Of a stretch of 64,000 nucleotides of DNA, positions 1 to 64,000 are shown in pieces. The translations under genes were made by a program, and so were the position numbers. The DNA comes from Nitrospirota bacterium (lineage in GTDB: Bacteria > Nitrospirota > Thermodesulfovibrionia > Thermodesulfovibrionales > Dissulfurispiraceae). Within the stretch, counting starts at the first letter, position 1. The number at the start of each line of letters is the position of its first letter. Location: assembly GCA_963790025.1 (NCBI GenBank), contig CAWBMP010000004.1:128001-192000 (forward strand), read 5' to 3'. Below the pieces are notes generated by a model. The model did not search any database. It worked only from the letters and a program-made list of their open reading frames with translations, and was not told the origin of the DNA.

Positions 1-321
1 CACCTTGGGGGCACTTTAGATGTCATTTTGGAGTCTTCGAGCGTTGGAGCCGAGATAACCATCGCTGATAACGGTTGCGGAATAAAAGAAGATGCTTTAA
101 CAGAAATATTCAATCCTTTTTTTACGACCAAAGAGACGGGTACAGGTCTCGGCCTCACCATCAGCAAAAAAATACTCGAGGAACATGGGGCAAAAATAGT
201 TATTACAAGTGAGTCTGGGCAAGGAACTACATTTAAAATATCTTTTCCATCTCATTGCCTGCTTATTGCTCCAGATAATGTTGACAATGCTGCCGATGTG
301 ACGCAATTACCACTTTACTAA
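1..321 (+). CDS. Histidine kinase, C-terminal HATPase_c part (5' end outside window)
   Basis: G1/F/G2 boxes IADNGCGI, IFNPFFTTK, GTGLGL, GTTF. Confidence 0.85.
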   Translation, partial: HLGGTLDVILESSSVGAEITIADNGCGIKEDALTEIFNPFFTTKETGTGLGLTISKKILEEHGAKIVITSESGQGTTFKISFPSHCLLIAPDNVDNAADVTQLPLY

Positions 322-393
322 AAAGTTTAATTTTGACATAGTACGGATAATACGTTTATTTTAATACAATTGAGGAAAACTGAAATAAATCCA

Positions 394-1533
394 ATGGATT
401 CCACAAAGAACTCCGTCATACTCGTTATTGATGATGAAATAGGGCCAAGAGAAGCGCTCCGCATGATCTTGAAAGATACTTACACCGTTTTGACGGCGCG
501 TAATGCGGCAGAGGCCTATTCGGTGCTTGATAAGCATGAAGTAGCCGTTGTGCTGACTGACCTCGTTATGCCTGAGACAGATGGTATTGCGGTGCTGAAA
601 CAAGTCAAAGATACTTATCCGGATACGGAAGTCGTAATAGTAACTGCATACGCCTCTTTTGAAACCGCGCGGCAATCCATAAAACAGGACGTCTGTGACT
701 ATTTAGTCAAACCTTTTGATCGCGCTGACGTGCTCCTCGCAGTTAAAAAAGGGATAGAGCGGAGAAAAACGACCCAGTCAGTTCGTGAACAAATTCTGCA
801 GGCAGAGAAAATAAATACACTTTCAACACTCGCCTGCGGATTAACCCACGACTTAAAAAATAACCTGGCGACGATAATGATGTTCACTGACCTTGTAAAG
901 ACTGCCAACAATGACACGCTCAGTGGACCGGCCACAGTTATACAAAAAGAAGTGCGTCAGGCCTCACAACTCATCAATAAACTCCTTACTATCGGTGCCG
1001 CAAAAAAGACGGAATTTGCATATTTCGATATCAATTTGACAATCGCCGAAGTGTGCAGAATTTATGAAACAATCCCACCCAGCGTACCCGTGCATGTACG
1101 CTCAGACCCGGCTATAGGCCTATTCTATGGGTCTCAAATGCAGATAGAGCAGCTAATGAGCAACCTTCTCCTGAACGCAAAACAGGCTTCATCTGACAAT
1201 GGTGTAATAAAAGTAACAACATCTGTCACGGAAAAAGACAACGGTACAATTTCAACAGTTGATACCACGGGCATAAAAACATCGAAGTTCATTTGTATTA
1301 CAGTCGGCGACCAGGGCACTGGAATGAGCCCGGACGTCCTGTCACACATATTTGACCCTTTTTTCACGACAAAAAAAGGGAACAAAGGAACCGGACTCGG
1401 CCTATCAGTGGTACAAAATATTATAGAGGAACATCACGGGACCAGATCGGTTCAAAGCGAGAAGGGCAAAGGAACTACATTCACTATCATCCTGCCACAC
1501 AGAGAACAAGCTACCGTTCTGAATACAGAATAA
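394..1533 (+). CDS. Hybrid response regulator (REC)-histidine kinase
   Basis: REC (ILVIDDE, LTDLVMP, VTA, KPF), H-box HDLKNNL, NLLLNA, DQGTG, FDPFFTTK, GTGLGL; ATG 394 preferred over TTG 370. Confidence 0.9.
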   Translation: MDSTKNSVILVIDDEIGPREALRMILKDTYTVLTARNAAEAYSVLDKHEVAVVLTDLVMPETDGIAVLKQVKDTYPDTEVVIVTAYASFETARQSIKQDVCDYLVKPFDRADVLLAVKKGIERRKTTQSVREQILQAEKINTLSTLACGLTHDLKNNLATIMMFTDLVKTANNDTLSGPATVIQKEVRQASQLINKLLTIGAAKKTEFAYFDINLTIAEVCRIYETIPPSVPVHVRSDPAIGLFYGSQMQIEQLMSNLLLNAKQASSDNGVIKVTTSVTEKDNGTISTVDTTGIKTSKFICITVGDQGTGMSPDVLSHIFDPFFTTKKGNKGTGLGLSVVQNIIEEHHGTRSVQSEKGKGTTFTIILPHREQATVLNTE

Positions 1534-1559
1534 TTTAAGCCAGGGGTCAACCGAGTAGA

Positions 1560-1958
1560 CTACGTCAACCATTCCAGAGATACAAGATTCCCAAGTTTCT
1601 CGAATTCCCTGTCGCCTGTGACGATAGAACAGCTGTGCTTAACAGCCAAAGCAGCAGCAAAACAATCGCCAAGAGTTATTGAATGATTTGCCTTCAACTG
1701 AGAAACATGATACATAAAATCTTTATCTACCTCAATCATTTGTATGGGTAGTTGCTCAAATATCAAGAGGAAATCTTCAGCTTTCCCGGACCCTTTTGAA
1801 CGGCGTAGGGAATAATAAACCTCACCAGTTGACTACGCTCATTATGAGGTCAGCCCCCCCTTCTCCGCTTGTTCAAGCAACTTTTGCACTTTACCGGCAC
1901 CTGGCTCATCCTCAAAGTAAGCCAACAAGGCATAGCTATCAAGAACAAGGGTTTTCAT
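1560..1958 (-). pseudogene. vapC: PIN-domain (VapC-like) toxin, disrupted by two compensating frameshifts
   Basis: ATG 1958 gives MKTLVLDSYALLAYFEDEPG; C-terminal part has SITLGDCFAAALA and IVTGDREF; in-frame TAA/TGA/TAG at 1844-1833; ATGA overlap with antitoxin stop. Confidence 0.85.
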
Positions 1959-2185
1959 CTCTTGGCCTCTTCCTTCCGGTCATTCATCAGTGCCTTGAGA
2001 GCAGAATTGCCTTTCTTAAAAAAACCTCGTGCCTCTTTGATCGCTTCCCTGAATAACGGCCTGATAATGATATCATTGTCTTTTTCAAAAATCGCCGGTT
2101 TCGTACCCTTTACGATGTTGTGTTTCTTCCGAATATCGGCAGGAATTACTACCTGCCCCTTTTCGGTTGTCATTGCTATTATCAC
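1955..2185 (-). CDS. AbrB/MazE/SpoVT-family antitoxin
   Basis: TEKGQVVIPADIRKK motif; AGGAGG upstream of GTG; coupled to the PIN gene. Confidence 0.9.
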   Translation of the reverse strand: MIIAMTTEKGQVVIPADIRKKHNIVKGTKPAIFEKDNDIIIRPLFREAIKEARGFFKKGNSALKALMNDRKEEAKR

Positions 2186-2442
2186 GTAACCCTCCTATCG
2201 CCACTGTAGTATTATTTATACAAAGTATACATAATGGCTATATTATCTGCATATTATAAATAAGTTGGAATATAATGAGCATATCCCCCAATGTTCCTCA
2301 CTTTAAGAGTCATATTTGGCGCAATCTGGTACGATGGAAATCACATGTCTGCTTCATCTGTCAGTAGCGCATTTTTTTAAAGAAAAAAAAGTTTTTTCTC
2401 TAACTTTAATGTATAATGGTTCGTCGAACTCATTGGGGCTTT

Positions 2443-2814
2443 ATGAAAAAGAAAAAAAACAAGAAAATACTGATGATTGATGATGATGTGGCCTTTCTGT
2501 CGCTCATGCAGGCAGTTTGCAAGAGCTATGAACTGGTCCTGTGTTCAAATCTCAGTGAAGCAAGATCGGCATTAAAGAAACTTGATGCTGATTTAATCTT
2601 CTTAGATGTCATGATGCCCGATGGAAATGGCATTGAATTTATCGACGAAATCAAGACATCTGGGAACACGGCCCCTATAGTGTTGCTGACAGCGGTAAAT
2701 AAGGGCACTGCAGTCAGCGATGCTTATAAGAAAGGTATTGCTGATTTCATATTGAAGCCCTTTCCTTCCTTTCAGAAGGTCAGGGACGTTATAGTCAAAT
2801 TAACTGGAGAATGA
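2443..2814 (+). CDS. Single-domain response regulator (REC)
   Basis: ILMIDDD, FLDVMMPDGNG, LLTA, KPF; alternative ATG at 2416. Confidence 0.9.
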   Translation: MKKKKNKKILMIDDDVAFLSLMQAVCKSYELVLCSNLSEARSALKKLDADLIFLDVMMPDGNGIEFIDEIKTSGNTAPIVLLTAVNKGTAVSDAYKKGIADFILKPFPSFQKVRDVIVKLTGE

Positions 2815-2817
2815 ATA

Positions 2818-3555
2818 ATGTATTTACTTTCCTATATAAAGAGAAAGATGAAAGAGAAAAAACTGCGGGCGGTTGATGTTTTTCACCTTAGTCATAATAT
2901 CGTAAAGATGCCGATGCTTGCGATGATCATGCAGGGCGTGGTCCCGCAAAAGCTTCAGATAGTGGATTCCCTTGCAGAAGCGCTCGAAGAGGATAAAATG
3001 AAACTCAGGAGATTGGTCGTTCTTGACCTCCATGAACAGAAGATAAATGAATTTGGCCTGACCCCGCAGCAAGTTTCCAAAGAGGCAAAATCTCATAAGT
3101 TATTCTGGATACCAATATTTGACGTGTCCAATTTGAAAGATTGTCTCTCAGACACTGGATATCCCGAGCCTATGAAGGCGGCGGGCTGGTTACAGGTTGG
3201 CCTTAACTACGGCGAATACGCTTACGCCGTGCAGATCCCTGACGATAGTATGTGGCCCCGTGTTGCGCCTGAAGAGGTGGCAATTTTTTCCCAGGATTAC
3301 TCCTTTGGTGAAAGAGATTTCGGGCTGGTTGCAGGTCGGAAGGATGGCGTGAAACAAATAGAACTTGGCGAAATTTCCAACACTCGCACATTCTACATTG
3401 TAGAGAAAGTTATTCATAGTAAATATTATACGACACAATTTAAGCCGAGTGAATTGCTCTTTGCTCACAAAGCAGTTGCTATAAGTCTGCTGCCTTATAG
3501 TCAACGCAAATCTGCAAACACAAAAAGAAAAAATAAATCCGACTCAAATGGATAA
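2818..3555 (+). CDS. XRE-like HTH plus S24 (LexA/CI-like) domain regulator, divergent
   Basis: Helical N-terminus with XRE-like pattern (...MQGVVPQ...SLAEAL); WIPIFD and AYAVQIPDDSMWP resemble the S24 GDSMxP motif. Confidence 0.6.
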   Translation: MYLLSYIKRKMKEKKLRAVDVFHLSHNIVKMPMLAMIMQGVVPQKLQIVDSLAEALEEDKMKLRRLVVLDLHEQKINEFGLTPQQVSKEAKSHKLFWIPIFDVSNLKDCLSDTGYPEPMKAAGWLQVGLNYGEYAYAVQIPDDSMWPRVAPEEVAIFSQDYSFGERDFGLVAGRKDGVKQIELGEISNTRTFYIVEKVIHSKYYTTQFKPSELLFAHKAVAISLLPYSQRKSANTKRKNKSDSNG

Positions 3556-3594
3556 GCACTATAAGATAACTTTCATTTCTTCTGGTACTGAATT

Positions 3595-4149
3595 ATGAGC
3601 AAGATGGACATGAAGAAGGAATTCCATTCGGCAAAGACATCTCAGACAATTGTCGATGTCTTTTTCAATAATTTATGGTCACTTATCCCGGAAGAGCGCG
3701 ACGATTTTATATGTAACCACGGTCACCTGTGCAGAAGCGCATTGGAGCAACTTCTCAAATTCTTAGATTTTTTTGATGCCGACGCACCAGTTCAGGAAAA
3801 AGAAGGCGACATATTGATATACGACGACAATACTGCTTTTGCGGGCCTGCTTAAAGCCTTATTGAGCTCTAATGGCCATGCATCAAAAGTGGTCCGGTCG
3901 GTTGGCGAACTTAATCAATATCTCGACAAACACAATGGTCAACTTTGCCTTTTGCTTGATATCGTAATCGGTGATATCAGTGGAGCTGACCTGGCAGTTT
4001 CACTTAAAGAGACCTATCCTGTTCTCAAGATAATACTGATCTCCGGTGATGTGGCAACTCCGGCGGTGGAGAATCTGATAGCAACAGGTGTAGTGTCAAA
4101 ATATCTTGCTAAGCCATTTACATACGAAGAACTTAAGACAGTTTTATAA
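3595..4149 (+). CDS. Response regulator REC domain with ~70 aa uncharacterised N-terminal region
   Basis: ILIYDDN, LLLDIVIGDISG, LISG, AKPF. Confidence 0.85.
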   Translation: MSKMDMKKEFHSAKTSQTIVDVFFNNLWSLIPEERDDFICNHGHLCRSALEQLLKFLDFFDADAPVQEKEGDILIYDDNTAFAGLLKALLSSNGHASKVVRSVGELNQYLDKHNGQLCLLLDIVIGDISGADLAVSLKETYPVLKIILISGDVATPAVENLIATGVVSKYLAKPFTYEELKTVL

Positions 4150-4257
4150 ATGCCTGATTTACTATCCGCGGTAACAGACAGTGTCAATTAAATAGTTTGA
4201 ACGTGTGACAAGCTTTTTTTTTATGTTGAACATGATTTTTTTTATTAAAAAAAAGTC

Positions 4258-4290
4258 TTGACAATTATTTTGTCCTTTCTATACTATAAT
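4258..4290 (+). promoter_or_regulatory. Putative sigma70 promoter for the ImmA/IrrE gene, with overlapping inverted repeat
   Basis: TTGACA 4258-4263; TATACT 4280-4285 or TACTAT 4282-4287; GACAA-N5-TTGTC at 4260-4274. Confidence 0.5.
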
Positions 4291-4432
4291 CGCACCAACA
4301 GATTTGTCTGCAGTGTTGAGCTTTGATCAACTAAAAAGTTTTAAAGAATGAATGAGGTGTTCAAGTTTTGCATTCGCTGCAGTGACAGTGATATTTATTT
4401 ATTTATTAATAACGTATGAGAACCGGTGGGCG

Positions 4433-4930
4433 ATGACTGAACAAGCAGTGCAATCTTTGGCTAAACGCTTCCTACGCAAACACGATATTACCGTGCCAAC
4501 CGATTTAAAAAAGATTCTCAAAATGCTAAACGCCGACCTCGTATATATAGAAATAGAGAAGCCGCGTTGCGTGAGCGGTGTTCTTATTCAGGTCGGCGAC
4601 TGCCGGGATAACTTTGTTATCGGGATAAACGCCCTTAATTCAGAGTATCATCGAAGGTTCGCCCTCGCGCATGAGATTGCGCATATTATCTTAAACCATT
4701 TCGAAACCGGTATGGTTTTGCATGCCGATATGGACAATTTTCTCCTGAGCCCATATCCAATGGAGCGCGAGGCCAACATCTTTGCCGCAGAACTCCTCAT
4801 CCCTACAGGCCATTTCAAAAGTATCGTCTATGAAAGCGGCTTGAGAAATGTGGAGCAACTCTGCAGGATGTATCAAGTATGCGAGCCGGCAATGCAGATC
4901 AAAATGCGGGAAATAGGCGTGACTGCATAG
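4433..4930 (+). CDS. ImmA/IrrE family (DUF955) metallo-endopeptidase
   Basis: RRFALAHEIAH (HExxH) and EREANIFAAELLIP; ATG 4433 preferred over 4352. Confidence 0.92.
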   Translation: MTEQAVQSLAKRFLRKHDITVPTDLKKILKMLNADLVYIEIEKPRCVSGVLIQVGDCRDNFVIGINALNSEYHRRFALAHEIAHIILNHFETGMVLHADMDNFLLSPYPMEREANIFAAELLIPTGHFKSIVYESGLRNVEQLCRMYQVCEPAMQIKMREIGVTA

Positions 4931-4961
4931 GTCACCAGAGAAAAGTCAATTATTGAAGGAA

Positions 4962-5036
<75 letters not shown>

Positions 5037-5098
5037 AAAACAACAAGTTAAAAATTAGTATATCATATGCTGTTCCAAATTGGGAACAAAGTCAGCAG

Positions 5099-7231
5099 TT
5101 ATTCGAATTGCTGTTCCAGCAGTTCGGCGGTATGAATAACCTTAATCGCCGCCCCCTCTTTATCAAACCCTCCCCTGATCTGCATAACGCAGCCTGGGCA
5201 ATCCATAGCAACTACTGGGACTGAAGCGGCCCTGATGTTCTGGAGCTTGCGCTGCAGGATGGGCGCGGATATTTCTGGTAGTTTCAGTGAATAGGAACCT
5301 CCCATTCCGCAGCACATGTCGGACTCGAACATCTCGACCAGCTCGAATCCCGCCTTTTTCATAAGCGCCCTCGGCTCATCGTGGACGTTCAGCGTCCTCT
5401 TCAAATGGCAGGAGTCGTGATAAGTATACTTTCCGAGTTGTTGTCCCTCTTTGAATGTCAGGCGGCCTTTATCGACAAGTGTCATGATCAGGGTGGAAAA
5501 ATCCATTGCCCTGGCAGAAACCTCACGCGCTTTGGGCATCCAGTCACTCCTGGCCAGGCTTTCGAACGTGTTGATGAATTCGTGTTTCAATGCTACGGTG
5601 CATGTTGGACAGGCTGATATGATATATGCGGCATCTTCTTTCAGCAGGGCTTTTATGTTATCGACAGCATTTTGCGCAGCAACCTCGTAAGCGCCGCTAT
5701 ACCGTGCCGGTGCTCCGCAGCAGGTCTGCTCATCAGGGAATACGACCTCTATGCCGGCCTTGTTCAATATCCTGACAATCGCCTGTCCCGTACCGGGATA
5801 GGCAAAATCAATGAGGCATCCGGCAAAGAAAGCGGCTTTCTCCTTAAGTTTCGGCTGCCTGATCTCCTTGAACTTGTCCCTGAAAGGCACATCTGCTATG
5901 GCAGGCAGGCTTCTGAATTCAGTAAGGTCCGACAGGAACATCGGCAGATGGCGGATAAGGCCTTCCTTTGAAAAAGGCCTCTGCGTGATCGATGCGGCGC
6001 GAAGCATTGAATGGAAAAGCCTGCGGTTGTTCACTACGGAGAAAATCGCCTTCTGGGTCAGCGACTGTCCCTCGTCCTTCACAAGCCTGCGCCTGATCTC
6101 GAGGATCAGGTCAGGGATGTCGATCTTTGCCGGACATATCTCTTTACAGTTGCCGCATTGGATGCAGAGCCCCTGGATATCTTCCGCTTTCTTCAGTTCA
6201 TCGAACCATGCAGTGAGTATGGTGCCTATGCCGCCCGTATATATTTTTCCAAAAACATGGCCGCCTACCAGCCTGAAGACCGGGCAGACATTGAGACAAG
6301 AGGCGCAACGGATGCACTGAAGCGCTTGTTTGAACTTGGGGTCATTCGCCATCTCGGTCCTGCGGTTGTCCATGAGGATGATATGGAGGTCCTTGAGCGA
6401 ACCGTCAGTATTAGGGACCTGTCCGGTAATAATCGATACATAGCTGGTCAGCAACTGGGCCGTGGCACTCTTCGGCAAAGCCGTCACAATTGGGACGATG
6501 TCTTCAAATTTAGCAACGAGCTTTTCGATGCCGATGATAGCGACATGTACCTTGGGAAGGGTAGTGACAAGACGTGCGTTGCCTTCATTGGTGATTATTA
6601 CTATGCTGCCGGTTTCGGCCACAGCGATGTTCGCGCCAGAGATGCCCATGTCGGCATTGATAAACTTGGTCCTCAACTCTCTCCGTGCCAACTTGACAAG
6701 ACGCGGGATGTCGGTGCTCAGGCGTTCATTGACTTCTTTGCTGAACAGCTCGGCTACCTCTTCCTTGGTCATGTGGATCGCAGGAAGGACCATGTGTGAC
6801 GGCGTCTGCCCTGCCAGCTGGATAATCCACTCCCCCAGGTCGGTCTCACTAACAGAGATACCGCGTTCTTTAAGAAAGGGATTCAAATGGATCTCTTCCG
6901 ATGCCATCGACTTGGACTTCACTACGCTCCTGACTCCGTTTTCCTGCGCGACCTTTAAGACATACTCCCTGACCTTCTCGGGACTCTTCGTCCTGAAGAC
7001 CCTGGCCCCTTTCGCCTCGGCATTCCGGGTAAAAAGCTCCGCCAGCACTTCAAGGTGAGAGGCGGCATAGGACTTCAATTCTGCTATCCTGGTCCTAAGT
7101 GCCTCGAAATCCGTCCCTTCGTAAGCCTTGGCGCGGCTGGTTCTGTATGCCTCCGAGAACCTGCCGAGTGCGCCGGTCAGGTTCGCATTGTGCAAAGCCT
7201 TATTTATCGATTCCCTGAATTCTTTTTTCAT
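5099..7231 (-). CDS. ldhH: L-lactate dehydrogenase large subunit (LutB/LUD + 4Fe-4S + CCG domains; LldH/LdhH type)
   Basis: VKSKSMASEEI, ETDLGEWIIQL, PSHMVLPAIH, CIRCASCLNVCP, CCG motifs. Confidence 0.88.
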   Translation of the reverse strand: MKKEFRESINKALHNANLTGALGRFSEAYRTSRAKAYEGTDFEALRTRIAELKSYAASHLEVLAELFTRNAEAKGARVFRTKSPEKVREYVLKVAQENGVRSVVKSKSMASEEIHLNPFLKERGISVSETDLGEWIIQLAGQTPSHMVLPAIHMTKEEVAELFSKEVNERLSTDIPRLVKLARRELRTKFINADMGISGANIAVAETGSIVIITNEGNARLVTTLPKVHVAIIGIEKLVAKFEDIVPIVTALPKSATAQLLTSYVSIITGQVPNTDGSLKDLHIILMDNRRTEMANDPKFKQALQCIRCASCLNVCPVFRLVGGHVFGKIYTGGIGTILTAWFDELKKAEDIQGLCIQCGNCKEICPAKIDIPDLILEIRRRLVKDEGQSLTQKAIFSVVNNRRLFHSMLRAASITQRPFSKEGLIRHLPMFLSDLTEFRSLPAIADVPFRDKFKEIRQPKLKEKAAFFAGCLIDFAYPGTGQAIVRILNKAGIEVVFPDEQTCCGAPARYSGAYEVAAQNAVDNIKALLKEDAAYIISACPTCTVALKHEFINTFESLARSDWMPKAREVSARAMDFSTLIMTLVDKGRLTFKEGQQLGKYTYHDSCHLKRTLNVHDEPRALMKKAGFELVEMFESDMCCGMGGSYSLKLPEISAPILQRKLQNIRAASVPVVAMDCPGCVMQIRGGFDKEGAAIKVIHTAELLEQQFE

Positions 7232-7782
7232 CAGTTCATCGCTCCCAGCTCATCGACAAAGATGATGATGAGCCTTTCAGGACCGTGAACGCCGATGGTG
7301 AGAACACGCTCGATGTCTGCTGTCCGGCTCGGACCGGTGATCATTGCAATATAGCCGCTCTCCGCGGGACCGATCTTCGTTAAAAGAGATGGCATGTCTG
7401 CAAGAAGCCTGTCCGTGGCAACCAGGGCTATGTGTATAAGGGGCAGCGAAGATGCCAACCGCTGCCCCACGGCGGTCGAGTCCTGTGCCAGTGAGCCCGT
7501 ATTTGCTATGGCCCAGTCCATCTGGGTAATACCAATCCTGGATTCCACAGCAGCTTCACGGCTTACATCGAACTTCAGACCCGGAACTTTCTCTGAAAGC
7601 TGCTTCTTGTCAAACCCATTTAGAAAACTGCATTCGGCCCAAACAGCATAGGACTGCGGTTGATCAGCAACGCCTTCTTTTTTTAGCATATCCATAATAA
7701 AATCGAGGGCCTCTCTCCTGGCCGAAAAATGATGGACCTCTGCGCTCACCGCCTCAGCCCGGGTCTTGAATAACTCAAACAT
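7231..7782 (-). CDS. lutC: Lactate utilisation protein C (LUD domain; LutC/LldG)
   Basis: ITGPSRTADIERVLTIGVHGP. Confidence 0.9.
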   Translation of the reverse strand: MFELFKTRAEAVSAEVHHFSARREALDFIMDMLKKEGVADQPQSYAVWAECSFLNGFDKKQLSEKVPGLKFDVSREAAVESRIGITQMDWAIANTGSLAQDSTAVGQRLASSLPLIHIALVATDRLLADMPSLLTKIGPAESGYIAMITGPSRTADIERVLTIGVHGPERLIIIFVDELGAMN

Positions 7783-7808
7783 GAAAGTTCCTCCCCTATC
7801 GCTTTCCG

Positions 7809-9581
7809 CTACTCCCTCGCCGGGTTACCTATCACCCTGGACAGCACCGTTACAAGCAATGCGAGACCGACGGTTACAGCAAGATAGAGCAACCCGTCCG
7901 AAGGGAACGCGGGTTTTGCAGCGGCAGCCGCCGCAGCGACTGCGGGAGTTACAACTGCCGCCTTTGCTGAGACAGGGACAATCCACTTGATGACATATGC
8001 CTGCAATAACGCCATCACACCTATAACGGCGGTGAGTATGATCGAATGTTTGATGGTAAAACGGAAAATATCCGATTCATGCCCGACAAGACCAACGGCC
8101 GCGGTTGCCACTGAAAGTGATTGGGGTGAGATCATCTTCCCGCACACGCCTCCCGAAGAGTTTGCTCCCACGGTGACCACAGGATCGACGCCTATCTGTG
8201 TAGCGGTCACGTACTGAAGCTTTCCGAAGAGTGCGTTGGAAGACGTGTCCGATCCGGTCATGAAGACACCAAGCCATCCGAGAAATGCCGCGAAGAAAGG
8301 AAATAGAAAGCCGGTCATTGCAAAGGCATTGCCGAGGGTAATCACCATTCCCGAGAAGTTAAAAATATAAGCAAACCCGAGAATCGACGAGATTGTCAGG
8401 ACAGGAAGGCGAAGCTTCTTCAGGGTATCTCCGGCTACGGCCAATGCTGTCGAAATCGATGAGCCCATAACAGGTATGGAGAATAACGCTACGAACAGGA
8501 TGGCCGTGCCTGTAGCGCTAAGGGTGTTGAACAGGTAAACAGCGGCCATCGGCTTTCCACCCCTGATAACCATGTTATGGAGTCCGGCTATCGGGAACTT
8601 GACCAGGCCGTAAAAATCGAGGGCGGCCTTGATGGGCTTGATGCCCCAGGCAGCGACAAATATTGAGAGGATCAGAAAAGGCGCCCATGCCCTGAAGACC
8701 TGCCCGCCTGTGCAGCCGAGTTTCCCCCTGCCGCAGGCTGCTGCTTCATGGTCGAAGGTCCAGCTCTCCTTGGGGTGCCAGAACCTGAGAAAAAAGGTGA
8801 GGCATATAATTGAGGCAAGAGACGCCAGGATATCCGGGAGCATGGGTCCCAGGAAGTTTGAAGATAAATACTGTACGAGTGCAAACGATCCGCCGCTGAC
8901 AAGACAGGCAGGCCAAACCTCTACACCCTTCTTCCAGCCTGACATAAGCACCACAAGGTAAAGAGGGATCAGGACACTAAGGAAAGGCAAGGTCCGTCCG
9001 ACCATCTGGCTGAGCGCCATCTGGTCAACGCCGGCAACCTGGGCGCCGACTATGATCGGTATTCCAATGGCCCCAAATGCGACCGGGGCGGTGTTGGCTA
9101 TAAGGCAGATGCCGGCTGCATAGAGCGGGACGAAGCCGAGTCCCATCAGCATCGCTGCAGTAATGGCGACCGGTGCTCCGAAACCTGCTGCTCCCTCGAG
9201 AAACGCGCCGAAAGAAAAGGCTATCAGAAGGGCCTGCATGCGCCTGTCATCCGAGATGGCGGCCAGCGAATTCTTGATGATCTCGAACTGTCCCGTCTTG
9301 ACAGAAAGGTTGTAGATAAAAAGGGCAGTGACGATGATCCACGACACCGGCCACAAGCCGAACAGACATCCGTTCAACGTAGAAAGCACGGCATATTTGA
9401 CCGGCATTCCGTAGCCGACAATGGCAATGAACAGGGCTATCGCAACGGCGCTCATGGCAGCCCAGTGTCCGGCCATCCTTTTGAACGCCAAAGCCCAGAA
9501 CAGGTAGAGCACCGGTACAGCCGCCATCAGGGCGGAAAGACCGAGATTTCCCAAAGGATCAGTAACTGTTTGCCAAGGCAT
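7809..9581 (-). CDS. lctP: Lactate permease
   Basis: FLEGAAGFGAPVAI, ANTAPVAFGAIG, TGSDTSSNALFG, GKMISPQS. Confidence 0.95.
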   Translation of the reverse strand: MPWQTVTDPLGNLGLSALMAAVPVLYLFWALAFKRMAGHWAAMSAVAIALFIAIVGYGMPVKYAVLSTLNGCLFGLWPVSWIIVTALFIYNLSVKTGQFEIIKNSLAAISDDRRMQALLIAFSFGAFLEGAAGFGAPVAITAAMLMGLGFVPLYAAGICLIANTAPVAFGAIGIPIIVGAQVAGVDQMALSQMVGRTLPFLSVLIPLYLVVLMSGWKKGVEVWPACLVSGGSFALVQYLSSNFLGPMLPDILASLASIICLTFFLRFWHPKESWTFDHEAAACGRGKLGCTGGQVFRAWAPFLILSIFVAAWGIKPIKAALDFYGLVKFPIAGLHNMVIRGGKPMAAVYLFNTLSATGTAILFVALFSIPVMGSSISTALAVAGDTLKKLRLPVLTISSILGFAYIFNFSGMVITLGNAFAMTGFLFPFFAAFLGWLGVFMTGSDTSSNALFGKLQYVTATQIGVDPVVTVGANSSGGVCGKMISPQSLSVATAAVGLVGHESDIFRFTIKHSIILTAVIGVMALLQAYVIKWIVPVSAKAAVVTPAVAAAAAAAKPAFPSDGLLYLAVTVGLALLVTVLSRVIGNPARE

Positions 9582-9634
9582 ATTCTTCCTCCTCTTTTAA
9601 ACGAATAATGTTTGTTATGCTGTAACACACAACG

Positions 9635-12466
9635 CTATAATGCTGTTGTACACCTGTCAACAAGATACATAATCGACTGATAACCTATCCCGCCGTGTAA
9701 AGAAAGGCCAATCTCGCAGGTACGGCTGTTTGAATAACCCGCACGGCAATCCTCAGGCAGCGAGACACTGAGTTCCGCAAGGGCCGACTCGTTAAGCTCC
9801 GGATACGAAAAGCCCCTATCACCGGCAAAGCCGCAGCATCCCACCTTCGGCGGCATAAGGACCCTTTCGGAGCATGCCTCGGCTACGGCCCGGAATTTCC
9901 CTGCCAGTCCCATCTTCACAGAGCTGCAGGTCACATGCACCGCTATGGGTTCCGGCGCTTTTTTAAACACCAGACGGTCCATGAGAAATGTGTGGATGAA
10001 CTCAACGGGATCGTATAACTTCAACCCCTGGGCAAACGCGCCTCTCATCCGATAAAGACACGGACTGGTATCGCAAAGCACGGGATGTTCTCCGCCATTG
10101 CTTCGTGCGAGGAGCGCACTTTCAAGCTGACGCGACATTTGATCGGCCTGTTCGAAGAAACCCTTACTCTCAAAGGTTATACCGCAGCACAACTTTTCCA
10201 TTCCCTCGGGAAACAATACATCGTAGCCCGCTTTCCCGAGGACTGAAAGCGTGGCCTCGAATACAGCCCTCCGGTCTTTATCGCTTTTCGAAGGACCCAT
10301 GGTCCTTACTATGCAGCTCGGAAAATAAACCACAGTGCGGTCCGAACTGTTTTTGATGTCCCGGAATCGACGCGCGGATACCGCTTCAGGCATATGGGGA
10401 TTCCAAAGGGGAATTTTGTTGTTAGAAAGCTTCCGCAGCCCCCGGCTGATTTTTTCCATTAGTGCAGAACCGAAAACTGCATGCGCGGCGCTCGCGGCCG
10501 TCAGCCCGTATCTTACACCGGACAATACCGTTGGGTAGTGGTCCGCAAACCACTGGGCCGCATGGATGTCACGCGGACTGTTTTTCAGCGAGCGCAGGTA
10601 CTTCGTCAGCTTTCCGGTATCAATGGATACAGGGCAGGCCGTTGCGCAGAGGCCGTCAGCTGCGCAGGTCTGTTCTCCTAAATATGTGTACGCGCCTTCG
10701 AGGACCTCGATCCTTCCACTTTTCTCTCCGGCTGCCCTCAGCCTGGAAATTTCCCTCCGGACAACGATACGCTGTCTCGGTGTCGCGGTAATATTCTTCG
10801 AAGGACACTTCACCTCGCAAAAGCCGCATTCTATGCACCTATCCACAATCTCGTGGGTTTTCGGCAGCGGTTTCAGGTTTTCTATATGAACAACCGGATT
10901 GTCATTTATCATTACACCCGGATTCAATAAATTGTCAGGGTCAAATGCCCCTTTTATTCTTTTCATTAAATCATAGGCCTTCTTACCCCACTCCAATTCT
11001 ACAAAAGGGGCCATGTTCCTTCCGGTTCCGTGTTCGCCTTTGAGGGAACCATCATACTTTTTCACCACGATATTACAGACGTCATCCATGAAACGATGAT
11101 ATCGTTGCACCTCTTCGGGATCGTTGAAATCCTGTGTGAACACAAAATGGAGATTTCCGTCAAGGGCGTGGCCGAAGATGATCCCCTCGCTATAGCCATG
11201 CTTTTTCAGCAGTCCCTCTATTTCAAGCGCAGCACATGCAAGATTTTCGATAGGAAAGGCAACGTCCTCGATTATGACCGTAGTCCCGATTTCCCTCGCC
11301 GCGCCCACCGCGGGGAAAAGTCCTCTCCTCACATCCCAGAGTCTTTCATATTCTTCCTTGATATCGGTAAATGCAATGGGGAAGACTGTCGGGACGCGCT
11401 GCAGTGAATCCATGATCTCTTCCATCTGTCTTTTGAGAGAAGTTACGTCGCCGGCCCTCGTCTCTATGAGCAGGGCAGCCGTCTGCGGGCCCAGCGACTT
11501 TAAATATGAAGGCATTCCGCCTCTGTCCTCTACGGAACGCAGGGACGCCCGATCCATCAATTCCACGGCGGAGGAAGGTCCCCCTTTCAGTATGATCGTT
11601 GCCTTGCAGGCATTCTCCATGTCCGGGAAAATTACAAGGGTGCTCGCTTTATGCACATGTTCGACAACCGTCCTGTATGTAATCTCGGCTATAAAGCCGA
11701 GAGTGCCTTCCGAGCCGATCATTAAATGTAGGATGATGTCTATCGGATCGGTGTAATCGACAAACGAGTTCAGACTATAACCCGTAGTATTCTTGATGCT
11801 GTACTTGTGAATTATCCTCTGCCTAAGGTCCCCGTCGCTGTTTATCTCGTCCCTGATGCATCCGATTTCCTCGAGGAGCATTTTATGTGAAGCCGCAAAC
11901 CGCAGCCTTGATCCGGGGTCGCCGGTATCCAGCACCAGGCCTCCGGAAAGAATAATCTTCATCCTGTCAACAGTCTTGTAGCTGTTCTGCGCGGTCCCGC
12001 AGCACATGCCGCTGGCGTTGTTGGCTGCGATCCCGCCGATCATGCAACTGTTGATCGAAGCCGGATCAGGGCCTATCTTTCTGCGATGAGGAATGAGGTA
12101 ACTGTTCGCCTCCGCACCGATCACTCCCGGTTCGCAGGTTATCCGCTCCCCATTGTCATGGACCGTAAACTTCTTCCATCCGCCGGAGATGACTAATAGC
12201 ACAGAGTCGGTGACCGCCTGCCCTGAAAGGCTCGTGCCCGCGGCCCTGAACGTAACCGGGACCTTTAAACGATCGGCTATGTTCAGTATACGCGAGATTT
12301 CCTCAGGCGTATTTACGCGGATGACAATTTTCGGAATGAGCCGGTAAAAACTGGCATCGGTCCCATACGCAAGGGTACGGAAGGGGTCGCTGAAAAGTCT
12401 CGATCGAGGGATGAACCCGCCTATCTCCTCGTAAAACAGTCTGTATTTGTCCGTAAGGGGATCCAT
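9635..12466 (-). CDS. dld: FAD/Fe-S D-lactate dehydrogenase (Dld-II type)
   Basis: YGTDASFYRLIP, FRAAGTSLSGQ, LKGEHGTGRN, CIECGFCE, CCGFAGDRG. Confidence 0.88.
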   Translation of the reverse strand: MDPLTDKYRLFYEEIGGFIPRSRLFSDPFRTLAYGTDASFYRLIPKIVIRVNTPEEISRILNIADRLKVPVTFRAAGTSLSGQAVTDSVLLVISGGWKKFTVHDNGERITCEPGVIGAEANSYLIPHRRKIGPDPASINSCMIGGIAANNASGMCCGTAQNSYKTVDRMKIILSGGLVLDTGDPGSRLRFAASHKMLLEEIGCIRDEINSDGDLRQRIIHKYSIKNTTGYSLNSFVDYTDPIDIILHLMIGSEGTLGFIAEITYRTVVEHVHKASTLVIFPDMENACKATIILKGGPSSAVELMDRASLRSVEDRGGMPSYLKSLGPQTAALLIETRAGDVTSLKRQMEEIMDSLQRVPTVFPIAFTDIKEEYERLWDVRRGLFPAVGAAREIGTTVIIEDVAFPIENLACAALEIEGLLKKHGYSEGIIFGHALDGNLHFVFTQDFNDPEEVQRYHRFMDDVCNIVVKKYDGSLKGEHGTGRNMAPFVELEWGKKAYDLMKRIKGAFDPDNLLNPGVMINDNPVVHIENLKPLPKTHEIVDRCIECGFCEVKCPSKNITATPRQRIVVRREISRLRAAGEKSGRIEVLEGAYTYLGEQTCAADGLCATACPVSIDTGKLTKYLRSLKNSPRDIHAAQWFADHYPTVLSGVRYGLTAASAAHAVFGSALMEKISRGLRKLSNNKIPLWNPHMPEAVSARRFRDIKNSSDRTVVYFPSCIVRTMGPSKSDKDRRAVFEATLSVLGKAGYDVLFPEGMEKLCCGITFESKGFFEQADQMSRQLESALLARSNGGEHPVLCDTSPCLYRMRGAFAQGLKLYDPVEFIHTFLMDRLVFKKAPEPIAVHVTCSSVKMGLAGKFRAVAEACSERVLMPPKVGCCGFAGDRGFSYPELNESALAELSVSLPEDCRAGYSNSRTCEIGLSLHGGIGYQSIMYLVDRCTTAL

Positions 12467-12503
12467 TACAAATTAGAATACAATACTGGACAAAAGAATG
12501 CAT

Positions 12504-12520
12504 ATCGGATTTTGTCCTAT
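12504..12520. promoter_or_regulatory. Candidate operator ATCGGA-N5-TCCTAT upstream of the lactate operon
   Basis: 5/6 inverted repeat about 25 bp upstream of a TATTCT -10-like hexamer (12480-12475, minus strand). Confidence 0.4.
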
Positions 12521-12534
12521 GAAGGATGAATAAT

Positions 12535-12617
12535 GGCAATAGGCGATAGGCTATAGGCTATGGTGTTAATGCTGGAGAAAAAATTGTCCTACAACAACTA
12601 CCTATTGCCTATTGCCT
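12535..12617. repeat. Inverted heptamer-repeat element (GGCNATA)n...(TATTGCC)n
   Basis: GGCAATA GGCGATA GGCTATA GGCTATG ... CCTATTGCCTATTGCC. Confidence 0.85.
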
Positions 12618-12626
12618 GTATTACGC

Positions 12627-13268
12627 TTAGTCGGTGAGTGATATGAGGTTATGCTTTATTGTATAGTTGGTCAATTCGGCATTGCTTTTCATCTTCATCT
12701 TTTCGAGGATGTGGACCCTGTGAGTACTGACAGTTTTCACGCTCAGGAAAAGCTCACCTGCAATCTCGCTGACTGTCTTACCCATAGCTATCATGCATAG
12801 TATCTGATATTCCCTGTCGGAAAGTTTCTCATGAACAGGACGCTCCGCTTCGGGTTCGAGGTCGAAGAGAAGCCTTTCCGCGATGGAGGCGCTGATGTAT
12901 CTGCCTCCCTTCGATATCTTCCTTATGGCATCTATGAGTTCTTCAGAGGCGCTCACCTTTGTAATATAACCGGCGGCGCCCGCCTTTATCGCGCGAACAG
13001 CATACTGCTCTTCGGGATACATGCTCAGTACGAGGACCCTTAGTTTAGGCTTCTGGGTCTTGAGGAGCTTCAGTGTATCGAGCCCGTTCAGGCCGGGCAT
13101 AGCGATGTCGAGCACGAGCAGATCGTAATCGTTCTTTGAAACCTTGTCGAGGACCTCCTGTCCTCCACTCGCCTCATCGGCAACGACCAAATCCGGAACA
13201 TCCTCGAGTATCTGCCTCAATCCTTCACGAAAAATCGCGTGGTCGTCTGCAATAAGTATCCGCGTCAT
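12627..13268 (-). CDS. NarL/LuxR-family response regulator
   Basis: ILIADDH, LDIAMP, LSDREYQIL, LFLSVKTVSTHR. Confidence 0.95.
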   Translation of the reverse strand: MTRILIADDHAIFREGLRQILEDVPDLVVADEASGGQEVLDKVSKNDYDLLVLDIAMPGLNGLDTLKLLKTQKPKLRVLVLSMYPEEQYAVRAIKAGAAGYITKVSASEELIDAIRKISKGGRYISASIAERLLFDLEPEAERPVHEKLSDREYQILCMIAMGKTVSEIAGELFLSVKTVSTHRVHILEKMKMKSNAELTNYTIKHNLISLTD

Positions 13269-13291
13269 ACCAAATTCACCCTCAAAAACCT

Positions 13292-13427
13292 AAACCGCAG
13301 AGCACACAGAGATTATTGTTGCACTCAAAGAACCGAAGTACAGAGAGCCCCGGGATTCTGCTCTGTGTAAGCTCGGTTTTAACTCTTGTTCCAAGATTAA
13401 TCATTTCCTCTGTGTTCTCTGTAGTTT
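13292..13427. repeat. Long imperfect inverted repeat with nested inner hairpin
   Basis: AAACCGCAGAGCACACAGAG (13292-13311) vs CTCTGTGTTCTCTGTAGTTT (13408-13427), 17/20 complementary; inner AACCGA...TCGGTT. Confidence 0.8.
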
Positions 13428-13430
13428 TTT

Positions 13431-15011
13431 TTAATTCAGTGGTATGCTCAATTTTACGGTTGTCCCTTTTCCGGGAATGCCCCCGATGGTGACTTCGCCG
13501 CCGAGGAAACGGGCGCGTTCCCTCATTCCCATGAGTCCGAAAGACTCGTGGCTCGAAACCTTCTCATCGTCGATTCCTGTCCCGTTGTCCCTCACTTCGA
13601 GCAAAAGGCAATTATCTTCTTTTGCGAGGACAACATCAACACGGGTGGCTTTTGAGTGGCGCATCACATTCGTAAGCGTTTCCTGAAATATGCGGAAAAC
13701 AGCGATAGAAATGCCCTGGTCCTCCACCGCCACCTCATGGGATATTACGGCTGAACATTCGGTCCCTGTCTGTTCTTTAAATTCCTTGACCTGCCATTCT
13801 ATTGCAGCCGGGAGACCGAGATAATCCAGCACGCCCGGCCTCAGTTCAGAAGATATTCTCTGGACAGTCCGGATCGTTGTGTCGACAAGGCCTGACATCT
13901 TTTCAGTCTTTTCAATAAGCTGTCGAGGCCCCTCTGACAGCCGTTTTTTCAGCCAGGAGAGATCGAGTTTCAGCCTCGAAAGAATCTGCCCGAGTTCATC
14001 GTGGATCTCGCGGGCGATGTGTCCCCTCTCTTCTTCTCTGGCCGATTGGATATGTGCCGACAGGATCCTCAGTTCCTCACGCGAACTTCTTAGTTCATCT
14101 TCCACTCTTTTGCGCTCGGTTATGTCCCTTCCGATGGTCTTCGTCCTCAGCAGTTCACCGTTTTCATCGAACTCAATGAATACATTCAGTATTGCCGGAA
14201 ATGTCGTACCGTCCTTTCTTATAAACTCTCTCTCGAGGCCGTACAGCGCGGCATGATCTTTCAGGACGGAAAAATCCTTTTCATATATCTTCCGCGATTC
14301 CTCAGTAAGGAAATCAGCGATAGGCCTGCCGATAATCTCGTATTTCGCGTAACCCAACATTTTTGCTTCTGTATCGTTACACTCGATCACAATCCCATTC
14401 CGGTCGATGGAGTGGTACATGTCAGGGGCATTGTCATAAAGGTCGCGGTATTTTTTTTCGCTCTTGTGAAGGGATTTCTGCGTCTCGATAACACTGAGAG
14501 ACTGCTCCGCCAGATCACAGATGAAACGCACAAGTGCCCTGTCGTAAGCAATTATGTAGTTGACCTTCTCGACACTGAAAACCCGTATCTTGTCGAGCGC
14601 AGCAAGATAAGCGTCGAGATCGTAACCGAATTCCCGCGCCTGTCTGATAAAGTATTGTCGGTCGGGAACTTCACCTTCAAAGTAGAATTGTGTCAGGAAC
14701 ATTGTCGCCAGGTGCCGTCCGGCAACAAGTATGGGGAGTGCTACATGCCACATCCCGTTACTGCATTTATATTGATGAAATTCTTTGGTGAGATGGTCTT
14801 CTATGACACGATCGCTCTCAATGCAGCGCCTGTTGGAAAGCGGAAAAGCACGATGATAATTCGTACAGATGTCTGTCCAGCCGGCCTGGACAAGAACTGA
14901 CATGTCGAAAACGTCGACGATACTCATAGGTAAACCGCTGGCCAGGAAGTTGGAATCGGCCAACTTCTGGATAAGCGACATATCGAGGAGCTCGGAAAGC
15001 CGGTAGCTCAC
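13431..15011 (-). CDS. Cytoplasmic histidine kinase: PocR sensor + PAS + HisKA_3
   Basis: PocR-type Cys pattern (ICTNYHR..RCIESD..YKCSNG), PAS, EEERGHIAREIHDELGQ, QETLTNVMRHS. Confidence 0.88.
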   Translation of the reverse strand: MSYRLSELLDMSLIQKLADSNFLASGLPMSIVDVFDMSVLVQAGWTDICTNYHRAFPLSNRRCIESDRVIEDHLTKEFHQYKCSNGMWHVALPILVAGRHLATMFLTQFYFEGEVPDRQYFIRQAREFGYDLDAYLAALDKIRVFSVEKVNYIIAYDRALVRFICDLAEQSLSVIETQKSLHKSEKKYRDLYDNAPDMYHSIDRNGIVIECNDTEAKMLGYAKYEIIGRPIADFLTEESRKIYEKDFSVLKDHAALYGLEREFIRKDGTTFPAILNVFIEFDENGELLRTKTIGRDITERKRVEDELRSSREELRILSAHIQSAREEERGHIAREIHDELGQILSRLKLDLSWLKKRLSEGPRQLIEKTEKMSGLVDTTIRTVQRISSELRPGVLDYLGLPAAIEWQVKEFKEQTGTECSAVISHEVAVEDQGISIAVFRIFQETLTNVMRHSKATRVDVVLAKEDNCLLLEVRDNGTGIDDEKVSSHESFGLMGMRERARFLGGEVTIGGIPGKGTTVKLSIPLN

Positions 15012-16285
15012 AATATGGCGCTAACCTTTTCAACGTGCAGTTTCACCTCACCCGCCGCCTTTTCCAGTATCTCCGCATTCAAACGCAACAGACTTGCGGA
15101 TTTGGTCTTCAGAATTTCCTTCTCTTTTTCTTCCCTGAGACTGAAGCCTAATTCCCTGACAAACAGGTTTGCGAAATGGACGACGACAAGCTCCTGTTCA
15201 GGTTTTTCAAAGGTTGAAATGTCCTCATGGTTCAGGGCCACCAATGGGTAAACAGACGGGAAAGACCACTTCGACAGCAGCATGTATCCCGCCTTATTAT
15301 GCAGGGAGTTCACTGTGTCCAAGGTATGCGTCAGGTCTATTCCCCGCTTGCCTTTTGTCAGTTCCGCAAGCACTTGCAGGACCAGAAGCTTGCCGATATC
15401 ATGAAAAAGCCCCAACGCAAAAAAATTATAATTGTCCGGAATTTCCAGATGTCTCGCTATGGACTCACTCGCCGCTCCGCAAGCTATCGAATGGATAAAC
15501 AGGTCCTTGATAGTACCTTCAAACCGCTTGTCTTTCAGCGCAAACAGGTTTTTGTTCGAGATGAGATAAACAAGCTCTCTGGTTTCATCCATTCCCAGCC
15601 TGCTGATGGCCTCCTCAACCTGGGTGCATTCCTTGCCCCCACTGTAGTATACCGAATTCGAAACGCTGATGAGCCTTGAGGAAATACCCGGGTCCATTTC
15701 GATAAGTTCAGAAAGGGAATGAATATCAGCGTCTTCTTTTCGCAAAGTCTCTTCGATCGTAAAGATAATCTGAGGCATTGCAGGAAGGGTCACTTCCCCT
15801 TTTCCGATAAGTTCCATTATATTTACCGATATGGATTTGAGGTCGACATCGTCCGCTGGAGGCGCCCAGGCATTTTTCATGGGGTCCGCCTGGCGATGCG
15901 CCGGTCCACCCATCAGTTTTTCTATTTTTTGAATCAGCAATGCTTTGTCAAAAGGCTTGATCACGTAATCGCTTACTCCGGCCTTTACTGCCGAGGCCAC
16001 ACTTTCAACGTCTTTTCTTACCGTCAGCATCAAAAAGGCGATTTTGTTTGTACGCTCCTCAGCCTTCATTTTATTCAGAAGCTGGTTGCCGTCCATACGC
16101 GGCATGTTCCAGTCTGAAAGTACCAGATTATAACTTCCGGACTGTATTTTTTCCCAGGCTTCCATACCGTCGGCTGCCGTATCGACTGCCTCGCAAGGGA
16201 AGTTGGATTTTACGATCAGTTTAAGGGCCAGCACTATATTTGCATCATCGTCCGCAATCAGCACCTTCATTTTTTCCTTCATCAC
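15008..16285 (-). CDS. REC-HDOD domain protein
   Basis: REC (LSDWNMP, KPF); HDOD (LPAMP, DPGISSRLISVSNS, GLFHDIGKL). Confidence 0.9.
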   Translation of the reverse strand: MMKEKMKVLIADDDANIVLALKLIVKSNFPCEAVDTAADGMEAWEKIQSGSYNLVLSDWNMPRMDGNQLLNKMKAEERTNKIAFLMLTVRKDVESVASAVKAGVSDYVIKPFDKALLIQKIEKLMGGPAHRQADPMKNAWAPPADDVDLKSISVNIMELIGKGEVTLPAMPQIIFTIEETLRKEDADIHSLSELIEMDPGISSRLISVSNSVYYSGGKECTQVEEAISRLGMDETRELVYLISNKNLFALKDKRFEGTIKDLFIHSIACGAASESIARHLEIPDNYNFFALGLFHDIGKLLVLQVLAELTKGKRGIDLTHTLDTVNSLHNKAGYMLLSKWSFPSVYPLVALNHEDISTFEKPEQELVVVHFANLFVRELGFSLREEKEKEILKTKSASLLRLNAEILEKAAGEVKLHVEKVSAIL

Positions 16286-18960
16286 GCAATACCTCCACGA
16301 GCATTTTTCGAGACAGGCAGAAATATATTGAAAGTCGTTCCTTGTCCAGGTGCGCTTGTAACTATTACATATCCCCCGTGGTCTTTCACCAAACCATATA
16401 CTATGGCAAGACCCAATCCGGTCCCGGTTTTTTTGGTAGTGTAAAAAGGATCAAAAATATGGGCCATGTAATCCTTAGGTATTCCTTTTCCGGTGTCGGA
16501 GCACGTGACATTGACATAACGGCCGCTGCTTATTTGAGCTGGTATCTGGAGTGAGCCGTGCCCCAATTCCACAACCCTTGTCGATATATTTATCTCTCCT
16601 CCTTCGGGCATCGCATCTATGGAATTAAGGACCAGATTCATGATTATCTGCTCAAGCTTGCTCTCATCGCCGTCAACCGGAGGCAGCGATTCATCCAAAT
16701 ATTGATTTATTCTTATATTTTTAGGAATTAGTGTCGATACCAGACCCATCGTTTTCCTGATAACGTCATTAGCTGAAACCTGAACAAAATCACCATACTC
16801 GCGTTTTGCATACGCAAGAAGTTGTGTCACGAAATGTTTGCCCCGTTCTGCAGAGGACTTGACTATACTTGCATATTGGTCAATATCAGAAGAGGTACCT
16901 TCGCTTGAGGAAATCAGGTCCGCATACAAGCTGACCGTGGTCAGGATGTTTCCGAAGTCGTGGGCGATTCCTCCCGCAAGTGTTCCGATAGATTCCATTT
17001 TTTGAGCATGGATAAGCTGTGCCAGCATTTTTTTCCTTTCAGTAATATCACGGTGGAATGCCTGTATATATACTTTCTGGTCTATCAGCATGGATTTGGC
17101 GCTGATCTCAATAAAGCGGAAACTGCCTTCTTGGCTATAATATCTGGTCTCGAACAGCAACGTCTCACCCCGCTGCAACCGCTGCAGCTGCTCCGTCCAG
17201 GCCGATCCGTCTTTTTCAGACCTGAACAATCTCATACGTTGTCCAATCAATTCACTGCTGTCGGTTTCATACATCGAATATGCCTGTTTATTCGCGTTCA
17301 CAATAATTCCGTTATCGTCGGAAATGACTATCCCGTCCATGGAATTATCCATAATGGCTGCCAGCTGATACATTGCAGCCTCCGCTTCTTTGTGCTCGGT
17401 AATGTCTTCGTTTATGCCGTCTATCCATTTCAGTTCACCATTTTCATCATATGCTGCGGTGGCGGTCATCGAACACCAGATGGTCTTCCCGTCCTTTTTC
17501 TTCATGGCTATAACTTTGTTGTTCACGTAACCGTCGCGCCTGAGCTCATCAATATAGCCCTGTCTGTCTTCAGGGTTCCTCCACATTTCCTCCACCTTGA
17601 CTGCCAGCATCTGATCTGCTGACTCGTACCCGTGCATATGTGCCAAAGCCGGGTTTACCCGGATGAAATGTCCGCCTCCGGCAGGACTTCTAAAGATGCC
17701 GACATTTATATTGTCAACCAGTGTGTGGTATTCCATTTCGCTCTTCTGAAGGGACTGCAATACCTGCCCCTTTTCTTCGATCTCACGTTGAAGCGATTGG
17801 TTGTAAGCATCCAGTTTTTCCATAAAACCGTTAAAATATCGTGACAATTTGCCGAATTCATCTTCCGGGGTATCTGATATCCTGGCCGAAAAATCACCCG
17901 CGCTGCCTGCCTTGAATCCGGCGATAAGCCTGTTGAGACTGTTGATGATATATGAGCCATACCAAAACGTCAGAAAAAATAAAAATATCAGTGATGTGAC
18001 AAACATTACGATTAGAGTATTTCTGATATATGCAAGAGGCGCATATATTTCGTCAACATAGGCCGAGGCCGCCACGATCCAGTCCAGTTCAGGGATATAA
18101 TTAAAGAAAACCAGTTTATAGCGCAGGTTTTTTTCTCCCGGGTTTCGCCACGGATAGATTATCCTGCCGTTCTTTTGTTTGCAAAGCTCCTGAACAAAAG
18201 CCCTTCCGCTTGCGTCCTTCAAGTTAAAGAAGTTCCTTCCCTCCAGCAGGGGATGAATTATCATATTACCTTTGGAATCGACAACAAATGGGTATCCGGT
18301 TTTTCCAATACGGATACCTATTATACCTTCCCTGAAATCTTTCACGTCGAGAAGACTTAAGAATTCCTCACGGTATGCCGAGACGGATATGATCCAGTCC
18401 CAGGGCCCAAAATATGTCATATAGAGAGCTTTCGGTCTGGCCCTTGCTTCCCCGGGATTTGCCCACTCGTACTCCATATAGCCTTCCTTCCTCTTTAGCT
18501 GTTCCCGGACAAAGACATACTGGGTATTACGGGTCCCAACTAAAGCAGCTACAGGATGCACCCGGATGGCCCCCCCGCTGTCAATGCAATAGACGTAGCC
18601 GCTCTTGCCGATATGCTGACTAAGCAACATCGATATAGCGCGTTTCTTTGCGTCGCCCTCGCTTATCTCGCCCCGCATGTACTGCTCGTACAGACCTTCA
18701 AGTATATACTTGTCCTGTTCCGCCACTGCCCGGAGGTAGTTCTCTATGGATACGTGCACACCAGTTTTAACCATGTTAAGAATAGTCCTTGAAGTGTTAT
18801 TCAGTTCGCTTTCTATATTCCTCTCGATAGTCTTTCGGACAATGGGATAAATAATCAAAATACCTATGGAAAGTGTCAGCATGAATGCCGTCAGATATCC
18901 AAACAGCAATTTTGAACGTATTTTAAGGTTGGTTATTTTCTCTGAAAGATTAAAAGTCAA
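16282..18960 (-). CDS. Membrane histidine kinase: Cache-HAMP-PAS-PAS-HisKA-HATPase
   Basis: Two TM helices, tandem Cache motifs (GYVYCID..HP, GYPFVVD..HP), DEFGKL HAMP, LAGGIAHDFGN, GTGLGL. Confidence 0.9.
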   Translation of the reverse strand: MTFNLSEKITNLKIRSKLLFGYLTAFMLTLSIGILIIYPIVRKTIERNIESELNNTSRTILNMVKTGVHVSIENYLRAVAEQDKYILEGLYEQYMRGEISEGDAKKRAISMLLSQHIGKSGYVYCIDSGGAIRVHPVAALVGTRNTQYVFVREQLKRKEGYMEYEWANPGEARARPKALYMTYFGPWDWIISVSAYREEFLSLLDVKDFREGIIGIRIGKTGYPFVVDSKGNMIIHPLLEGRNFFNLKDASGRAFVQELCKQKNGRIIYPWRNPGEKNLRYKLVFFNYIPELDWIVAASAYVDEIYAPLAYIRNTLIVMFVTSLIFLFFLTFWYGSYIINSLNRLIAGFKAGSAGDFSARISDTPEDEFGKLSRYFNGFMEKLDAYNQSLQREIEEKGQVLQSLQKSEMEYHTLVDNINVGIFRSPAGGGHFIRVNPALAHMHGYESADQMLAVKVEEMWRNPEDRQGYIDELRRDGYVNNKVIAMKKKDGKTIWCSMTATAAYDENGELKWIDGINEDITEHKEAEAAMYQLAAIMDNSMDGIVISDDNGIIVNANKQAYSMYETDSSELIGQRMRLFRSEKDGSAWTEQLQRLQRGETLLFETRYYSQEGSFRFIEISAKSMLIDQKVYIQAFHRDITERKKMLAQLIHAQKMESIGTLAGGIAHDFGNILTTVSLYADLISSSEGTSSDIDQYASIVKSSAERGKHFVTQLLAYAKREYGDFVQVSANDVIRKTMGLVSTLIPKNIRINQYLDESLPPVDGDESKLEQIIMNLVLNSIDAMPEGGEINISTRVVELGHGSLQIPAQISSGRYVNVTCSDTGKGIPKDYMAHIFDPFYTTKKTGTGLGLAIVYGLVKDHGGYVIVTSAPGQGTTFNIFLPVSKNARGGIA

Positions 18961-18989
18961 CGCTTGCTTTCTTCGTAAAATACCGGTCT

Positions 18990-20666
18990 TTATTCATCAC
19001 GCATGATTGCGCCGTTTCCTGCAGAACTCACAAGTTTCGCATAACGGGAAAGATATCCGTGGCGTATCTTGGGCTGAGGTCGTTTCCACCCGGCAAGCCT
19101 TTCCTTGATCTCCCTGTCTGAAATAAGAACTTCTATTTTCCTTTTCGGAATATCGATATTGATCCTGTCACCGTCTTTCAGGATTGCAATAGGGCCGCCT
19201 TCCATCGCTTCCGGTGAAATATGGCCGATGCAGGGCCCGCGGGTGCCGCCCGAGAATCTGCCGTCCGTAATCAGTGCAACAGATTCGCTTAACCCCATCC
19301 CTGCAATAGCGGACGTAGGCGACAGCATTTCCCTCATCCCCGGTCCGCCCTTCGGCCCCTCATATCGTATGACCACAACATCACCAGCTTTTATGTCGCC
19401 ATTCATTATTGACTTCATGGCGGCTTCTTCGGAGTCAAAAATACATGCCGCACCTTCAAATTTCATAATATTTTTGCTTACCGCAGTCTGCTTGACAACA
19501 GCCCCTTCAGGCGCCAGGTTCCCCTTCAGTATCGCTATTCCGCCCTCTTTATGATAGGCCTTGTCCAGAGACCTGATTACATCCTCATCCATTATCATTG
19601 CTTCCCTTGCGATCCTGGAAATATTCAATCCGGAAACGGTTAGAGAAGGGTTGAGCATTCCCTTGAGCCGGTTAAGCACTGCAGGAATGCCTCCTGCATG
19701 GTCCAGGTCCTCCATATAGTAGACACCTCCGGGGATCATGCTGGTAATATGAGGGGTCTTCCGGCTGAGGATATTGAAAATCTCAAGTGGCAGCTTTACT
19801 CCGGTTTCATAAGCAATAGCAGGAATATGCAGGGTAGTATTAGTAGAACCGCCAAGTGCGAGGTCGACCATGATAGCATTTTCAAAGGCCTTCCCTGTCA
19901 TTATTTTGCGGGGTGTTATATTCTTTTTAACCAGGTCCACAACCCTCCTGCCGCTCTCAAAAGCTATTCTTCTTTTTTGGGCCAGCACTGCAGGGGAAGT
20001 GGCGCAACCGGGTAAACTCATCCCGAGTGCCTCGGTAATGCAAGCCATCGTGTTGGCAGTATACATTCCCTGGCACGAGCCGGCGCCGGGACAGGCACAC
20101 ATTTCCATGGCTTCCAGCTCATCGTCTTTTATCAATCCCTTCTTATATTTTCCCACTGCCTCAAATGTATCACTGGTAAGATTAAGCCTCCTGCCCTTAT
20201 AATGCCCTGAAAGCATGGGGCCGGCAGTTACCACTATGCTGGGAATATTCACCCTGGCGGCGGCCATGAGCATGCCTGGTGTTATTTTATCGCAGTTGGT
20301 AAGAAGTACCAGACCGTCAAGCTGGTGTGCCTCTGCAACGGTTTCAACCATGTCTGCAATCAACTCCCGCGAAGCGAGGGAATAATGCATTCCTTTATGA
20401 CCCATGGCAATACCGTCACAGATGCCCGGAATGCCAAAAAAGAAAGGATAACCGCCCCCTGTGTGGACACCCTTCTCAATAAAGCGTTCAAGGTCCCTCA
20501 TCCCCGCGTGTCCGGGAATAATATCGGTAAAACTGGTTGCAACCCCTATAAAAGGTTTTTCCATCTCGCTTTTGGGGATGCCTGTTGCGTAGAGGAGAGC
20601 CCTGTGAGGTAGCCTTTCAAGCCCTTTTTTAATAGTTTTGCTTCTCATAATTACCCATTTACTCAT
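18990..20666 (-). CDS. ilvD: Dihydroxy-acid dehydratase (alternative start 20648)
   Basis: [38 protein letters not shown]. Confidence 0.97.
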
Positions 20667-20673
20667 TCTCCCT

Positions 20674-20898
20674 TTAGTTGATGCCCCTCTTAAAGTGCTT
20701 TATCAATTCCGCTATTTTGTCTTTTTTGGAAAGCTTTTCCTTCTTCATCCGGAGTACTTCAAGTTCTTCTTCAGGTGTAAGGTAATGTTTTTTGTTAAGC
20801 TCCGAAAGTATGCTATCCAGTTGCCTATGTTCCTGGTAAAGCCTTCTGAACTCTTCATTGTCCTTTTTTAAAGTTTCAATGATTTCCTCTTCGCTCAT
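20674..20898 (-). CDS. DUF465/YdcH family small coiled-coil protein
   Basis: [13 protein letters not shown]...[12 protein letters not shown] pattern; strong RBS. Confidence 0.8.
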
Positions 20899-20955
20899 AT
20901 AGCATCCCTCCCTTTTATTTATTATCTATAGAATTTTACAACAAACTTACAAAAA

Positions 20956-21028
20956 CAGTAAATGAGTAGATGGGTAAATGGGTAATAAAAAAAGTCTTTT
21001 ACCAATTTACTGATCCACTCATTCACTG
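20956..21028. repeat. Inverted octamer-repeat element (RGTAAATG)n
   Basis: 30-nt arms 20956-20985 and 20999-21028, 25/30 complementary. Confidence 0.85.
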
Positions 21029-21946
21029 TTTTGCAGGCATCTCAATGGGCTTGGTGAATTCCAAGGGGTTCCTGGGCGCAACATTGAGCGGCCCGAACAA
21101 GGATTTCTTTTGCTCCTGCCCGGCAGCCGGTTTTTCTGCAGCCGGTGCTGGAGCTTTTGTCTCGGCAGGCTGGACCGTCATCGGCGGCCGCGGAACTCTC
21201 TCATTGAGCACAATTATGCTGATTCTCCTGTTTCTGGAGTCAGTGGGACTATCTTTATAAAGCAGTTGGGTATCGGCATAGCCGACTACCCGGGCAATCC
21301 TGCCGGAGTCAACACTGTTCTGCTCAAGATTCCGGCGGGCAGTTGACGCCCTTTCAGTAGATAGTTCCCAGTTGGTATACTTTTCACGCTTAAGGGGGGA
21401 TGAATCTGTATGGCCTTCCACAGCGATCTTGTTCGGCATATCTTTAATATTATCCGCAACAAAGCCTAAAATTTCTTTTGCGCTTGAACTAAGCTCCGCT
21501 CCGCCGGGAAGGAACATCGGTTTGCCCTCTGTATCGACAACTTGAATTCTAACGCCCTCCGGGACGGCATCAATCATCACATGTTCTTTCAGTCCCTGCA
21601 ATTTCTCGTCTATCGCTTTTTTCAGCTTGTTTTGGAAATCTTCGGCAAATGCCTTTGCAGACTCCTGGGAGACGGTCTGCGCTTCACCGCCAGGTTTGGA
21701 TAAAATCTGTGAAGATTCTTGCATGAACGACTTGCCGGATTTTTCAAATATGGAGAAGTTCTTGAAATATTCTGCCATAGAGGCCCTCTTCTGAGGCGTG
21801 ACCATCGCAAGCAGCCACATCAGCAGGAAAAAGGCCATCATTGCGGTCACAAAATCGGCATAAGCGACCTTCCAGCTGCCCCCGTGGCCGCCTTCGTGTC
21901 CCCTCCTGATTTTTTTGACTATTACAGTCTTGGATTTGTCAGCCAT
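21023..21946 (-). CDS. motB: Flagellar stator MotB
   Basis: GGSWKVAYADFVTAMMAFF; EGHTD, NWELSTERA, NRRI. Confidence 0.95.
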   Translation of the reverse strand: MADKSKTVIVKKIRRGHEGGHGGSWKVAYADFVTAMMAFFLLMWLLAMVTPQKRASMAEYFKNFSIFEKSGKSFMQESSQILSKPGGEAQTVSQESAKAFAEDFQNKLKKAIDEKLQGLKEHVMIDAVPEGVRIQVVDTEGKPMFLPGGAELSSSAKEILGFVADNIKDMPNKIAVEGHTDSSPLKREKYTNWELSTERASTARRNLEQNSVDSGRIARVVGYADTQLLYKDSPTDSRNRRISIIVLNERVPRPPMTVQPAETKAPAPAAEKPAAGQEQKKSLFGPLNVAPRNPLEFTKPIEMPAKQ

Positions 21947-21957
21947 CTAAAAAATCA

Positions 21958-22053
21958 GGCAAAGGTAGAGGTAAAGATTAAGACAAATTAGATCAAAAAT
22001 AAAAACTTTATCTTTATCCTTTTCTTTACCTTCCTTACTTACCTTTACCTGCC
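21958..22053. repeat. Inverted hexamer-repeat element (GGTAAA)n...(TTTACC)n
   Basis: GGCAAA GGTAGA GGTAAA GATTAA GACAAA ... TTTATC TTTATC CTTTTC TTTACC .. TTTACC. Confidence 0.75.
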
Positions 22054-22911
22054 TCACTTCTTCAGTTCCCTTATTTTTTCCTCAATTTCTACGAATGAGG
22101 GTTTCACGTTAGCGGGGATTACCCGTCTGCCGAATTCCACTGCAATTTGCGGCGCTGCCCCCCCTACAAATCCTACAAGGGCTATCTTTAATACATTCAG
22201 GTAATCTCTTTCTTCATTTGCACCGAACTCGAGATTTTTTGCCGCGGGCCCGACAAAGCCATAGCACATCAACACACCAAGAAAAGTGCCCACCAGCGCC
22301 GAGGCAACACTGTGCCCGATAATTTCGGGAGGTTCGCTTATTTTCCCCATCGTTATGACAACACCAAGGACCGCCGCAACAATTCCGAGGCCCGGGAGGG
22401 AGTCGGCAATCGTACCGATACTCTTGGATGGGATCATTAATTCTTCATGATGCGACTCAAGCTCTGTATCGAGCAGAGATTCGAGTTCATGCGGCGCTAT
22501 ACTGGTGGTCATTACCGTCCGCAGGGTATCGGTAACCAATGAAACAGCATGATGATTTTTAAGAAATTTAGGGTAGTTGCTGAAAATCTTGCTTTCCTCA
22601 GGGTTGTCCACGTCAGCCTCAATCGAAACAAGACCCTCTTTTCGTATTTTTGCGAATATTTCACTTAAAAGCAAAAGCACTTCTATATAATCACCCTTGG
22701 AATATGTCTTGCCTGTAAGTAGTTTAACAATACCGCCAATAACGGCCTTGATGACCTTGACAGGAGAGGCTATAATAAAACCACCGATTGCCGCTCCAAA
22801 TATTATAAGCAGTTCGACCGGCTGAAAGATAACACTGAGGTTTCCTTTCTCTATCATAAAACCGCCGATAACACAACCAAAAACGATGACCGCTCCGATT
22901 ATAGCAAACAT
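22054..22911 (-). CDS. motA: Flagellar stator MotA (E. coli-like subfamily)
   Basis: QPVELLIIFG, PGLGIVAAVLG, ALVGTFLG, AVEFGRR. Confidence 0.95.
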   Translation of the reverse strand: MFAIIGAVIVFGCVIGGFMIEKGNLSVIFQPVELLIIFGAAIGGFIIASPVKVIKAVIGGIVKLLTGKTYSKGDYIEVLLLLSEIFAKIRKEGLVSIEADVDNPEESKIFSNYPKFLKNHHAVSLVTDTLRTVMTTSIAPHELESLLDTELESHHEELMIPSKSIGTIADSLPGLGIVAAVLGVVITMGKISEPPEIIGHSVASALVGTFLGVLMCYGFVGPAAKNLEFGANEERDYLNVLKIALVGFVGGAAPQIAVEFGRRVIPANVKPSFVEIEEKIRELKK

Positions 22912-22921
22912 AAAACCTCGT

Positions 22922-23470
22922 TCATCTGCGTTTTTCCCTTAGTATTTCACGCTGTTTGCTGAAGACGAATTTGACAATTTCATCCCTGACATCCTCATCC
23001 ATGGCAATAAATTTTGTCGCAGTCAGGTAGTTGTTCTTGAGCTGTTCAGTCTTTACGACTTCTCCGTAAATAAAAAGTGCAACAGGCGGCATCATCGGTA
23101 AAATTATCTTGATCTCGAGAATATCTCCCATCTTAAAACTGTTTTTGGAAAAAAACCCGATGCCGCCCCCGCTAATATTGACATGGGCATAAGGCATAGA
23201 GCCAAACCCCTCTCTCTGAAAAGAAAGCATGCTCACAATAGCATCGAGCTTTGAGTTAAGTGCCTTGATCCATTCACTAAGGACCTTGTCCTGCAACTCC
23301 GGCATTGCACGAGTCTCGGCAAAGGCCGTGCCGCCTGAAGGTCTGGCCCTTATAGTGCCGTGTTCCTCTGCCGGCACCACTCTCGTCTCAAAAGGGACAT
23401 GAGCATCAACCCTGGAGAATTCTCTCGCTTTTTGATATTCTTCTTCATCCTGTGCCATAAAAACCCCCAA
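22922..23470 (-). CDS. PilZ domain protein
   Basis: REFSR (RxxxR) and NISGGG motifs. Confidence 0.85.
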   Translation of the reverse strand: MGVFMAQDEEEYQKAREFSRVDAHVPFETRVVPAEEHGTIRARPSGGTAFAETRAMPELQDKVLSEWIKALNSKLDAIVSMLSFQREGFGSMPYAHVNISGGGIGFFSKNSFKMGDILEIKIILPMMPPVALFIYGEVVKTEQLKNNYLTATKFIAMDEDVRDEIVKFVFSKQREILREKRR

Positions 23471-23476
23471 AGAACA

Positions 23477-23563
23477 GGTATAGGTAAAGATGCAGGTAAA
23501 GACAAAAATTAGCTTCTTTTTTGCTTCTCTTTCCCTCTCCCGCTACCTTTGCCTCTACCTTGC
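23477..23563. repeat. Second inverted hexamer-repeat element
   Basis: GGTATA GGTAAA GATGCA GGTAAA GACAAA ... TTTCCC TCTCCC GCTACC TTTGCC TCTACC. Confidence 0.75.
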
Positions 23564-23566
23564 TTT

Positions 23567-24211
23567 CTATTGCGCTATTATTATTTCAACCCGCCTGTTC
23601 TTCTGCCTGCCCTCTTCGGTGGCATTGCTCTCCAAAGGCCTGAATTCAGCATATCCCGCAATTGAAAATTTGGTTGGATCAACCCCTTTTTCAATAAAAA
23701 AATGGAGTATGCTGGCGGCCCTGGCAGTGGACAACTCCCAGTTAGAAGTATATTTGGAGCTTGCTATCGGGATATTGTCCGTATGCCCCTCGATGGTAAG
23801 CTTTCCATGGGCAGCATTCAGCACTTTCGAAAGCTCCGTCAGAACTGACTGTATTTCCGTCTTGACATCCGCAGACCCTGAGGCAAAAAGAACACCATCC
23901 GAGAATGTTATCACCACCCCTCGCGGCTCGTTCTTTACAGTAATGCCCTTCAGGTCCGAGGTCACCTTCCTTATATCATCTATAAGCATTGATTTTTGGG
24001 TGTCCATGAGTGCAATAGGTTTGTCCATTACCTTGAAGCTCGCATTAAGTGAACCCGAAAACTGCTCCATTTTTTTTATATCAACCGAGGACAACGCATA
24101 AAGGGCAACAAAAAATGTGAACAACAATGTAATAAAATCAGCATAGGATATCAGCCACCTTTCGCTGTTATCATGCTCTTCTTCACTATATCGATTATTT
24201 CTCACAATCAC
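23567..24211 (-). CDS. motB: Second stator B subunit (MotB/MotD-like); start may be GTG 24205
   Basis: RWLISYADFITLL, EGHTDN, NWELSTARA, NRRVEI. Confidence 0.92.
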   Translation of the reverse strand: MIVRNNRYSEEEHDNSERWLISYADFITLLFTFFVALYALSSVDIKKMEQFSGSLNASFKVMDKPIALMDTQKSMLIDDIRKVTSDLKGITVKNEPRGVVITFSDGVLFASGSADVKTEIQSVLTELSKVLNAAHGKLTIEGHTDNIPIASSKYTSNWELSTARAASILHFFIEKGVDPTKFSIAGYAEFRPLESNATEEGRQKNRRVEIIIAQ

Positions 24212-24241
24212 TCCGTTCGTTCACGCACAACGCTGAACGCC

Positions 24242-24997
24242 TCATGACTTTTCATAGTCCGCCAGAAATGCATTCATGCGGGCTTTGAGAAAGTAAGGGT
24301 TGACGCCGCTTTCGATTCCCAGGACACCCTCAACTATCAGTTCCTTGACAAATACCTCCTCTTTAAGCCTGTTCATCACCTTTTTGCCGAGAGGTATGAG
24401 AAAAAGGTTGGCTGATCCGACACCGTAAATCGTTGCAACGAAGGCGACTGCTATTCCACCGCCGATTTTTGACGGATCGGTGACATTACGCATGACCTGA
24501 ATAAGACCCAGAACAGCGCCTAATATGCCTATGGTCGGTGCATACCCGCCAGCTGACTCATATACTTTTGATGCTTTTTTGTAGGTTTCCTCATAGGTGG
24601 AAATCTCCTGGTAAAGTATTTCCTTTATCATTGCAGGAGGAATACCGTCGATGACAAGCGACAACCCTTTCCTCAGGAATGGGTTGTCGATAGTTTTGAC
24701 CTGAGACTCAAGGGTCAGCAGACCCATCTTCCTGGCCTTAACCAGAAGACCTAAAATGTCCTCTATTACTTCACCGGGCGATGACGACCTGCCGCCGAAG
24801 ACCATGCCAAGCGCCATGACAGCATTAAATAAATCCCTGATCGAAAAGCTCAGCATAGTCGCGCCCAGCGTACCGCCGAAAACGATTATTGCCGCGGCGA
24901 CCTGTACAAGATGGGCGGTGTTGCCGCCTTCAACCAGGTTTCCGCCGATTATAGCGCCTATTCCGAGAATAATGCCTATTAGTGCAGCTATATCCAT
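24242..24997 (-). CDS. motA: Second stator A subunit (MotA/MotC-like)
   Basis: GGYAPTIGILGAVLGLI, AFVATIYGV. Confidence 0.92.
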   Translation of the reverse strand: MDIAALIGIILGIGAIIGGNLVEGGNTAHLVQVAAAIIVFGGTLGATMLSFSIRDLFNAVMALGMVFGGRSSSPGEVIEDILGLLVKARKMGLLTLESQVKTIDNPFLRKGLSLVIDGIPPAMIKEILYQEISTYEETYKKASKVYESAGGYAPTIGILGAVLGLIQVMRNVTDPSKIGGGIAVAFVATIYGVGSANLFLIPLGKKVMNRLKEEVFVKELIVEGVLGIESGVNPYFLKARMNAFLADYEKS

Positions 24998-25040
24998 TTT
25001 TTCCTGATGCCGCGAAATTTGCTTTATTATATACTATTTG

Positions 25041-25394
25041 AGTAAATGGGTAAATGGGTAGATGAGTGGACGGGTAAATAAGTAAATGGGAACGCGGTAA
25101 TACTTGACACACTACTGTCAAACCTCGTGGAGCTTGTTACGAAGAAACACTTGGATATTAGCCTTAAAGACATTGAAAGTGACATTAAGCTGCTCAAATG
25201 GATCATGGGCGTTATAATTGCAGGCACCTATCTATATAATCCACCCATTTACTCATAAACTTATTTACTCGTACACTCATACACTCGTTCACCCATTTAC
25301 TCATTTACTCTTTTACTTTTCTCATATACTCATTCACGCACTCACACTTTCACTCATCCCCCCACTCACACTTTCACTCATTCCCCCATTCACC
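25041..25394. repeat. Large inverted octamer-repeat element bracketing a gene relic
   Basis: Six RGTRRAYR units at 25041-25088; CATTTACT-like units from 25238 continuing into the fliS 3' end. Confidence 0.88.
25127..25258 (+). pseudogene. Relic resembling the C-terminus of DUF1640/CCDC90-like small coiled-coil membrane proteins
   Basis: ELVTKKHLDISLKDIESDIKLLKWIMGVIIAG; no ATG or RBS, upstream in-frame stop. Confidence 0.55.
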
Positions 25395-25765
25395 GTATCC
25401 TTGATCTGTGTCCAACCTTCGCGCACGTCTTTCAGCAGGGAGGCAATGTGGAGCAGTTTGGCGCCGTCATTGCTGACATTTGCCATGAAAATCTCTGTCA
25501 TCATATAACCATACAGGCCGCGCAGGTTCACAGCCACTTCTCCTCCTACATCCATATCCAGGCTCCTGTCGAGCTCCTCGATGATTGCCAATGCGTTGCT
25601 GATATATTTCAGCTTTATATGCAGGTTTTTCATGTTTATCCCTGTGGCTGCCTTATGAAGGAACTCGATGGCCCCATCGTAAAGCATGATAATCAGGTCA
25701 ACAGGGCTGCCGCCGACAACCTTTGCCTGAGTGTAAGAATTCAGGGCATACGCTGTGTTTACCAT
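25334..25765 (-). CDS. fliS: Flagellin export chaperone FliS
   Basis: SPVDLIIMLYDGAI, GGEVAVNLRGLYGYM, VREGW. Confidence 0.95.
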   Translation of the reverse strand: MVNTAYALNSYTQAKVVGGSPVDLIIMLYDGAIEFLHKAATGINMKNLHIKLKYISNALAIIEELDRSLDMDVGGEVAVNLRGLYGYMMTEIFMANVSNDGAKLLHIASLLKDVREGWTQIKDTVNGGMSESVSGGMSESVSA

Positions 25766-27288
25766 TAGTAACTCTTCGGATTGGTGAGAAGATTAGTTTG
25801 TGTTGTTAAATAGTTGCCTATGATGTTGTCGTTTGTGACGGTGGTGGCAAGGCTGGAGTACTCGCTTATAAGATCAGTCTGTTCCACATTCAGTTGGCTC
25901 TGCAGTTGAGTATACTGACTTTGCAGGTTGGTTACTTGCGTCTGATAATTACTCTGTTCTCCCGGGATTGTTGTAGTTATATAATTGCTAAGGTCTGATC
26001 CAAACGAGCTCGCCATATTATTTATCATCGTGGTGATATTGGCCGAATCCGTCTGATATACGTTGCTGAGTGTTGACGAATTAAAACTCAGGACACCATT
26101 CTTGTCAAGTGAAAAACCGAGATAAACAAGACTGTTATTTGCCGGGTCTTGTTCGGTGCCATATGATGACGTTATCGAATTCATCATATCAGTCGACAAT
26201 GTGAGCAATCCTATATCTCCGCTCAGTAATCCCTGGTTTGTTTGAGTAGCCTGCGTGCCCGCCGGCACAGGCTGGTAGAGATTACTTATGGTACTCATAG
26301 CGCTATTGTATGCCGTGACAAATGAATTCAATTGGTTGGCCAGCGAACTGCTGCTGGCAGCAACATCGAGACTTAAATTCGGCGAGGCGGCGTTATAAGA
26401 AGGGTCCCCTTTAAGAAGGTTTAAAGTGACCCCTGTCACTGCATCAGTGACAGTATTGCTCGACCTCTGGATCTCGACACCATTTACGCTCATAGTGGCG
26501 TCAATGGCTGCCATTGTCTGGGTCATGTTCTGTATACCGCCTGTGGGCACGCCGGAGCTATCGTATGACCCGCCATTTGTTGGATCGAAGGCAAGCTGTG
26601 ACAGTCCGGTCATATCCGTATTGACGCCTGATTCGGCCCAGCCCCCGCCGAAGTTGCTTCCGGTCTCATCGACTTTGACGGTGATTCTGTTCGAGCTGCC
26701 GGTCGCATTTGAAGTCAATCCCAATTCATATGAATTGCTGGACACCTGCAGCACTGATGCGGTAACGCCTGCGTTTGCAGAGTTGATGGCCTCCGCTATC
26801 CCCGACAGGGTATTGTTTCCGCTGTTTATATTTATCGTGGCGGCAGTACTGGAACCGACCTGTATCTGTAATTGCTGTGTTCCAACAACAGACAGATCTG
26901 CGACAGCACTGGTCGCCGAGCCGAAAGTCGTGGAATAAACGGTTTGGGTGGTCGCAATATTTTTAATATCTATTCCGGTTGTGCCGGCCACAGCACCGCT
27001 TGCCGCAGTTGCAGTGAAATAAGATGAATCCGATGGAGTTGCCGACAGCCCTGTGGTGGAATTTTGCATTGCAGTCACAGCACTTTGCAGGCCCGACAGA
27101 CTTGAAAGCACTGTCCCATACGCGCTTATATCCGTCTGAACATTTGTTTCTTGTTGCTGAAGAGTGGTAAGAGGCTCGGAGTCAACATCCATAATCTGCT
27201 GGACAATGTTGCTTACGTCAATGTTAGATGACCCGCCGAGGCCAAAGGCTGATAAAAGACTTGAAACATCTATTGGGCTGGTTGCCAT
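25765..27288 (-). CDS. fliD: Flagellar cap protein FliD
   Basis: SNIDVSNIVQQIM, AINSANAGVTAS, RSSNTVTDAVTGVTLNL, FVTAYN; located between flaG and fliS. Confidence 0.92.
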   Translation of the reverse strand: MATSPIDVSSLLSAFGLGGSSNIDVSNIVQQIMDVDSEPLTTLQQQETNVQTDISAYGTVLSSLSGLQSAVTAMQNSTTGLSATPSDSSYFTATAASGAVAGTTGIDIKNIATTQTVYSTTFGSATSAVADLSVVGTQQLQIQVGSSTAATININSGNNTLSGIAEAINSANAGVTASVLQVSSNSYELGLTSNATGSSNRITVKVDETGSNFGGGWAESGVNTDMTGLSQLAFDPTNGGSYDSSGVPTGGIQNMTQTMAAIDATMSVNGVEIQRSSNTVTDAVTGVTLNLLKGDPSYNAASPNLSLDVAASSSSLANQLNSFVTAYNSAMSTISNLYQPVPAGTQATQTNQGLLSGDIGLLTLSTDMMNSITSSYGTEQDPANNSLVYLGFSLDKNGVLSFNSSTLSNVYQTDSANITTMINNMASSFGSDLSNYITTTIPGEQSNYQTQVTNLQSQYTQLQSQLNVEQTDLISEYSSLATTVTNDNIIGNYLTTQTNLLTNPKSY

Positions 27289-27365
27289 ATCAGTTCCTCC
27301 AAACTAGTATCAGAGTCAGTTGGAAAATGAGTGATAAGCATAAGGAAATCAACTCATTTACTATT

Positions 27366-27392
27366 TTATCGGGATATTCAGATTAATCTTTA
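27366..27392 (-). promoter_or_regulatory. sigma28 promoter of fliD
   Basis: TAAA-N15-CCCGATAA. Confidence 0.8.
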
Positions 27393-27432
27393 ACAGTGAA
27401 AAGCAGTAAATGTGCGGATGAGTATACTCTTT

Positions 27433-27831
27433 TTACGCTGTTTTGTGGAATAAACTCTCTGCAACCTGATTCAACTCTTTCATCATTAGCAAGTAATCTT
27501 CAGGCGGGTATTGGCGTACTATTTTCCCATCATTATCAAAAAAGCGTATTACAACATTCTTATCTTCATCAAGGGTAATAACACCTTTCGTGCCGCTAAG
27601 TACAGCGGGTGCGGAAGCGCTCGTTGTTCCAGCCTGCCCGCTTGCCGGCTTGGCAGCTTTCCCATTTGAAGTGCTGGTAACAGTAACAAGGTCATCCTGC
27701 AAAGCATTGCCTTCATTTGATGTGTTGTTCGCCGCCACGGACACATCCGGCCCACTGGTTGCCTGAAGGTCCGGCTGGACCTTTATATCCGGTATATTCG
27801 GCGTATTTATTGCACTTGTCTCCACGTTCAT
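27433..27831 (-). CDS. flaG: FlaG family protein
   Basis: GKIVRQYPPEDYL; located between flagellin and fliD. Confidence 0.85.
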   Translation of the reverse strand: MNVETSAINTPNIPDIKVQPDLQATSGPDVSVAANNTSNEGNALQDDLVTVTSTSNGKAAKPASGQAGTTSASAPAVLSGTKGVITLDEDKNVVIRFFDNDGKIVRQYPPEDYLLMMKELNQVAESLFHKTA

Positions 27832-27863
27832 CCCACTCGCCTATTATAAATCCTTTTTTTATT

Positions 27864-27896
27864 CAGGGCGGTCCTCCGTGAGGAGGACCTGCCCTG
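27864..27896 (-). terminator. Hairpin after downstream flagellin, without U-tract on the coding strand
   Basis: CAGGGCAGGTCCTCC-TCAC-GGAGGACCGCCCTG followed by AATAAAAAAA on the minus strand. Confidence 0.55.
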
Positions 27897-27939
27897 TGTT
27901 TCTGCTTACCTCTTAATCCTTAACCCTTACTTACTGCTG

Positions 27940-29421
27940 TTATTTCGGCAACAGTGCAAGGATCTGCTGCGGCAATGTGTTGGCCTGTGCCAGCACCGAG
28001 ATACCTGCTTGCTGCGTGATCATCGCCTTTGTCATATTTGCCGTCTCAGCCGCGTAGTCGGCATCCATAATCCGGGACTGTGCAGCACTCATGTTCTGAG
28101 AAGTGTTCTGCAGGTTCGAAATTGCAGACGTAAACCGGTTCTGATAAGCGCCCAGCGATGCCGCTGAATTATTGATAGAAGTCAGCGCCGCATCAATCGT
28201 GCTTATAGCGGTGTTTGCCCCGGCTTGAGTTGAGATATTGATGGACGATACCGCGCCTGTGACGTTTGCCGTTGCGGCATTTAATCCCGTAACAGCAGCG
28301 GAAACGCCGCCAAAAGCATGAACAACGTTGGCGCCGCCAATAAGAATGCCGGCAGATCCGTTTGAAGCTAAGGTGACCGACCCGTAAAGAGTAGTAAAGT
28401 TTACACCACCAGGTGTACATAATCCGGCCAATGAAGCATTGTTACCGGTAACGACTATATCGCGGCCATCCGCTGCGGTCAGAGTTATACCCACATCAGT
28501 GCCTACACCGGTATTTGTAGTGTACAGTGTTGCCGTTACGCCGGTTGATATACTCATGGCATTGATAGCTGCTACAAGATTGGATTCCAGACCAACGGCA
28601 CTGCCGCCTGCGGCCACTGATCCTAAAGCGAACCCGTTGATCGTTATACCGGCGGAAACCGCAGTACCGGCCAGTACAGCAGCCATAGTACCCTGACCAT
28701 TTGCTGTCGTCGCAATCGCAGTTGCCGTTACACCGCAAGCAGCCTGGTTAATCGCATTGGCTATAGACCATGCGCTGTCATTATTCTGTCCTGCTGCCCC
28801 TGACATGGTGGGGCTGACAGCAATACCATTAATCGAAAGATCACCAACGGCCAATGCTGCCATACCGACGCTGCTGCCGACAACAGCGGTTGAGTAACTC
28901 GCGCTTCCCCCGGTGAGCGACCCTGTCCTGGCACTGGAAATAGAAGCTATGGTGATGGTCTGCCCCGCAAAAGCACCGACCTGAAACGACTGGTTCTGGA
29001 AGGTGCCGTCCAGCAAATTGATGCCGTTGAATTGTGCCGTTTGCGCAACCCTGTCGATTTCAGCGATCAACTGCGTAGACTGTGTGTTCAGCGCCGCGCG
29101 GTTCGATGCACTGTTTGTAGCATTTTCCGATTGGATTGCAAGTGTGCGGATTGTCTGCAGGTTATTTGCCAATGCCGTTAATGAACCCGACGCGGTCTGC
29201 AATAATGAGACAGCGTCATTGGCATTCCTTACAGCCTGGTTCATACCATTGACCTGTGAGGCCATCTTTGTCGCAATTGCCATACCAGCCGCGTCATCCG
29301 CTGCGGAATTGATCCTCAAGCCGGTTGACAGCCTCTGCATAGAGGTTGCCAGAGGTTGCTGGGCCTGGCTTAGAGCATTCTGGGTGTTGAGAGAAAATAG
29401 GTTGGTGTTAATTGAAAGCAT
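27940..29421 (-). CDS. fliC: Flagellin (copy 1)
   Basis: RLSTGLRINSAADDAAG, QNRF, SRIMDADYA, LAQAN. Confidence 0.97.
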   Translation of the reverse strand: MLSINTNLFSLNTQNALSQAQQPLATSMQRLSTGLRINSAADDAAGMAIATKMASQVNGMNQAVRNANDAVSLLQTASGSLTALANNLQTIRTLAIQSENATNSASNRAALNTQSTQLIAEIDRVAQTAQFNGINLLDGTFQNQSFQVGAFAGQTITIASISSARTGSLTGGSASYSTAVVGSSVGMAALAVGDLSINGIAVSPTMSGAAGQNNDSAWSIANAINQAACGVTATAIATTANGQGTMAAVLAGTAVSAGITINGFALGSVAAGGSAVGLESNLVAAINAMSISTGVTATLYTTNTGVGTDVGITLTAADGRDIVVTGNNASLAGLCTPGGVNFTTLYGSVTLASNGSAGILIGGANVVHAFGGVSAAVTGLNAATANVTGAVSSINISTQAGANTAISTIDAALTSINNSAASLGAYQNRFTSAISNLQNTSQNMSAAQSRIMDADYAAETANMTKAMITQQAGISVLAQANTLPQQILALLPK

Positions 29422-29538
29422 GCTATGTTCCTCCTTGAGTTTTATTTACGGGCGTCCTGCCCGTAATGCGATCAGCATACAGCGTTGTACGCGCCTAATG
29501 CGCATACCTTTGGTGCTTAATGCACCTGCTTTTGGTGC

Positions 29539-29574
29539 CTAAGGCACCTGCTGTTGGCCCGGTGTTAAAAACAT
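29539..29574 (-). other. Candidate leader ORF MFLTPGQQQVP in the flagellin-1 5' UTR
   Basis: AAGGAGGTG then AATTA then ATG (29574) to TAG. Confidence 0.45.
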
Positions 29575-29636
29575 TAATTCACCTCCTTATTGGGCAATTC
29601 TGTATATACGCCTCAGACTTTAATCGCTTGTCTATT

Positions 29637-29663
29637 TTATCGGAGGGCATTTTGAAAACTTTA
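29637..29663 (-). promoter_or_regulatory. sigma28 promoter of flagellin 1
   Basis: TAAAGTTT...TCCGATAA with TAAA-N15 spacing. Confidence 0.85.
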
Positions 29664-29668
29664 ATTCA

Positions 29669-29747
29669 CTATGAGGATTATCATGAAACCCTGGAAGATC
29701 AGAGATATGGGCTTATTGAAGGAGAGCTTATAATGACACCATGGTAA
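29669..29747 (+). pseudogene. N-terminal relic of a Uma2-family endonuclease
   Basis: YEDYHETLEDQRYGLIEGELIMTP matches the typical Uma2 start (TYEDY..P.D.RYELIEGEL.M.P) and is followed by a stop. Confidence 0.65.
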
Positions 29748-29790
29748 AAAAAAAATTCAGGGCCATCCTCCGTGAGGAGGACCTGCCCTG
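29746..29790 (-). terminator. Rho-independent terminator after upstream flagellin
   Basis: Near-identical hairpin to 27864 followed by AA and a T10 run on the minus strand. Confidence 0.8.
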
Positions 29791-29841
29791 CTGTTTCTGC
29801 TTACCGCTTGCCTCTTAATCCTTAACCCTTACTGCCTGCTG

Positions 29842-31323
29842 TTATTTCGGCAACAGTGCAAGGATCTGCTGCGGCAATGTGTTGGCCTGTGCCAGCACCG
29901 CTATACCTGCCTGCTGCGTGATCATCGCCTGTGTCATATTTGCCGTCTCAGCCGCGTAGTCGGCATCCATAATCCGGGACTGTGCAGCACTCATGTTCTG
30001 AGAAGTGTTCTGCAGGTTCGAAATTGCAGACGTAAACCGGTTCTGATAAGCGCCCAGCGATGCCGCTGAATTATTGATAGAAGTCAGCGCCGCATCAATC
30101 GTGCTTATAGCGGTGTTTGCCCCGGCTTGAGTTGAGATATTGATGGACGATACCGCGCCTGTGACGTTTGCCGTTGCGGCATTTAATCCCGTAACAGCAG
30201 CGGAAACGCCGCCAAAAGCATGAACAACGTTGGCGCCGCCAATAAGAATACCGGCAGATCCGTTTGAAGCTAAGGTGACCGACCCGTAAAGAGTAGTAAA
30301 GTTTACACCACCAGGTGTACATAATCCGGCCAATGAAGCATTGTTACCGGCAACGACTATATCGCGGCCATCCGCTGCGGTCAGAGTTATACCCACATCA
30401 GTGCCTACACCGGTATTTGTAGTGTACAGTGTTGCCGTTACGCCGGTTGATATACTCATGGCATTGATAGCTGCTACAATATTGGATTCCAGACCAACGG
30501 CACTACCGCCTGCGGCCACTGATCCTAAAGCGAACCCGTTGATCGTTATACCGGCGGAAACCGCAGTACCGGCCTGTACAGCAGCCATAGTACCCTGACC
30601 ATTTGCTGTCGTCGCAATCGCAGTTGCCGTTACACCGCAAGCAGCCTGGTTAATCGCATTGGCTATAGACCATGCGCTGTCATTATTCTGTCCTGCGGCC
30701 CCTGACATGGTGGGGCTGACAGCAATACCATTAATCGAAAGATCACCAACGGCCAATGCTGCCATACCGACGCTGCTGCCGACAACAGCGGTTGAGTAAC
30801 TCGCGCTTCCCCCGGTGAGCGACCCTGTCCTGGCACTGGAAATAGAAGCTATGGTGATGGTCTGCCCCGCAAAAGCACCGACCTGAAACGACTGGTTCTG
30901 GAAGGTGCCGTCCAGCAAATTGATGCCGTTGAATTGTGCCGTTTGCGCAACCCTGTCGATTTCAGCGATCAACTGCGCAGCCTGTGTGTTCAGCGCCGCA
31001 CGGTTCGATGCACTGTTTGTAGCATTTTCCGATTGGATTGCAAGTGTGCGGATTGTCTGCAGGTTATTTGCTAATGCCGTTAATGAACCCGACGCGGTCT
31101 GCAATAATGAGACAGCGTCATTGGCATTCCTTACAGCCTGGTTCATACCATTGACCTGTGAGGCCATCTTTGTCGCAATTGCCAGACCAGCTGCGTCATC
31201 CGCTGCGGAATTGATCCTCAAGCCGGTTGACAGCCTCTGCATAGAGGTTGCCAGAGGTTGCTGGGCCTGGCTTAGAGCATTCTGGGTGTTGAGAGAAAAT
31301 AGGTTGGTGTTAATTGAAAGCAT
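29842..31323 (-). CDS. fliC: Flagellin (copy 2)
   Basis: 493 aa; 8 aa differences from copy 1 by manual comparison. Confidence 0.97.
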   Translation of the reverse strand: MLSINTNLFSLNTQNALSQAQQPLATSMQRLSTGLRINSAADDAAGLAIATKMASQVNGMNQAVRNANDAVSLLQTASGSLTALANNLQTIRTLAIQSENATNSASNRAALNTQAAQLIAEIDRVAQTAQFNGINLLDGTFQNQSFQVGAFAGQTITIASISSARTGSLTGGSASYSTAVVGSSVGMAALAVGDLSINGIAVSPTMSGAAGQNNDSAWSIANAINQAACGVTATAIATTANGQGTMAAVQAGTAVSAGITINGFALGSVAAGGSAVGLESNIVAAINAMSISTGVTATLYTTNTGVGTDVGITLTAADGRDIVVAGNNASLAGLCTPGGVNFTTLYGSVTLASNGSAGILIGGANVVHAFGGVSAAVTGLNAATANVTGAVSSINISTQAGANTAISTIDAALTSINNSAASLGAYQNRFTSAISNLQNTSQNMSAAQSRIMDADYAAETANMTQAMITQQAGIAVLAQANTLPQQILALLPK

Positions 31324-31449
31324 GCTATGTTCCTCCTTGAGTTTTATTTACGGGCGTCCTTGCCCTACATGTGAGCTGCGTACGGCAACTCACTATCCCC
31401 TCGGCCACCTTAATATCAGCCTCAGACTCAAATAGATTTCTAAATATAT

Positions 31450-31476
31450 TAATCGGAAGTTCTTCCGAAAACTTTA
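31450..31476 (-). promoter_or_regulatory. sigma28 promoter of flagellin 2
   Basis: TAAA-GTTTTCGGAAGAACT-TCCGATTA. Confidence 0.85.
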
Positions 31477-31478
31477 AT

Positions 31479-32504
31479 TCACATTTTCAGCCAATCACCC
31501 ATGAACTTTATGACATCATCATCCTTCGGCAGTTTGCCGCACCATTTAGAGAAAAACTTGATCCTCCTCTTCCATGCATCATCAGGACCGCTTCTCTCAG
31601 CCTTTTTCCAGTGTTCCACGGCCTCCTTCTTATAAACAACTCCGAGAGAGTCGGGAAGATATGTGATCGAATAGCCTTTATCTTTGGCAGCCAGGCATAC
31701 ATCGGCTTCAGTCAGGTGGTTCGCGATTCCCTCGTCAAACCCGCCTGCGGCATTGAAGGCGTCCCTGCTAAGACCGATAAATCCCCCTCCGACAGCATTC
31801 AGCTTCGGGCGTTCAGCGTTCAGCGCCAGGTCCTCTTTGATAAAGAAAGGTGTAAAATTAAAGTCAAATCCTATACCGAGACAATAGGGCGTCATGTCTG
31901 CATTTTTTATCGGCATGCCGGCTACCCCGTTTTTCATTGCTTCAGTAAGACCTTCACCTTTTATATAAACAATACCCGGCATCATAAAAACGAGGAATTC
32001 TCCTGAAGACGCCTCCGCTCCCCTGTTATAGAGCTGTGAGAGGTTGTCACCCTCTGCATAGACAACCTTTAAATCTCCTGAAATACCGGCGAGCAGGTCT
32101 TTTATAGCGCTGTCATTGACAACAATGATAGTCTCCCAGTCCTGGAATGTAACACCTTCCGACAGGGACGTAAGACTTGATAAAAGGGCCTCGGAGTCGC
32201 CTCCTGAAGCGATAACAAAACTCACTCTGCCCCTGGTCCCCGGACTGCCGGAGAGCGAAGTCGGACCGGCCGTTGACTCCCTGGAACCGAGAATAAAACC
32301 GATCACGTCCGATGCCCTCTCTAAGGCCTTGCCGTCAAGTTTGTAAAAAGATCGCCTCACATAGTTGTCGGCTTTTTCCCGTATTTCCGCCGGAATGCCA
32401 TGCTGCATGGTGTCAAAAAGTTTTTCCCAGTTGCCCAAAGGCGATATCAACTGGGCAACGCCTGACTTGGCATAATACGCTTCGATCTGATCATGAGTAT
32501 CCAA
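31479..32504 (-). CDS. GT2-like glycosyltransferase; probably the frameshifted 3' part of the upstream gene
   Basis: VSFVI..WETIIVVND..YNRGA..GEFLVFM..GGFDE; N-terminal part contains DGKALERASDVI, a GT-B tail-like motif. Confidence 0.7.
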   Translation of the reverse strand: MDTHDQIEAYYAKSGVAQLISPLGNWEKLFDTMQHGIPAEIREKADNYVRRSFYKLDGKALERASDVIGFILGSRESTAGPTSLSGSPGTRGRVSFVIASGGDSEALLSSLTSLSEGVTFQDWETIIVVNDSAIKDLLAGISGDLKVVYAEGDNLSQLYNRGAEASSGEFLVFMMPGIVYIKGEGLTEAMKNGVAGMPIKNADMTPYCLGIGFDFNFTPFFIKEDLALNAERPKLNAVGGGFIGLSRDAFNAAGGFDEGIANHLTEADVCLAAKDKGYSITYLPDSLGVVYKKEAVEHWKKAERSGPDDAWKRRIKFFSKWCGKLPKDDDVIKFMGDWLKM

Positions 32505-33534
32505 TTAGTGACGTGACCTCAAACAAAGGCTTCTGCCAGGCCAGGGCCTCTATGGCAACGGTACTTTTGCCGAGGGCAACACAGTAATCTGCGATGGAAA
32601 GTATTTTATAAGGATCATATGTATAGAGCACTATTGCAGACGGCATGATTTCCTTCATTATACGCTCTATCCGTTTAAAGTCGGACAGGGGCAAAAGAGA
32701 GTGCCACTTGAATATGCACACCAGCCCGTCCCTGTCCAGACCTTTGCACAATTCCTGCCATATCTCCTTTTTAATCACTATGGCCCAGTCAAAACCGAGC
32801 AAAAGCGCCAATACTTTCCTGCCCTGTTTAATGCCGAGTTCGTTCCTGACAGATCTCCTCATGGAGGCTGTAGAATATTTTTCTATAATATCGTCAAGAT
32901 ACCAATTGCCGTTAATTACCATCTTATCAGTCGAATTTTTATGTCTCTCGAGGTATGAGACGGTTGAATCCCCCCATATGAGGCATGCTGTTGAATACTC
33001 CGTATGGATCATCGAGGCAAGCGTATCAACATAATAATCGCCTTCCTGCAATGTTATAAAAGGTATTCCATATGCGGCTGCAACATGCCCTATTTCTTTT
33101 CCCCATGGGTTTACCTCATGAAGGGCCACAAACATATCGGGCTGTTCAATTTTCGCCATTTGCACAATGCAGCTATATTCCTCAATCCTCAACATTAAAA
33201 GCCTGTCCTGAGTGTAAAGAGGCCAGTGCCTGATACCGTCCCAGCCAAAAATCAGTCGTATCCATTCATCATAGAATTTATTTGAGGTCCTCCTGATATG
33301 CTCTTTGGTTTCCTCATCCGCATATTCGGACAAGAATTTAAATCTGTAACCCCTCTTTATTAATTCGCCCTCAAACGGATACAGGTCTGACGTAGTAAAA
33401 AATAATATCTCGGCGCCCTCCTTCCTGACTGATTCAGCAAGAGGGAAGAGATACTTGCAGTGGTGAGGCAGTGTAACAAAAAATGCTATCTTCTTATTCT
33501 TCAGTCTCTGACTTTCTCTTTGCCTATTGCCCAT
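32491..33534 (-). CDS. GT-B fold glycosyltransferase-like protein (capsule synthesis/CDP-glycerol transferase-like)
   Basis: IPFITLQEG, CLIWGD, FKWH, STVAIEALAWQKP. Confidence 0.65.
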   Translation of the reverse strand: MGNRQRESQRLKNKKIAFFVTLPHHCKYLFPLAESVRKEGAEILFFTTSDLYPFEGELIKRGYRFKFLSEYADEETKEHIRRTSNKFYDEWIRLIFGWDGIRHWPLYTQDRLLMLRIEEYSCIVQMAKIEQPDMFVALHEVNPWGKEIGHVAAAYGIPFITLQEGDYYVDTLASMIHTEYSTACLIWGDSTVSYLERHKNSTDKMVINGNWYLDDIIEKYSTASMRRSVRNELGIKQGRKVLALLLGFDWAIVIKKEIWQELCKGLDRDGLVCIFKWHSLLPLSDFKRIERIMKEIMPSAIVLYTYDPYKILSIADYCVALGKSTVAIEALAWQKPLFEVTSLIGYS

Positions 33535-33537
33535 TGC

Positions 33538-34749
33538 CTATTGCCCATCGCCCGTGGTTGTCTTCTTGCTGCACAGCTTGCCGACGAGGTCGGACAGACA
33601 ACTGTATCCGGTCTTTTTTTCATTGTATCGTTTCAGAACCATTTCTTTCAGCTCTTTTGGATCATCGATAAATTTGACGCCGTCGCCGGTTTCAACATTC
33701 TCGAATATTCTATTGTAAACTGCAGCCGCTTTCCCATGACACGCCGCCAAACCCAAACTTTCCATGTATGTCGCTGATATCACTACATCCGCAAGCATCA
33801 GAAGCTGGGCTACGGTGCCGTACTCTGCAAAATACACCCTGCCTTTGAATTTATTTATAATATCGCCATAAACGCCGTCTATTACATCCTGCTCACTCAG
33901 CTCTTTTACGGAATAGCCGACCTTCACCAGAAAAACAACTGCGGGGACATCCAGTTGGTCCAGAACATGAAAAATCTGTCTTATTTGGGACCTGTATTTC
34001 GGATGGTTGAAGAGAACGACAAAGAATTCTTTTCTATCTATCTTGATGTCAGTATTATCCATGAAATCAAGCAAGGCATTCATATAATAGTCTTCACAGG
34101 TCTTCAGACAATAGGCTTCCCTCTCGTCCGTCAAAAGGAATATCCTCTCTTTTTCGAAGCCAAGCCGCTCAATAAATTTCCTTTCCCACTCCTCTTTAAC
34201 AACAATATAGTCCATAAATTTTACATACAGAAATGCATTATGAAACGGGGGCTGCGTCTGCAGCCCTATGAGCGGCACTTTCCTTTCCTTGGCAAGAAAA
34301 CAGATTGCGGAAAAGAAGGCATCTGAATCCCAATTCGGGAAATTCTCCATTGAAATAATCGGCATTAATATAAGACTGTATGGCGAGACATTTATATCGG
34401 GATAGGTATAAGGCATGATAAAACCTTGAAAATCATCAAAGGCCGCCAACTTGTAAATCTTCATGTCCGTTTCAGGAATCAAAAGATTATGCGTCTGCCT
34501 GATGAATGTCTTTAAAAGATCATCCTTGAAAATATCGGTAAGCGGTACAAGATGCGGTTTCACCAATAAAACATGAACATTTTCATTTCCCTTGAAAGTT
34601 TCGACAGCCTTCGCATGTATCTCGTCACTCGGGGTAAGAATATCAACCTGGTATCCATCAACGGAAAGTATGCGGACCAGGCGCAGCATTCTGCCCTGGT
34701 TCATGATAAATTGCTTGCTGTCTATTGGAAAAAGCAACTTTTTAGTCAT
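33538..34749 (-). CDS. Hypothetical protein, possibly GT-B fold
   Basis: 403 aa ORF; KVPLIGLQ, LLMLADVVIS, ACHGKAAAVY resemble GT-B motifs. Confidence 0.55.
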   Translation of the reverse strand: MTKKLLFPIDSKQFIMNQGRMLRLVRILSVDGYQVDILTPSDEIHAKAVETFKGNENVHVLLVKPHLVPLTDIFKDDLLKTFIRQTHNLLIPETDMKIYKLAAFDDFQGFIMPYTYPDINVSPYSLILMPIISMENFPNWDSDAFFSAICFLAKERKVPLIGLQTQPPFHNAFLYVKFMDYIVVKEEWERKFIERLGFEKERIFLLTDEREAYCLKTCEDYYMNALLDFMDNTDIKIDRKEFFVVLFNHPKYRSQIRQIFHVLDQLDVPAVVFLVKVGYSVKELSEQDVIDGVYGDIINKFKGRVYFAEYGTVAQLLMLADVVISATYMESLGLAACHGKAAAVYNRIFENVETGDGVKFIDDPKELKEMVLKRYNEKKTGYSCLSDLVGKLCSKKTTTGDGQ

Positions 34750-35321
34750 TAGTGCGTTTTATCTATGGTCATCATTACTTCATGTGCCATTTTAAGCAGC
34801 TTGCTGCCGCTGGTATCTACATAACGCGTGACAGCAGCCATATAAGCTTCATGGTCAGAGGAATTCTCATAAGCCGGCGGGAGCATTTCATTCATTACCC
34901 TGGCAACTGACTCGTCAGTCGTAAACCCGTAATTATAAATGCTGCTGTCTTCTGAGCTGCATGCCAGCAAATACTTCAACACGTCGGGAAACATTGCATC
35001 ATAGGCGCCCCTGTACTTCAGAACAACCAGCCTCAAATATAAAAGGTCCGCATGCATTTCTCTAAGGGAAAGTCCCTCTTCAACATATTTTGCAGCGGAC
35101 GTATAGTCTTTGTCGCCCACCGCCGTCGCCGCCAGGTAAGAAAGCATTCTGATATAGGCAAGGTTATCGCCCTTCTTTTCATCTTCAGGCACCTGTGAAA
35201 GCGCCCTGTTCAGGGACTCTCTCGCATGGTCCCTCTGTCCCATCTTCAGATAGGCAATTGCAGAGTTCAAATTGGCTATATATGATGATTCAGGCATGTC
35301 CCCTCCGAGTAATTTCCCCAT
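34749..35321 (-). CDS. TPR-like hypothetical protein
   Basis: Helical repeats (AIAYLKMGQRDHARESLNRAL; AAKYVEEGL..HADLLY). Confidence 0.6.
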   Translation of the reverse strand: MGKLLGGDMPESSYIANLNSAIAYLKMGQRDHARESLNRALSQVPEDEKKGDNLAYIRMLSYLAATAVGDKDYTSAAKYVEEGLSLREMHADLLYLRLVVLKYRGAYDAMFPDVLKYLLACSSEDSSIYNYGFTTDESVARVMNEMLPPAYENSSDHEAYMAAVTRYVDTSGSKLLKMAHEVMMTIDKTH

Positions 35322-35347
35322 TTATATTATTGGCTATCATAACAGAT

Positions 35348-36394
35348 TCATCCTATGCACTCCCAGCTTAAAGGTGTCCCTCTCGTTGAAGATATCCGGG
35401 CCTTTTTACCTATAATATCTTTAAAATACCTGGGATGGAGGCCATAACCCGGCCTTATCGACCGGATGTTTTCTTCTGTAAATGTTTCACCTTCTCTGAT
35501 ATCTTTAACTATAAATAATGACCGCGAGAACTCCCTGCTTTTCTTTGTTTTGTCCGACAGGTCATAGTTTACCGTTCCAAGCGCCTTCTCCACGTCTCTC
35601 ACCGCATTGACCATTGCCCTGAATTCTTCCGGCTCCAGGGAAAATGCTGCGTCAGGTCCGCCCAATTTCCTGTCCAGTATAAAATGTTTCTCTATTATTT
35701 TTGCACCCAGGGCCACAGCCGCTGCAGGTACCGATGTGCTCAGGGTATGGTCGGACAAGCCGGTTACTGTCCTGAAAATTTCTTTCATACTCGGGATTGT
35801 CCTCAGGTTCACATCCTCCAGGGGCGCAGGGTATGCAGAGCTGCATTTTAAAAGGGCCATCTTGTCATTGCCCATCTTTCTGCACGCATCCACCGCGTCC
35901 TGGATGTCGCACAATGTTGCAATCCCTGTTGATATGATGACCGGCTTGCCCTTTGACGCAATATATTCTATGAGCGGGATGTCCGTTATCTCAAACGATG
36001 CAACTTTGTAGGCGGGGACACCCATGTCCTCGAGAAAATCCACTGCGGTGCGGTCGAACGGGGAGGAAAAACATACAAGTCCCAGGTCCTCGCATATGAC
36101 CTTGAGCTTTGGGTGCCAGTCCCAGGGCATGAACGCGCCCTGGTAGAGCTCATAAAACGTCTTGCCGTCCCATATTGTTCCCTGGTTAAGGGTGAATCGG
36201 CCGCCGTCATGATTTATCGTTATGGTATCAGGTGTATATGTTTGCAGTTTGACTGCGTCGGCGCCGGCCTCCTTCATGGCCTTGATAGTGTCTACTGCCA
36301 GATCAAAACGCTGAAGATGGTTGGCAGAGAGCTCAGCCATTATGAAAACCGGATGGTCATCTCCTATCTTTCTGTCTGCTATAGCTATTTCCAA
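35348..36394 (-). CDS. pseI: Pseudaminic acid synthase
   Basis: AELSANH, KLQTYTPDTIT, YKVASFE, GLSDHT, IEKHF, SIRPGYGL. Confidence 0.95.
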   Translation of the reverse strand: MEIAIADRKIGDDHPVFIMAELSANHLQRFDLAVDTIKAMKEAGADAVKLQTYTPDTITINHDGGRFTLNQGTIWDGKTFYELYQGAFMPWDWHPKLKVICEDLGLVCFSSPFDRTAVDFLEDMGVPAYKVASFEITDIPLIEYIASKGKPVIISTGIATLCDIQDAVDACRKMGNDKMALLKCSSAYPAPLEDVNLRTIPSMKEIFRTVTGLSDHTLSTSVPAAAVALGAKIIEKHFILDRKLGGPDAAFSLEPEEFRAMVNAVRDVEKALGTVNYDLSDKTKKSREFSRSLFIVKDIREGETFTEENIRSIRPGYGLHPRYFKDIIGKKARISSTRGTPLSWECIG

Positions 36395-36416
36395 CTAAAT
36401 AAACTCCTTATGTAAA

Positions 36417-36965
36417 TTAGTCATCGTGCCCATCGCTTTTATTGATAAGCCCCATGATTATCATATCATGCCATCTGCCGTCCCTGAAAACAAATTCCTT
36501 CAGCCTTCCCTCTTCGACAAATCCCGACTTTGTATAAAAATCCACGGCCCGTCTGTTGGTTTCCATGACCTCCAGTTTCAAGGTATGCAGATGTGCTATG
36601 TCAAGAGCCAGTCTTTTCAGGCCATCAATGAGCATTCGCCCGGCCCCGGAGATATTGCAATCGGGATTGGCATAAATTCCAAAATATGCGTTTTCATTTT
36701 TTAAATCGACTTTGTTCAGATACACAGTGCCCAGATAGTTTCCGGCTTTGTCTTTTGCTATCCAGTATAGATTTTTGTAATCAGACCGCAGCCCCTCAAT
36801 AAAGGCCTGATGCTTTTCTGTCTCTATGATATCGCTGTCGTACATCCAATTCCGCACCGTTTCGTGATTTCTCCAATTCCTTACCATCTCGACTTCTTCA
36901 GCACCAAGGCTTAAAAAGTTAAGAAGCACTAAATCTCCAAAATCCATTTCCTTGTGAAGGTCCAT
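36417..36965 (-). CDS. pseH: UDP-4-amino-sugar N-acetyltransferase (GNAT)
   Basis: VRNWRNHETVRNWM, FGIYANP, LEVMETN; ATG 36965 overlaps upstream TAA. Confidence 0.8.
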   Translation of the reverse strand: MDLHKEMDFGDLVLLNFLSLGAEEVEMVRNWRNHETVRNWMYDSDIIETEKHQAFIEGLRSDYKNLYWIAKDKAGNYLGTVYLNKVDLKNENAYFGIYANPDCNISGAGRMLIDGLKRLALDIAHLHTLKLEVMETNRRAVDFYTKSGFVEEGRLKEFVFRDGRWHDMIIMGLINKSDGHDD

Positions 36966-37648
36966 TACTTGATCACCCGTACGCTCTTGAAGGCCTCGGC
37001 GCAGCGCAAGCCTGTCCTCATGCCCCACTGTTCGGCATTCATAGTTATGCCTTTCAAAGACCTTGGATGAGGAAATTCTCTCAACTCTGTTTTATATTCG
37101 CCCATCGCCTTTAGTTTTATGTCCAATGTACTTTCAATGTCGAAAAAAACATCAGGAGAAAAAGATAGAGGGAAACTCCATTCAGTGGAGGATGGTATCT
37201 CAAATGAGTAAATTTCTTTAACAGATTCATTCCCGCACGGACGTGCAGCGGTTATGACAGCTTTATAGGTGATCTGGTGGTCTATATTCAGGTCTCCCTT
37301 GTAATGGGTAAAAATAATGCCGGGCCTGATCTTATCTTTCACCGCCTCTATAATTTTTACAATGTCCAGCAGTGCAACCGTATCAAACCTGTTGTCGGGA
37401 AAATCGTAGGCAAAAAGCTTTTTAATACCCACTATCATATTGGCCCTCGAAATCTGCTTCTTCAACTGTTTTATATCTTCCGCCCTTTTTTTCCTGTCAG
37501 GCTTATCATCTCTTGAAGTTATCCCTTCCCCCAATATTACCGTATATGCTTCATACCCCTCTCCTATTAATCGTGAAACTGTTCCTCCGCAACCCAAAAT
37601 TTCATCATCGGGGTGAGCAGCTATAACAAGGACTTTTTTGTTATTCAT
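36965..37648 (-). CDS. PIG-L/LmbE family deacetylase
   Basis: AAHPDDEILGCGG, DLNIDHQ, EFPHPRS. Confidence 0.92.
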   Translation of the reverse strand: MNNKKVLVIAAHPDDEILGCGGTVSRLIGEGYEAYTVILGEGITSRDDKPDRKKRAEDIKQLKKQISRANMIVGIKKLFAYDFPDNRFDTVALLDIVKIIEAVKDKIRPGIIFTHYKGDLNIDHQITYKAVITAARPCGNESVKEIYSFEIPSSTEWSFPLSFSPDVFFDIESTLDIKLKAMGEYKTELREFPHPRSLKGITMNAEQWGMRTGLRCAEAFKSVRVIK

Positions 37649-38288
37649 GCAGATATTCCTCGATCTCCGCTATTTTATCAAGGCAAGGCACATTCGGCGG
37701 GACCTGCTCTTTCACAGGTCCGCCGGTCTTATATAAAAAAGAAATTCCAGCCCTCACAGACGCGACCCCATCTATCGCATACCAGTCTCCGACACTTAAA
37801 CATTCGCGGGGCGACAAACCATGTTTTTCCAGGAGATTCACAAACCAGTATGTCGACGGCTTTCTGCGTTCATCCGACGCAACAATAATCTCATCAAACA
37901 GACCTTCCAGTTTAAGGGCCGAAACCTTGGATTGTTGGGTCCCGGCATTGCCGTTTGTTATCAAAAACTGCTTTATACTTTTAATCTTTACGTGTACTAA
38001 AAATCTATAAACTTCTTCCTCCAAAACCAGTTGCGTCCTGAAGTTTCTATAAGCAGCCAGAAAGTCTCCCCTGTCCACTTCCAGAGCGAATTCATTGATC
38101 AGCCTGTCGATTATATCACTTTTCGCAGGCCCGTTGACCTTCCACTCGTCGGTCCACAAGGCTTTTACTCTCCCGGCATTTTTTAATGAGAATTTATGTA
38201 TGCAATAATCTATCCTTTGGACAATATCGGTTATCTGGGGGTAGAGGGTATTGTCCAGATCATAAAAGATAGCCCTTATCTTATTCAT
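37641..38288 (-). CDS. HAD-family hydrolase
   Basis: YDLDNTLY, LITNG, RKP, VGD. Confidence 0.88.
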   Translation of the reverse strand: MNKIRAIFYDLDNTLYPQITDIVQRIDYCIHKFSLKNAGRVKALWTDEWKVNGPAKSDIIDRLINEFALEVDRGDFLAAYRNFRTQLVLEEEVYRFLVHVKIKSIKQFLITNGNAGTQQSKVSALKLEGLFDEIIVASDERRKPSTYWFVNLLEKHGLSPRECLSVGDWYAIDGVASVRAGISFLYKTGGPVKEQVPPNVPCLDKIAEIEEYLHE

Positions 38289-39258
38289 AGTAATACTCGC
38301 AAAGGTACCGCACCATCTTTAACTTTTTCGGTTTGCCGTAGCGTGTTATTTCCTTCTGTTGCTGTCTTTCCAGAAGATTATTAAGAAGGTCAACCCCGGC
38401 CTGCACAGAAAACATAATGGTGCCGCTTGGACGTGGATTATAGTCGGTAACGTATAACCCTTCCTCTCCTTCTATCAATTGAATATTGTTGAGCCCGCTT
38501 ATCATAAAGGCCGCGCATATCCTCGTAACGTATGCCTCAATCGCCTCGTCAAGTATTATCTCTCCTCTCAGACTCACTCCCCTGTGCTCGGTCCGCTTGC
38601 GGACGGACATATTAATGACCGTTCCCATATCGGCAAAAAAATCCACGGTGTATTCGGGGCCGTTTATGAATTCCTGAACAAGAAATGCGCTCACGTTGGC
38701 GCCGCTGCCGCTCACAATTCCCTTGATACGGACAATATCTTCCAGGCTCGATGCCTTATGTGTGTCCCTTGATCCGAACCCAACCCGCGGTTTGACGATT
38801 ACCGGCATATGCAGCGGGCCGGCATCTTTGTCTTCGGTCAGAAGAAACGTCTTCGGACAGATAAAGCCGTGATCGCTGAGCATCTTTGAAAAGAGCAATT
38901 TATCGTAAAACTCTGCGAGGTCAGGCCGGAAGTTAAAAGCAAAGACGCGCTCCATGCTCTCGGGAACCAGGGAGGAGTGATATCTCTCGTTCCAGAACAT
39001 GATCTCCGGGTCCAGCCAACTGATAAACACATCAATGCCGTAATCAGTAATGATACCCGTAATCGTATCGGCATAGGACGGAGCGTTCACTGCTGGAACA
39101 TGAATGAAGCGGTCGGTAAAAAACCTTCCGATGGATTCTGCATTTCTGTCGATGCCGATGACTGTCATCCCCCGCTCTTTAAAGTAACGCACAATGCCAT
39201 AAATGGCCTGTCCCCCTGCAGGTGAGATAAGCACCCTATTGGCTGCCTGCATAGTCAT
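38281..39258 (-). CDS. ATP-grasp domain protein
   Basis: VIVKPRVGFGSR, LVQEFINGPEYTVD, NIQLI, NPRPSG. Confidence 0.88.
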   Translation of the reverse strand: MTMQAANRVLISPAGGQAIYGIVRYFKERGMTVIGIDRNAESIGRFFTDRFIHVPAVNAPSYADTITGIITDYGIDVFISWLDPEIMFWNERYHSSLVPESMERVFAFNFRPDLAEFYDKLLFSKMLSDHGFICPKTFLLTEDKDAGPLHMPVIVKPRVGFGSRDTHKASSLEDIVRIKGIVSGSGANVSAFLVQEFINGPEYTVDFFADMGTVINMSVRKRTEHRGVSLRGEIILDEAIEAYVTRICAAFMISGLNNIQLIEGEEGLYVTDYNPRPSGTIMFSVQAGVDLLNNLLERQQQKEITRYGKPKKLKMVRYLCEYYYE

Positions 39259-40379
39259 TGCACCACCATGACCTGCCCTGCGGTGATGTTATATCTTTTG
39301 CATGTATCGAGGATCTCACTATGGAACTCAGATGCGATGCATAGTGTTTTTACAGACTTGTTTTCCAAAATCGTAAAAGGGCGCACTTCAAGATTCGGCC
39401 CGGGAATGAACATTCCCCATTTGTTCTTGTCCCCATCGACTACGGTCAGGCTTGTATCTTGAAGGACAGAGGGGTCGGCCTGGTTGAGATAAACCACTGC
39501 CGAGGATCCTGCCCCCCACCAGTACACCTTTTCTCCCCTCTCTGACTCAAGCACGCGTCGCATCGCTGCTACGCTGTCAGTGAAATATCTGTACTGTTTT
39601 CCGGCAGCTGCAACAACCGCTTCGGGCCGTTTGAGCGGCCTGATCTCCTGGTATCCGGCTGCATCGCCGTGGACAATGACCACTCGCAGTGCGCCGCGCT
39701 CACGCCTCTTTTCTATGATCTTCAGCCCTTTGTCGCGGCAAAGGGTCATAAAAAAAGGCAGACTGAAGAAAAAGAGATGCTGGTGATGATACCCTCCAAA
39801 GTCAGGGACCTCAATAACTATCTTACCGTCGGGGGCAAGCTGTTCTTTCATATGCTCCAGCATCGAAAAAGGGTCGTCAAAATGCTCGAACACATGCATC
39901 AGAAAAAAACCGTCGACAGTGCGGCCTCTGAAGGTATTGCCGTCAAAATAGTCCCGTATGATGTTCAGGCCAAGACGTCTGGCCTGCTCGGCCTGGGGTC
40001 CCGGCTCTATTCCGGCCAGCCGCGTATAACCCCTGTTTCTCATCAGGTGCAGCAAATAGCCTTCGGAGCAGCCGATCTCAATAAGCTCGGCTTTCTTATC
40101 AAAATATTTGCGCAGCGTCCTGACCATTCCCCCGTATTTAGTCCGGCCGATTCCGCTCATGGGAGATATATAGAAATAGTTGTCGTAAATCAGCCGCAGT
40201 TCCTCCTGGTCCAGACGCGTTGCATTGAAGCCCAAAAAGCAGGCGCGGCAAAGCCTCGCTTCAAAGGGAAAAATTTTGACCCTTTCGAGCATAGGGCCTG
40301 GACACGCGGAAAGGATATTAGGCATTCGCGCATCGTAATAGATGAAGGTATTCGGGCTACCGCAATAGGGACATAACAT
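39255..40379 (-). CDS. Class I SAM methyltransferase with Zn-finger (sugar C-methyltransferase-like)
   Basis: CPYC..CRAC, IEIGCSEG, HVFEH, WGAG. Confidence 0.8.
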   Translation of the reverse strand: MLCPYCGSPNTFIYYDARMPNILSACPGPMLERVKIFPFEARLCRACFLGFNATRLDQEELRLIYDNYFYISPMSGIGRTKYGGMVRTLRKYFDKKAELIEIGCSEGYLLHLMRNRGYTRLAGIEPGPQAEQARRLGLNIIRDYFDGNTFRGRTVDGFFLMHVFEHFDDPFSMLEHMKEQLAPDGKIVIEVPDFGGYHHQHLFFFSLPFFMTLCRDKGLKIIEKRRERGALRVVIVHGDAAGYQEIRPLKRPEAVVAAAGKQYRYFTDSVAAMRRVLESERGEKVYWWGAGSSAVVYLNQADPSVLQDTSLTVVDGDKNKWGMFIPGPNLEVRPFTILENKSVKTLCIASEFHSEILDTCKRYNITAGQVMVVQ

Positions 40380-40394
40380 CCCGCCACCTCATTA

Positions 40395-42074
40395 TCATAC
40401 TGCCTCCTGCGACCCTGCTCCGGAAACATTGGCGACCCGGCCCTCCCGAAGCGCAAGGAATTCTCCGAAGATCGGGTTATCGGCATCAATATACTTGCTG
40501 TAGGTCTGATAAATCCCGTCATCACGTTCAGCCAGTTCCACGGCCCTCTCTATCGTTTCCCGGGCAAGACCTGACTCTCCCGCCTTTTGGTAGGCATTGG
40601 CAAGGCATATAATTCCTATCAGGTGCTTCGGGTACCGTGAAAGAATGTCCGTGAACTGCAGCACTGCAAAGCGAGGGTCATCATCGAAATTATGGTTCCG
40701 GATGAAATTCACTTCTATGTTTATGGAGTAGGCCTTCTCCTTAAGCCATTTCTCGTCAAATTCCCCTGTCCTGATATTGGCGAAACCGTAACGGTAACGC
40801 TCCAAATCGCTGTCAGCCTTGACGAAATAATTGTTCTTTTCGCAAATCTCATACATTTCCGTCCCGGGGAACGGCGTTGCTATACTCATCTGGTTCCAGT
40901 CGCATTGCAGTTCAGCGGCAAAATCCTTCGTTTCCTCTATCTCTTCCTTGGTCTCTCCCGGGAACCCTATAATAAACGCAGTCTGGATTTTGAGGCCTGT
41001 CTCCCTTGCAATCCTGCGGACTTCCCGCGCCTTATCTTTGCTGACAGGTTTATGGATAATTTCTTTAAGGACCCTTTCGGAGCCTGACTCAATAGCGATC
41101 GTAAGCATGTCGCATCCGCTTTTTTTCATGAGCCCGATAAGTGGAGCATCGAGGGTGACTATGGCGACGGCATTTGGGGTGGTCCAGGTGAACCCGTAGT
41201 CCATCTCGATAAAACCGGATAGTATGGCGATGATCCGCTCTTTGTCAAGAGTAAGGTTATCGTCCCTGAATTCGATTTCTTCGATCCCGTAGGTACGTTT
41301 GAGGTAGTCTATTTCGTCAAGCACCCTCTTGTCGGAAAAGGGCCTGAACTTTTTGCCCCAGAGAAGATGAGTGGAACAGAAGGAACATCCGAAGGGACAT
41401 CCCCGCGAGGTGATATAAGATACGAACCTGTTCTTGCGGTAACTCATATATTTTTCGAGGCCGATCCCCTCCCAATCGTAAAAAGGCAGGACGTCGAGGT
41501 CCTTGATCATGGCGGGCCTGCGATTAATGACCTTCCGGCCTGAATCATCTCTGAAGCCTATGCCGTTCGCACTGCCCAGCTTTTGCCGGTCGAATCCGCT
41601 GTCAAGAATGTTCAGGAGTACCTCTTCTCCCTCGCCGATCACAATAAAGTCGATATTGCTGTCTTCCAGAAGCTTTTCAGGGAGTATTGCCGCATATCCG
41701 CCTCCGACGATGACCCTGACATCCGGCTTTATCTTCCTGGCCAGGGCTGCAATGTGATGCACCCATTTATAATTTATGATCATCAGGGCCGAGATGCCGA
41801 TCACGTCCGGCATTACTTCCCTAATGCGCCTCTCGGCCACATCGATCAGCACATTCCTGTCATGCTGCTCACGGTATCTTTCGAACCCTTCAAGAAACAT
41901 GTCGAGCAGATGTATCGAATGGCGGGTCATTTTTTTAAGATAGGCCGACAGGCTCGCTATGCCCAGGGGCATCGGCGGAGCATCGAGCGCCAGAGACTCG
42001 GCATAGCTGATATTTTTTTCTTCGAAATCAACCTCAGGGACTTTAATCAACAATATATTCAGATGGTCCTGCAT
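40395..42074 (-). CDS. Cobalamin-binding radical SAM protein
   Basis: PLGIASL, VGGGYA, GEGE, SRGCPFGCSFC, GFPGET. Confidence 0.92.
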   Translation of the reverse strand: MQDHLNILLIKVPEVDFEEKNISYAESLALDAPPMPLGIASLSAYLKKMTRHSIHLLDMFLEGFERYREQHDRNVLIDVAERRIREVMPDVIGISALMIINYKWVHHIAALARKIKPDVRVIVGGGYAAILPEKLLEDSNIDFIVIGEGEEVLLNILDSGFDRQKLGSANGIGFRDDSGRKVINRRPAMIKDLDVLPFYDWEGIGLEKYMSYRKNRFVSYITSRGCPFGCSFCSTHLLWGKKFRPFSDKRVLDEIDYLKRTYGIEEIEFRDDNLTLDKERIIAILSGFIEMDYGFTWTTPNAVAIVTLDAPLIGLMKKSGCDMLTIAIESGSERVLKEIIHKPVSKDKAREVRRIARETGLKIQTAFIIGFPGETKEEIEETKDFAAELQCDWNQMSIATPFPGTEMYEICEKNNYFVKADSDLERYRYGFANIRTGEFDEKWLKEKAYSINIEVNFIRNHNFDDDPRFAVLQFTDILSRYPKHLIGIICLANAYQKAGESGLARETIERAVELAERDDGIYQTYSKYIDADNPIFGEFLALREGRVANVSGAGSQEAV

Positions 42075-43066
42075 ATGCTCTCCTTGTTCACAATGTACTC
42101 AACTATCCTTTTTGCACCCCTCCCATCAACCAATGCCCTGCCTGTTCGTGACATTTCATTTCTTCTGTATGCAGGTCCAAGTAATGTAAATGCTCTGCGC
42201 AAATTATCAAGGATCATACCATCTTCCCACCAGCCCGCATACTCGATGCATCCTGCCTCCCTCCATCCTGTTATATTGTTCATCTGATTATCGGCTACGG
42301 CTATGGCTATCGCAGGCACCCCAATCCTTGCAAGCTCGTATAATGTCTGGCCGCCGGCTGAAATGGCTATATCAGAGGCCAATGCAATATTAAGCATAGC
42401 TTCAGAATCAGGATTATAATGCAACATAGTGTTGTTATCTGCTGCGGCTTCTATTTGATCTGCATTACGGCATCCCTTTCCAATAACAATTTGTTTGTAA
42501 AGCCCCGGATATTCTTTCACAAGCTGCCTGAGGATTTCCGGCGTCATATTCCTGGTATCTTCGCCCCCGAAGGTCACCATGATGGTTGAGACATTCTCCC
42601 TTATCTCTTTTTCAGGCACCTCCCAAAACGCCTTTCTAAGCGGGACATATTTTACGCCGAGTAAATATTCGCTGCCCTCCAGCCTGCTATAATCAAGACT
42701 TTCTGCATTAATACTTCCATTTACTATAATACCTTGTGGATAGTCGAGCCGCTTGTTATCGTCCAAATAGACAGGCATTTTTACGGTCCCGGCTATTTTA
42801 TGATACATTCCCGGACCGGCCATGTAAGAATCGATGACCGCCATATCAGCCCCCTGCAGAATATCCAGTGCCTTTTTACCTTCTTCGAGCCAGTTTAAAA
42901 GCAGGCAATCCCTGTCGCTCAATACGTCTCTTATTGTTTCATCGCCATTTACTATCAATCCCACTTCTATTTTTTTTTCTTCAAATGCCTGGCAAAGGGA
43001 GCTGCAACGTGTAACATGCCCGAAACCGATATTTGTTCCGCCCTCGGTTAAAATAAAAGCATTCAT
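42059..43066 (-). CDS. pseG: UDP-2,4-diacetamido-sugar hydrolase
   Basis: IGFGHVTRC, VIDSY, TFGGED, ISAGGQTLYE, ADNQ. Confidence 0.85.
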   Translation of the reverse strand: MNAFILTEGGTNIGFGHVTRCSSLCQAFEEKKIEVGLIVNGDETIRDVLSDRDCLLLNWLEEGKKALDILQGADMAVIDSYMAGPGMYHKIAGTVKMPVYLDDNKRLDYPQGIIVNGSINAESLDYSRLEGSEYLLGVKYVPLRKAFWEVPEKEIRENVSTIMVTFGGEDTRNMTPEILRQLVKEYPGLYKQIVIGKGCRNADQIEAAADNNTMLHYNPDSEAMLNIALASDIAISAGGQTLYELARIGVPAIAIAVADNQMNNITGWREAGCIEYAGWWEDGMILDNLRRAFTLLGPAYRRNEMSRTGRALVDGRGAKRIVEYIVNKESICRTI

Positions 43067-43070
43067 AGAT

Positions 43071-44111
43071 TTATATAGTTACCTCAGTGTGCAACCTTAG
43101 GAACATATGGGTGGCAAACCCCTCTTTGAAATGAGCAATGCTGAGTTCTTTTTCAGTCGGCGTGTTGCTGTCACCCTGATAAAAGCGCTCCCCCAGCTTA
43201 TGCCACCGCAGGCCAAGCGTCTTCATGTGCTCTATAGCTTTCATCTGCACTATATGTCCTAACGGCTTGTCAAAAAGGCTTCGGTCATATACGCCGACAG
43301 CGTACAGACCTTCTGTTCTAGATATGTAGAACAAACCGCCTCCCACCATGTTTCCTTTGTCGTCTCTCAGCACAACAAGAAATGCGTCACCGCAATTAAT
43401 GGCCTGCTCCAGAATATTCCAGGTCTCGACAGAACGGGTGGCACGTCCCGAAACCTGAAAATGCAATTGACGGAACTCGTCGAATACATCGTGCCCGACC
43501 CTCGCAAATATGCCCGACTGCCATAACCGGTCGCCCATCGAAAGCAACGATTTATAACTCTTTCTCAGGTTTGCTTTTATGTCCTCGGTGCTCATTGACA
43601 GGTCGACAAATAGCTCGTGTGCAACACTTCGGACAGTCGCGCCCCGTTCCATTAGTTTTCGGTGCCACCCGTCAACACCGCGATCATCAACATATTCCAC
43701 ACATCTCAAAACCTTCTGGTCAGTCAGCTTGCATAGTGCTTCCAGCACGGTCAGACACCGATCGATCAATGCCTTGCGGGTCTTTTCGGCCGTATTTTTA
43801 ACAAACAAGGGAGCGAGTATCTGCCCCTCGTTCGACCCGCATAACCATGCTCCTTCTGAAAAGCGCATATTCAAAGGCCATATGCCCGCCGGCTTGTTAT
43901 CGTGCATCAGCACCATAGAAATGTCGGTAAATTTTTCGACTATCTCCGATATATATTTGTTGCGGTATGTCACCACGCTGCGCGCATACACCAACGGTAC
44001 ATATAAGGCATTCGACAGCACATGATCCCACTCTGCCGGAGATTCGGACATCGGCTTTGCATTCACTGCGGAGGTAACGACATCGAAATATGGGGCGCCG
44101 TCTTTTCCCAC
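43071..44111 (-). CDS. FemAB/GNAT-like protein
   Basis: LRKSYKSL, YDRSLFDKPLGH, IAHFKEGF. Confidence 0.7.
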   Translation of the reverse strand: MGKDGAPYFDVVTSAVNAKPMSESPAEWDHVLSNALYVPLVYARSVVTYRNKYISEIVEKFTDISMVLMHDNKPAGIWPLNMRFSEGAWLCGSNEGQILAPLFVKNTAEKTRKALIDRCLTVLEALCKLTDQKVLRCVEYVDDRGVDGWHRKLMERGATVRSVAHELFVDLSMSTEDIKANLRKSYKSLLSMGDRLWQSGIFARVGHDVFDEFRQLHFQVSGRATRSVETWNILEQAINCGDAFLVVLRDDKGNMVGGGLFYISRTEGLYAVGVYDRSLFDKPLGHIVQMKAIEHMKTLGLRWHKLGERFYQGDSNTPTEKELSIAHFKEGFATHMFLRLHTEVTI

Positions 44112-44112
44112 G

Positions 44113-46155
44113 CTATACCTTCCTGAAAATAGGCTCCAGGAGCCTTCCCTCGATCATTTCATCCAGCATTTCATATCTGATGCAGCATTTAAGGATGTCC
44201 ATCACTTCACCATACACAGCCAACGTCTTTTCTATGGTCCTATCGTCGTGCGGCAGGGAAACATTGTGCGTTCCGGTAAAGAGCACTCCTCTTTTCGCGC
44301 ACTCCTGCTGGAAAAAGGTCTTCATAGCAAGACTTTTTTTCTCCTCGCCCTTGAATCCCATGACAGTTCTTATGGGATACCCGTCTATTGATACTGCATC
44401 GCCAAGTTTTTTGTCGCCCATGATCTTTTCTATACCGTCTTTCATTTTCCTGCCCTGTGCCCAAAGATAATTTATTACATCATGTTCCTGCATATACCTG
44501 ATAGTGGCAAGGGCAGCAGCAATAGAGGCCGTCTCACCCCCGAAGGTAAATGAGAAGAATATCTCGTCAAAAAGCCTCATGAATTCCCTTTTCCCGACAA
44601 TAGCCGAAACCGGCATGCCGTTGCCCATTGCCTTTCCAACACATGCAATATCAGGAGCAATTTTGAAGAATTCCTGCGCGCCGCCAACGGCAAATCTGAA
44701 TCCGGTCACCACCTCATCAAATATAAGCAGGGCGTTATTCTTATGGGTCATTTCTTTTACTTTATTCAGAAAGTCATTTTCCGGAGTTGACAGGCTGACA
44801 GGCTCCATGATCACGCAGGCGATTTTGTCCCGGTATTGGTCAAACAGTTTTTCCAGGCTTTCCATATTGTTATACTGGAACGGGAGCGTAAGTTCTTTTA
44901 CAGCCGGCGGGATGCCCTTGCTTCTTGTTGTTGTCGCAATGTACCAGTCCTGCCAGCCGTGATACCCGCAGCAGGCGATGTAATCCCGTCCGGTATATGC
45001 ACGCGCCAATCTGACCGCGGCAGAAGTGACATCAGAACCGTTCTTTCCGAAACGCACCATCTCTGCACACGGGATTACCTGCGTAAGAAGTTCCGCAAGC
45101 TCGTATTCCAGATAATGCGGAAGCGTATATGCACTGCCCTTTTCCAGCTGGCGTTGAACTGCATCGAGGACCGGTCCAAAGGCATAGCCCAGAATACAGG
45201 GACCAAGTCCCATGGTGAAATCAATTAAAACATTATTGTCAACATCGGTCACCATACAGCCTTTTGCCTCTTTGACAAAAAGGGGCACACTGCCGACGCT
45301 GAACTGGAGGTACGATTTACTGAAGGTTTGGGAACCATTGGGAATGATGTCAAGGATTTTTTCAAAAAGCAGCTTGCTTTCCGATAATGCCAGCTTCTTT
45401 CCTTTCAGTCCCTTTATGAATGCTTTATCTTCATTTACCGATTTCCGATAGCCTTCATTGACTTCAATGTGCTTTATACTGTCGAGAATACGGGGTTCTT
45501 TGTTTATCAGCGCTGCTACATCGTCATAGGTAAAATCCTTCCCCTTGAATACCTCAAGTATCCTCCCCATGACATCGGCATCTTCCCTGTAATCAAGGCT
45601 GAGATGCACCCGCGAGAGGTCTTCATCCCCGTAAGGTAAAAAAACTGTCTTAAACTGTCCCGAGTTCCTTATATAGGGACTTACATGCTCTCTCTCCGAA
45701 GGCATTTTAGCCATCTTCGCCGCCTCGAGGATTGCACTGGCTTTCATCACTTCTACATCGAACCCGTCGATTATGTTAGCAAGTACAAGACAATCACAAT
45801 CGAGCTCCAGGAATTTGGACATGGCAAAATTGACGAGACGGTAATCGGTAAAAATACAGTCACCTGTTATGCGTATGACCATTTCCAGATTATGCGTTTC
45901 TACCGCACTCGCAAACCTTTCGAGCACATCGTTGATACTGCCTCTTATGACATGCCATCCGTTTTCTACTGACTTTTCAGCAATGGCATCATCCTCCGGG
46001 CTCGAAGATGTGGCAACTATTCTGCAATCGGCTTTTATTCCCTGACATCTCCCAAGGACCCATTCTATCGCCGTCTTTCCATTAAAATCATGGAGCATTT
46101 TATTAGGGTATCGGGTGGAACCGCTCCTCGCCTGCACAACAACACCGCTTTTCAT
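44113..46155 (-). CDS. Fusion of SpsF/PseF-like cytidylyltransferase and class-III PLP aminotransferase
   Basis: VQARSGSTRYPNK, RITGDC, REHV; SQTFSKS, FDEVVTGFR, GKAMGNG. Confidence 0.88.
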   Translation of the reverse strand: MKSGVVVQARSGSTRYPNKMLHDFNGKTAIEWVLGRCQGIKADCRIVATSSSPEDDAIAEKSVENGWHVIRGSINDVLERFASAVETHNLEMVIRITGDCIFTDYRLVNFAMSKFLELDCDCLVLANIIDGFDVEVMKASAILEAAKMAKMPSEREHVSPYIRNSGQFKTVFLPYGDEDLSRVHLSLDYREDADVMGRILEVFKGKDFTYDDVAALINKEPRILDSIKHIEVNEGYRKSVNEDKAFIKGLKGKKLALSESKLLFEKILDIIPNGSQTFSKSYLQFSVGSVPLFVKEAKGCMVTDVDNNVLIDFTMGLGPCILGYAFGPVLDAVQRQLEKGSAYTLPHYLEYELAELLTQVIPCAEMVRFGKNGSDVTSAAVRLARAYTGRDYIACCGYHGWQDWYIATTTRSKGIPPAVKELTLPFQYNNMESLEKLFDQYRDKIACVIMEPVSLSTPENDFLNKVKEMTHKNNALLIFDEVVTGFRFAVGGAQEFFKIAPDIACVGKAMGNGMPVSAIVGKREFMRLFDEIFFSFTFGGETASIAAALATIRYMQEHDVINYLWAQGRKMKDGIEKIMGDKKLGDAVSIDGYPIRTVMGFKGEEKKSLAMKTFFQQECAKRGVLFTGTHNVSLPHDDRTIEKTLAVYGEVMDILKCCIRYEMLDEMIEGRLLEPIFRKV

Positions 46156-47567
46156 AGGGCCTCCAGGGAATAAAGCCTTGCATTTTTCATAGCTATTTTT
46201 ATTTTCGTCGAAGGGCCCCTTAATTTCGTCTTGATTTTGTAATTCAATGAATCGATGTTCCGTATCTCGAATTTTTGGCCGTCTCTTCCTTTTTTCATTA
46301 TTTCAACCGATATGGCGCCGTGCCTTGAATCTGCGTTGATATTCATCATCCCCTTCTCAAACAGAAAAGGCTTGGTGATAAAATGTCCTCCTTGTGACGA
46401 AGAGGCATATACAAAACCGTCTTTACGCATACTTGCAACTCCTATTTTAACACTGTGCTTTCCCTGTTCCAGAATACCCGTTTCGTCATGGCCTATGCCG
46501 TGTCCGAAATTTGCGCCGCTGTAATAGATCAATGTCCTGTCATTATCAAAAACAGGAGCATTTGCAGTACATATGATATCAGTGTCCCAACCATGGGCAC
46601 TCAGGGGAATAAGCGGTATATCAGAAAAACGCTTCCATTTTTTTCCATCACTGCTGTGCGCCAGATAAACTTCGATCTTCCCTTCATGCGTGCCTTTCCT
46701 GATCTCGTATTCGATGTAGAAAAGCCAGAGGAACCCGAGATACGTCTTGCCGTAATTGAAACCGCAGAGGCCGTAGAAATCTGCCAGCTTAAACCCTTTG
46801 GCAGTTGCCAGCCTGTCTTCCTCAGCGCCGGGGGACCATATGGTTTCAGGTTTGCTCCATTTCCTGAAATCATCGCTTTCAGAGATTCCCACACATCTCC
46901 TCGTCCTTCCTTCACTGTCAATCGTGTACGTCTTTACAAACGCGATGAACCTGTTCGTCAGGGTGTCCTTAAAGGCTGGAGCGACATCGCTGAACCAAGT
47001 TTTGTTCGTTTGGCTGTTCGGGAACCGCATAACGGGAAGGACCGGATTGTATTCATATTCTCTAAAATTCATTCCGTCTCTTGAAAATGCCGTACAGTAT
47101 CCTGCATCGGTATATCCGAACATCTTGTACCGAGTGTCCTTATCGTCAGGATCGTATATAACACTCGGTATGTGGTACGACGACACAATATTTGTCATGC
47201 AACTGTCCTTTTCAGCCTTTTTCAGATAAAAATTTTTTATTTCTCCATCCAAAGCCACGGTAGGATATAGTTCAGGTCCCTTGAAACAGTACCTCTTCAT
47301 CAGCGGCTTCTTCCATGTAAGGCCGTCCATCGATCTGGCATAGTTCACAAAGAACCCCAGCCCATCCACATATGACTGATACCACATTCTGTAAAGCGGT
47401 CCCTTTTTTATGACCGAACCATAGAGATAGGTGTGCGTCTCTTCCCAGGGATATTCAGGCACAATGACCGGTTTTTTCCGTTTTAGTATCTCACCCTGCT
47501 TAAATTCAATACCCTCCATATAAGCAACATTCGATGTATCGGGAAACAGTATCTTCAAGTGTTCCAC
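46152..47567 (-). CDS. Five-bladed beta-propeller glycosidase-like protein
   Basis: YRMWY, Asp-box-like S.DG..W repeats, IYYSG, RKDGF. Confidence 0.65.
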   Translation of the reverse strand: MEHLKILFPDTSNVAYMEGIEFKQGEILKRKKPVIVPEYPWEETHTYLYGSVIKKGPLYRMWYQSYVDGLGFFVNYARSMDGLTWKKPLMKRYCFKGPELYPTVALDGEIKNFYLKKAEKDSCMTNIVSSYHIPSVIYDPDDKDTRYKMFGYTDAGYCTAFSRDGMNFREYEYNPVLPVMRFPNSQTNKTWFSDVAPAFKDTLTNRFIAFVKTYTIDSEGRTRRCVGISESDDFRKWSKPETIWSPGAEEDRLATAKGFKLADFYGLCGFNYGKTYLGFLWLFYIEYEIRKGTHEGKIEVYLAHSSDGKKWKRFSDIPLIPLSAHGWDTDIICTANAPVFDNDRTLIYYSGANFGHGIGHDETGILEQGKHSVKIGVASMRKDGFVYASSSQGGHFITKPFLFEKGMMNINADSRHGAISVEIMKKGRDGQKFEIRNIDSLNYKIKTKLRGPSTKIKIAMKNARLYSLEAL

Positions 47568-48442
47568 CTGTACGGCAAAATAATGTCCTCATTGTCGGTT
47601 GCCAGTTCCGACAATGCGTGCTCCACAGCCGAATATTTGTCGGAATTCCACGACCGGAGGCACTCGACATTGCTTTTGACCTGCTCCACGCTGTCAACTC
47701 CGATGACCACGCCGCCTATCCATGGCCTGGCTGTTGCAAACGACAGGGCCAGGCATTCCGGTCTTATCTGATGTTCCGCGGACAAGTCCCTTATCTTCCT
47801 CAGTCTGTCTTTTACCTGCACGAACCTGCCGTTAAGCGCCCCGTATTGGAGGAAGAAAAGGCCCTGCAAAAACACCGACCGCGCAAAAAAAGAGAACCCC
47901 CTGCTATTGAGGTCCTCCATAAAGCCGTCTATTAAAAACCTTTGATCAAAAAGATTAAGAGGAAACTCGAAAACCAGCTCATCGCCGGTTTCCCGGGTTA
48001 TTTCGACGATCTCTTCCGGATGGTAGACGGAGACACCATAGTTTCCGATGATTTTATCTCTGCAAAGAGACTGCAGCACCGGGACAATAATGTTTCCATA
48101 CCGCTTCCAGGTACCGAAGGAGTGGATGAGGAAAACATCAATAAACGGGACATTCATGTTTTTCAATGAGTCAGACACCTCACGGCCGACATCCTGCGCG
48201 GTAATATACTCTTTGCCCGGAAGTTTGCTTATGACCTTTAATACCTTGCCGCGCTTTTCAAAGAACTCCCCGACTACATTTTCGGCATCCCCGTATGCGC
48301 GCGCGGTATCTATCCACTCGACGCCCTGCGAATGGGCATAATCAAGGATGGCAAAAGCCTCTTCAGGGCTTAACTTTTTATCGTTTGCAATCCCGTACCG
48401 GAGGCCGAAATTGGCAGTGCCTATGACTAATTTGCTGCTCAT
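47555..48442 (-). CDS. Aldo/keto reductase
   Basis: IGTANFG, IDTARAYG, GVSVY, ARSVFLQG. Confidence 0.9.
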   Translation of the reverse strand: MSSKLVIGTANFGLRYGIANDKKLSPEEAFAILDYAHSQGVEWIDTARAYGDAENVVGEFFEKRGKVLKVISKLPGKEYITAQDVGREVSDSLKNMNVPFIDVFLIHSFGTWKRYGNIIVPVLQSLCRDKIIGNYGVSVYHPEEIVEITRETGDELVFEFPLNLFDQRFLIDGFMEDLNSRGFSFFARSVFLQGLFFLQYGALNGRFVQVKDRLRKIRDLSAEHQIRPECLALSFATARPWIGGVVIGVDSVEQVKSNVECLRSWNSDKYSAVEHALSELATDNEDIILPYRWNT

Positions 48443-49641
48443 AGCTTTTTAAAAACTCCATTTATCCGATCTATTACGAAGCTGATATCCTTTTCTTCCA
48501 TGGAAGGATAGAGCGGAATACTGATTTCTCTTTGATAAAAATCCTCGGCAACCGGGCATGGCCCTTTTTTGTAGCCGAGATTTTCATAATAAGGCTGCAG
48601 GTAAACCGGAATGTAATGTACCTGTACGCCAAGACCTGCTTCCCTCATACTTGAGAATATTGCCTTCTTCTCATTTTTGCATGTTTCCTTGAGTCGTATC
48701 GGATAAAGATGATATGATGAACGGCCATAGTTTTTTTCAACAGGCACATCAAAATAAGAATTGTTTTTGAACGCTTCATTATAACGGGCGACAATTGCCC
48801 GCCTATATTCGGTGAACCTGTTGAGTTTTTTAAGTTGCGATATACCGAGCGCCGCCTGGATATCGGTCATCCTGTAATTGTTACCCAAAAAATGCATCTC
48901 GTAATACCAGTCGCCATGCGACCCATTAACAAAATTTTCTCTTGTTATGCCGTGTGTCCGGAATTGTTTGAGACGCTTATATATTATCCTGTCATTCGTC
49001 AAGGCCGCCCCGCCCTCGCCGGTGGTAATAGGCTTCACCGGATGAAAGCTGAAAACAGTAATATCGGAATGCATACACGCACCGACCTTAATCCAGTCGC
49101 AGCCCATGGTTTTTTTCCCTTTGCCATTTGTTATTTGCCTCCGGTATTCCGCGCCTATGGCGTGACAGGCATCTTCGATAACAATAAGACCGTGTTTTAT
49201 GGCAATACGCTGTAGGGCATCCATATCGACCGGGTGGCCTGCATAATGAACAGGCACAAGGGCCTTTGTTTGCCGGTTTATTGCTGACTCGATCAGTTCA
49301 GTATCTATATTGCCCGTATCACACTCGACATCGACAAAGACAGGCTTTATGCCGAGCATCAATGCAGCATTTGATGTGGCAGAGAAGGTAATGGGAGAGG
49401 TGATCAGGGCATCATCACGGCCCAGGCCGGCTGAAAAATAGGCGGCATGCAACGCGGCAGTGCCCGAGGAGAAAACAACGGCATATTCTGTCCCGGCATA
49501 TGAGGCAAGGGCGGCCTCAAAAGCATCTACCGCAGGCCCCTGTGTCAGATAATCCGACTTGAGGACAGAAACCACCGCTGCAATGTCCTCCTCGTCGATG
49601 GATTGCCTGCTGTATGGAATAAAAATTTTATTGTCCGGCAC
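48439..49641 (-). CDS. pseC: UDP-4-keto-sugar aminotransferase
   Basis: IPYSRQSI, LTQGP, EDACHAIG, SFHPVKPITTGEGG. Confidence 0.92.
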   Translation of the reverse strand: MPDNKIFIPYSRQSIDEEDIAAVVSVLKSDYLTQGPAVDAFEAALASYAGTEYAVVFSSGTAALHAAYFSAGLGRDDALITSPITFSATSNAALMLGIKPVFVDVECDTGNIDTELIESAINRQTKALVPVHYAGHPVDMDALQRIAIKHGLIVIEDACHAIGAEYRRQITNGKGKKTMGCDWIKVGACMHSDITVFSFHPVKPITTGEGGAALTNDRIIYKRLKQFRTHGITRENFVNGSHGDWYYEMHFLGNNYRMTDIQAALGISQLKKLNRFTEYRRAIVARYNEAFKNNSYFDVPVEKNYGRSSYHLYPIRLKETCKNEKKAIFSSMREAGLGVQVHYIPVYLQPYYENLGYKKGPCPVAEDFYQREISIPLYPSMEEKDISFVIDRINGVFKKL

Positions 49642-49670
49642 GTACGTTTCTCCGCGAACGCCCCCGGCCC

Positions 49671-50681
49671 TTATCCGGCAGAGCGCCTGTCGATATTCAT
49701 AGTCTCTATCAGGCCGCTGATTTCAGTATGTGATAGCCAATGGTCGTTTTTATCGCTCCTGTAAAAAAAGCCTTCAACCATTCTCGGATATTTGGAGTAG
49801 CCGAAATGTTTGTTGTCATGGAAACTGAATTGGGGCAGAATGACGTACACATCGCCCATATCAACAGTATTCCTTCCCTCATCTTCGGAAATAAGCGATT
49901 CGTGCAGTTTTTCACCCGGCCTGATGCCGATAAACTCACATCCGGCATCAGGGCAGAGCGCCTTTACAATATCGGTGATTTTTGTGCTCGGTATCTTGGG
50001 CACAAATACCTCTCCGCCTACACTGTCCCTGGCAGCCCTGCAGACCAGGTCCACTGCCTGCGAAAGCGTTATCCAGAACCGTGTCATACGTTCGTCCGTA
50101 ACCGGGAACTTTTTTCCGCCCTTGTTTAATAAGTTGATATAGAGCGGTATAACACTGCCCCGGCTGCCGACCACATTACCATATCTTACTACGGAAAAAG
50201 TCGTATCTTTGGCCCCAACATATGCGTTGCCCGCGACGAACAATTTTTCCATAGCGAGTTTAGTTGCGCCGTATAAATTGATCGGGCTGACCGCCTTATC
50301 CGTAGAGAGCGCTATCACCTTTTTAACGCCTTTATCTATGGCGACTTCGATGATGTTCTGTGCCCCCAGAACATTCGTCTTTATCGCTTCAAAGGGATTA
50401 TATTCCGCCGCGGGCACCTGCTTGATCGCAGCGGCATGAATAACGTAATCGACCCCTTCGAAAGCCCTGCATAAACGGCCCCTGTCCCTGACATCACCGA
50501 GAAAATAACGTACAGGATAGTTGGATTCAGGGAAATATTTTGACATTTCAAATTGCTTGAATTCATCTCTGCTGAATATAATGACTTTCCGGGGTTTATA
50601 ATTATTTACAAGGTATTCGGTAAATTTTTTTCCAAAAGACCCGGTCCCGCCGGTAATAAGTATTATTTTGTCATTGAACAT
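49671..50681 (-). CDS. pseB: UDP-GlcNAc 4,6-dehydratase (inverting)
   Basis: ITGGTGSFG, SRDEFKQ, LSTDKA, RYGNVVGSRGS, RMTRFWI; AAGGAG RBS before ATG 50681. Confidence 0.95.
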   Translation of the reverse strand: MFNDKIILITGGTGSFGKKFTEYLVNNYKPRKVIIFSRDEFKQFEMSKYFPESNYPVRYFLGDVRDRGRLCRAFEGVDYVIHAAAIKQVPAAEYNPFEAIKTNVLGAQNIIEVAIDKGVKKVIALSTDKAVSPINLYGATKLAMEKLFVAGNAYVGAKDTTFSVVRYGNVVGSRGSVIPLYINLLNKGGKKFPVTDERMTRFWITLSQAVDLVCRAARDSVGGEVFVPKIPSTKITDIVKALCPDAGCEFIGIRPGEKLHESLISEDEGRNTVDMGDVYVILPQFSFHDNKHFGYSKYPRMVEGFFYRSDKNDHWLSHTEISGLIETMNIDRRSAG

Positions 50682-50730
50682 GTGAATCTCCTTGCAATCG
50701 CATTTGGAACTGGAATAACTTGAGTTTTTA

Positions 50731-50747
50731 AGCAATAATTATACCCA
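50731..50747 (-). promoter_or_regulatory. Possible sigma54 (-24/-12) or sigma70 -10 element upstream of pseB
   Basis: TG-GG-TATAATTATT-GC-T has GG-N10-GC spacing and also contains TATAAT. Confidence 0.35.
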
Positions 50748-51012
50748 GGCGCCAACATTTCTTATCGCCTTGTATTTTCGGCTTATTCTTTTGATTTATT
50801 TGGCGGAAGCACATATTTTCAATTCGCAAAGGGAAATTTTTTCCTGTCAACAAATTGACTATATGAACTGCCCCCGGCATTTCTTAGAAATAACTCTGAG
50901 GAAAAGCATCAGCGTGCTTATGCTGAATCTGTTGTATAATATTTCTTTCATAATAAATAAATATCCGTCACAAAATACCGGGAAGTGACTATCCGAAGAT
51001 TTGGAATCTTTT

Positions 51013-52623
51013 ATGGTAAAAAAAATAAAGAAGAATAACAAGGACCAATCTTTAAATATCTCCGGCGCCCTCCAATCAGCCGTAAAGCACCATCAGAAAG
51101 GGGAGTTGCAACAGGCAGAAGCGATTTATCATCAAGTATTGCGCATGGATAAAAACAATGCTGATGCGCATAACAATCTGGGCGTTGCGCTTAAAGAGCA
51201 GGGGAAGCTGGAGGAAGCAATAGCGTGTTACCGCCGTGCATTGTCCTTAAAACCTGATTATCTCGAGGCGTATAACAATCTTGGCATTGCGCTTGAAGAG
51301 CAGGGGAGGCTGGAGGAAGCAATAGCGTGTTACCGCCGTGCATTGTCTTTAAACCCTGACTTTCACATGACTCATTACAATTTGGGCGTTGCGCTTAAAG
51401 AGCAGGGGAAGCTGGAGGAAGCAATAGCGTGTTACCGCCGTGCATTGTCCTTAAAACCTGATTATCACGAAGCGCATAATGATCTGGGCATTGCGCTTAA
51501 GGACCTGGGACGGCTCGAAGAAGCAGCGGCCTGTTATCATCGTGCATTGTCCTTAAAACCCGATTTTCACGAGGCACATAATAATCTGGGGCTGATGTTC
51601 CAAGATCAGGGAAAATTAGACGAAGCAATTGTTTGTTACCAGCGTGCCTTGTCCTTAAAACCTGATTGTCCCGAGGCACATTTTAACTTGTCCACTATTT
51701 ATCTTTTAAAGGGTAATTTCAAAGAAGGATGGGAAGAATATAAATATCGACTCAGGAGGCAGGACGTTTCCAGGTATTTTAATCCTGTTCATCTCGATTT
51801 TACTCAGCCGTATTGGGACGGTTCTGATATTAAAGGCAAGACTATTTTACTTTGGGCTGAACAGGGATTGGGGGATGTTATCCAGTTTATAAGATATGTC
51901 CCTATGGTTTTTGAAAAAACCGACAAAATAATAGTTGAATGCCGGAAGGAACTGATTGTCTTAATTCAAGGAATAAACGGTATACATCAAGTTGTGGCTC
52001 AAGGACAACAATTGCCTGATTTTGATTTTCATTGCCCTTTGTTAACTCTGCCTTTGGTTTTTAATACAACACTTCAAACAATACCCGCGACGATACCCTA
52101 TATCATGAGTGATCGTCAAAAAGTTTTAATGTGGCGGGAACGGCTTCAGTCCGATAGTGCCAGGCTCAAAGTTGGTTTGTGCTGGGCAGGCAATCCGGCA
52201 CACAGGAATGACCTCAATCGTTCAATCTCTCTGGATATGTTTTCACCGCTTGGAGAGATGGAAGACGTTACTTTCTACAGCCTGCAGAAGGGAGAGGCAG
52301 CAGGGCAGACAGGGAATCCACCCAACAGGATGCACCTCGTCGATTATACGAATGACCTGAATGACTTTTCTGATACGGCCGCTTTGATCGAAAATCTTGA
52401 TCTCGTAATTTCCGTTGATACTGTAATAGTTCATTTAGCCGGAGCACTGGGTAAACCGGTCTGGACTTTACTTCCGTTTATGCCTGATTGGAGATGGATG
52501 CTGGACCGGGGGGACAGCCCCTGGTATCCTACAATGCGTTTATATCGACAGCCGGCATACGGGGACTGGGACAGTGCTTTGAAAATGATTAAGCTGGAAC
52601 TTCATGCCGTTGCGCAAGGATAG
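51013..52623 (+). CDS. TPR-repeat glycosyltransferase (GT9-like C-terminus)
   Basis: 34-aa TPRs; AEQGLGDVIQF, ISVDT..HLAGALG, DWRW, PWYP. Confidence 0.9.
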   Translation: MVKKIKKNNKDQSLNISGALQSAVKHHQKGELQQAEAIYHQVLRMDKNNADAHNNLGVALKEQGKLEEAIACYRRALSLKPDYLEAYNNLGIALEEQGRLEEAIACYRRALSLNPDFHMTHYNLGVALKEQGKLEEAIACYRRALSLKPDYHEAHNDLGIALKDLGRLEEAAACYHRALSLKPDFHEAHNNLGLMFQDQGKLDEAIVCYQRALSLKPDCPEAHFNLSTIYLLKGNFKEGWEEYKYRLRRQDVSRYFNPVHLDFTQPYWDGSDIKGKTILLWAEQGLGDVIQFIRYVPMVFEKTDKIIVECRKELIVLIQGINGIHQVVAQGQQLPDFDFHCPLLTLPLVFNTTLQTIPATIPYIMSDRQKVLMWRERLQSDSARLKVGLCWAGNPAHRNDLNRSISLDMFSPLGEMEDVTFYSLQKGEAAGQTGNPPNRMHLVDYTNDLNDFSDTAALIENLDLVISVDTVIVHLAGALGKPVWTLLPFMPDWRWMLDRGDSPWYPTMRLYRQPAYGDWDSALKMIKLELHAVAQG

Positions 52624-52642
52624 GAGAGTGGTTATAGCGATT

Positions 52643-54685
<2,043 letters not shown>

Positions 54686-55183
54686 TTATCTTTCGGCCCC
54701 TTTTGCTGTTTCATAAAGGAATCTCACCGCCTCAAGCGCTGCCTGCTCCTTATTTGAAGTCCTGTCTCCTGTGAGCCTGAGCTCTTTTGTCACGGTTTTT
54801 GCGGGCATACTCACAGCGATGTAGACAAGGCCCCGGGTCTTTCCCTCAAGCACATCGGGGCCCAGATTCCCTGTCGTAGCAAGGGCGTAATCTGTTTTAA
54901 GCAAAGCACGCGTCTTTTCTGCCATTTCGCGTGCTGCAGCATCGCTGATTATACCGTATGTCTCGATAGTGCCGGAAGCGAGGCCGAGTATGATACTTTT
55001 TGATGCATTCGAGTAAGTAACAACGCCCGCCTGAAAAAAAGCGCTCGAGCCCGGCAGCAATGTCATATAGTGGCTGATCAGCCCTCCGGTGCATGATTCG
55101 GCGACAGAAAGTGTCAACCCTTTTTTTACAAAAAGTTTATGCACATTCCTGATAATTTTCGACATCTCTTCGTTCATCTGCAT
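54686..55183 (-). CDS. pncC: CinA C-terminal/NMN deamidase
   Basis: AESCTGGL, PGSS, TYSN..K, TGNLGP. Confidence 0.85.
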   Translation of the reverse strand: MQMNEEMSKIIRNVHKLFVKKGLTLSVAESCTGGLISHYMTLLPGSSAFFQAGVVTYSNASKSIILGLASGTIETYGIISDAAAREMAEKTRALLKTDYALATTGNLGPDVLEGKTRGLVYIAVSMPAKTVTKELRLTGDRTSNKEQAALEAVRFLYETAKGAER

Positions 55184-55320
55184 TTAAGATACTATAACCC
55201 ATGTCAGGAAATTTCTCATGCCCTGCCATTATTGCAAAACGGTATACTTGTACGATACTATATTATCGTTATGGCATCGAAATTCCCGGGGATTAAAGGA
55301 CCGGACAGCAAAATAAAGTA

Positions 55321-56583
55321 ATGGATTTATTTCAACAGGAAGAGACATCGCCGGAAAGGACCGGCGCGCCCGATACCAATGCCCCGCTCGCTTACCGCAT
55401 GGCCCCCCGCACACTCGATGAATATATAGGACAGGAGCACATTCTCGGCAAGGGCAAACTGTTGAGACGCGCCATTGAAGCCGACAGGATCAGTTCGTTA
55501 ATACTTTATGGCCCTCCAGGCACCGGCAAGACAGCGCTCGCCAGGGTAATAGCGAACATGACAAAAGCCCATTTCGAATGGCTCAACGCGGCAGTTGCAG
55601 GTCTCGATGACCTCAGAAAGATTATACAGTCGGCAAAGGCTCGCAGATTGAACGGCGTGCGCACAGTGCTCTTCCTCGATGAAATTCACCGGTTCAACAA
55701 ACTGCAGCAGGACGTGCTGCTTCCGGATGTGGAGGAAGGCGTCATTACCCTGATTGCTGCGACGGTCGAAAACCCTTTTTTCTATGTCAACTCTGCGCTT
55801 ATTTCGAGAAGCCAGGTTTTTGAACTGCAACCACTCAGCGAGCAGTCTCTTCTTCGAATCCTGGACGCGGCGGCGAATGACACAGAGCGCGGATTGGGCG
55901 GCCTGAAAATCGCGGTCGATAGTGACGCACTGCGCCATATGGCAAAAATGTCTGCCGGCGATGCCAGGAAAGCGCTGTCCGCCCTGGAGCTTGCAGTGCT
56001 GTCCACCCCTCCGGGTGAAGACGGCGCCCTGCATGTGACGCTTTCTACGGCAGAGGAATCGATCCAGAAAAAGGCCGTTGTATACGATAAAAAAGGTGAC
56101 CAGCACTATGACACGATCTCGGCTTTCATAAAAAGCATGCGCGGCTCTGATCCTGATGCGGCTGTATATTATCTTGCCAAAATGCTTTATGCAGGAGAAG
56201 ACCCTCGTTTTATAGCGCGCAGGATAGTAATATGTGCTTCAGAGGATGTAGGCGATGCCGATCCTATGGCTTTAGTTATTGCGACGTCGGCACTGAGAGC
56301 AGTTGAATTTGTCGGCATGCCCGAGGGTAGAATACCTCTTGCCCAGGCTGCCATCTATATTGCTTCTGCCCCGAAAAGCAATGCCTGTTACCGTGCAATC
56401 GAGGCGGCGCTGGATGATATAAAAAATGAAGAGACGATGGAAGTGCCGGATCATTTAAAAGACAGCAGCTATCCCGGAGCCAAGAAACTCGGCCACGGGA
56501 AAGGCTACAAGTATCCCCATGATTACGGCGGTCATGTAGAGCAGGAATATCTCAAGAAGAAACGAAGCTATTATAAACCATAA
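55321..56583 (+). CDS. rarA: Replication-associated recombination protein A
   Basis: GPPGTGKT, LDEIHRF, HYDTISAFIKSMRGSD, YKYPHD. Confidence 0.95.
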   Translation: MDLFQQEETSPERTGAPDTNAPLAYRMAPRTLDEYIGQEHILGKGKLLRRAIEADRISSLILYGPPGTGKTALARVIANMTKAHFEWLNAAVAGLDDLRKIIQSAKARRLNGVRTVLFLDEIHRFNKLQQDVLLPDVEEGVITLIAATVENPFFYVNSALISRSQVFELQPLSEQSLLRILDAAANDTERGLGGLKIAVDSDALRHMAKMSAGDARKALSALELAVLSTPPGEDGALHVTLSTAEESIQKKAVVYDKKGDQHYDTISAFIKSMRGSDPDAAVYYLAKMLYAGEDPRFIARRIVICASEDVGDADPMALVIATSALRAVEFVGMPEGRIPLAQAAIYIASAPKSNACYRAIEAALDDIKNEETMEVPDHLKDSSYPGAKKLGHGKGYKYPHDYGGHVEQEYLKKKRSYYKP

Positions 56584-56589
56584 AAACCA

Positions 56590-56666
56590 GGCGATAGGCT
56601 ACAGGCTATTGGAATAATATCTTTTCTGTTGCTTTGACCTGTCGCCTATTGCCTATTGCCTATCCC
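56590..56666. repeat. Inverted heptamer-repeat element (same family as 12535)
   Basis: GGCGATA GGCTACA GGCTATT ... TGTCGCC TATTGCC TATTGCC TATCCC. Confidence 0.85.
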
Positions 56667-56683
56667 TTATGTTTTAATTATCC

Positions 56684-57433
56684 ATGATTAAGCTTGTTTT
56701 ACTGAGACATGGTGAAAGTACGTGGAACAAGGAAAACAGATTTACCGGGTGGACAGATGTGGACCTGTCGGAAAAGGGAATCGGCGAGGCTAAAAAAGCC
56801 GGTCACGTCCTGAAAGATGCCGGATTCGACTTTGATATCGCATTTACATCGGTACTGAAACGGGCCATAAGAACTTTGTGGATTGTCCTGGACCAAATGG
56901 ACCTGATGTGGATTCCCGTATACCGGTCGTGGCGTTTAAATGAGCGGCATTACGGCGCATTGCAGGGACTGAATAAGTCCCAGACGGCAGCCTGCTACGG
57001 AGAGGAACAAGTGCATATATGGCGCAGGAGCTTTGACGTCCCGCCTATTGCTCTCGAAATTACAGATCCCCGTTATCCCGGAAACGATCCGCGTTACAAA
57101 GATCTCAGCAGCAGCGAACTGCCGTTGGCTGAAAGTTTAAAAGATACTATCGCACGGTTTCTTCCTTATTGGCATGAGGTTATTGCCCCTGCCGTACATT
57201 CCGGCAAGAAGGCAATAATCGCAGCGCATGGAAATTCCCTCAGGGCCCTTGTAAAATATCTCGACGCTGTCCCCGACAACGACATCGTGGGATTGAATAT
57301 ACCTACAGGCATCCCCCTGGTTTATGAGCTTGATGACAACCTGAAGCCGCTTAAGCACTATTATCTCGGCGATGTTGCGGAAATTGAAAAAGCGGTGCAA
57401 AAAGTGGCGGGACAGGGAAAAGTATCGGAATAG
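56684..57433 (+). CDS. gpmA: 2,3-BPG-dependent phosphoglycerate mutase
   Basis: [21 protein letters not shown]. Confidence 0.97.
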
Positions 57434-57512
57434 CGTCAAAGGAAGTAGTTTCAGCACACAGAGAAACAGCTCGCCCCCTGCCGATATCCACACCTCTTTG
57501 TTATAATAAAAG

Positions 57513-59381
57513 ATGCTGCAAGTAAGCGATCTGTCTAAAGCATACGGACAACAGGTTATCTTCGATGGGGTGAGCTTCACGGTCGGTCCGGGAGAGCGCA
57601 TCGGACTGGTAGGCAGAAACGGGCACGGCAAAACAACCCTCTTCCGCATGATACTCGGTGAGGAGAAGCCTGATGATGGGATAATCAGCGTCCCTGTCGG
57701 CTATACCGTCGGCCACCTCTCCCAGCATATCCGTTTCACCCGTCCAACCGTACTGGAAGAAGGATGCCTTGGACTGCCTGCATCAGAGGACGGCAGGGAT
57801 GAATCCTATAAAGTAAAAACCATCCTCACCGGACTCGGCCTTTCCCCGGATGATTTCGACCGGAGCCCCCACTCACTCTCAGGCGGATACCAGATACGTC
57901 TGAATCTGGCCAAAGTGCTGGTGGAGGCGCCCAACCTCCTTCTCCTCGATGAGCCGACAAATTACCTCGATATCGTTTCCATACGCTGGCTGACCCAATT
58001 TTTGCGCAACTGGAAAAACGAACTGATCTTAATTACGCACGACAGGGACTTTATGGACAGCGTAACCACCCATACTATGGCCATCCACCGGTGCAAGATG
58101 AGAAAAATAGCCGGTCCGACCGGGAAGCTTTATGACCAGTTGCTGCAGGAGGAGGAAGTCTACGAGCAGACAAGGATAAACGAGGGAAAAAAACGTAAAG
58201 AGGTGGAACAGTTTATCAATCGTTTCAGGGCCCAGGCAACCAAAGCGAAGGCAGTGCAGTCAAAAATCAAGGCACTGCAAAAGAAGGGGAACCTGGAAAA
58301 AAAAACCCAGGCAAAAAACCTCGATTTCGAATTCAATTCTGCATCCTTCAACGGAAAATATCTGCTTGAGGCAAACAACATCTCTTTTTCATTTCCCCAT
58401 GAAGGACCGCTCATCAACAGCTTCAGCCTTACCGTAGGAAAAAACGACCGGATTGCAGTGATAGGAAAAAACGGTAAAGGGAAAACAACACTCCTTAATC
58501 TGCTGGCCGGAGAATTACCTCCTTCGAAAGGGACTGTTACACAGAACCCTAAATTGCAACTTGCCTACTTTGGACAGACCAACATCAACCGTCTCAACCC
58601 GGACAAGACAGTTGAGGATGAAATAATCGATGTGCTCCCAGAATACAGCAGAAAGGTCGCACGCTCAATCTGCGGCATTATGATGTTTGAAGGAGACAAG
58701 GCTCTGAAGAAAATAGAGGTCCTTTCCGGCGGAGAAAAAAGCCGCGTGATGCTCGGCAAGCTTCTGGTGGGCCCTGCCAATCTGCTCATGCTCGATGAGC
58801 CGACCAATCACCTCGATATGGAATCGATCGACTCACTGCTGGAGGCGTTATCTGCATTTGACGGCGCCGTCATAATCGTCACCCACAGTGAAATGATCCT
58901 TAACGCACTTGCTGCCAGGCTCGTAGTATTCGATGATGACCGCGTGAGCGTATTCGAAGGCACCTATCAGGATTTTCTAGACAGAGTCGGATGGGCGAAT
59001 GAAACGAGTACAGAGTGCTGCGAACAGGGGACTGTGCCCATGAATAAAACAACATCCATGAACGCTGTACGCTCCAAGAAAGATATGCGAAGGATCAAGG
59101 CCGAACTGGTCGGCGACAAGGGTAAAGTCCTCGGAGCGCTCAAAAAAAGGATCGCCGAAATCGAAACGATCATAATAGAATTAGAGCAGAAAGTTAATGA
59201 CGACACAAAAGCACTATTGGACGTTTCAGTGAAAAGCGAAAGTGCGGCAATAAAAAGCCTGTCAAAGTCGCTGCATAATACGCAAAAACAGATTGAGGTC
59301 CTTTTTGATGAGCTGTCAACTCTCACCGAAGAACTCGAATGTAAAACAAAGGCATTCGAAGAGAGGCTCAGTTCATTGTAA
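57513..59381 (+). CDS. ABC-F family ATPase
   Basis: Two ABC domains (GRNGHGKT, LSGG, LLDEPTN; GKNGKGKT, LSGGE), no TM segments, C-terminal coiled coil. Confidence 0.93.
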   Translation: MLQVSDLSKAYGQQVIFDGVSFTVGPGERIGLVGRNGHGKTTLFRMILGEEKPDDGIISVPVGYTVGHLSQHIRFTRPTVLEEGCLGLPASEDGRDESYKVKTILTGLGLSPDDFDRSPHSLSGGYQIRLNLAKVLVEAPNLLLLDEPTNYLDIVSIRWLTQFLRNWKNELILITHDRDFMDSVTTHTMAIHRCKMRKIAGPTGKLYDQLLQEEEVYEQTRINEGKKRKEVEQFINRFRAQATKAKAVQSKIKALQKKGNLEKKTQAKNLDFEFNSASFNGKYLLEANNISFSFPHEGPLINSFSLTVGKNDRIAVIGKNGKGKTTLLNLLAGELPPSKGTVTQNPKLQLAYFGQTNINRLNPDKTVEDEIIDVLPEYSRKVARSICGIMMFEGDKALKKIEVLSGGEKSRVMLGKLLVGPANLLMLDEPTNHLDMESIDSLLEALSAFDGAVIIVTHSEMILNALAARLVVFDDDRVSVFEGTYQDFLDRVGWANETSTECCEQGTVPMNKTTSMNAVRSKKDMRRIKAELVGDKGKVLGALKKRIAEIETIIIELEQKVNDDTKALLDVSVKSESAAIKSLSKSLHNTQKQIEVLFDELSTLTEELECKTKAFEERLSSL

Positions 59382-59407
59382 AATCAAATCCTGCGACAAA
59401 GAAAAGT

Positions 59408-60904
59408 TCAGAACGTTATCTTTTTTTCCGCCATCCGGGCCTTGAGGAGTTCTCCCAGGCTTCCGAGCGTCCCTGATGACTGCTCTTCACTCTTAAGCGA
59501 ATCCTTGTAACGCTTGTAGTCTGCCTGTTCTTCCTTCTCCTTCAGTGCCTTCCGGCTCAGCAGCACTTTGCCGCGCGCTGTATCAACTTCACGCACACCG
59601 ACCTGCATTGTTGACCCGGCTGGAAACATACGGCTGTGGTCCGATCCATTCGGTGTATCCATCTCGGAATTGGGGACAAGCCCTGTGAGATCATCACTTA
59701 TTTTTACAAACACCCCGAAAGGCATGACCTTGTCGACTGTTCCATCTATAATTTCGCCAACGGAAGGCAGGACGATTTTTTTCTCCTCGCGTTTGGGCTG
59801 CAGGGAAAGAGAAAACTTCCTGTTCTGAGGATCGACCGCGAGCACATATGCTTCAACCTGCTGGCCGACCTCAACAACCTCTTTCGGATGGTTTATGCGA
59901 CGACCCGCACCGAGATTCGAGATGTGGACCAAACCGTCTATGCCGGGTTCAACTGAAACAAAAGCGCCAAAGGGCACCAATCTGACAATAGTACCGTTCA
60001 CTTTTCCGCCCACTGAATACTTCTCAGTCGCACCGCTCCACGGGTCGGGCTGCGTCGCCTTGATGCTCACAGTCAGGCGCATCTTGTCCCAATCCAGCGA
60101 TAAAACCCTTACCGTCACTTCCTGTCCCGGCGACAGCACCTCTTCAGGCTTCTCTATCCTGCTCCATGAGATCTCGCTGAAAGGGACCAGTCCGTCAATG
60201 CCTCCGAGGTCGACAAAAGCTCCGAAATTCTGAAGAGAGCGCACCTTCGCGGTAATGTCCATGCCGATGGCAATTGTTTCTTTAAGATGGTCAATGCGGG
60301 CCTGGCGTTCCTCTTCAAGTATGGCGCGGCGAGAAACCACGATATTACGGCCGTCCTCTTTATAATCCAGCACCTTGACAGGGAATGTCTTGCCCACATA
60401 TTCTGCCCCGGATTTTCCACCTCTTTTTAGGCTGATATGCGACCCGGGGCAAAAACATGATACACCGTCGATCGAGACCTCGAACCCACCTTTTATCTCA
60501 CGCTTAAACTCTCCGTCTATCGGTGTACCGGCTTTGAAGGCGTCCTGTATTGCTTCAAGACGCAGGGAGGAATAACCATGGACCAGCGTTGTGAGTTGCC
60601 TGATGCCGTCCTGCACAGACTTGAAAAAGGCATCGATAACGTCACCCTCGCTCACCCGGCATATTCCATTTTCGTCGATAAATTCGCTGAGAGCTATCAT
60701 TCCCTCGCTCTTTCCGCCGAGATCGATAAACACCTCATCGCCGGAAATACTGATCACTTTGGCCCTGACCTTCTGCCCGGGCTTGAGTCTGTCAGAAGCC
60801 GCGCCGTTCTTCTCCAGCAGGGCGGCAAAACTCTCTTCCTCAAGGGAAATCATTTCCTGCCCGGCAACATTTAATGCCGCATCTTTTACGCAATCATCAG
60901 TCAT
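59408..60904 (-). CDS. rpsA: Ribosomal protein S1-like multi-S1-domain protein
   Basis: Repeated FGAFV..G.DGLV motifs; ends GTLGSLGELLK. Confidence 0.8.
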   Translation of the reverse strand: MTDDCVKDAALNVAGQEMISLEEESFAALLEKNGAASDRLKPGQKVRAKVISISGDEVFIDLGGKSEGMIALSEFIDENGICRVSEGDVIDAFFKSVQDGIRQLTTLVHGYSSLRLEAIQDAFKAGTPIDGEFKREIKGGFEVSIDGVSCFCPGSHISLKRGGKSGAEYVGKTFPVKVLDYKEDGRNIVVSRRAILEEERQARIDHLKETIAIGMDITAKVRSLQNFGAFVDLGGIDGLVPFSEISWSRIEKPEEVLSPGQEVTVRVLSLDWDKMRLTVSIKATQPDPWSGATEKYSVGGKVNGTIVRLVPFGAFVSVEPGIDGLVHISNLGAGRRINHPKEVVEVGQQVEAYVLAVDPQNRKFSLSLQPKREEKKIVLPSVGEIIDGTVDKVMPFGVFVKISDDLTGLVPNSEMDTPNGSDHSRMFPAGSTMQVGVREVDTARGKVLLSRKALKEKEEQADYKRYKDSLKSEEQSSGTLGSLGELLKARMAEKKITF

Positions 60905-61302
60905 ATGTTGTACCTCTCATTGAAATTATGTGCACAATAGCCTTTATCAGAACAAAAGGTAAAAAAAGCAATAAAGGAATGCGCTGAAACAAATGTCTTA
61001 CAGTATAGAAGATTAGAGCAACTCCCGTCAAACAAAAGAGCGTGCGGTCCTTTTTCACTTTGACACTTTGACACTATGATAACTATAATTAAACAAGAAT
61101 GGAAAAAGAGGAGCAGCCCAAGAAGAATCCGTGCCCCGATTGCACATTTTGCCAATGTTGCAGTGAAACTCGCTGCGGCATGTGCCGGCCGCCTGCAAAC
61201 AAAAAAATAAAAAAACAAAACAAATTAAAGGAACACAAACCTCTTTTCAGGGCATACTGACGGATATCCTGATTAAGGAGAGGACCCGCAGGGGCAGGTT
61301 TT

Positions 61303-61983
61303 TTATCTGCCGCTCAGAAGAAGTAGTTTGGCTTTCCAAGCCCACTTTCTCTCCATCTTGCGCTTGTAAAGCGGCGAAGCCTTGAATACGGAGATGGCCT
61401 TCTTAAGATACTCCTTTCCCTCATTCATCTTCCCTGTTTTTGTCTTCACAAGACCCATCTGATAGAACCCCTGCGTGCTTGAAAGATGCACCTTCAGAAA
61501 GCGTTCAAGGAGGGGTTCAGCTTCGGCGTATGCTCCGGTATCAATATACACTTCTGCCATTGCAAGATATGGGTCCCCGTATTTCAACCCCGGCGCAGTG
61601 CGCAGAGCATCATCCACCAGCATTCGTCCCTTTTCTACGGCACCGGTCCTGGCCATAGCGACACCGCGGTAATAATTGAATTCAGGGTCATCGGACATTT
61701 TTGAGGAGGCCCTGGCAAAATATTGGAGGGCTTCCTGATAATTCTTCTTTTCAAACATAAAGATACCAAGTTCTTTCAGAGACCTGGCATCGTGCGGATT
61801 GATTGCAACAATCCGCTGCAATTCCCTTATCCTCCCGGCCGCCTTGAACAGCCGCATCGGATCAGGAACAAAACCATAATATCTCCTGTCTATCGCCAGA
61901 TAAACTGCAAGGATAATAATCACCGCCAGAATAGGACTTCCGGTAAGCCATGAGAGAAAGATGAACAGGATAAACTTACTCAC
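61303..61983 (-). CDS. Membrane-anchored TPR protein
   Basis: N-terminal hydrophobic segment, TPR-like helices, GGAGG RBS before GTG. Confidence 0.8.
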   Translation of the reverse strand: MSKFILFIFLSWLTGSPILAVIIILAVYLAIDRRYYGFVPDPMRLFKAAGRIRELQRIVAINPHDARSLKELGIFMFEKKNYQEALQYFARASSKMSDDPEFNYYRGVAMARTGAVEKGRMLVDDALRTAPGLKYGDPYLAMAEVYIDTGAYAEAEPLLERFLKVHLSSTQGFYQMGLVKTKTGKMNEGKEYLKKAISVFKASPLYKRKMERKWAWKAKLLLLSGR

Positions 61984-62136
61984 TACTGTGTCCTCCGAAC
62001 GGATAAAAAACTTCCCGTTGACGCATGTGTCATATCATATCAAATACTCAAACTGCGCGCAATTATGAGAAAAAAATATTAATGATAGGACCGGCAGGGG
62101 CAGGCTTTTTTTTGGCATCAGTGTAAAATATAAAGT

Positions 62137-64000
62137 ATGAAACTGAACAGGACGCTTTTGTGGAGGTTTTTCTGGGGGACCGCTGTCCTGTTGCTTGCCG
62201 TCCTCTTTGCCTTCACCTATTCGGGTTATCTCAACATAAAAAAAATCCTGCGCGATGAAATCACCTCAAACGCCACCGCCCTTATCGGCCAGCGGGTTGA
62301 ACTTCAGGATATCTCATTTAGCGCACTGTCAGCTGCCCTGAAATATCCCGGATTTATTGGTCGCCCGGCCCTCCATCTTCACAATATTGCCATACAAAAT
62401 CCTGATGGTTTTGCTCATGGTCAGCTTGTGCGAATAAAAGAGCTTGTCATCTCTCCTGACATGCGGGCCCTTGTAAAAGGAAGAATACATCTTACGGAAA
62501 TTGCCGTCTCTTCTCCAGAAATCAACCTTATGCACAATGCAAAAGGGGACCTCAATATTTCAGAAAAGCTCAGGCAATTTTTCTCAAAAAAGTCCACGAG
62601 TACGTATCAGGTGGATACTTTAAGCATCCGATCAGGCAGCTTCGGCCTTGACAGCAAGAAACGTTTTGGCCTTACTGCCATCAATCTGGAAATGAACGGC
62701 ATTTCGTCTCAGAGAGACACTAAGACAATAATAAAGGGCAGCCTTACCCATGCCGGCGCCAATAAAATTCTGCTCGATGGCGGGGCCTATCTCAAGAACG
62801 TCCCCTTGCGTTTTGCCCTTACCGTTTCATCGCCTGGCTTTGCTCCAATTTCCTTAAGCGGCAATCCCGAGAAATACGATAGCCCGCTTGTCAAGACTGC
62901 CATGGAAGTAAAACTGGTCCTGGAGGGTGATCCGGAAACGGGTATTCATATTACATCCCATATTACCTCGCATGGTCCCGTCGTCACTCCAAAAAGTCTC
63001 CGGCTTTTGGCTCGCGATGCCCCTGCTGCAGGCGGGGACCCAGTCCCTTACCTAAAAAATTTTCGATTCTTATCTCTTGATGCCGACGCCTTCTATGATG
63101 TCCGTAAACATTCACTTGTGGTCCGCGATGCAACCCTGCTGACCGATGTCTCTGTCATGGCTCATATGACCGGCGTGATTAGCAATCTCAATGACAAGCC
63201 TTCTTACAGTGCGCACGCGAAAATAACAGGCCTCGACCTGTCAGCGCTCCGTATCTCAGAGGCTTACAAAGTCAGCGGAAGGGTCACATCCGATGACCTC
63301 TCGGTAAAGGGGACCTTCGCCGGGGTCTTTCCATTGTTATCAGGCTCTGTCCGAATAGAAGGTGCGGCATTCAAATCTAAAGATTTTGTTCTCGATAAAA
63401 TCAACGGTGATATTTATCTTTCATTTTCATCCGGTAAGGCGTTCACTGTCACCACCGGGATGTCGGCAAATGTACAAAAAATAAAAGACACAGTGTTACA
63501 AAAACCACCTTCCGTAAAACTCGCCCTCGCCGCTCAGGGGACACCTGCTGCAGCAACTTTACATACATCGGCATCCGTTGCAGCATTCTCACTTCCCGTC
63601 AGGAACGGTAAAACAGCGTCTTTCGGCAACGCCCATCTAATTATAGACGGCTCACTTCGCACGACCGGCAGGGAACATATTTTCTCGGGTAGAAGCTCTA
63701 TAGGAATAAGTGACCTGCTCTATAACGATAGACATATCCCATTGCTTCAAAGCAGTGCTGATTTTAATTATAGTGACAACACTATCGCCCTTAAAGCGCT
63801 GAGGCTGGAAACAAAAGATATCCGTTCATTTGCAGATGACACAACCCTGAGATTCGACGGACACAACAAAAGTTACACAGCTGACTTGAGCAGTGTCGAC
63901 ATTTCGTTCCCGGGACAAAAGACAGAATTCAAAAACGGCATGTTTCATATTGCGGCGTCAAGCCGGGCACTCAACACGCTGTCCATAAACGATTTGAGTG
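62137..64000 (+). CDS. AsmA/DUF748-like protein (3' end outside window)
   Basis: MKLNRTLLWRFFWGTAVLLLAVLF anchor, then LIGQRVEL..IQNPDGF..PEINL..GDLNI; absent from the ORF track, consistent with no stop before the window end. Confidence 0.7.
   Translation, partial: MKLNRTLLWRFFWGTAVLLLAVLFAFTYSGYLNIKKILRDEITSNATALIGQRVELQDISFSALSAALKYPGFIGRPALHLHNIAIQNPDGFAHGQLVRIKELVISPDMRALVKGRIHLTEIAVSSPEINLMHNAKGDLNISEKLRQFFSKKSTSTYQVDTLSIRSGSFGLDSKKRFGLTAINLEMNGISSQRDTKTIIKGSLTHAGANKILLDGGAYLKNVPLRFALTVSSPGFAPISLSGNPEKYDSPLVKTAMEVKLVLEGDPETGIHITSHITSHGPVVTPKSLRLLARDAPAAGGDPVPYLKNFRFLSLDADAFYDVRKHSLVVRDATLLTDVSVMAHMTGVISNLNDKPSYSAHAKITGLDLSALRISEAYKVSGRVTSDDLSVKGTFAGVFPLLSGSVRIEGAAFKSKDFVLDKINGDIYLSFSSGKAFTVTTGMSANVQKIKDTVLQKPPSVKLALAAQGTPAAATLHTSASVAAFSLPVRNGKTASFGNAHLIIDGSLRTTGREHIFSGRSSIGISDLLYNDRHIPLLQSSADFNYSDNTIALKALRLETKDIRSFADDTTLRFDGHNKSYTADLSSVDISFPGQKTEFKNGMFHIAASSRALNTLSINDLS

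Follow-up and report, generated by a model that had tools for sequence, protein, structure and literature searches.

REP and REPIN sequences are numerous short intergenic palindromes tied to a rare cognate gene for a RAYT transposase, whilst cyanobacterial STRR sequences are intergenic tandem heptamers. MITEs are short, non-coding and bounded by inverted ends, and may depend on an autonomous partner. Other intergenic heptamers have been described as GGGAATC in Xanthomonas and Nostoc (PMC4692102) and as TAACTGA in the Beggiatoaceae (PMC4679880). In the excerpted text of these papers, the former calls reports of 6-9-nt repeats rare, and the latter saw no mechanism of transfer and speculated on a mobile repeat-binding protein. 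The closest known kind to the elements described here is the ORF-bearing intervening sequence (IVS) of 23S rRNA. According to the excerpts of PMC4990558, IVSs have terminal inverted repeats, are cleaved by RNase III and carry two or three heptamers ahead of an S23p ORF, with examples in Coxiella and Leptospira. The Avd protein of DGRs is a structural homologue of the PF05635 family, as stated in the part of PMC10053308 that was available.

The stretch of DNA analysed here (the window) comprises 64,000 nt from a Nitrospirota bacterium whose genome (G000) is 98.8% complete; in what follows, G-numbers denote the genomes of relatives and L-numbers denote loci. The original prediction was that seven intergenic sites in the window share one architecture, a purine-rich arm of short tandem words followed by a complementary pyrimidine-rich arm. 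Each site was found where it had been predicted, with its predicted word and in that order of arms, and the arm-to-arm alignment scores (27-64) were above the maximum of 200 shuffles at 7/7 sites. Three weaker candidates that were added (near 24220, 27300 and 27400) did not score above the shuffle maximum. Two of the seven are empty elements of the heptamer GGCNATA: one at 12535..12616 (site 12535), directly past the stop codon that ends a LuxR-type response regulator gene (12627-13268, minus strand) and upstream of an FAD-linked oxidase gene, the other at 56589..56668 (site 56590), between rarA/mgsA (55321-56583, plus strand) and gpmA. An empty element of 9-nt CACAGAG-type words (13284..13432, site 13292) lies between the histidine kinase and response regulator genes. 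The octamer RGTAAATG forms an empty element at 20952..21032 (site 20956), within whose arm the stop codon of motB (21023-21946, minus strand) is found, and an element with a gene relic inside at 25039..25331 (site 25041), between fliS and motA. Empty elements of the hexamer GGTAAA are found at 21957..22050 (site 21958), between motA (22054-22911, minus strand) and motB, and at 23469..23566 (site 23477), between a second motB (23567-24211, minus strand) and a PilZ gene. Sense-strand folding gave z-scores of -2.8 to -9.6, the latter at site 20956, and an Rfam search of the window returned one tRNA and nothing else. Most of the sites had been described as sitting inside tightly coupled operons; sites 12535 and 25041 are not so placed, their spacers being 160 and 336 nt.

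In common with the 23S rRNA IVS, these elements have a PF05635 family gene between complementary, stem-forming ends, albeit in filled members only, the seven window copies being without the ORF. The upstream tandem heptamers vary in number and the distribution is sporadic in both, as far as the IVS excerpts go. Unlike the IVS, the window elements lie outside rRNA, between protein genes. Moreover, both arms are periodic here, with words of 6, 7, 8 or 9 nt tied to protein clades, neither of which features in the excerpted IVS description; measured against the same excerpts, a further difference is that gene-less copies number well over a hundred per genome. The heptamers of PMC4692102 and PMC4679880 likewise occur as arrays of about four units near stop or start codons, with some inverted pairs and a patchy spread over phyla, but the excerpts of those papers deal with a single word each and name no cognate gene family or filled state. 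The literature searched, mostly freely available articles in their main text, held no paper that connects such genes with periodic inverted arms anywhere but in rRNA.

The resemblance to REP/REPIN-RAYT systems lies in short intergenic palindromes past stop codons and in a rare cognate gene. However, the cognate gene here has no known transposase domain, the arms are tandem words, and near-identical copies are absent among the 109 spacers compared. The Y1 transposases of the window genome have other ends, with periodic arms in 0/11 of the flanks inspected around its 11 Y1_Tnp matches. Terminal inverted repeats are shared with MITEs, but here there are no near-identical copies and no linked DDE partner, and the genes found between the same ends are TIGR02436 and TIGR04256 rather than a transposase. 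No target-site duplication was evident at orthologous junctions, where the relatives are diverged (84-89% protein identity). DGRs differ in that the window genome is without a reverse transcriptase, there being no RVT_1 (PF00078) match in the 98.8% complete assembly.

The original prediction also proposed that the genome be scanned for periodic inverted arms. In a set of 3251 genes, called for this analysis by a custom script, a genome-wide detector found such arms in at least 138 of the 1854 junctions of 30-700 nt, as against 0, 1 and 0 elements in three dinucleotide shuffles of the junctions. Elements are therefore present at 138/3246 of all gene junctions, at least 4%, and since the strict detector passes only 3/7 of the window sites, 138 is a floor. 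The commonest period was 7 nt (n = 97), as in STRR-type heptamers, followed by 6 nt (n = 22), 8 nt (n = 13) and 9 nt (n = 6). The purine arm precedes the pyrimidine arm in 125/138 elements, with 2-6 units per arm (6 being the detector ceiling), a median spacer of 40 nt and a median of 37 stem pairs. AAGTAAA is the commonest word class in the window genome (n = 26) and, like most word classes there, has no resident gene. Elements are found between mRNA genes and also at the ends of tRNAs and of CRISPR arrays.

The window genome has only two PF05635/TIGR02436 genes, one of them at C2:647844-648209. Both lie within hexamer arms, and no hexamer pairs in the first scan were longer than these two. 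The four-helix-bundle protein matches 2GSC (E = 4e-17, five chains) and, weakly and far below the cut-off, the Avd model NF033474 (E = 5e-6); its closest named relatives are mostly from Nitrospirota. A third, truncated copy (C2:471281-471189) is found between GGCNATA arms. Its 31 aa are 74% identical to the protein of congener locus L107 (E = 1.6e-11), and G009 carries a whole gene at the orthologous junction. Twenty-five same-genus cargo loci were placed on the window genome. Both flanks could be mapped automatically for three, which correspond to one relic and two bare junctions; L107 itself, which follows a tRNA, has an empty hexamer element as its counterpart there, and the remaining 21 gave one-sided mapping or none. 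At L086, two copies that share their arms stand side by side, one empty and the other internally deleted. A search for a GxxExxY gene in the window genome gave no match. The cargo is essentially of two families, four-helix-bundle and GxxExxY, and the suggestion of a system that inserts and excises small cargo genes of many kinds is not supported, nor is precise excision or the involvement of a recombinase.

The relic at site 25041, which had been predicted from the sequence, is real: a 5'-truncated CCDC90-like (PF07798) fragment at 25088-25258 on the plus strand, antisense to the operon. It shares 67% identity over 36 aa with an intact gene in G005 (L182), and was the sole gene of up to 900 nt cleanly within arms among 1832 tested, in a scan that missed both four-helix-bundle genes. 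Of five related CCDC90-like loci in the genus, L182 lies between heptamer arrays and four do not, and the orthologous junction of G016 holds a broken CCDC90-like gene that is unrelated to it and lacks arms. Since only one in five is so placed, the relic is probably a passenger caught between arms, and not regular cargo.

We then turn to the relationship between word and protein. PF05635 gave 158 matches in 50/68 family genomes, of which the 91 better-scoring loci were examined (89 with an open frame). Arms flank 78/89 of these family proteins, as against 8/60 in a swapped-flank control. Many of forty weaker matches also had arms by eye; among them, no periodic arms were seen by eye at five Avd-like, DGR-like matches that precede a repeat we take to be a DGR template repeat, nor in a group from genera g12 and g9. 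The word was identical in 18/18 cross-genus pairs of at least 70% protein identity, in 24/35 at 60-70% and in 154/2536 below 50%, whilst same-genome pairs below 60% identity shared it in 2/67 cases. The nearest neighbour from another genus had the same word in 40/78 cases (shuffled mean 6.8, maximum 18). Kin sequences are not independent and these figures are therefore descriptive; the protein tree is a neighbour-joining tree without support values. An out-of-sample case agrees, the L186 protein being nearest to that of L141, both with the word GCGTCAA. Amongst 80 relatives of the window genome's protein, which span about nine phyla (as grouped by record titles, with a handful repeating loci already counted), 67 have arms and 58 have the same hexamer with at most one mismatch.

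The empty copies follow the same pattern. Hexamer empties occur in 8/8 family genomes with a hexamer-clade gene and in 8/60 others, and seven of those eight without the gene belong to genera that hold it. GGYNATA empties are present in 18/68 genomes; in G001, the listed variant agrees with the arms around that genome's own gene. Species in which one word is abundant include G001, G002 and G004. The octamer word of sites 20956 and 25041 was found after a four-helix-bundle gene in L416, and the CACAGAG word of site 13292 after GxxExxY genes in L113 and L118; other GxxExxY loci have different 9-nt words. Proteins of the GGCNATA clade include those of L133 and L143. Each of the four words in the window can thus be assigned to cargo, CACAGAG to GxxExxY and the other three to clades of the four-helix-bundle protein. 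The word tracks the protein lineage and not the host. Of the proposed correlation between unit period and cargo family, it is the exact word that goes with the protein clade; period alone does not. The linkage of word and clade could be plain co-inheritance.

Junctions orthologous to the window sites reveal bare, empty and filled states, as the original prediction had supposed. Between motA and motB (site 21958), nine congeners comprise four bare junctions (3-6 nt), two with hexamer arms, two with different heptamers and one of 73 nt without arms, and in other genera 7-, 8- and 9-nt words are found as well. Most metagenome motA-motB junctions are short (71/77), but hexamer arms are present in L187, and in L186 a complete TIGR02436 four-helix-bundle gene lies within GCGTCAA arms. 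The alignment of orthologues thus places a small gene between arms at the same junction, the only one of the seven window sites seen filled with a cargo gene in relatives. A host tree built by neighbour joining from 717 columns, with 100 bootstraps, places the window genome as sister of the bare G005 and G007 (99%) and L186 with the bare G008 and L188 (95%), so that gains, losses and replacements have recurred. Four other sites vary likewise. At site 12535, G002 and G003 have hexamer arms and G007 just a 20-nt terminal hairpin; at site 13292, G007 is bare (14 nt) and G002 and G003 have hexamer remnants. Site 23477 has the hexamer in G001, G007 and G009, an octamer-like word in G003, CACAGAG in L187 and a heptamer in L186. 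At site 56590, G003 has a GGTNATG variant and G014 is bare (17 nt). Within one genus, junctions range from bare to five or more words. Cassettes turn over at these junctions, mostly just past stop codons, and internal deletion can turn filled copies into empty ones.

Taken together, the window sites probably belong to a family of small selfish cassettes that turn over at gene junctions, and are copies devoid of a gene. When filled, a cassette consists of a tandem word rich in purines, then a gene of the four-helix-bundle (PF05635/TIGR02436) or GxxExxY type, then the complementary word. Avd binds RNA. The cargo protein, an Avd-like pentamer, would bind its own word on both arms; arms are mostly of 3-5 units, and by analogy the pentamer and such arms would be compatible with a repeat-reading ring. 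Binding would let filled and empty hairpins of that word insert elsewhere with the help of host repair or recombination enzymes, filled and empty copies being autonomous and non-autonomous partners and the moving form RNA or DNA. Once settled, arms would drift by slippage with complementarity kept, so that every copy would become unique. The word stays constant across phyla while host and flanks change, from which we infer that it is under selection, and as one host carries many words its simplest selector would be the cargo protein. That the cargo protein recognises its own word, and that this recognition both keeps the word and drives hairpin mobility, is a plausible proposal that we put at a little under even. 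A simple transposon model is opposed by the absence of a reverse transcriptase, of arms at the 11 Y1 transposases, of near-identical empties, of gene-end traces in 41 hexamer spacers and of a resident gene for most words. The ten identical empties of G067, considered as a recent burst, lie within a larger repeat, itself dispersed, whose inner stem is a different one in G021 and G010, and are read as hitch-hiking. Contigs from four DNA runs, of patchy low cover, contained no joint deleting just an element.

Several other explanations can be weighed against this reading. The spacers are AT-rich and the units degenerate, which would favour an artefact of chance or composition, but the 138 elements stand against 0-1 in shuffles and reversed-pattern controls gave 0 matches across 68/68 family genomes; an artefact is refuted by these counts and is of negligible probability. 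More substantial is the proposal that the elements are hairpins with a regulatory role for the host, as terminators, RNase III sites or mRNA stabilisers, which arise on the spot through slippage, and that small genes favour such sites. It agrees with the position of the elements. Of the element ends next to a stop codon, 145/158 are no more than 25 nt away from it (median 3), as opposed to 62/118 of those next to a start, the stop codon falls within the paired stem in 80/156 cases, and in roomy co-directional spacers the element is closer to the stop in 13/15. Junctions with at most 40 nt of other DNA hold 88 elements (5 expected by length, 66 by junction count), and those with more than 250 nt hold 3 (82 and 20 expected). 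Moreover, the rate at convergent junctions is 2.3-fold higher (32/371 per junction; co-directional 94/2507, divergent 12/368); a depletion at divergent junctions was significant for 30-700 nt spacers but not across all junctions, and was dropped. The folds are stable, the pooled count of wobble pairs is higher for the sense strand (302 vs 243, p = 0.013), and at fliS (site 25041) the element replaces the short terminator-like hairpin of most congeners. However, the wobble bias is not significant per element (41 vs 33, p = 0.42) and is absent in filled cassettes (460 vs 446), and control spacers show the same sense bias in folding energy. Nor are the elements ordinary terminators. The predicted lack of a short GC stem and U-tract was borne out at the six sites in 12000-28000, none of which is among the 12 terminator-like matches there, and the stems are far from short (median 37 pairs), though it is not complete, a U-tract being present at 17/92 co-directional elements. 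A need for stop codons does not account for the words, stop triplets being present in 32/57 and 24/49 units as against 31.3 and 22.4 when permuted. Lastly, the word goes with the cargo lineage and not with the host, and a single genus shows anything from bare junctions to five or more words. An origin as host hairpins is therefore improbable, although secondary use of elements by the host is possible at single sites.

A second alternative grants the cassettes but not the mobility of their empty forms: only filled cassettes would insert, empties would be scars of gene loss, and binding of the arms by the protein would not be required. The intermediates in the window genome (the GGCNATA relic) and at L086 are what this model expects, as are the unique spacers of the empties. 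Yet there are about 135 empties to 2 genes and 1 relic, and gene ends are kept in 0/41 hexamer spacers. Some GTAAGCA-class spacers are alike, which suggests descent of empties from empties, and survival of the word at 50-60% protein identity across phyla is left unexplained. We consider the model unlikely, though less so than host hairpins, and retain the reading of a cassette family with filled and empty members.

The elements are thus most readily understood as copies, emptied or non-autonomous, of IVS-like cassettes that have gone beyond rRNA, each lineage with its own word. On sequence grounds, we tentatively suggest that they may form a class of mobile element that is new and has no transposase of its own, in which each lineage of Avd-like four-helix-bundle protein or GxxExxY nuclease would read a private 6-9-nt word and drive insertion of its hairpins where transcribed units have their 3' ends (stop codons, the ends of tRNAs, CRISPR repeats, the loops of other hairpins and rRNA helices). 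Three matters are tied together by such a reading: where rRNA IVSs come from, the excess of intergenic heptamer repeats, and the GxxExxY and four-helix-bundle (S23p/Avd-like) families. If true, the rRNA IVS would be a special case, and the heptamer arrays between bacterial genes would be its non-autonomous debris. The family would furthermore offer a natural collection of proteins that read specific repeat sequences, for which the word-to-clade table supplies matched and mismatched pairs of protein and repeat. For the organism itself, elements at no fewer than 4% of junctions, coupled operons included, may reshape operon expression.

Four-helix-bundle cassettes, built on a purine-rich tandem word and its complementary arm, were also found at the ends of CRISPR arrays. 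Among 170 loci screened under a criterion of at least three repeat ends, 4 carried such a cassette at the array end in place of the terminal spacer (L108 in G054, L161 in G081, L099 in G047 and L086 in G016). At L086 the same arms occur on two adjacent copies, one of which is empty whilst the other is internally deleted. Within the genome that holds the window (G000), one gene of a polysaccharide cluster sits between two four-helix-bundle cassettes (C2:646450-651600). The two proteins are 74% identical, and an empty element of the CACAGAG type lies immediately upstream.

Pyrimidine 8-nt arrays were additionally observed within the coding sequence of the downstream neighbour of a filled cassette, approximately 130 nt past the gene start. 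These intragenic arrays are found at L151 (G004), L152 (G002), L154 (G001) and L158 (G003), and the word differs between genomes; preservation of the reading frame across them was assessed by eye. The array is not present in the G000 orthologue (C2:590866).

Returning to the window, two unlike motAB stator pairs surround a PilZ-domain gene in a single operon (21023-24997), the gene order of which is kept across the family. Two flagellin genes of 493 aa each (27940-29421 and 29842-31323) have near-identical flanking DNA, and between them lies a short relic similar to the gene start found after L182, an intact CCDC90-like locus. A pyrimidine-rich arm (27890-27939) stands alone immediately past the flagellin stop; its heptamers are mixed, and relatives have other words at this position. 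On the reverse strand, positions 1560-2185 hold a putative small AbrB-like gene followed by an apparent broken PIN-domain gene.

Eleven Y1_Tnp matches mark IS200/RAYT-like genes in G000 (e.g. C5:249450, C2:671964 and C2:673191), whose own ends are short conserved palindromes; two of these genes are identical and 1.2 kb apart. A long inverted repeat also separates divergent genes at C4:570435-570600, and is near-perfect whereas the periodic arms are degenerate.

Lastly, a dispersed structured repeat of approximately 140 nt is present in at least 10 near-identical copies in G067 (L350-L358), with related copies in G021 (L050) and G010 (L069). Its outer stems are complementary yet differ from copy to copy, and its inner stem is exchangeable, being a hexamer hairpin in G067. 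An Rfam scan of five copies gave no match at the repeat, which may represent a mobile RNA or REP-like family not previously described.
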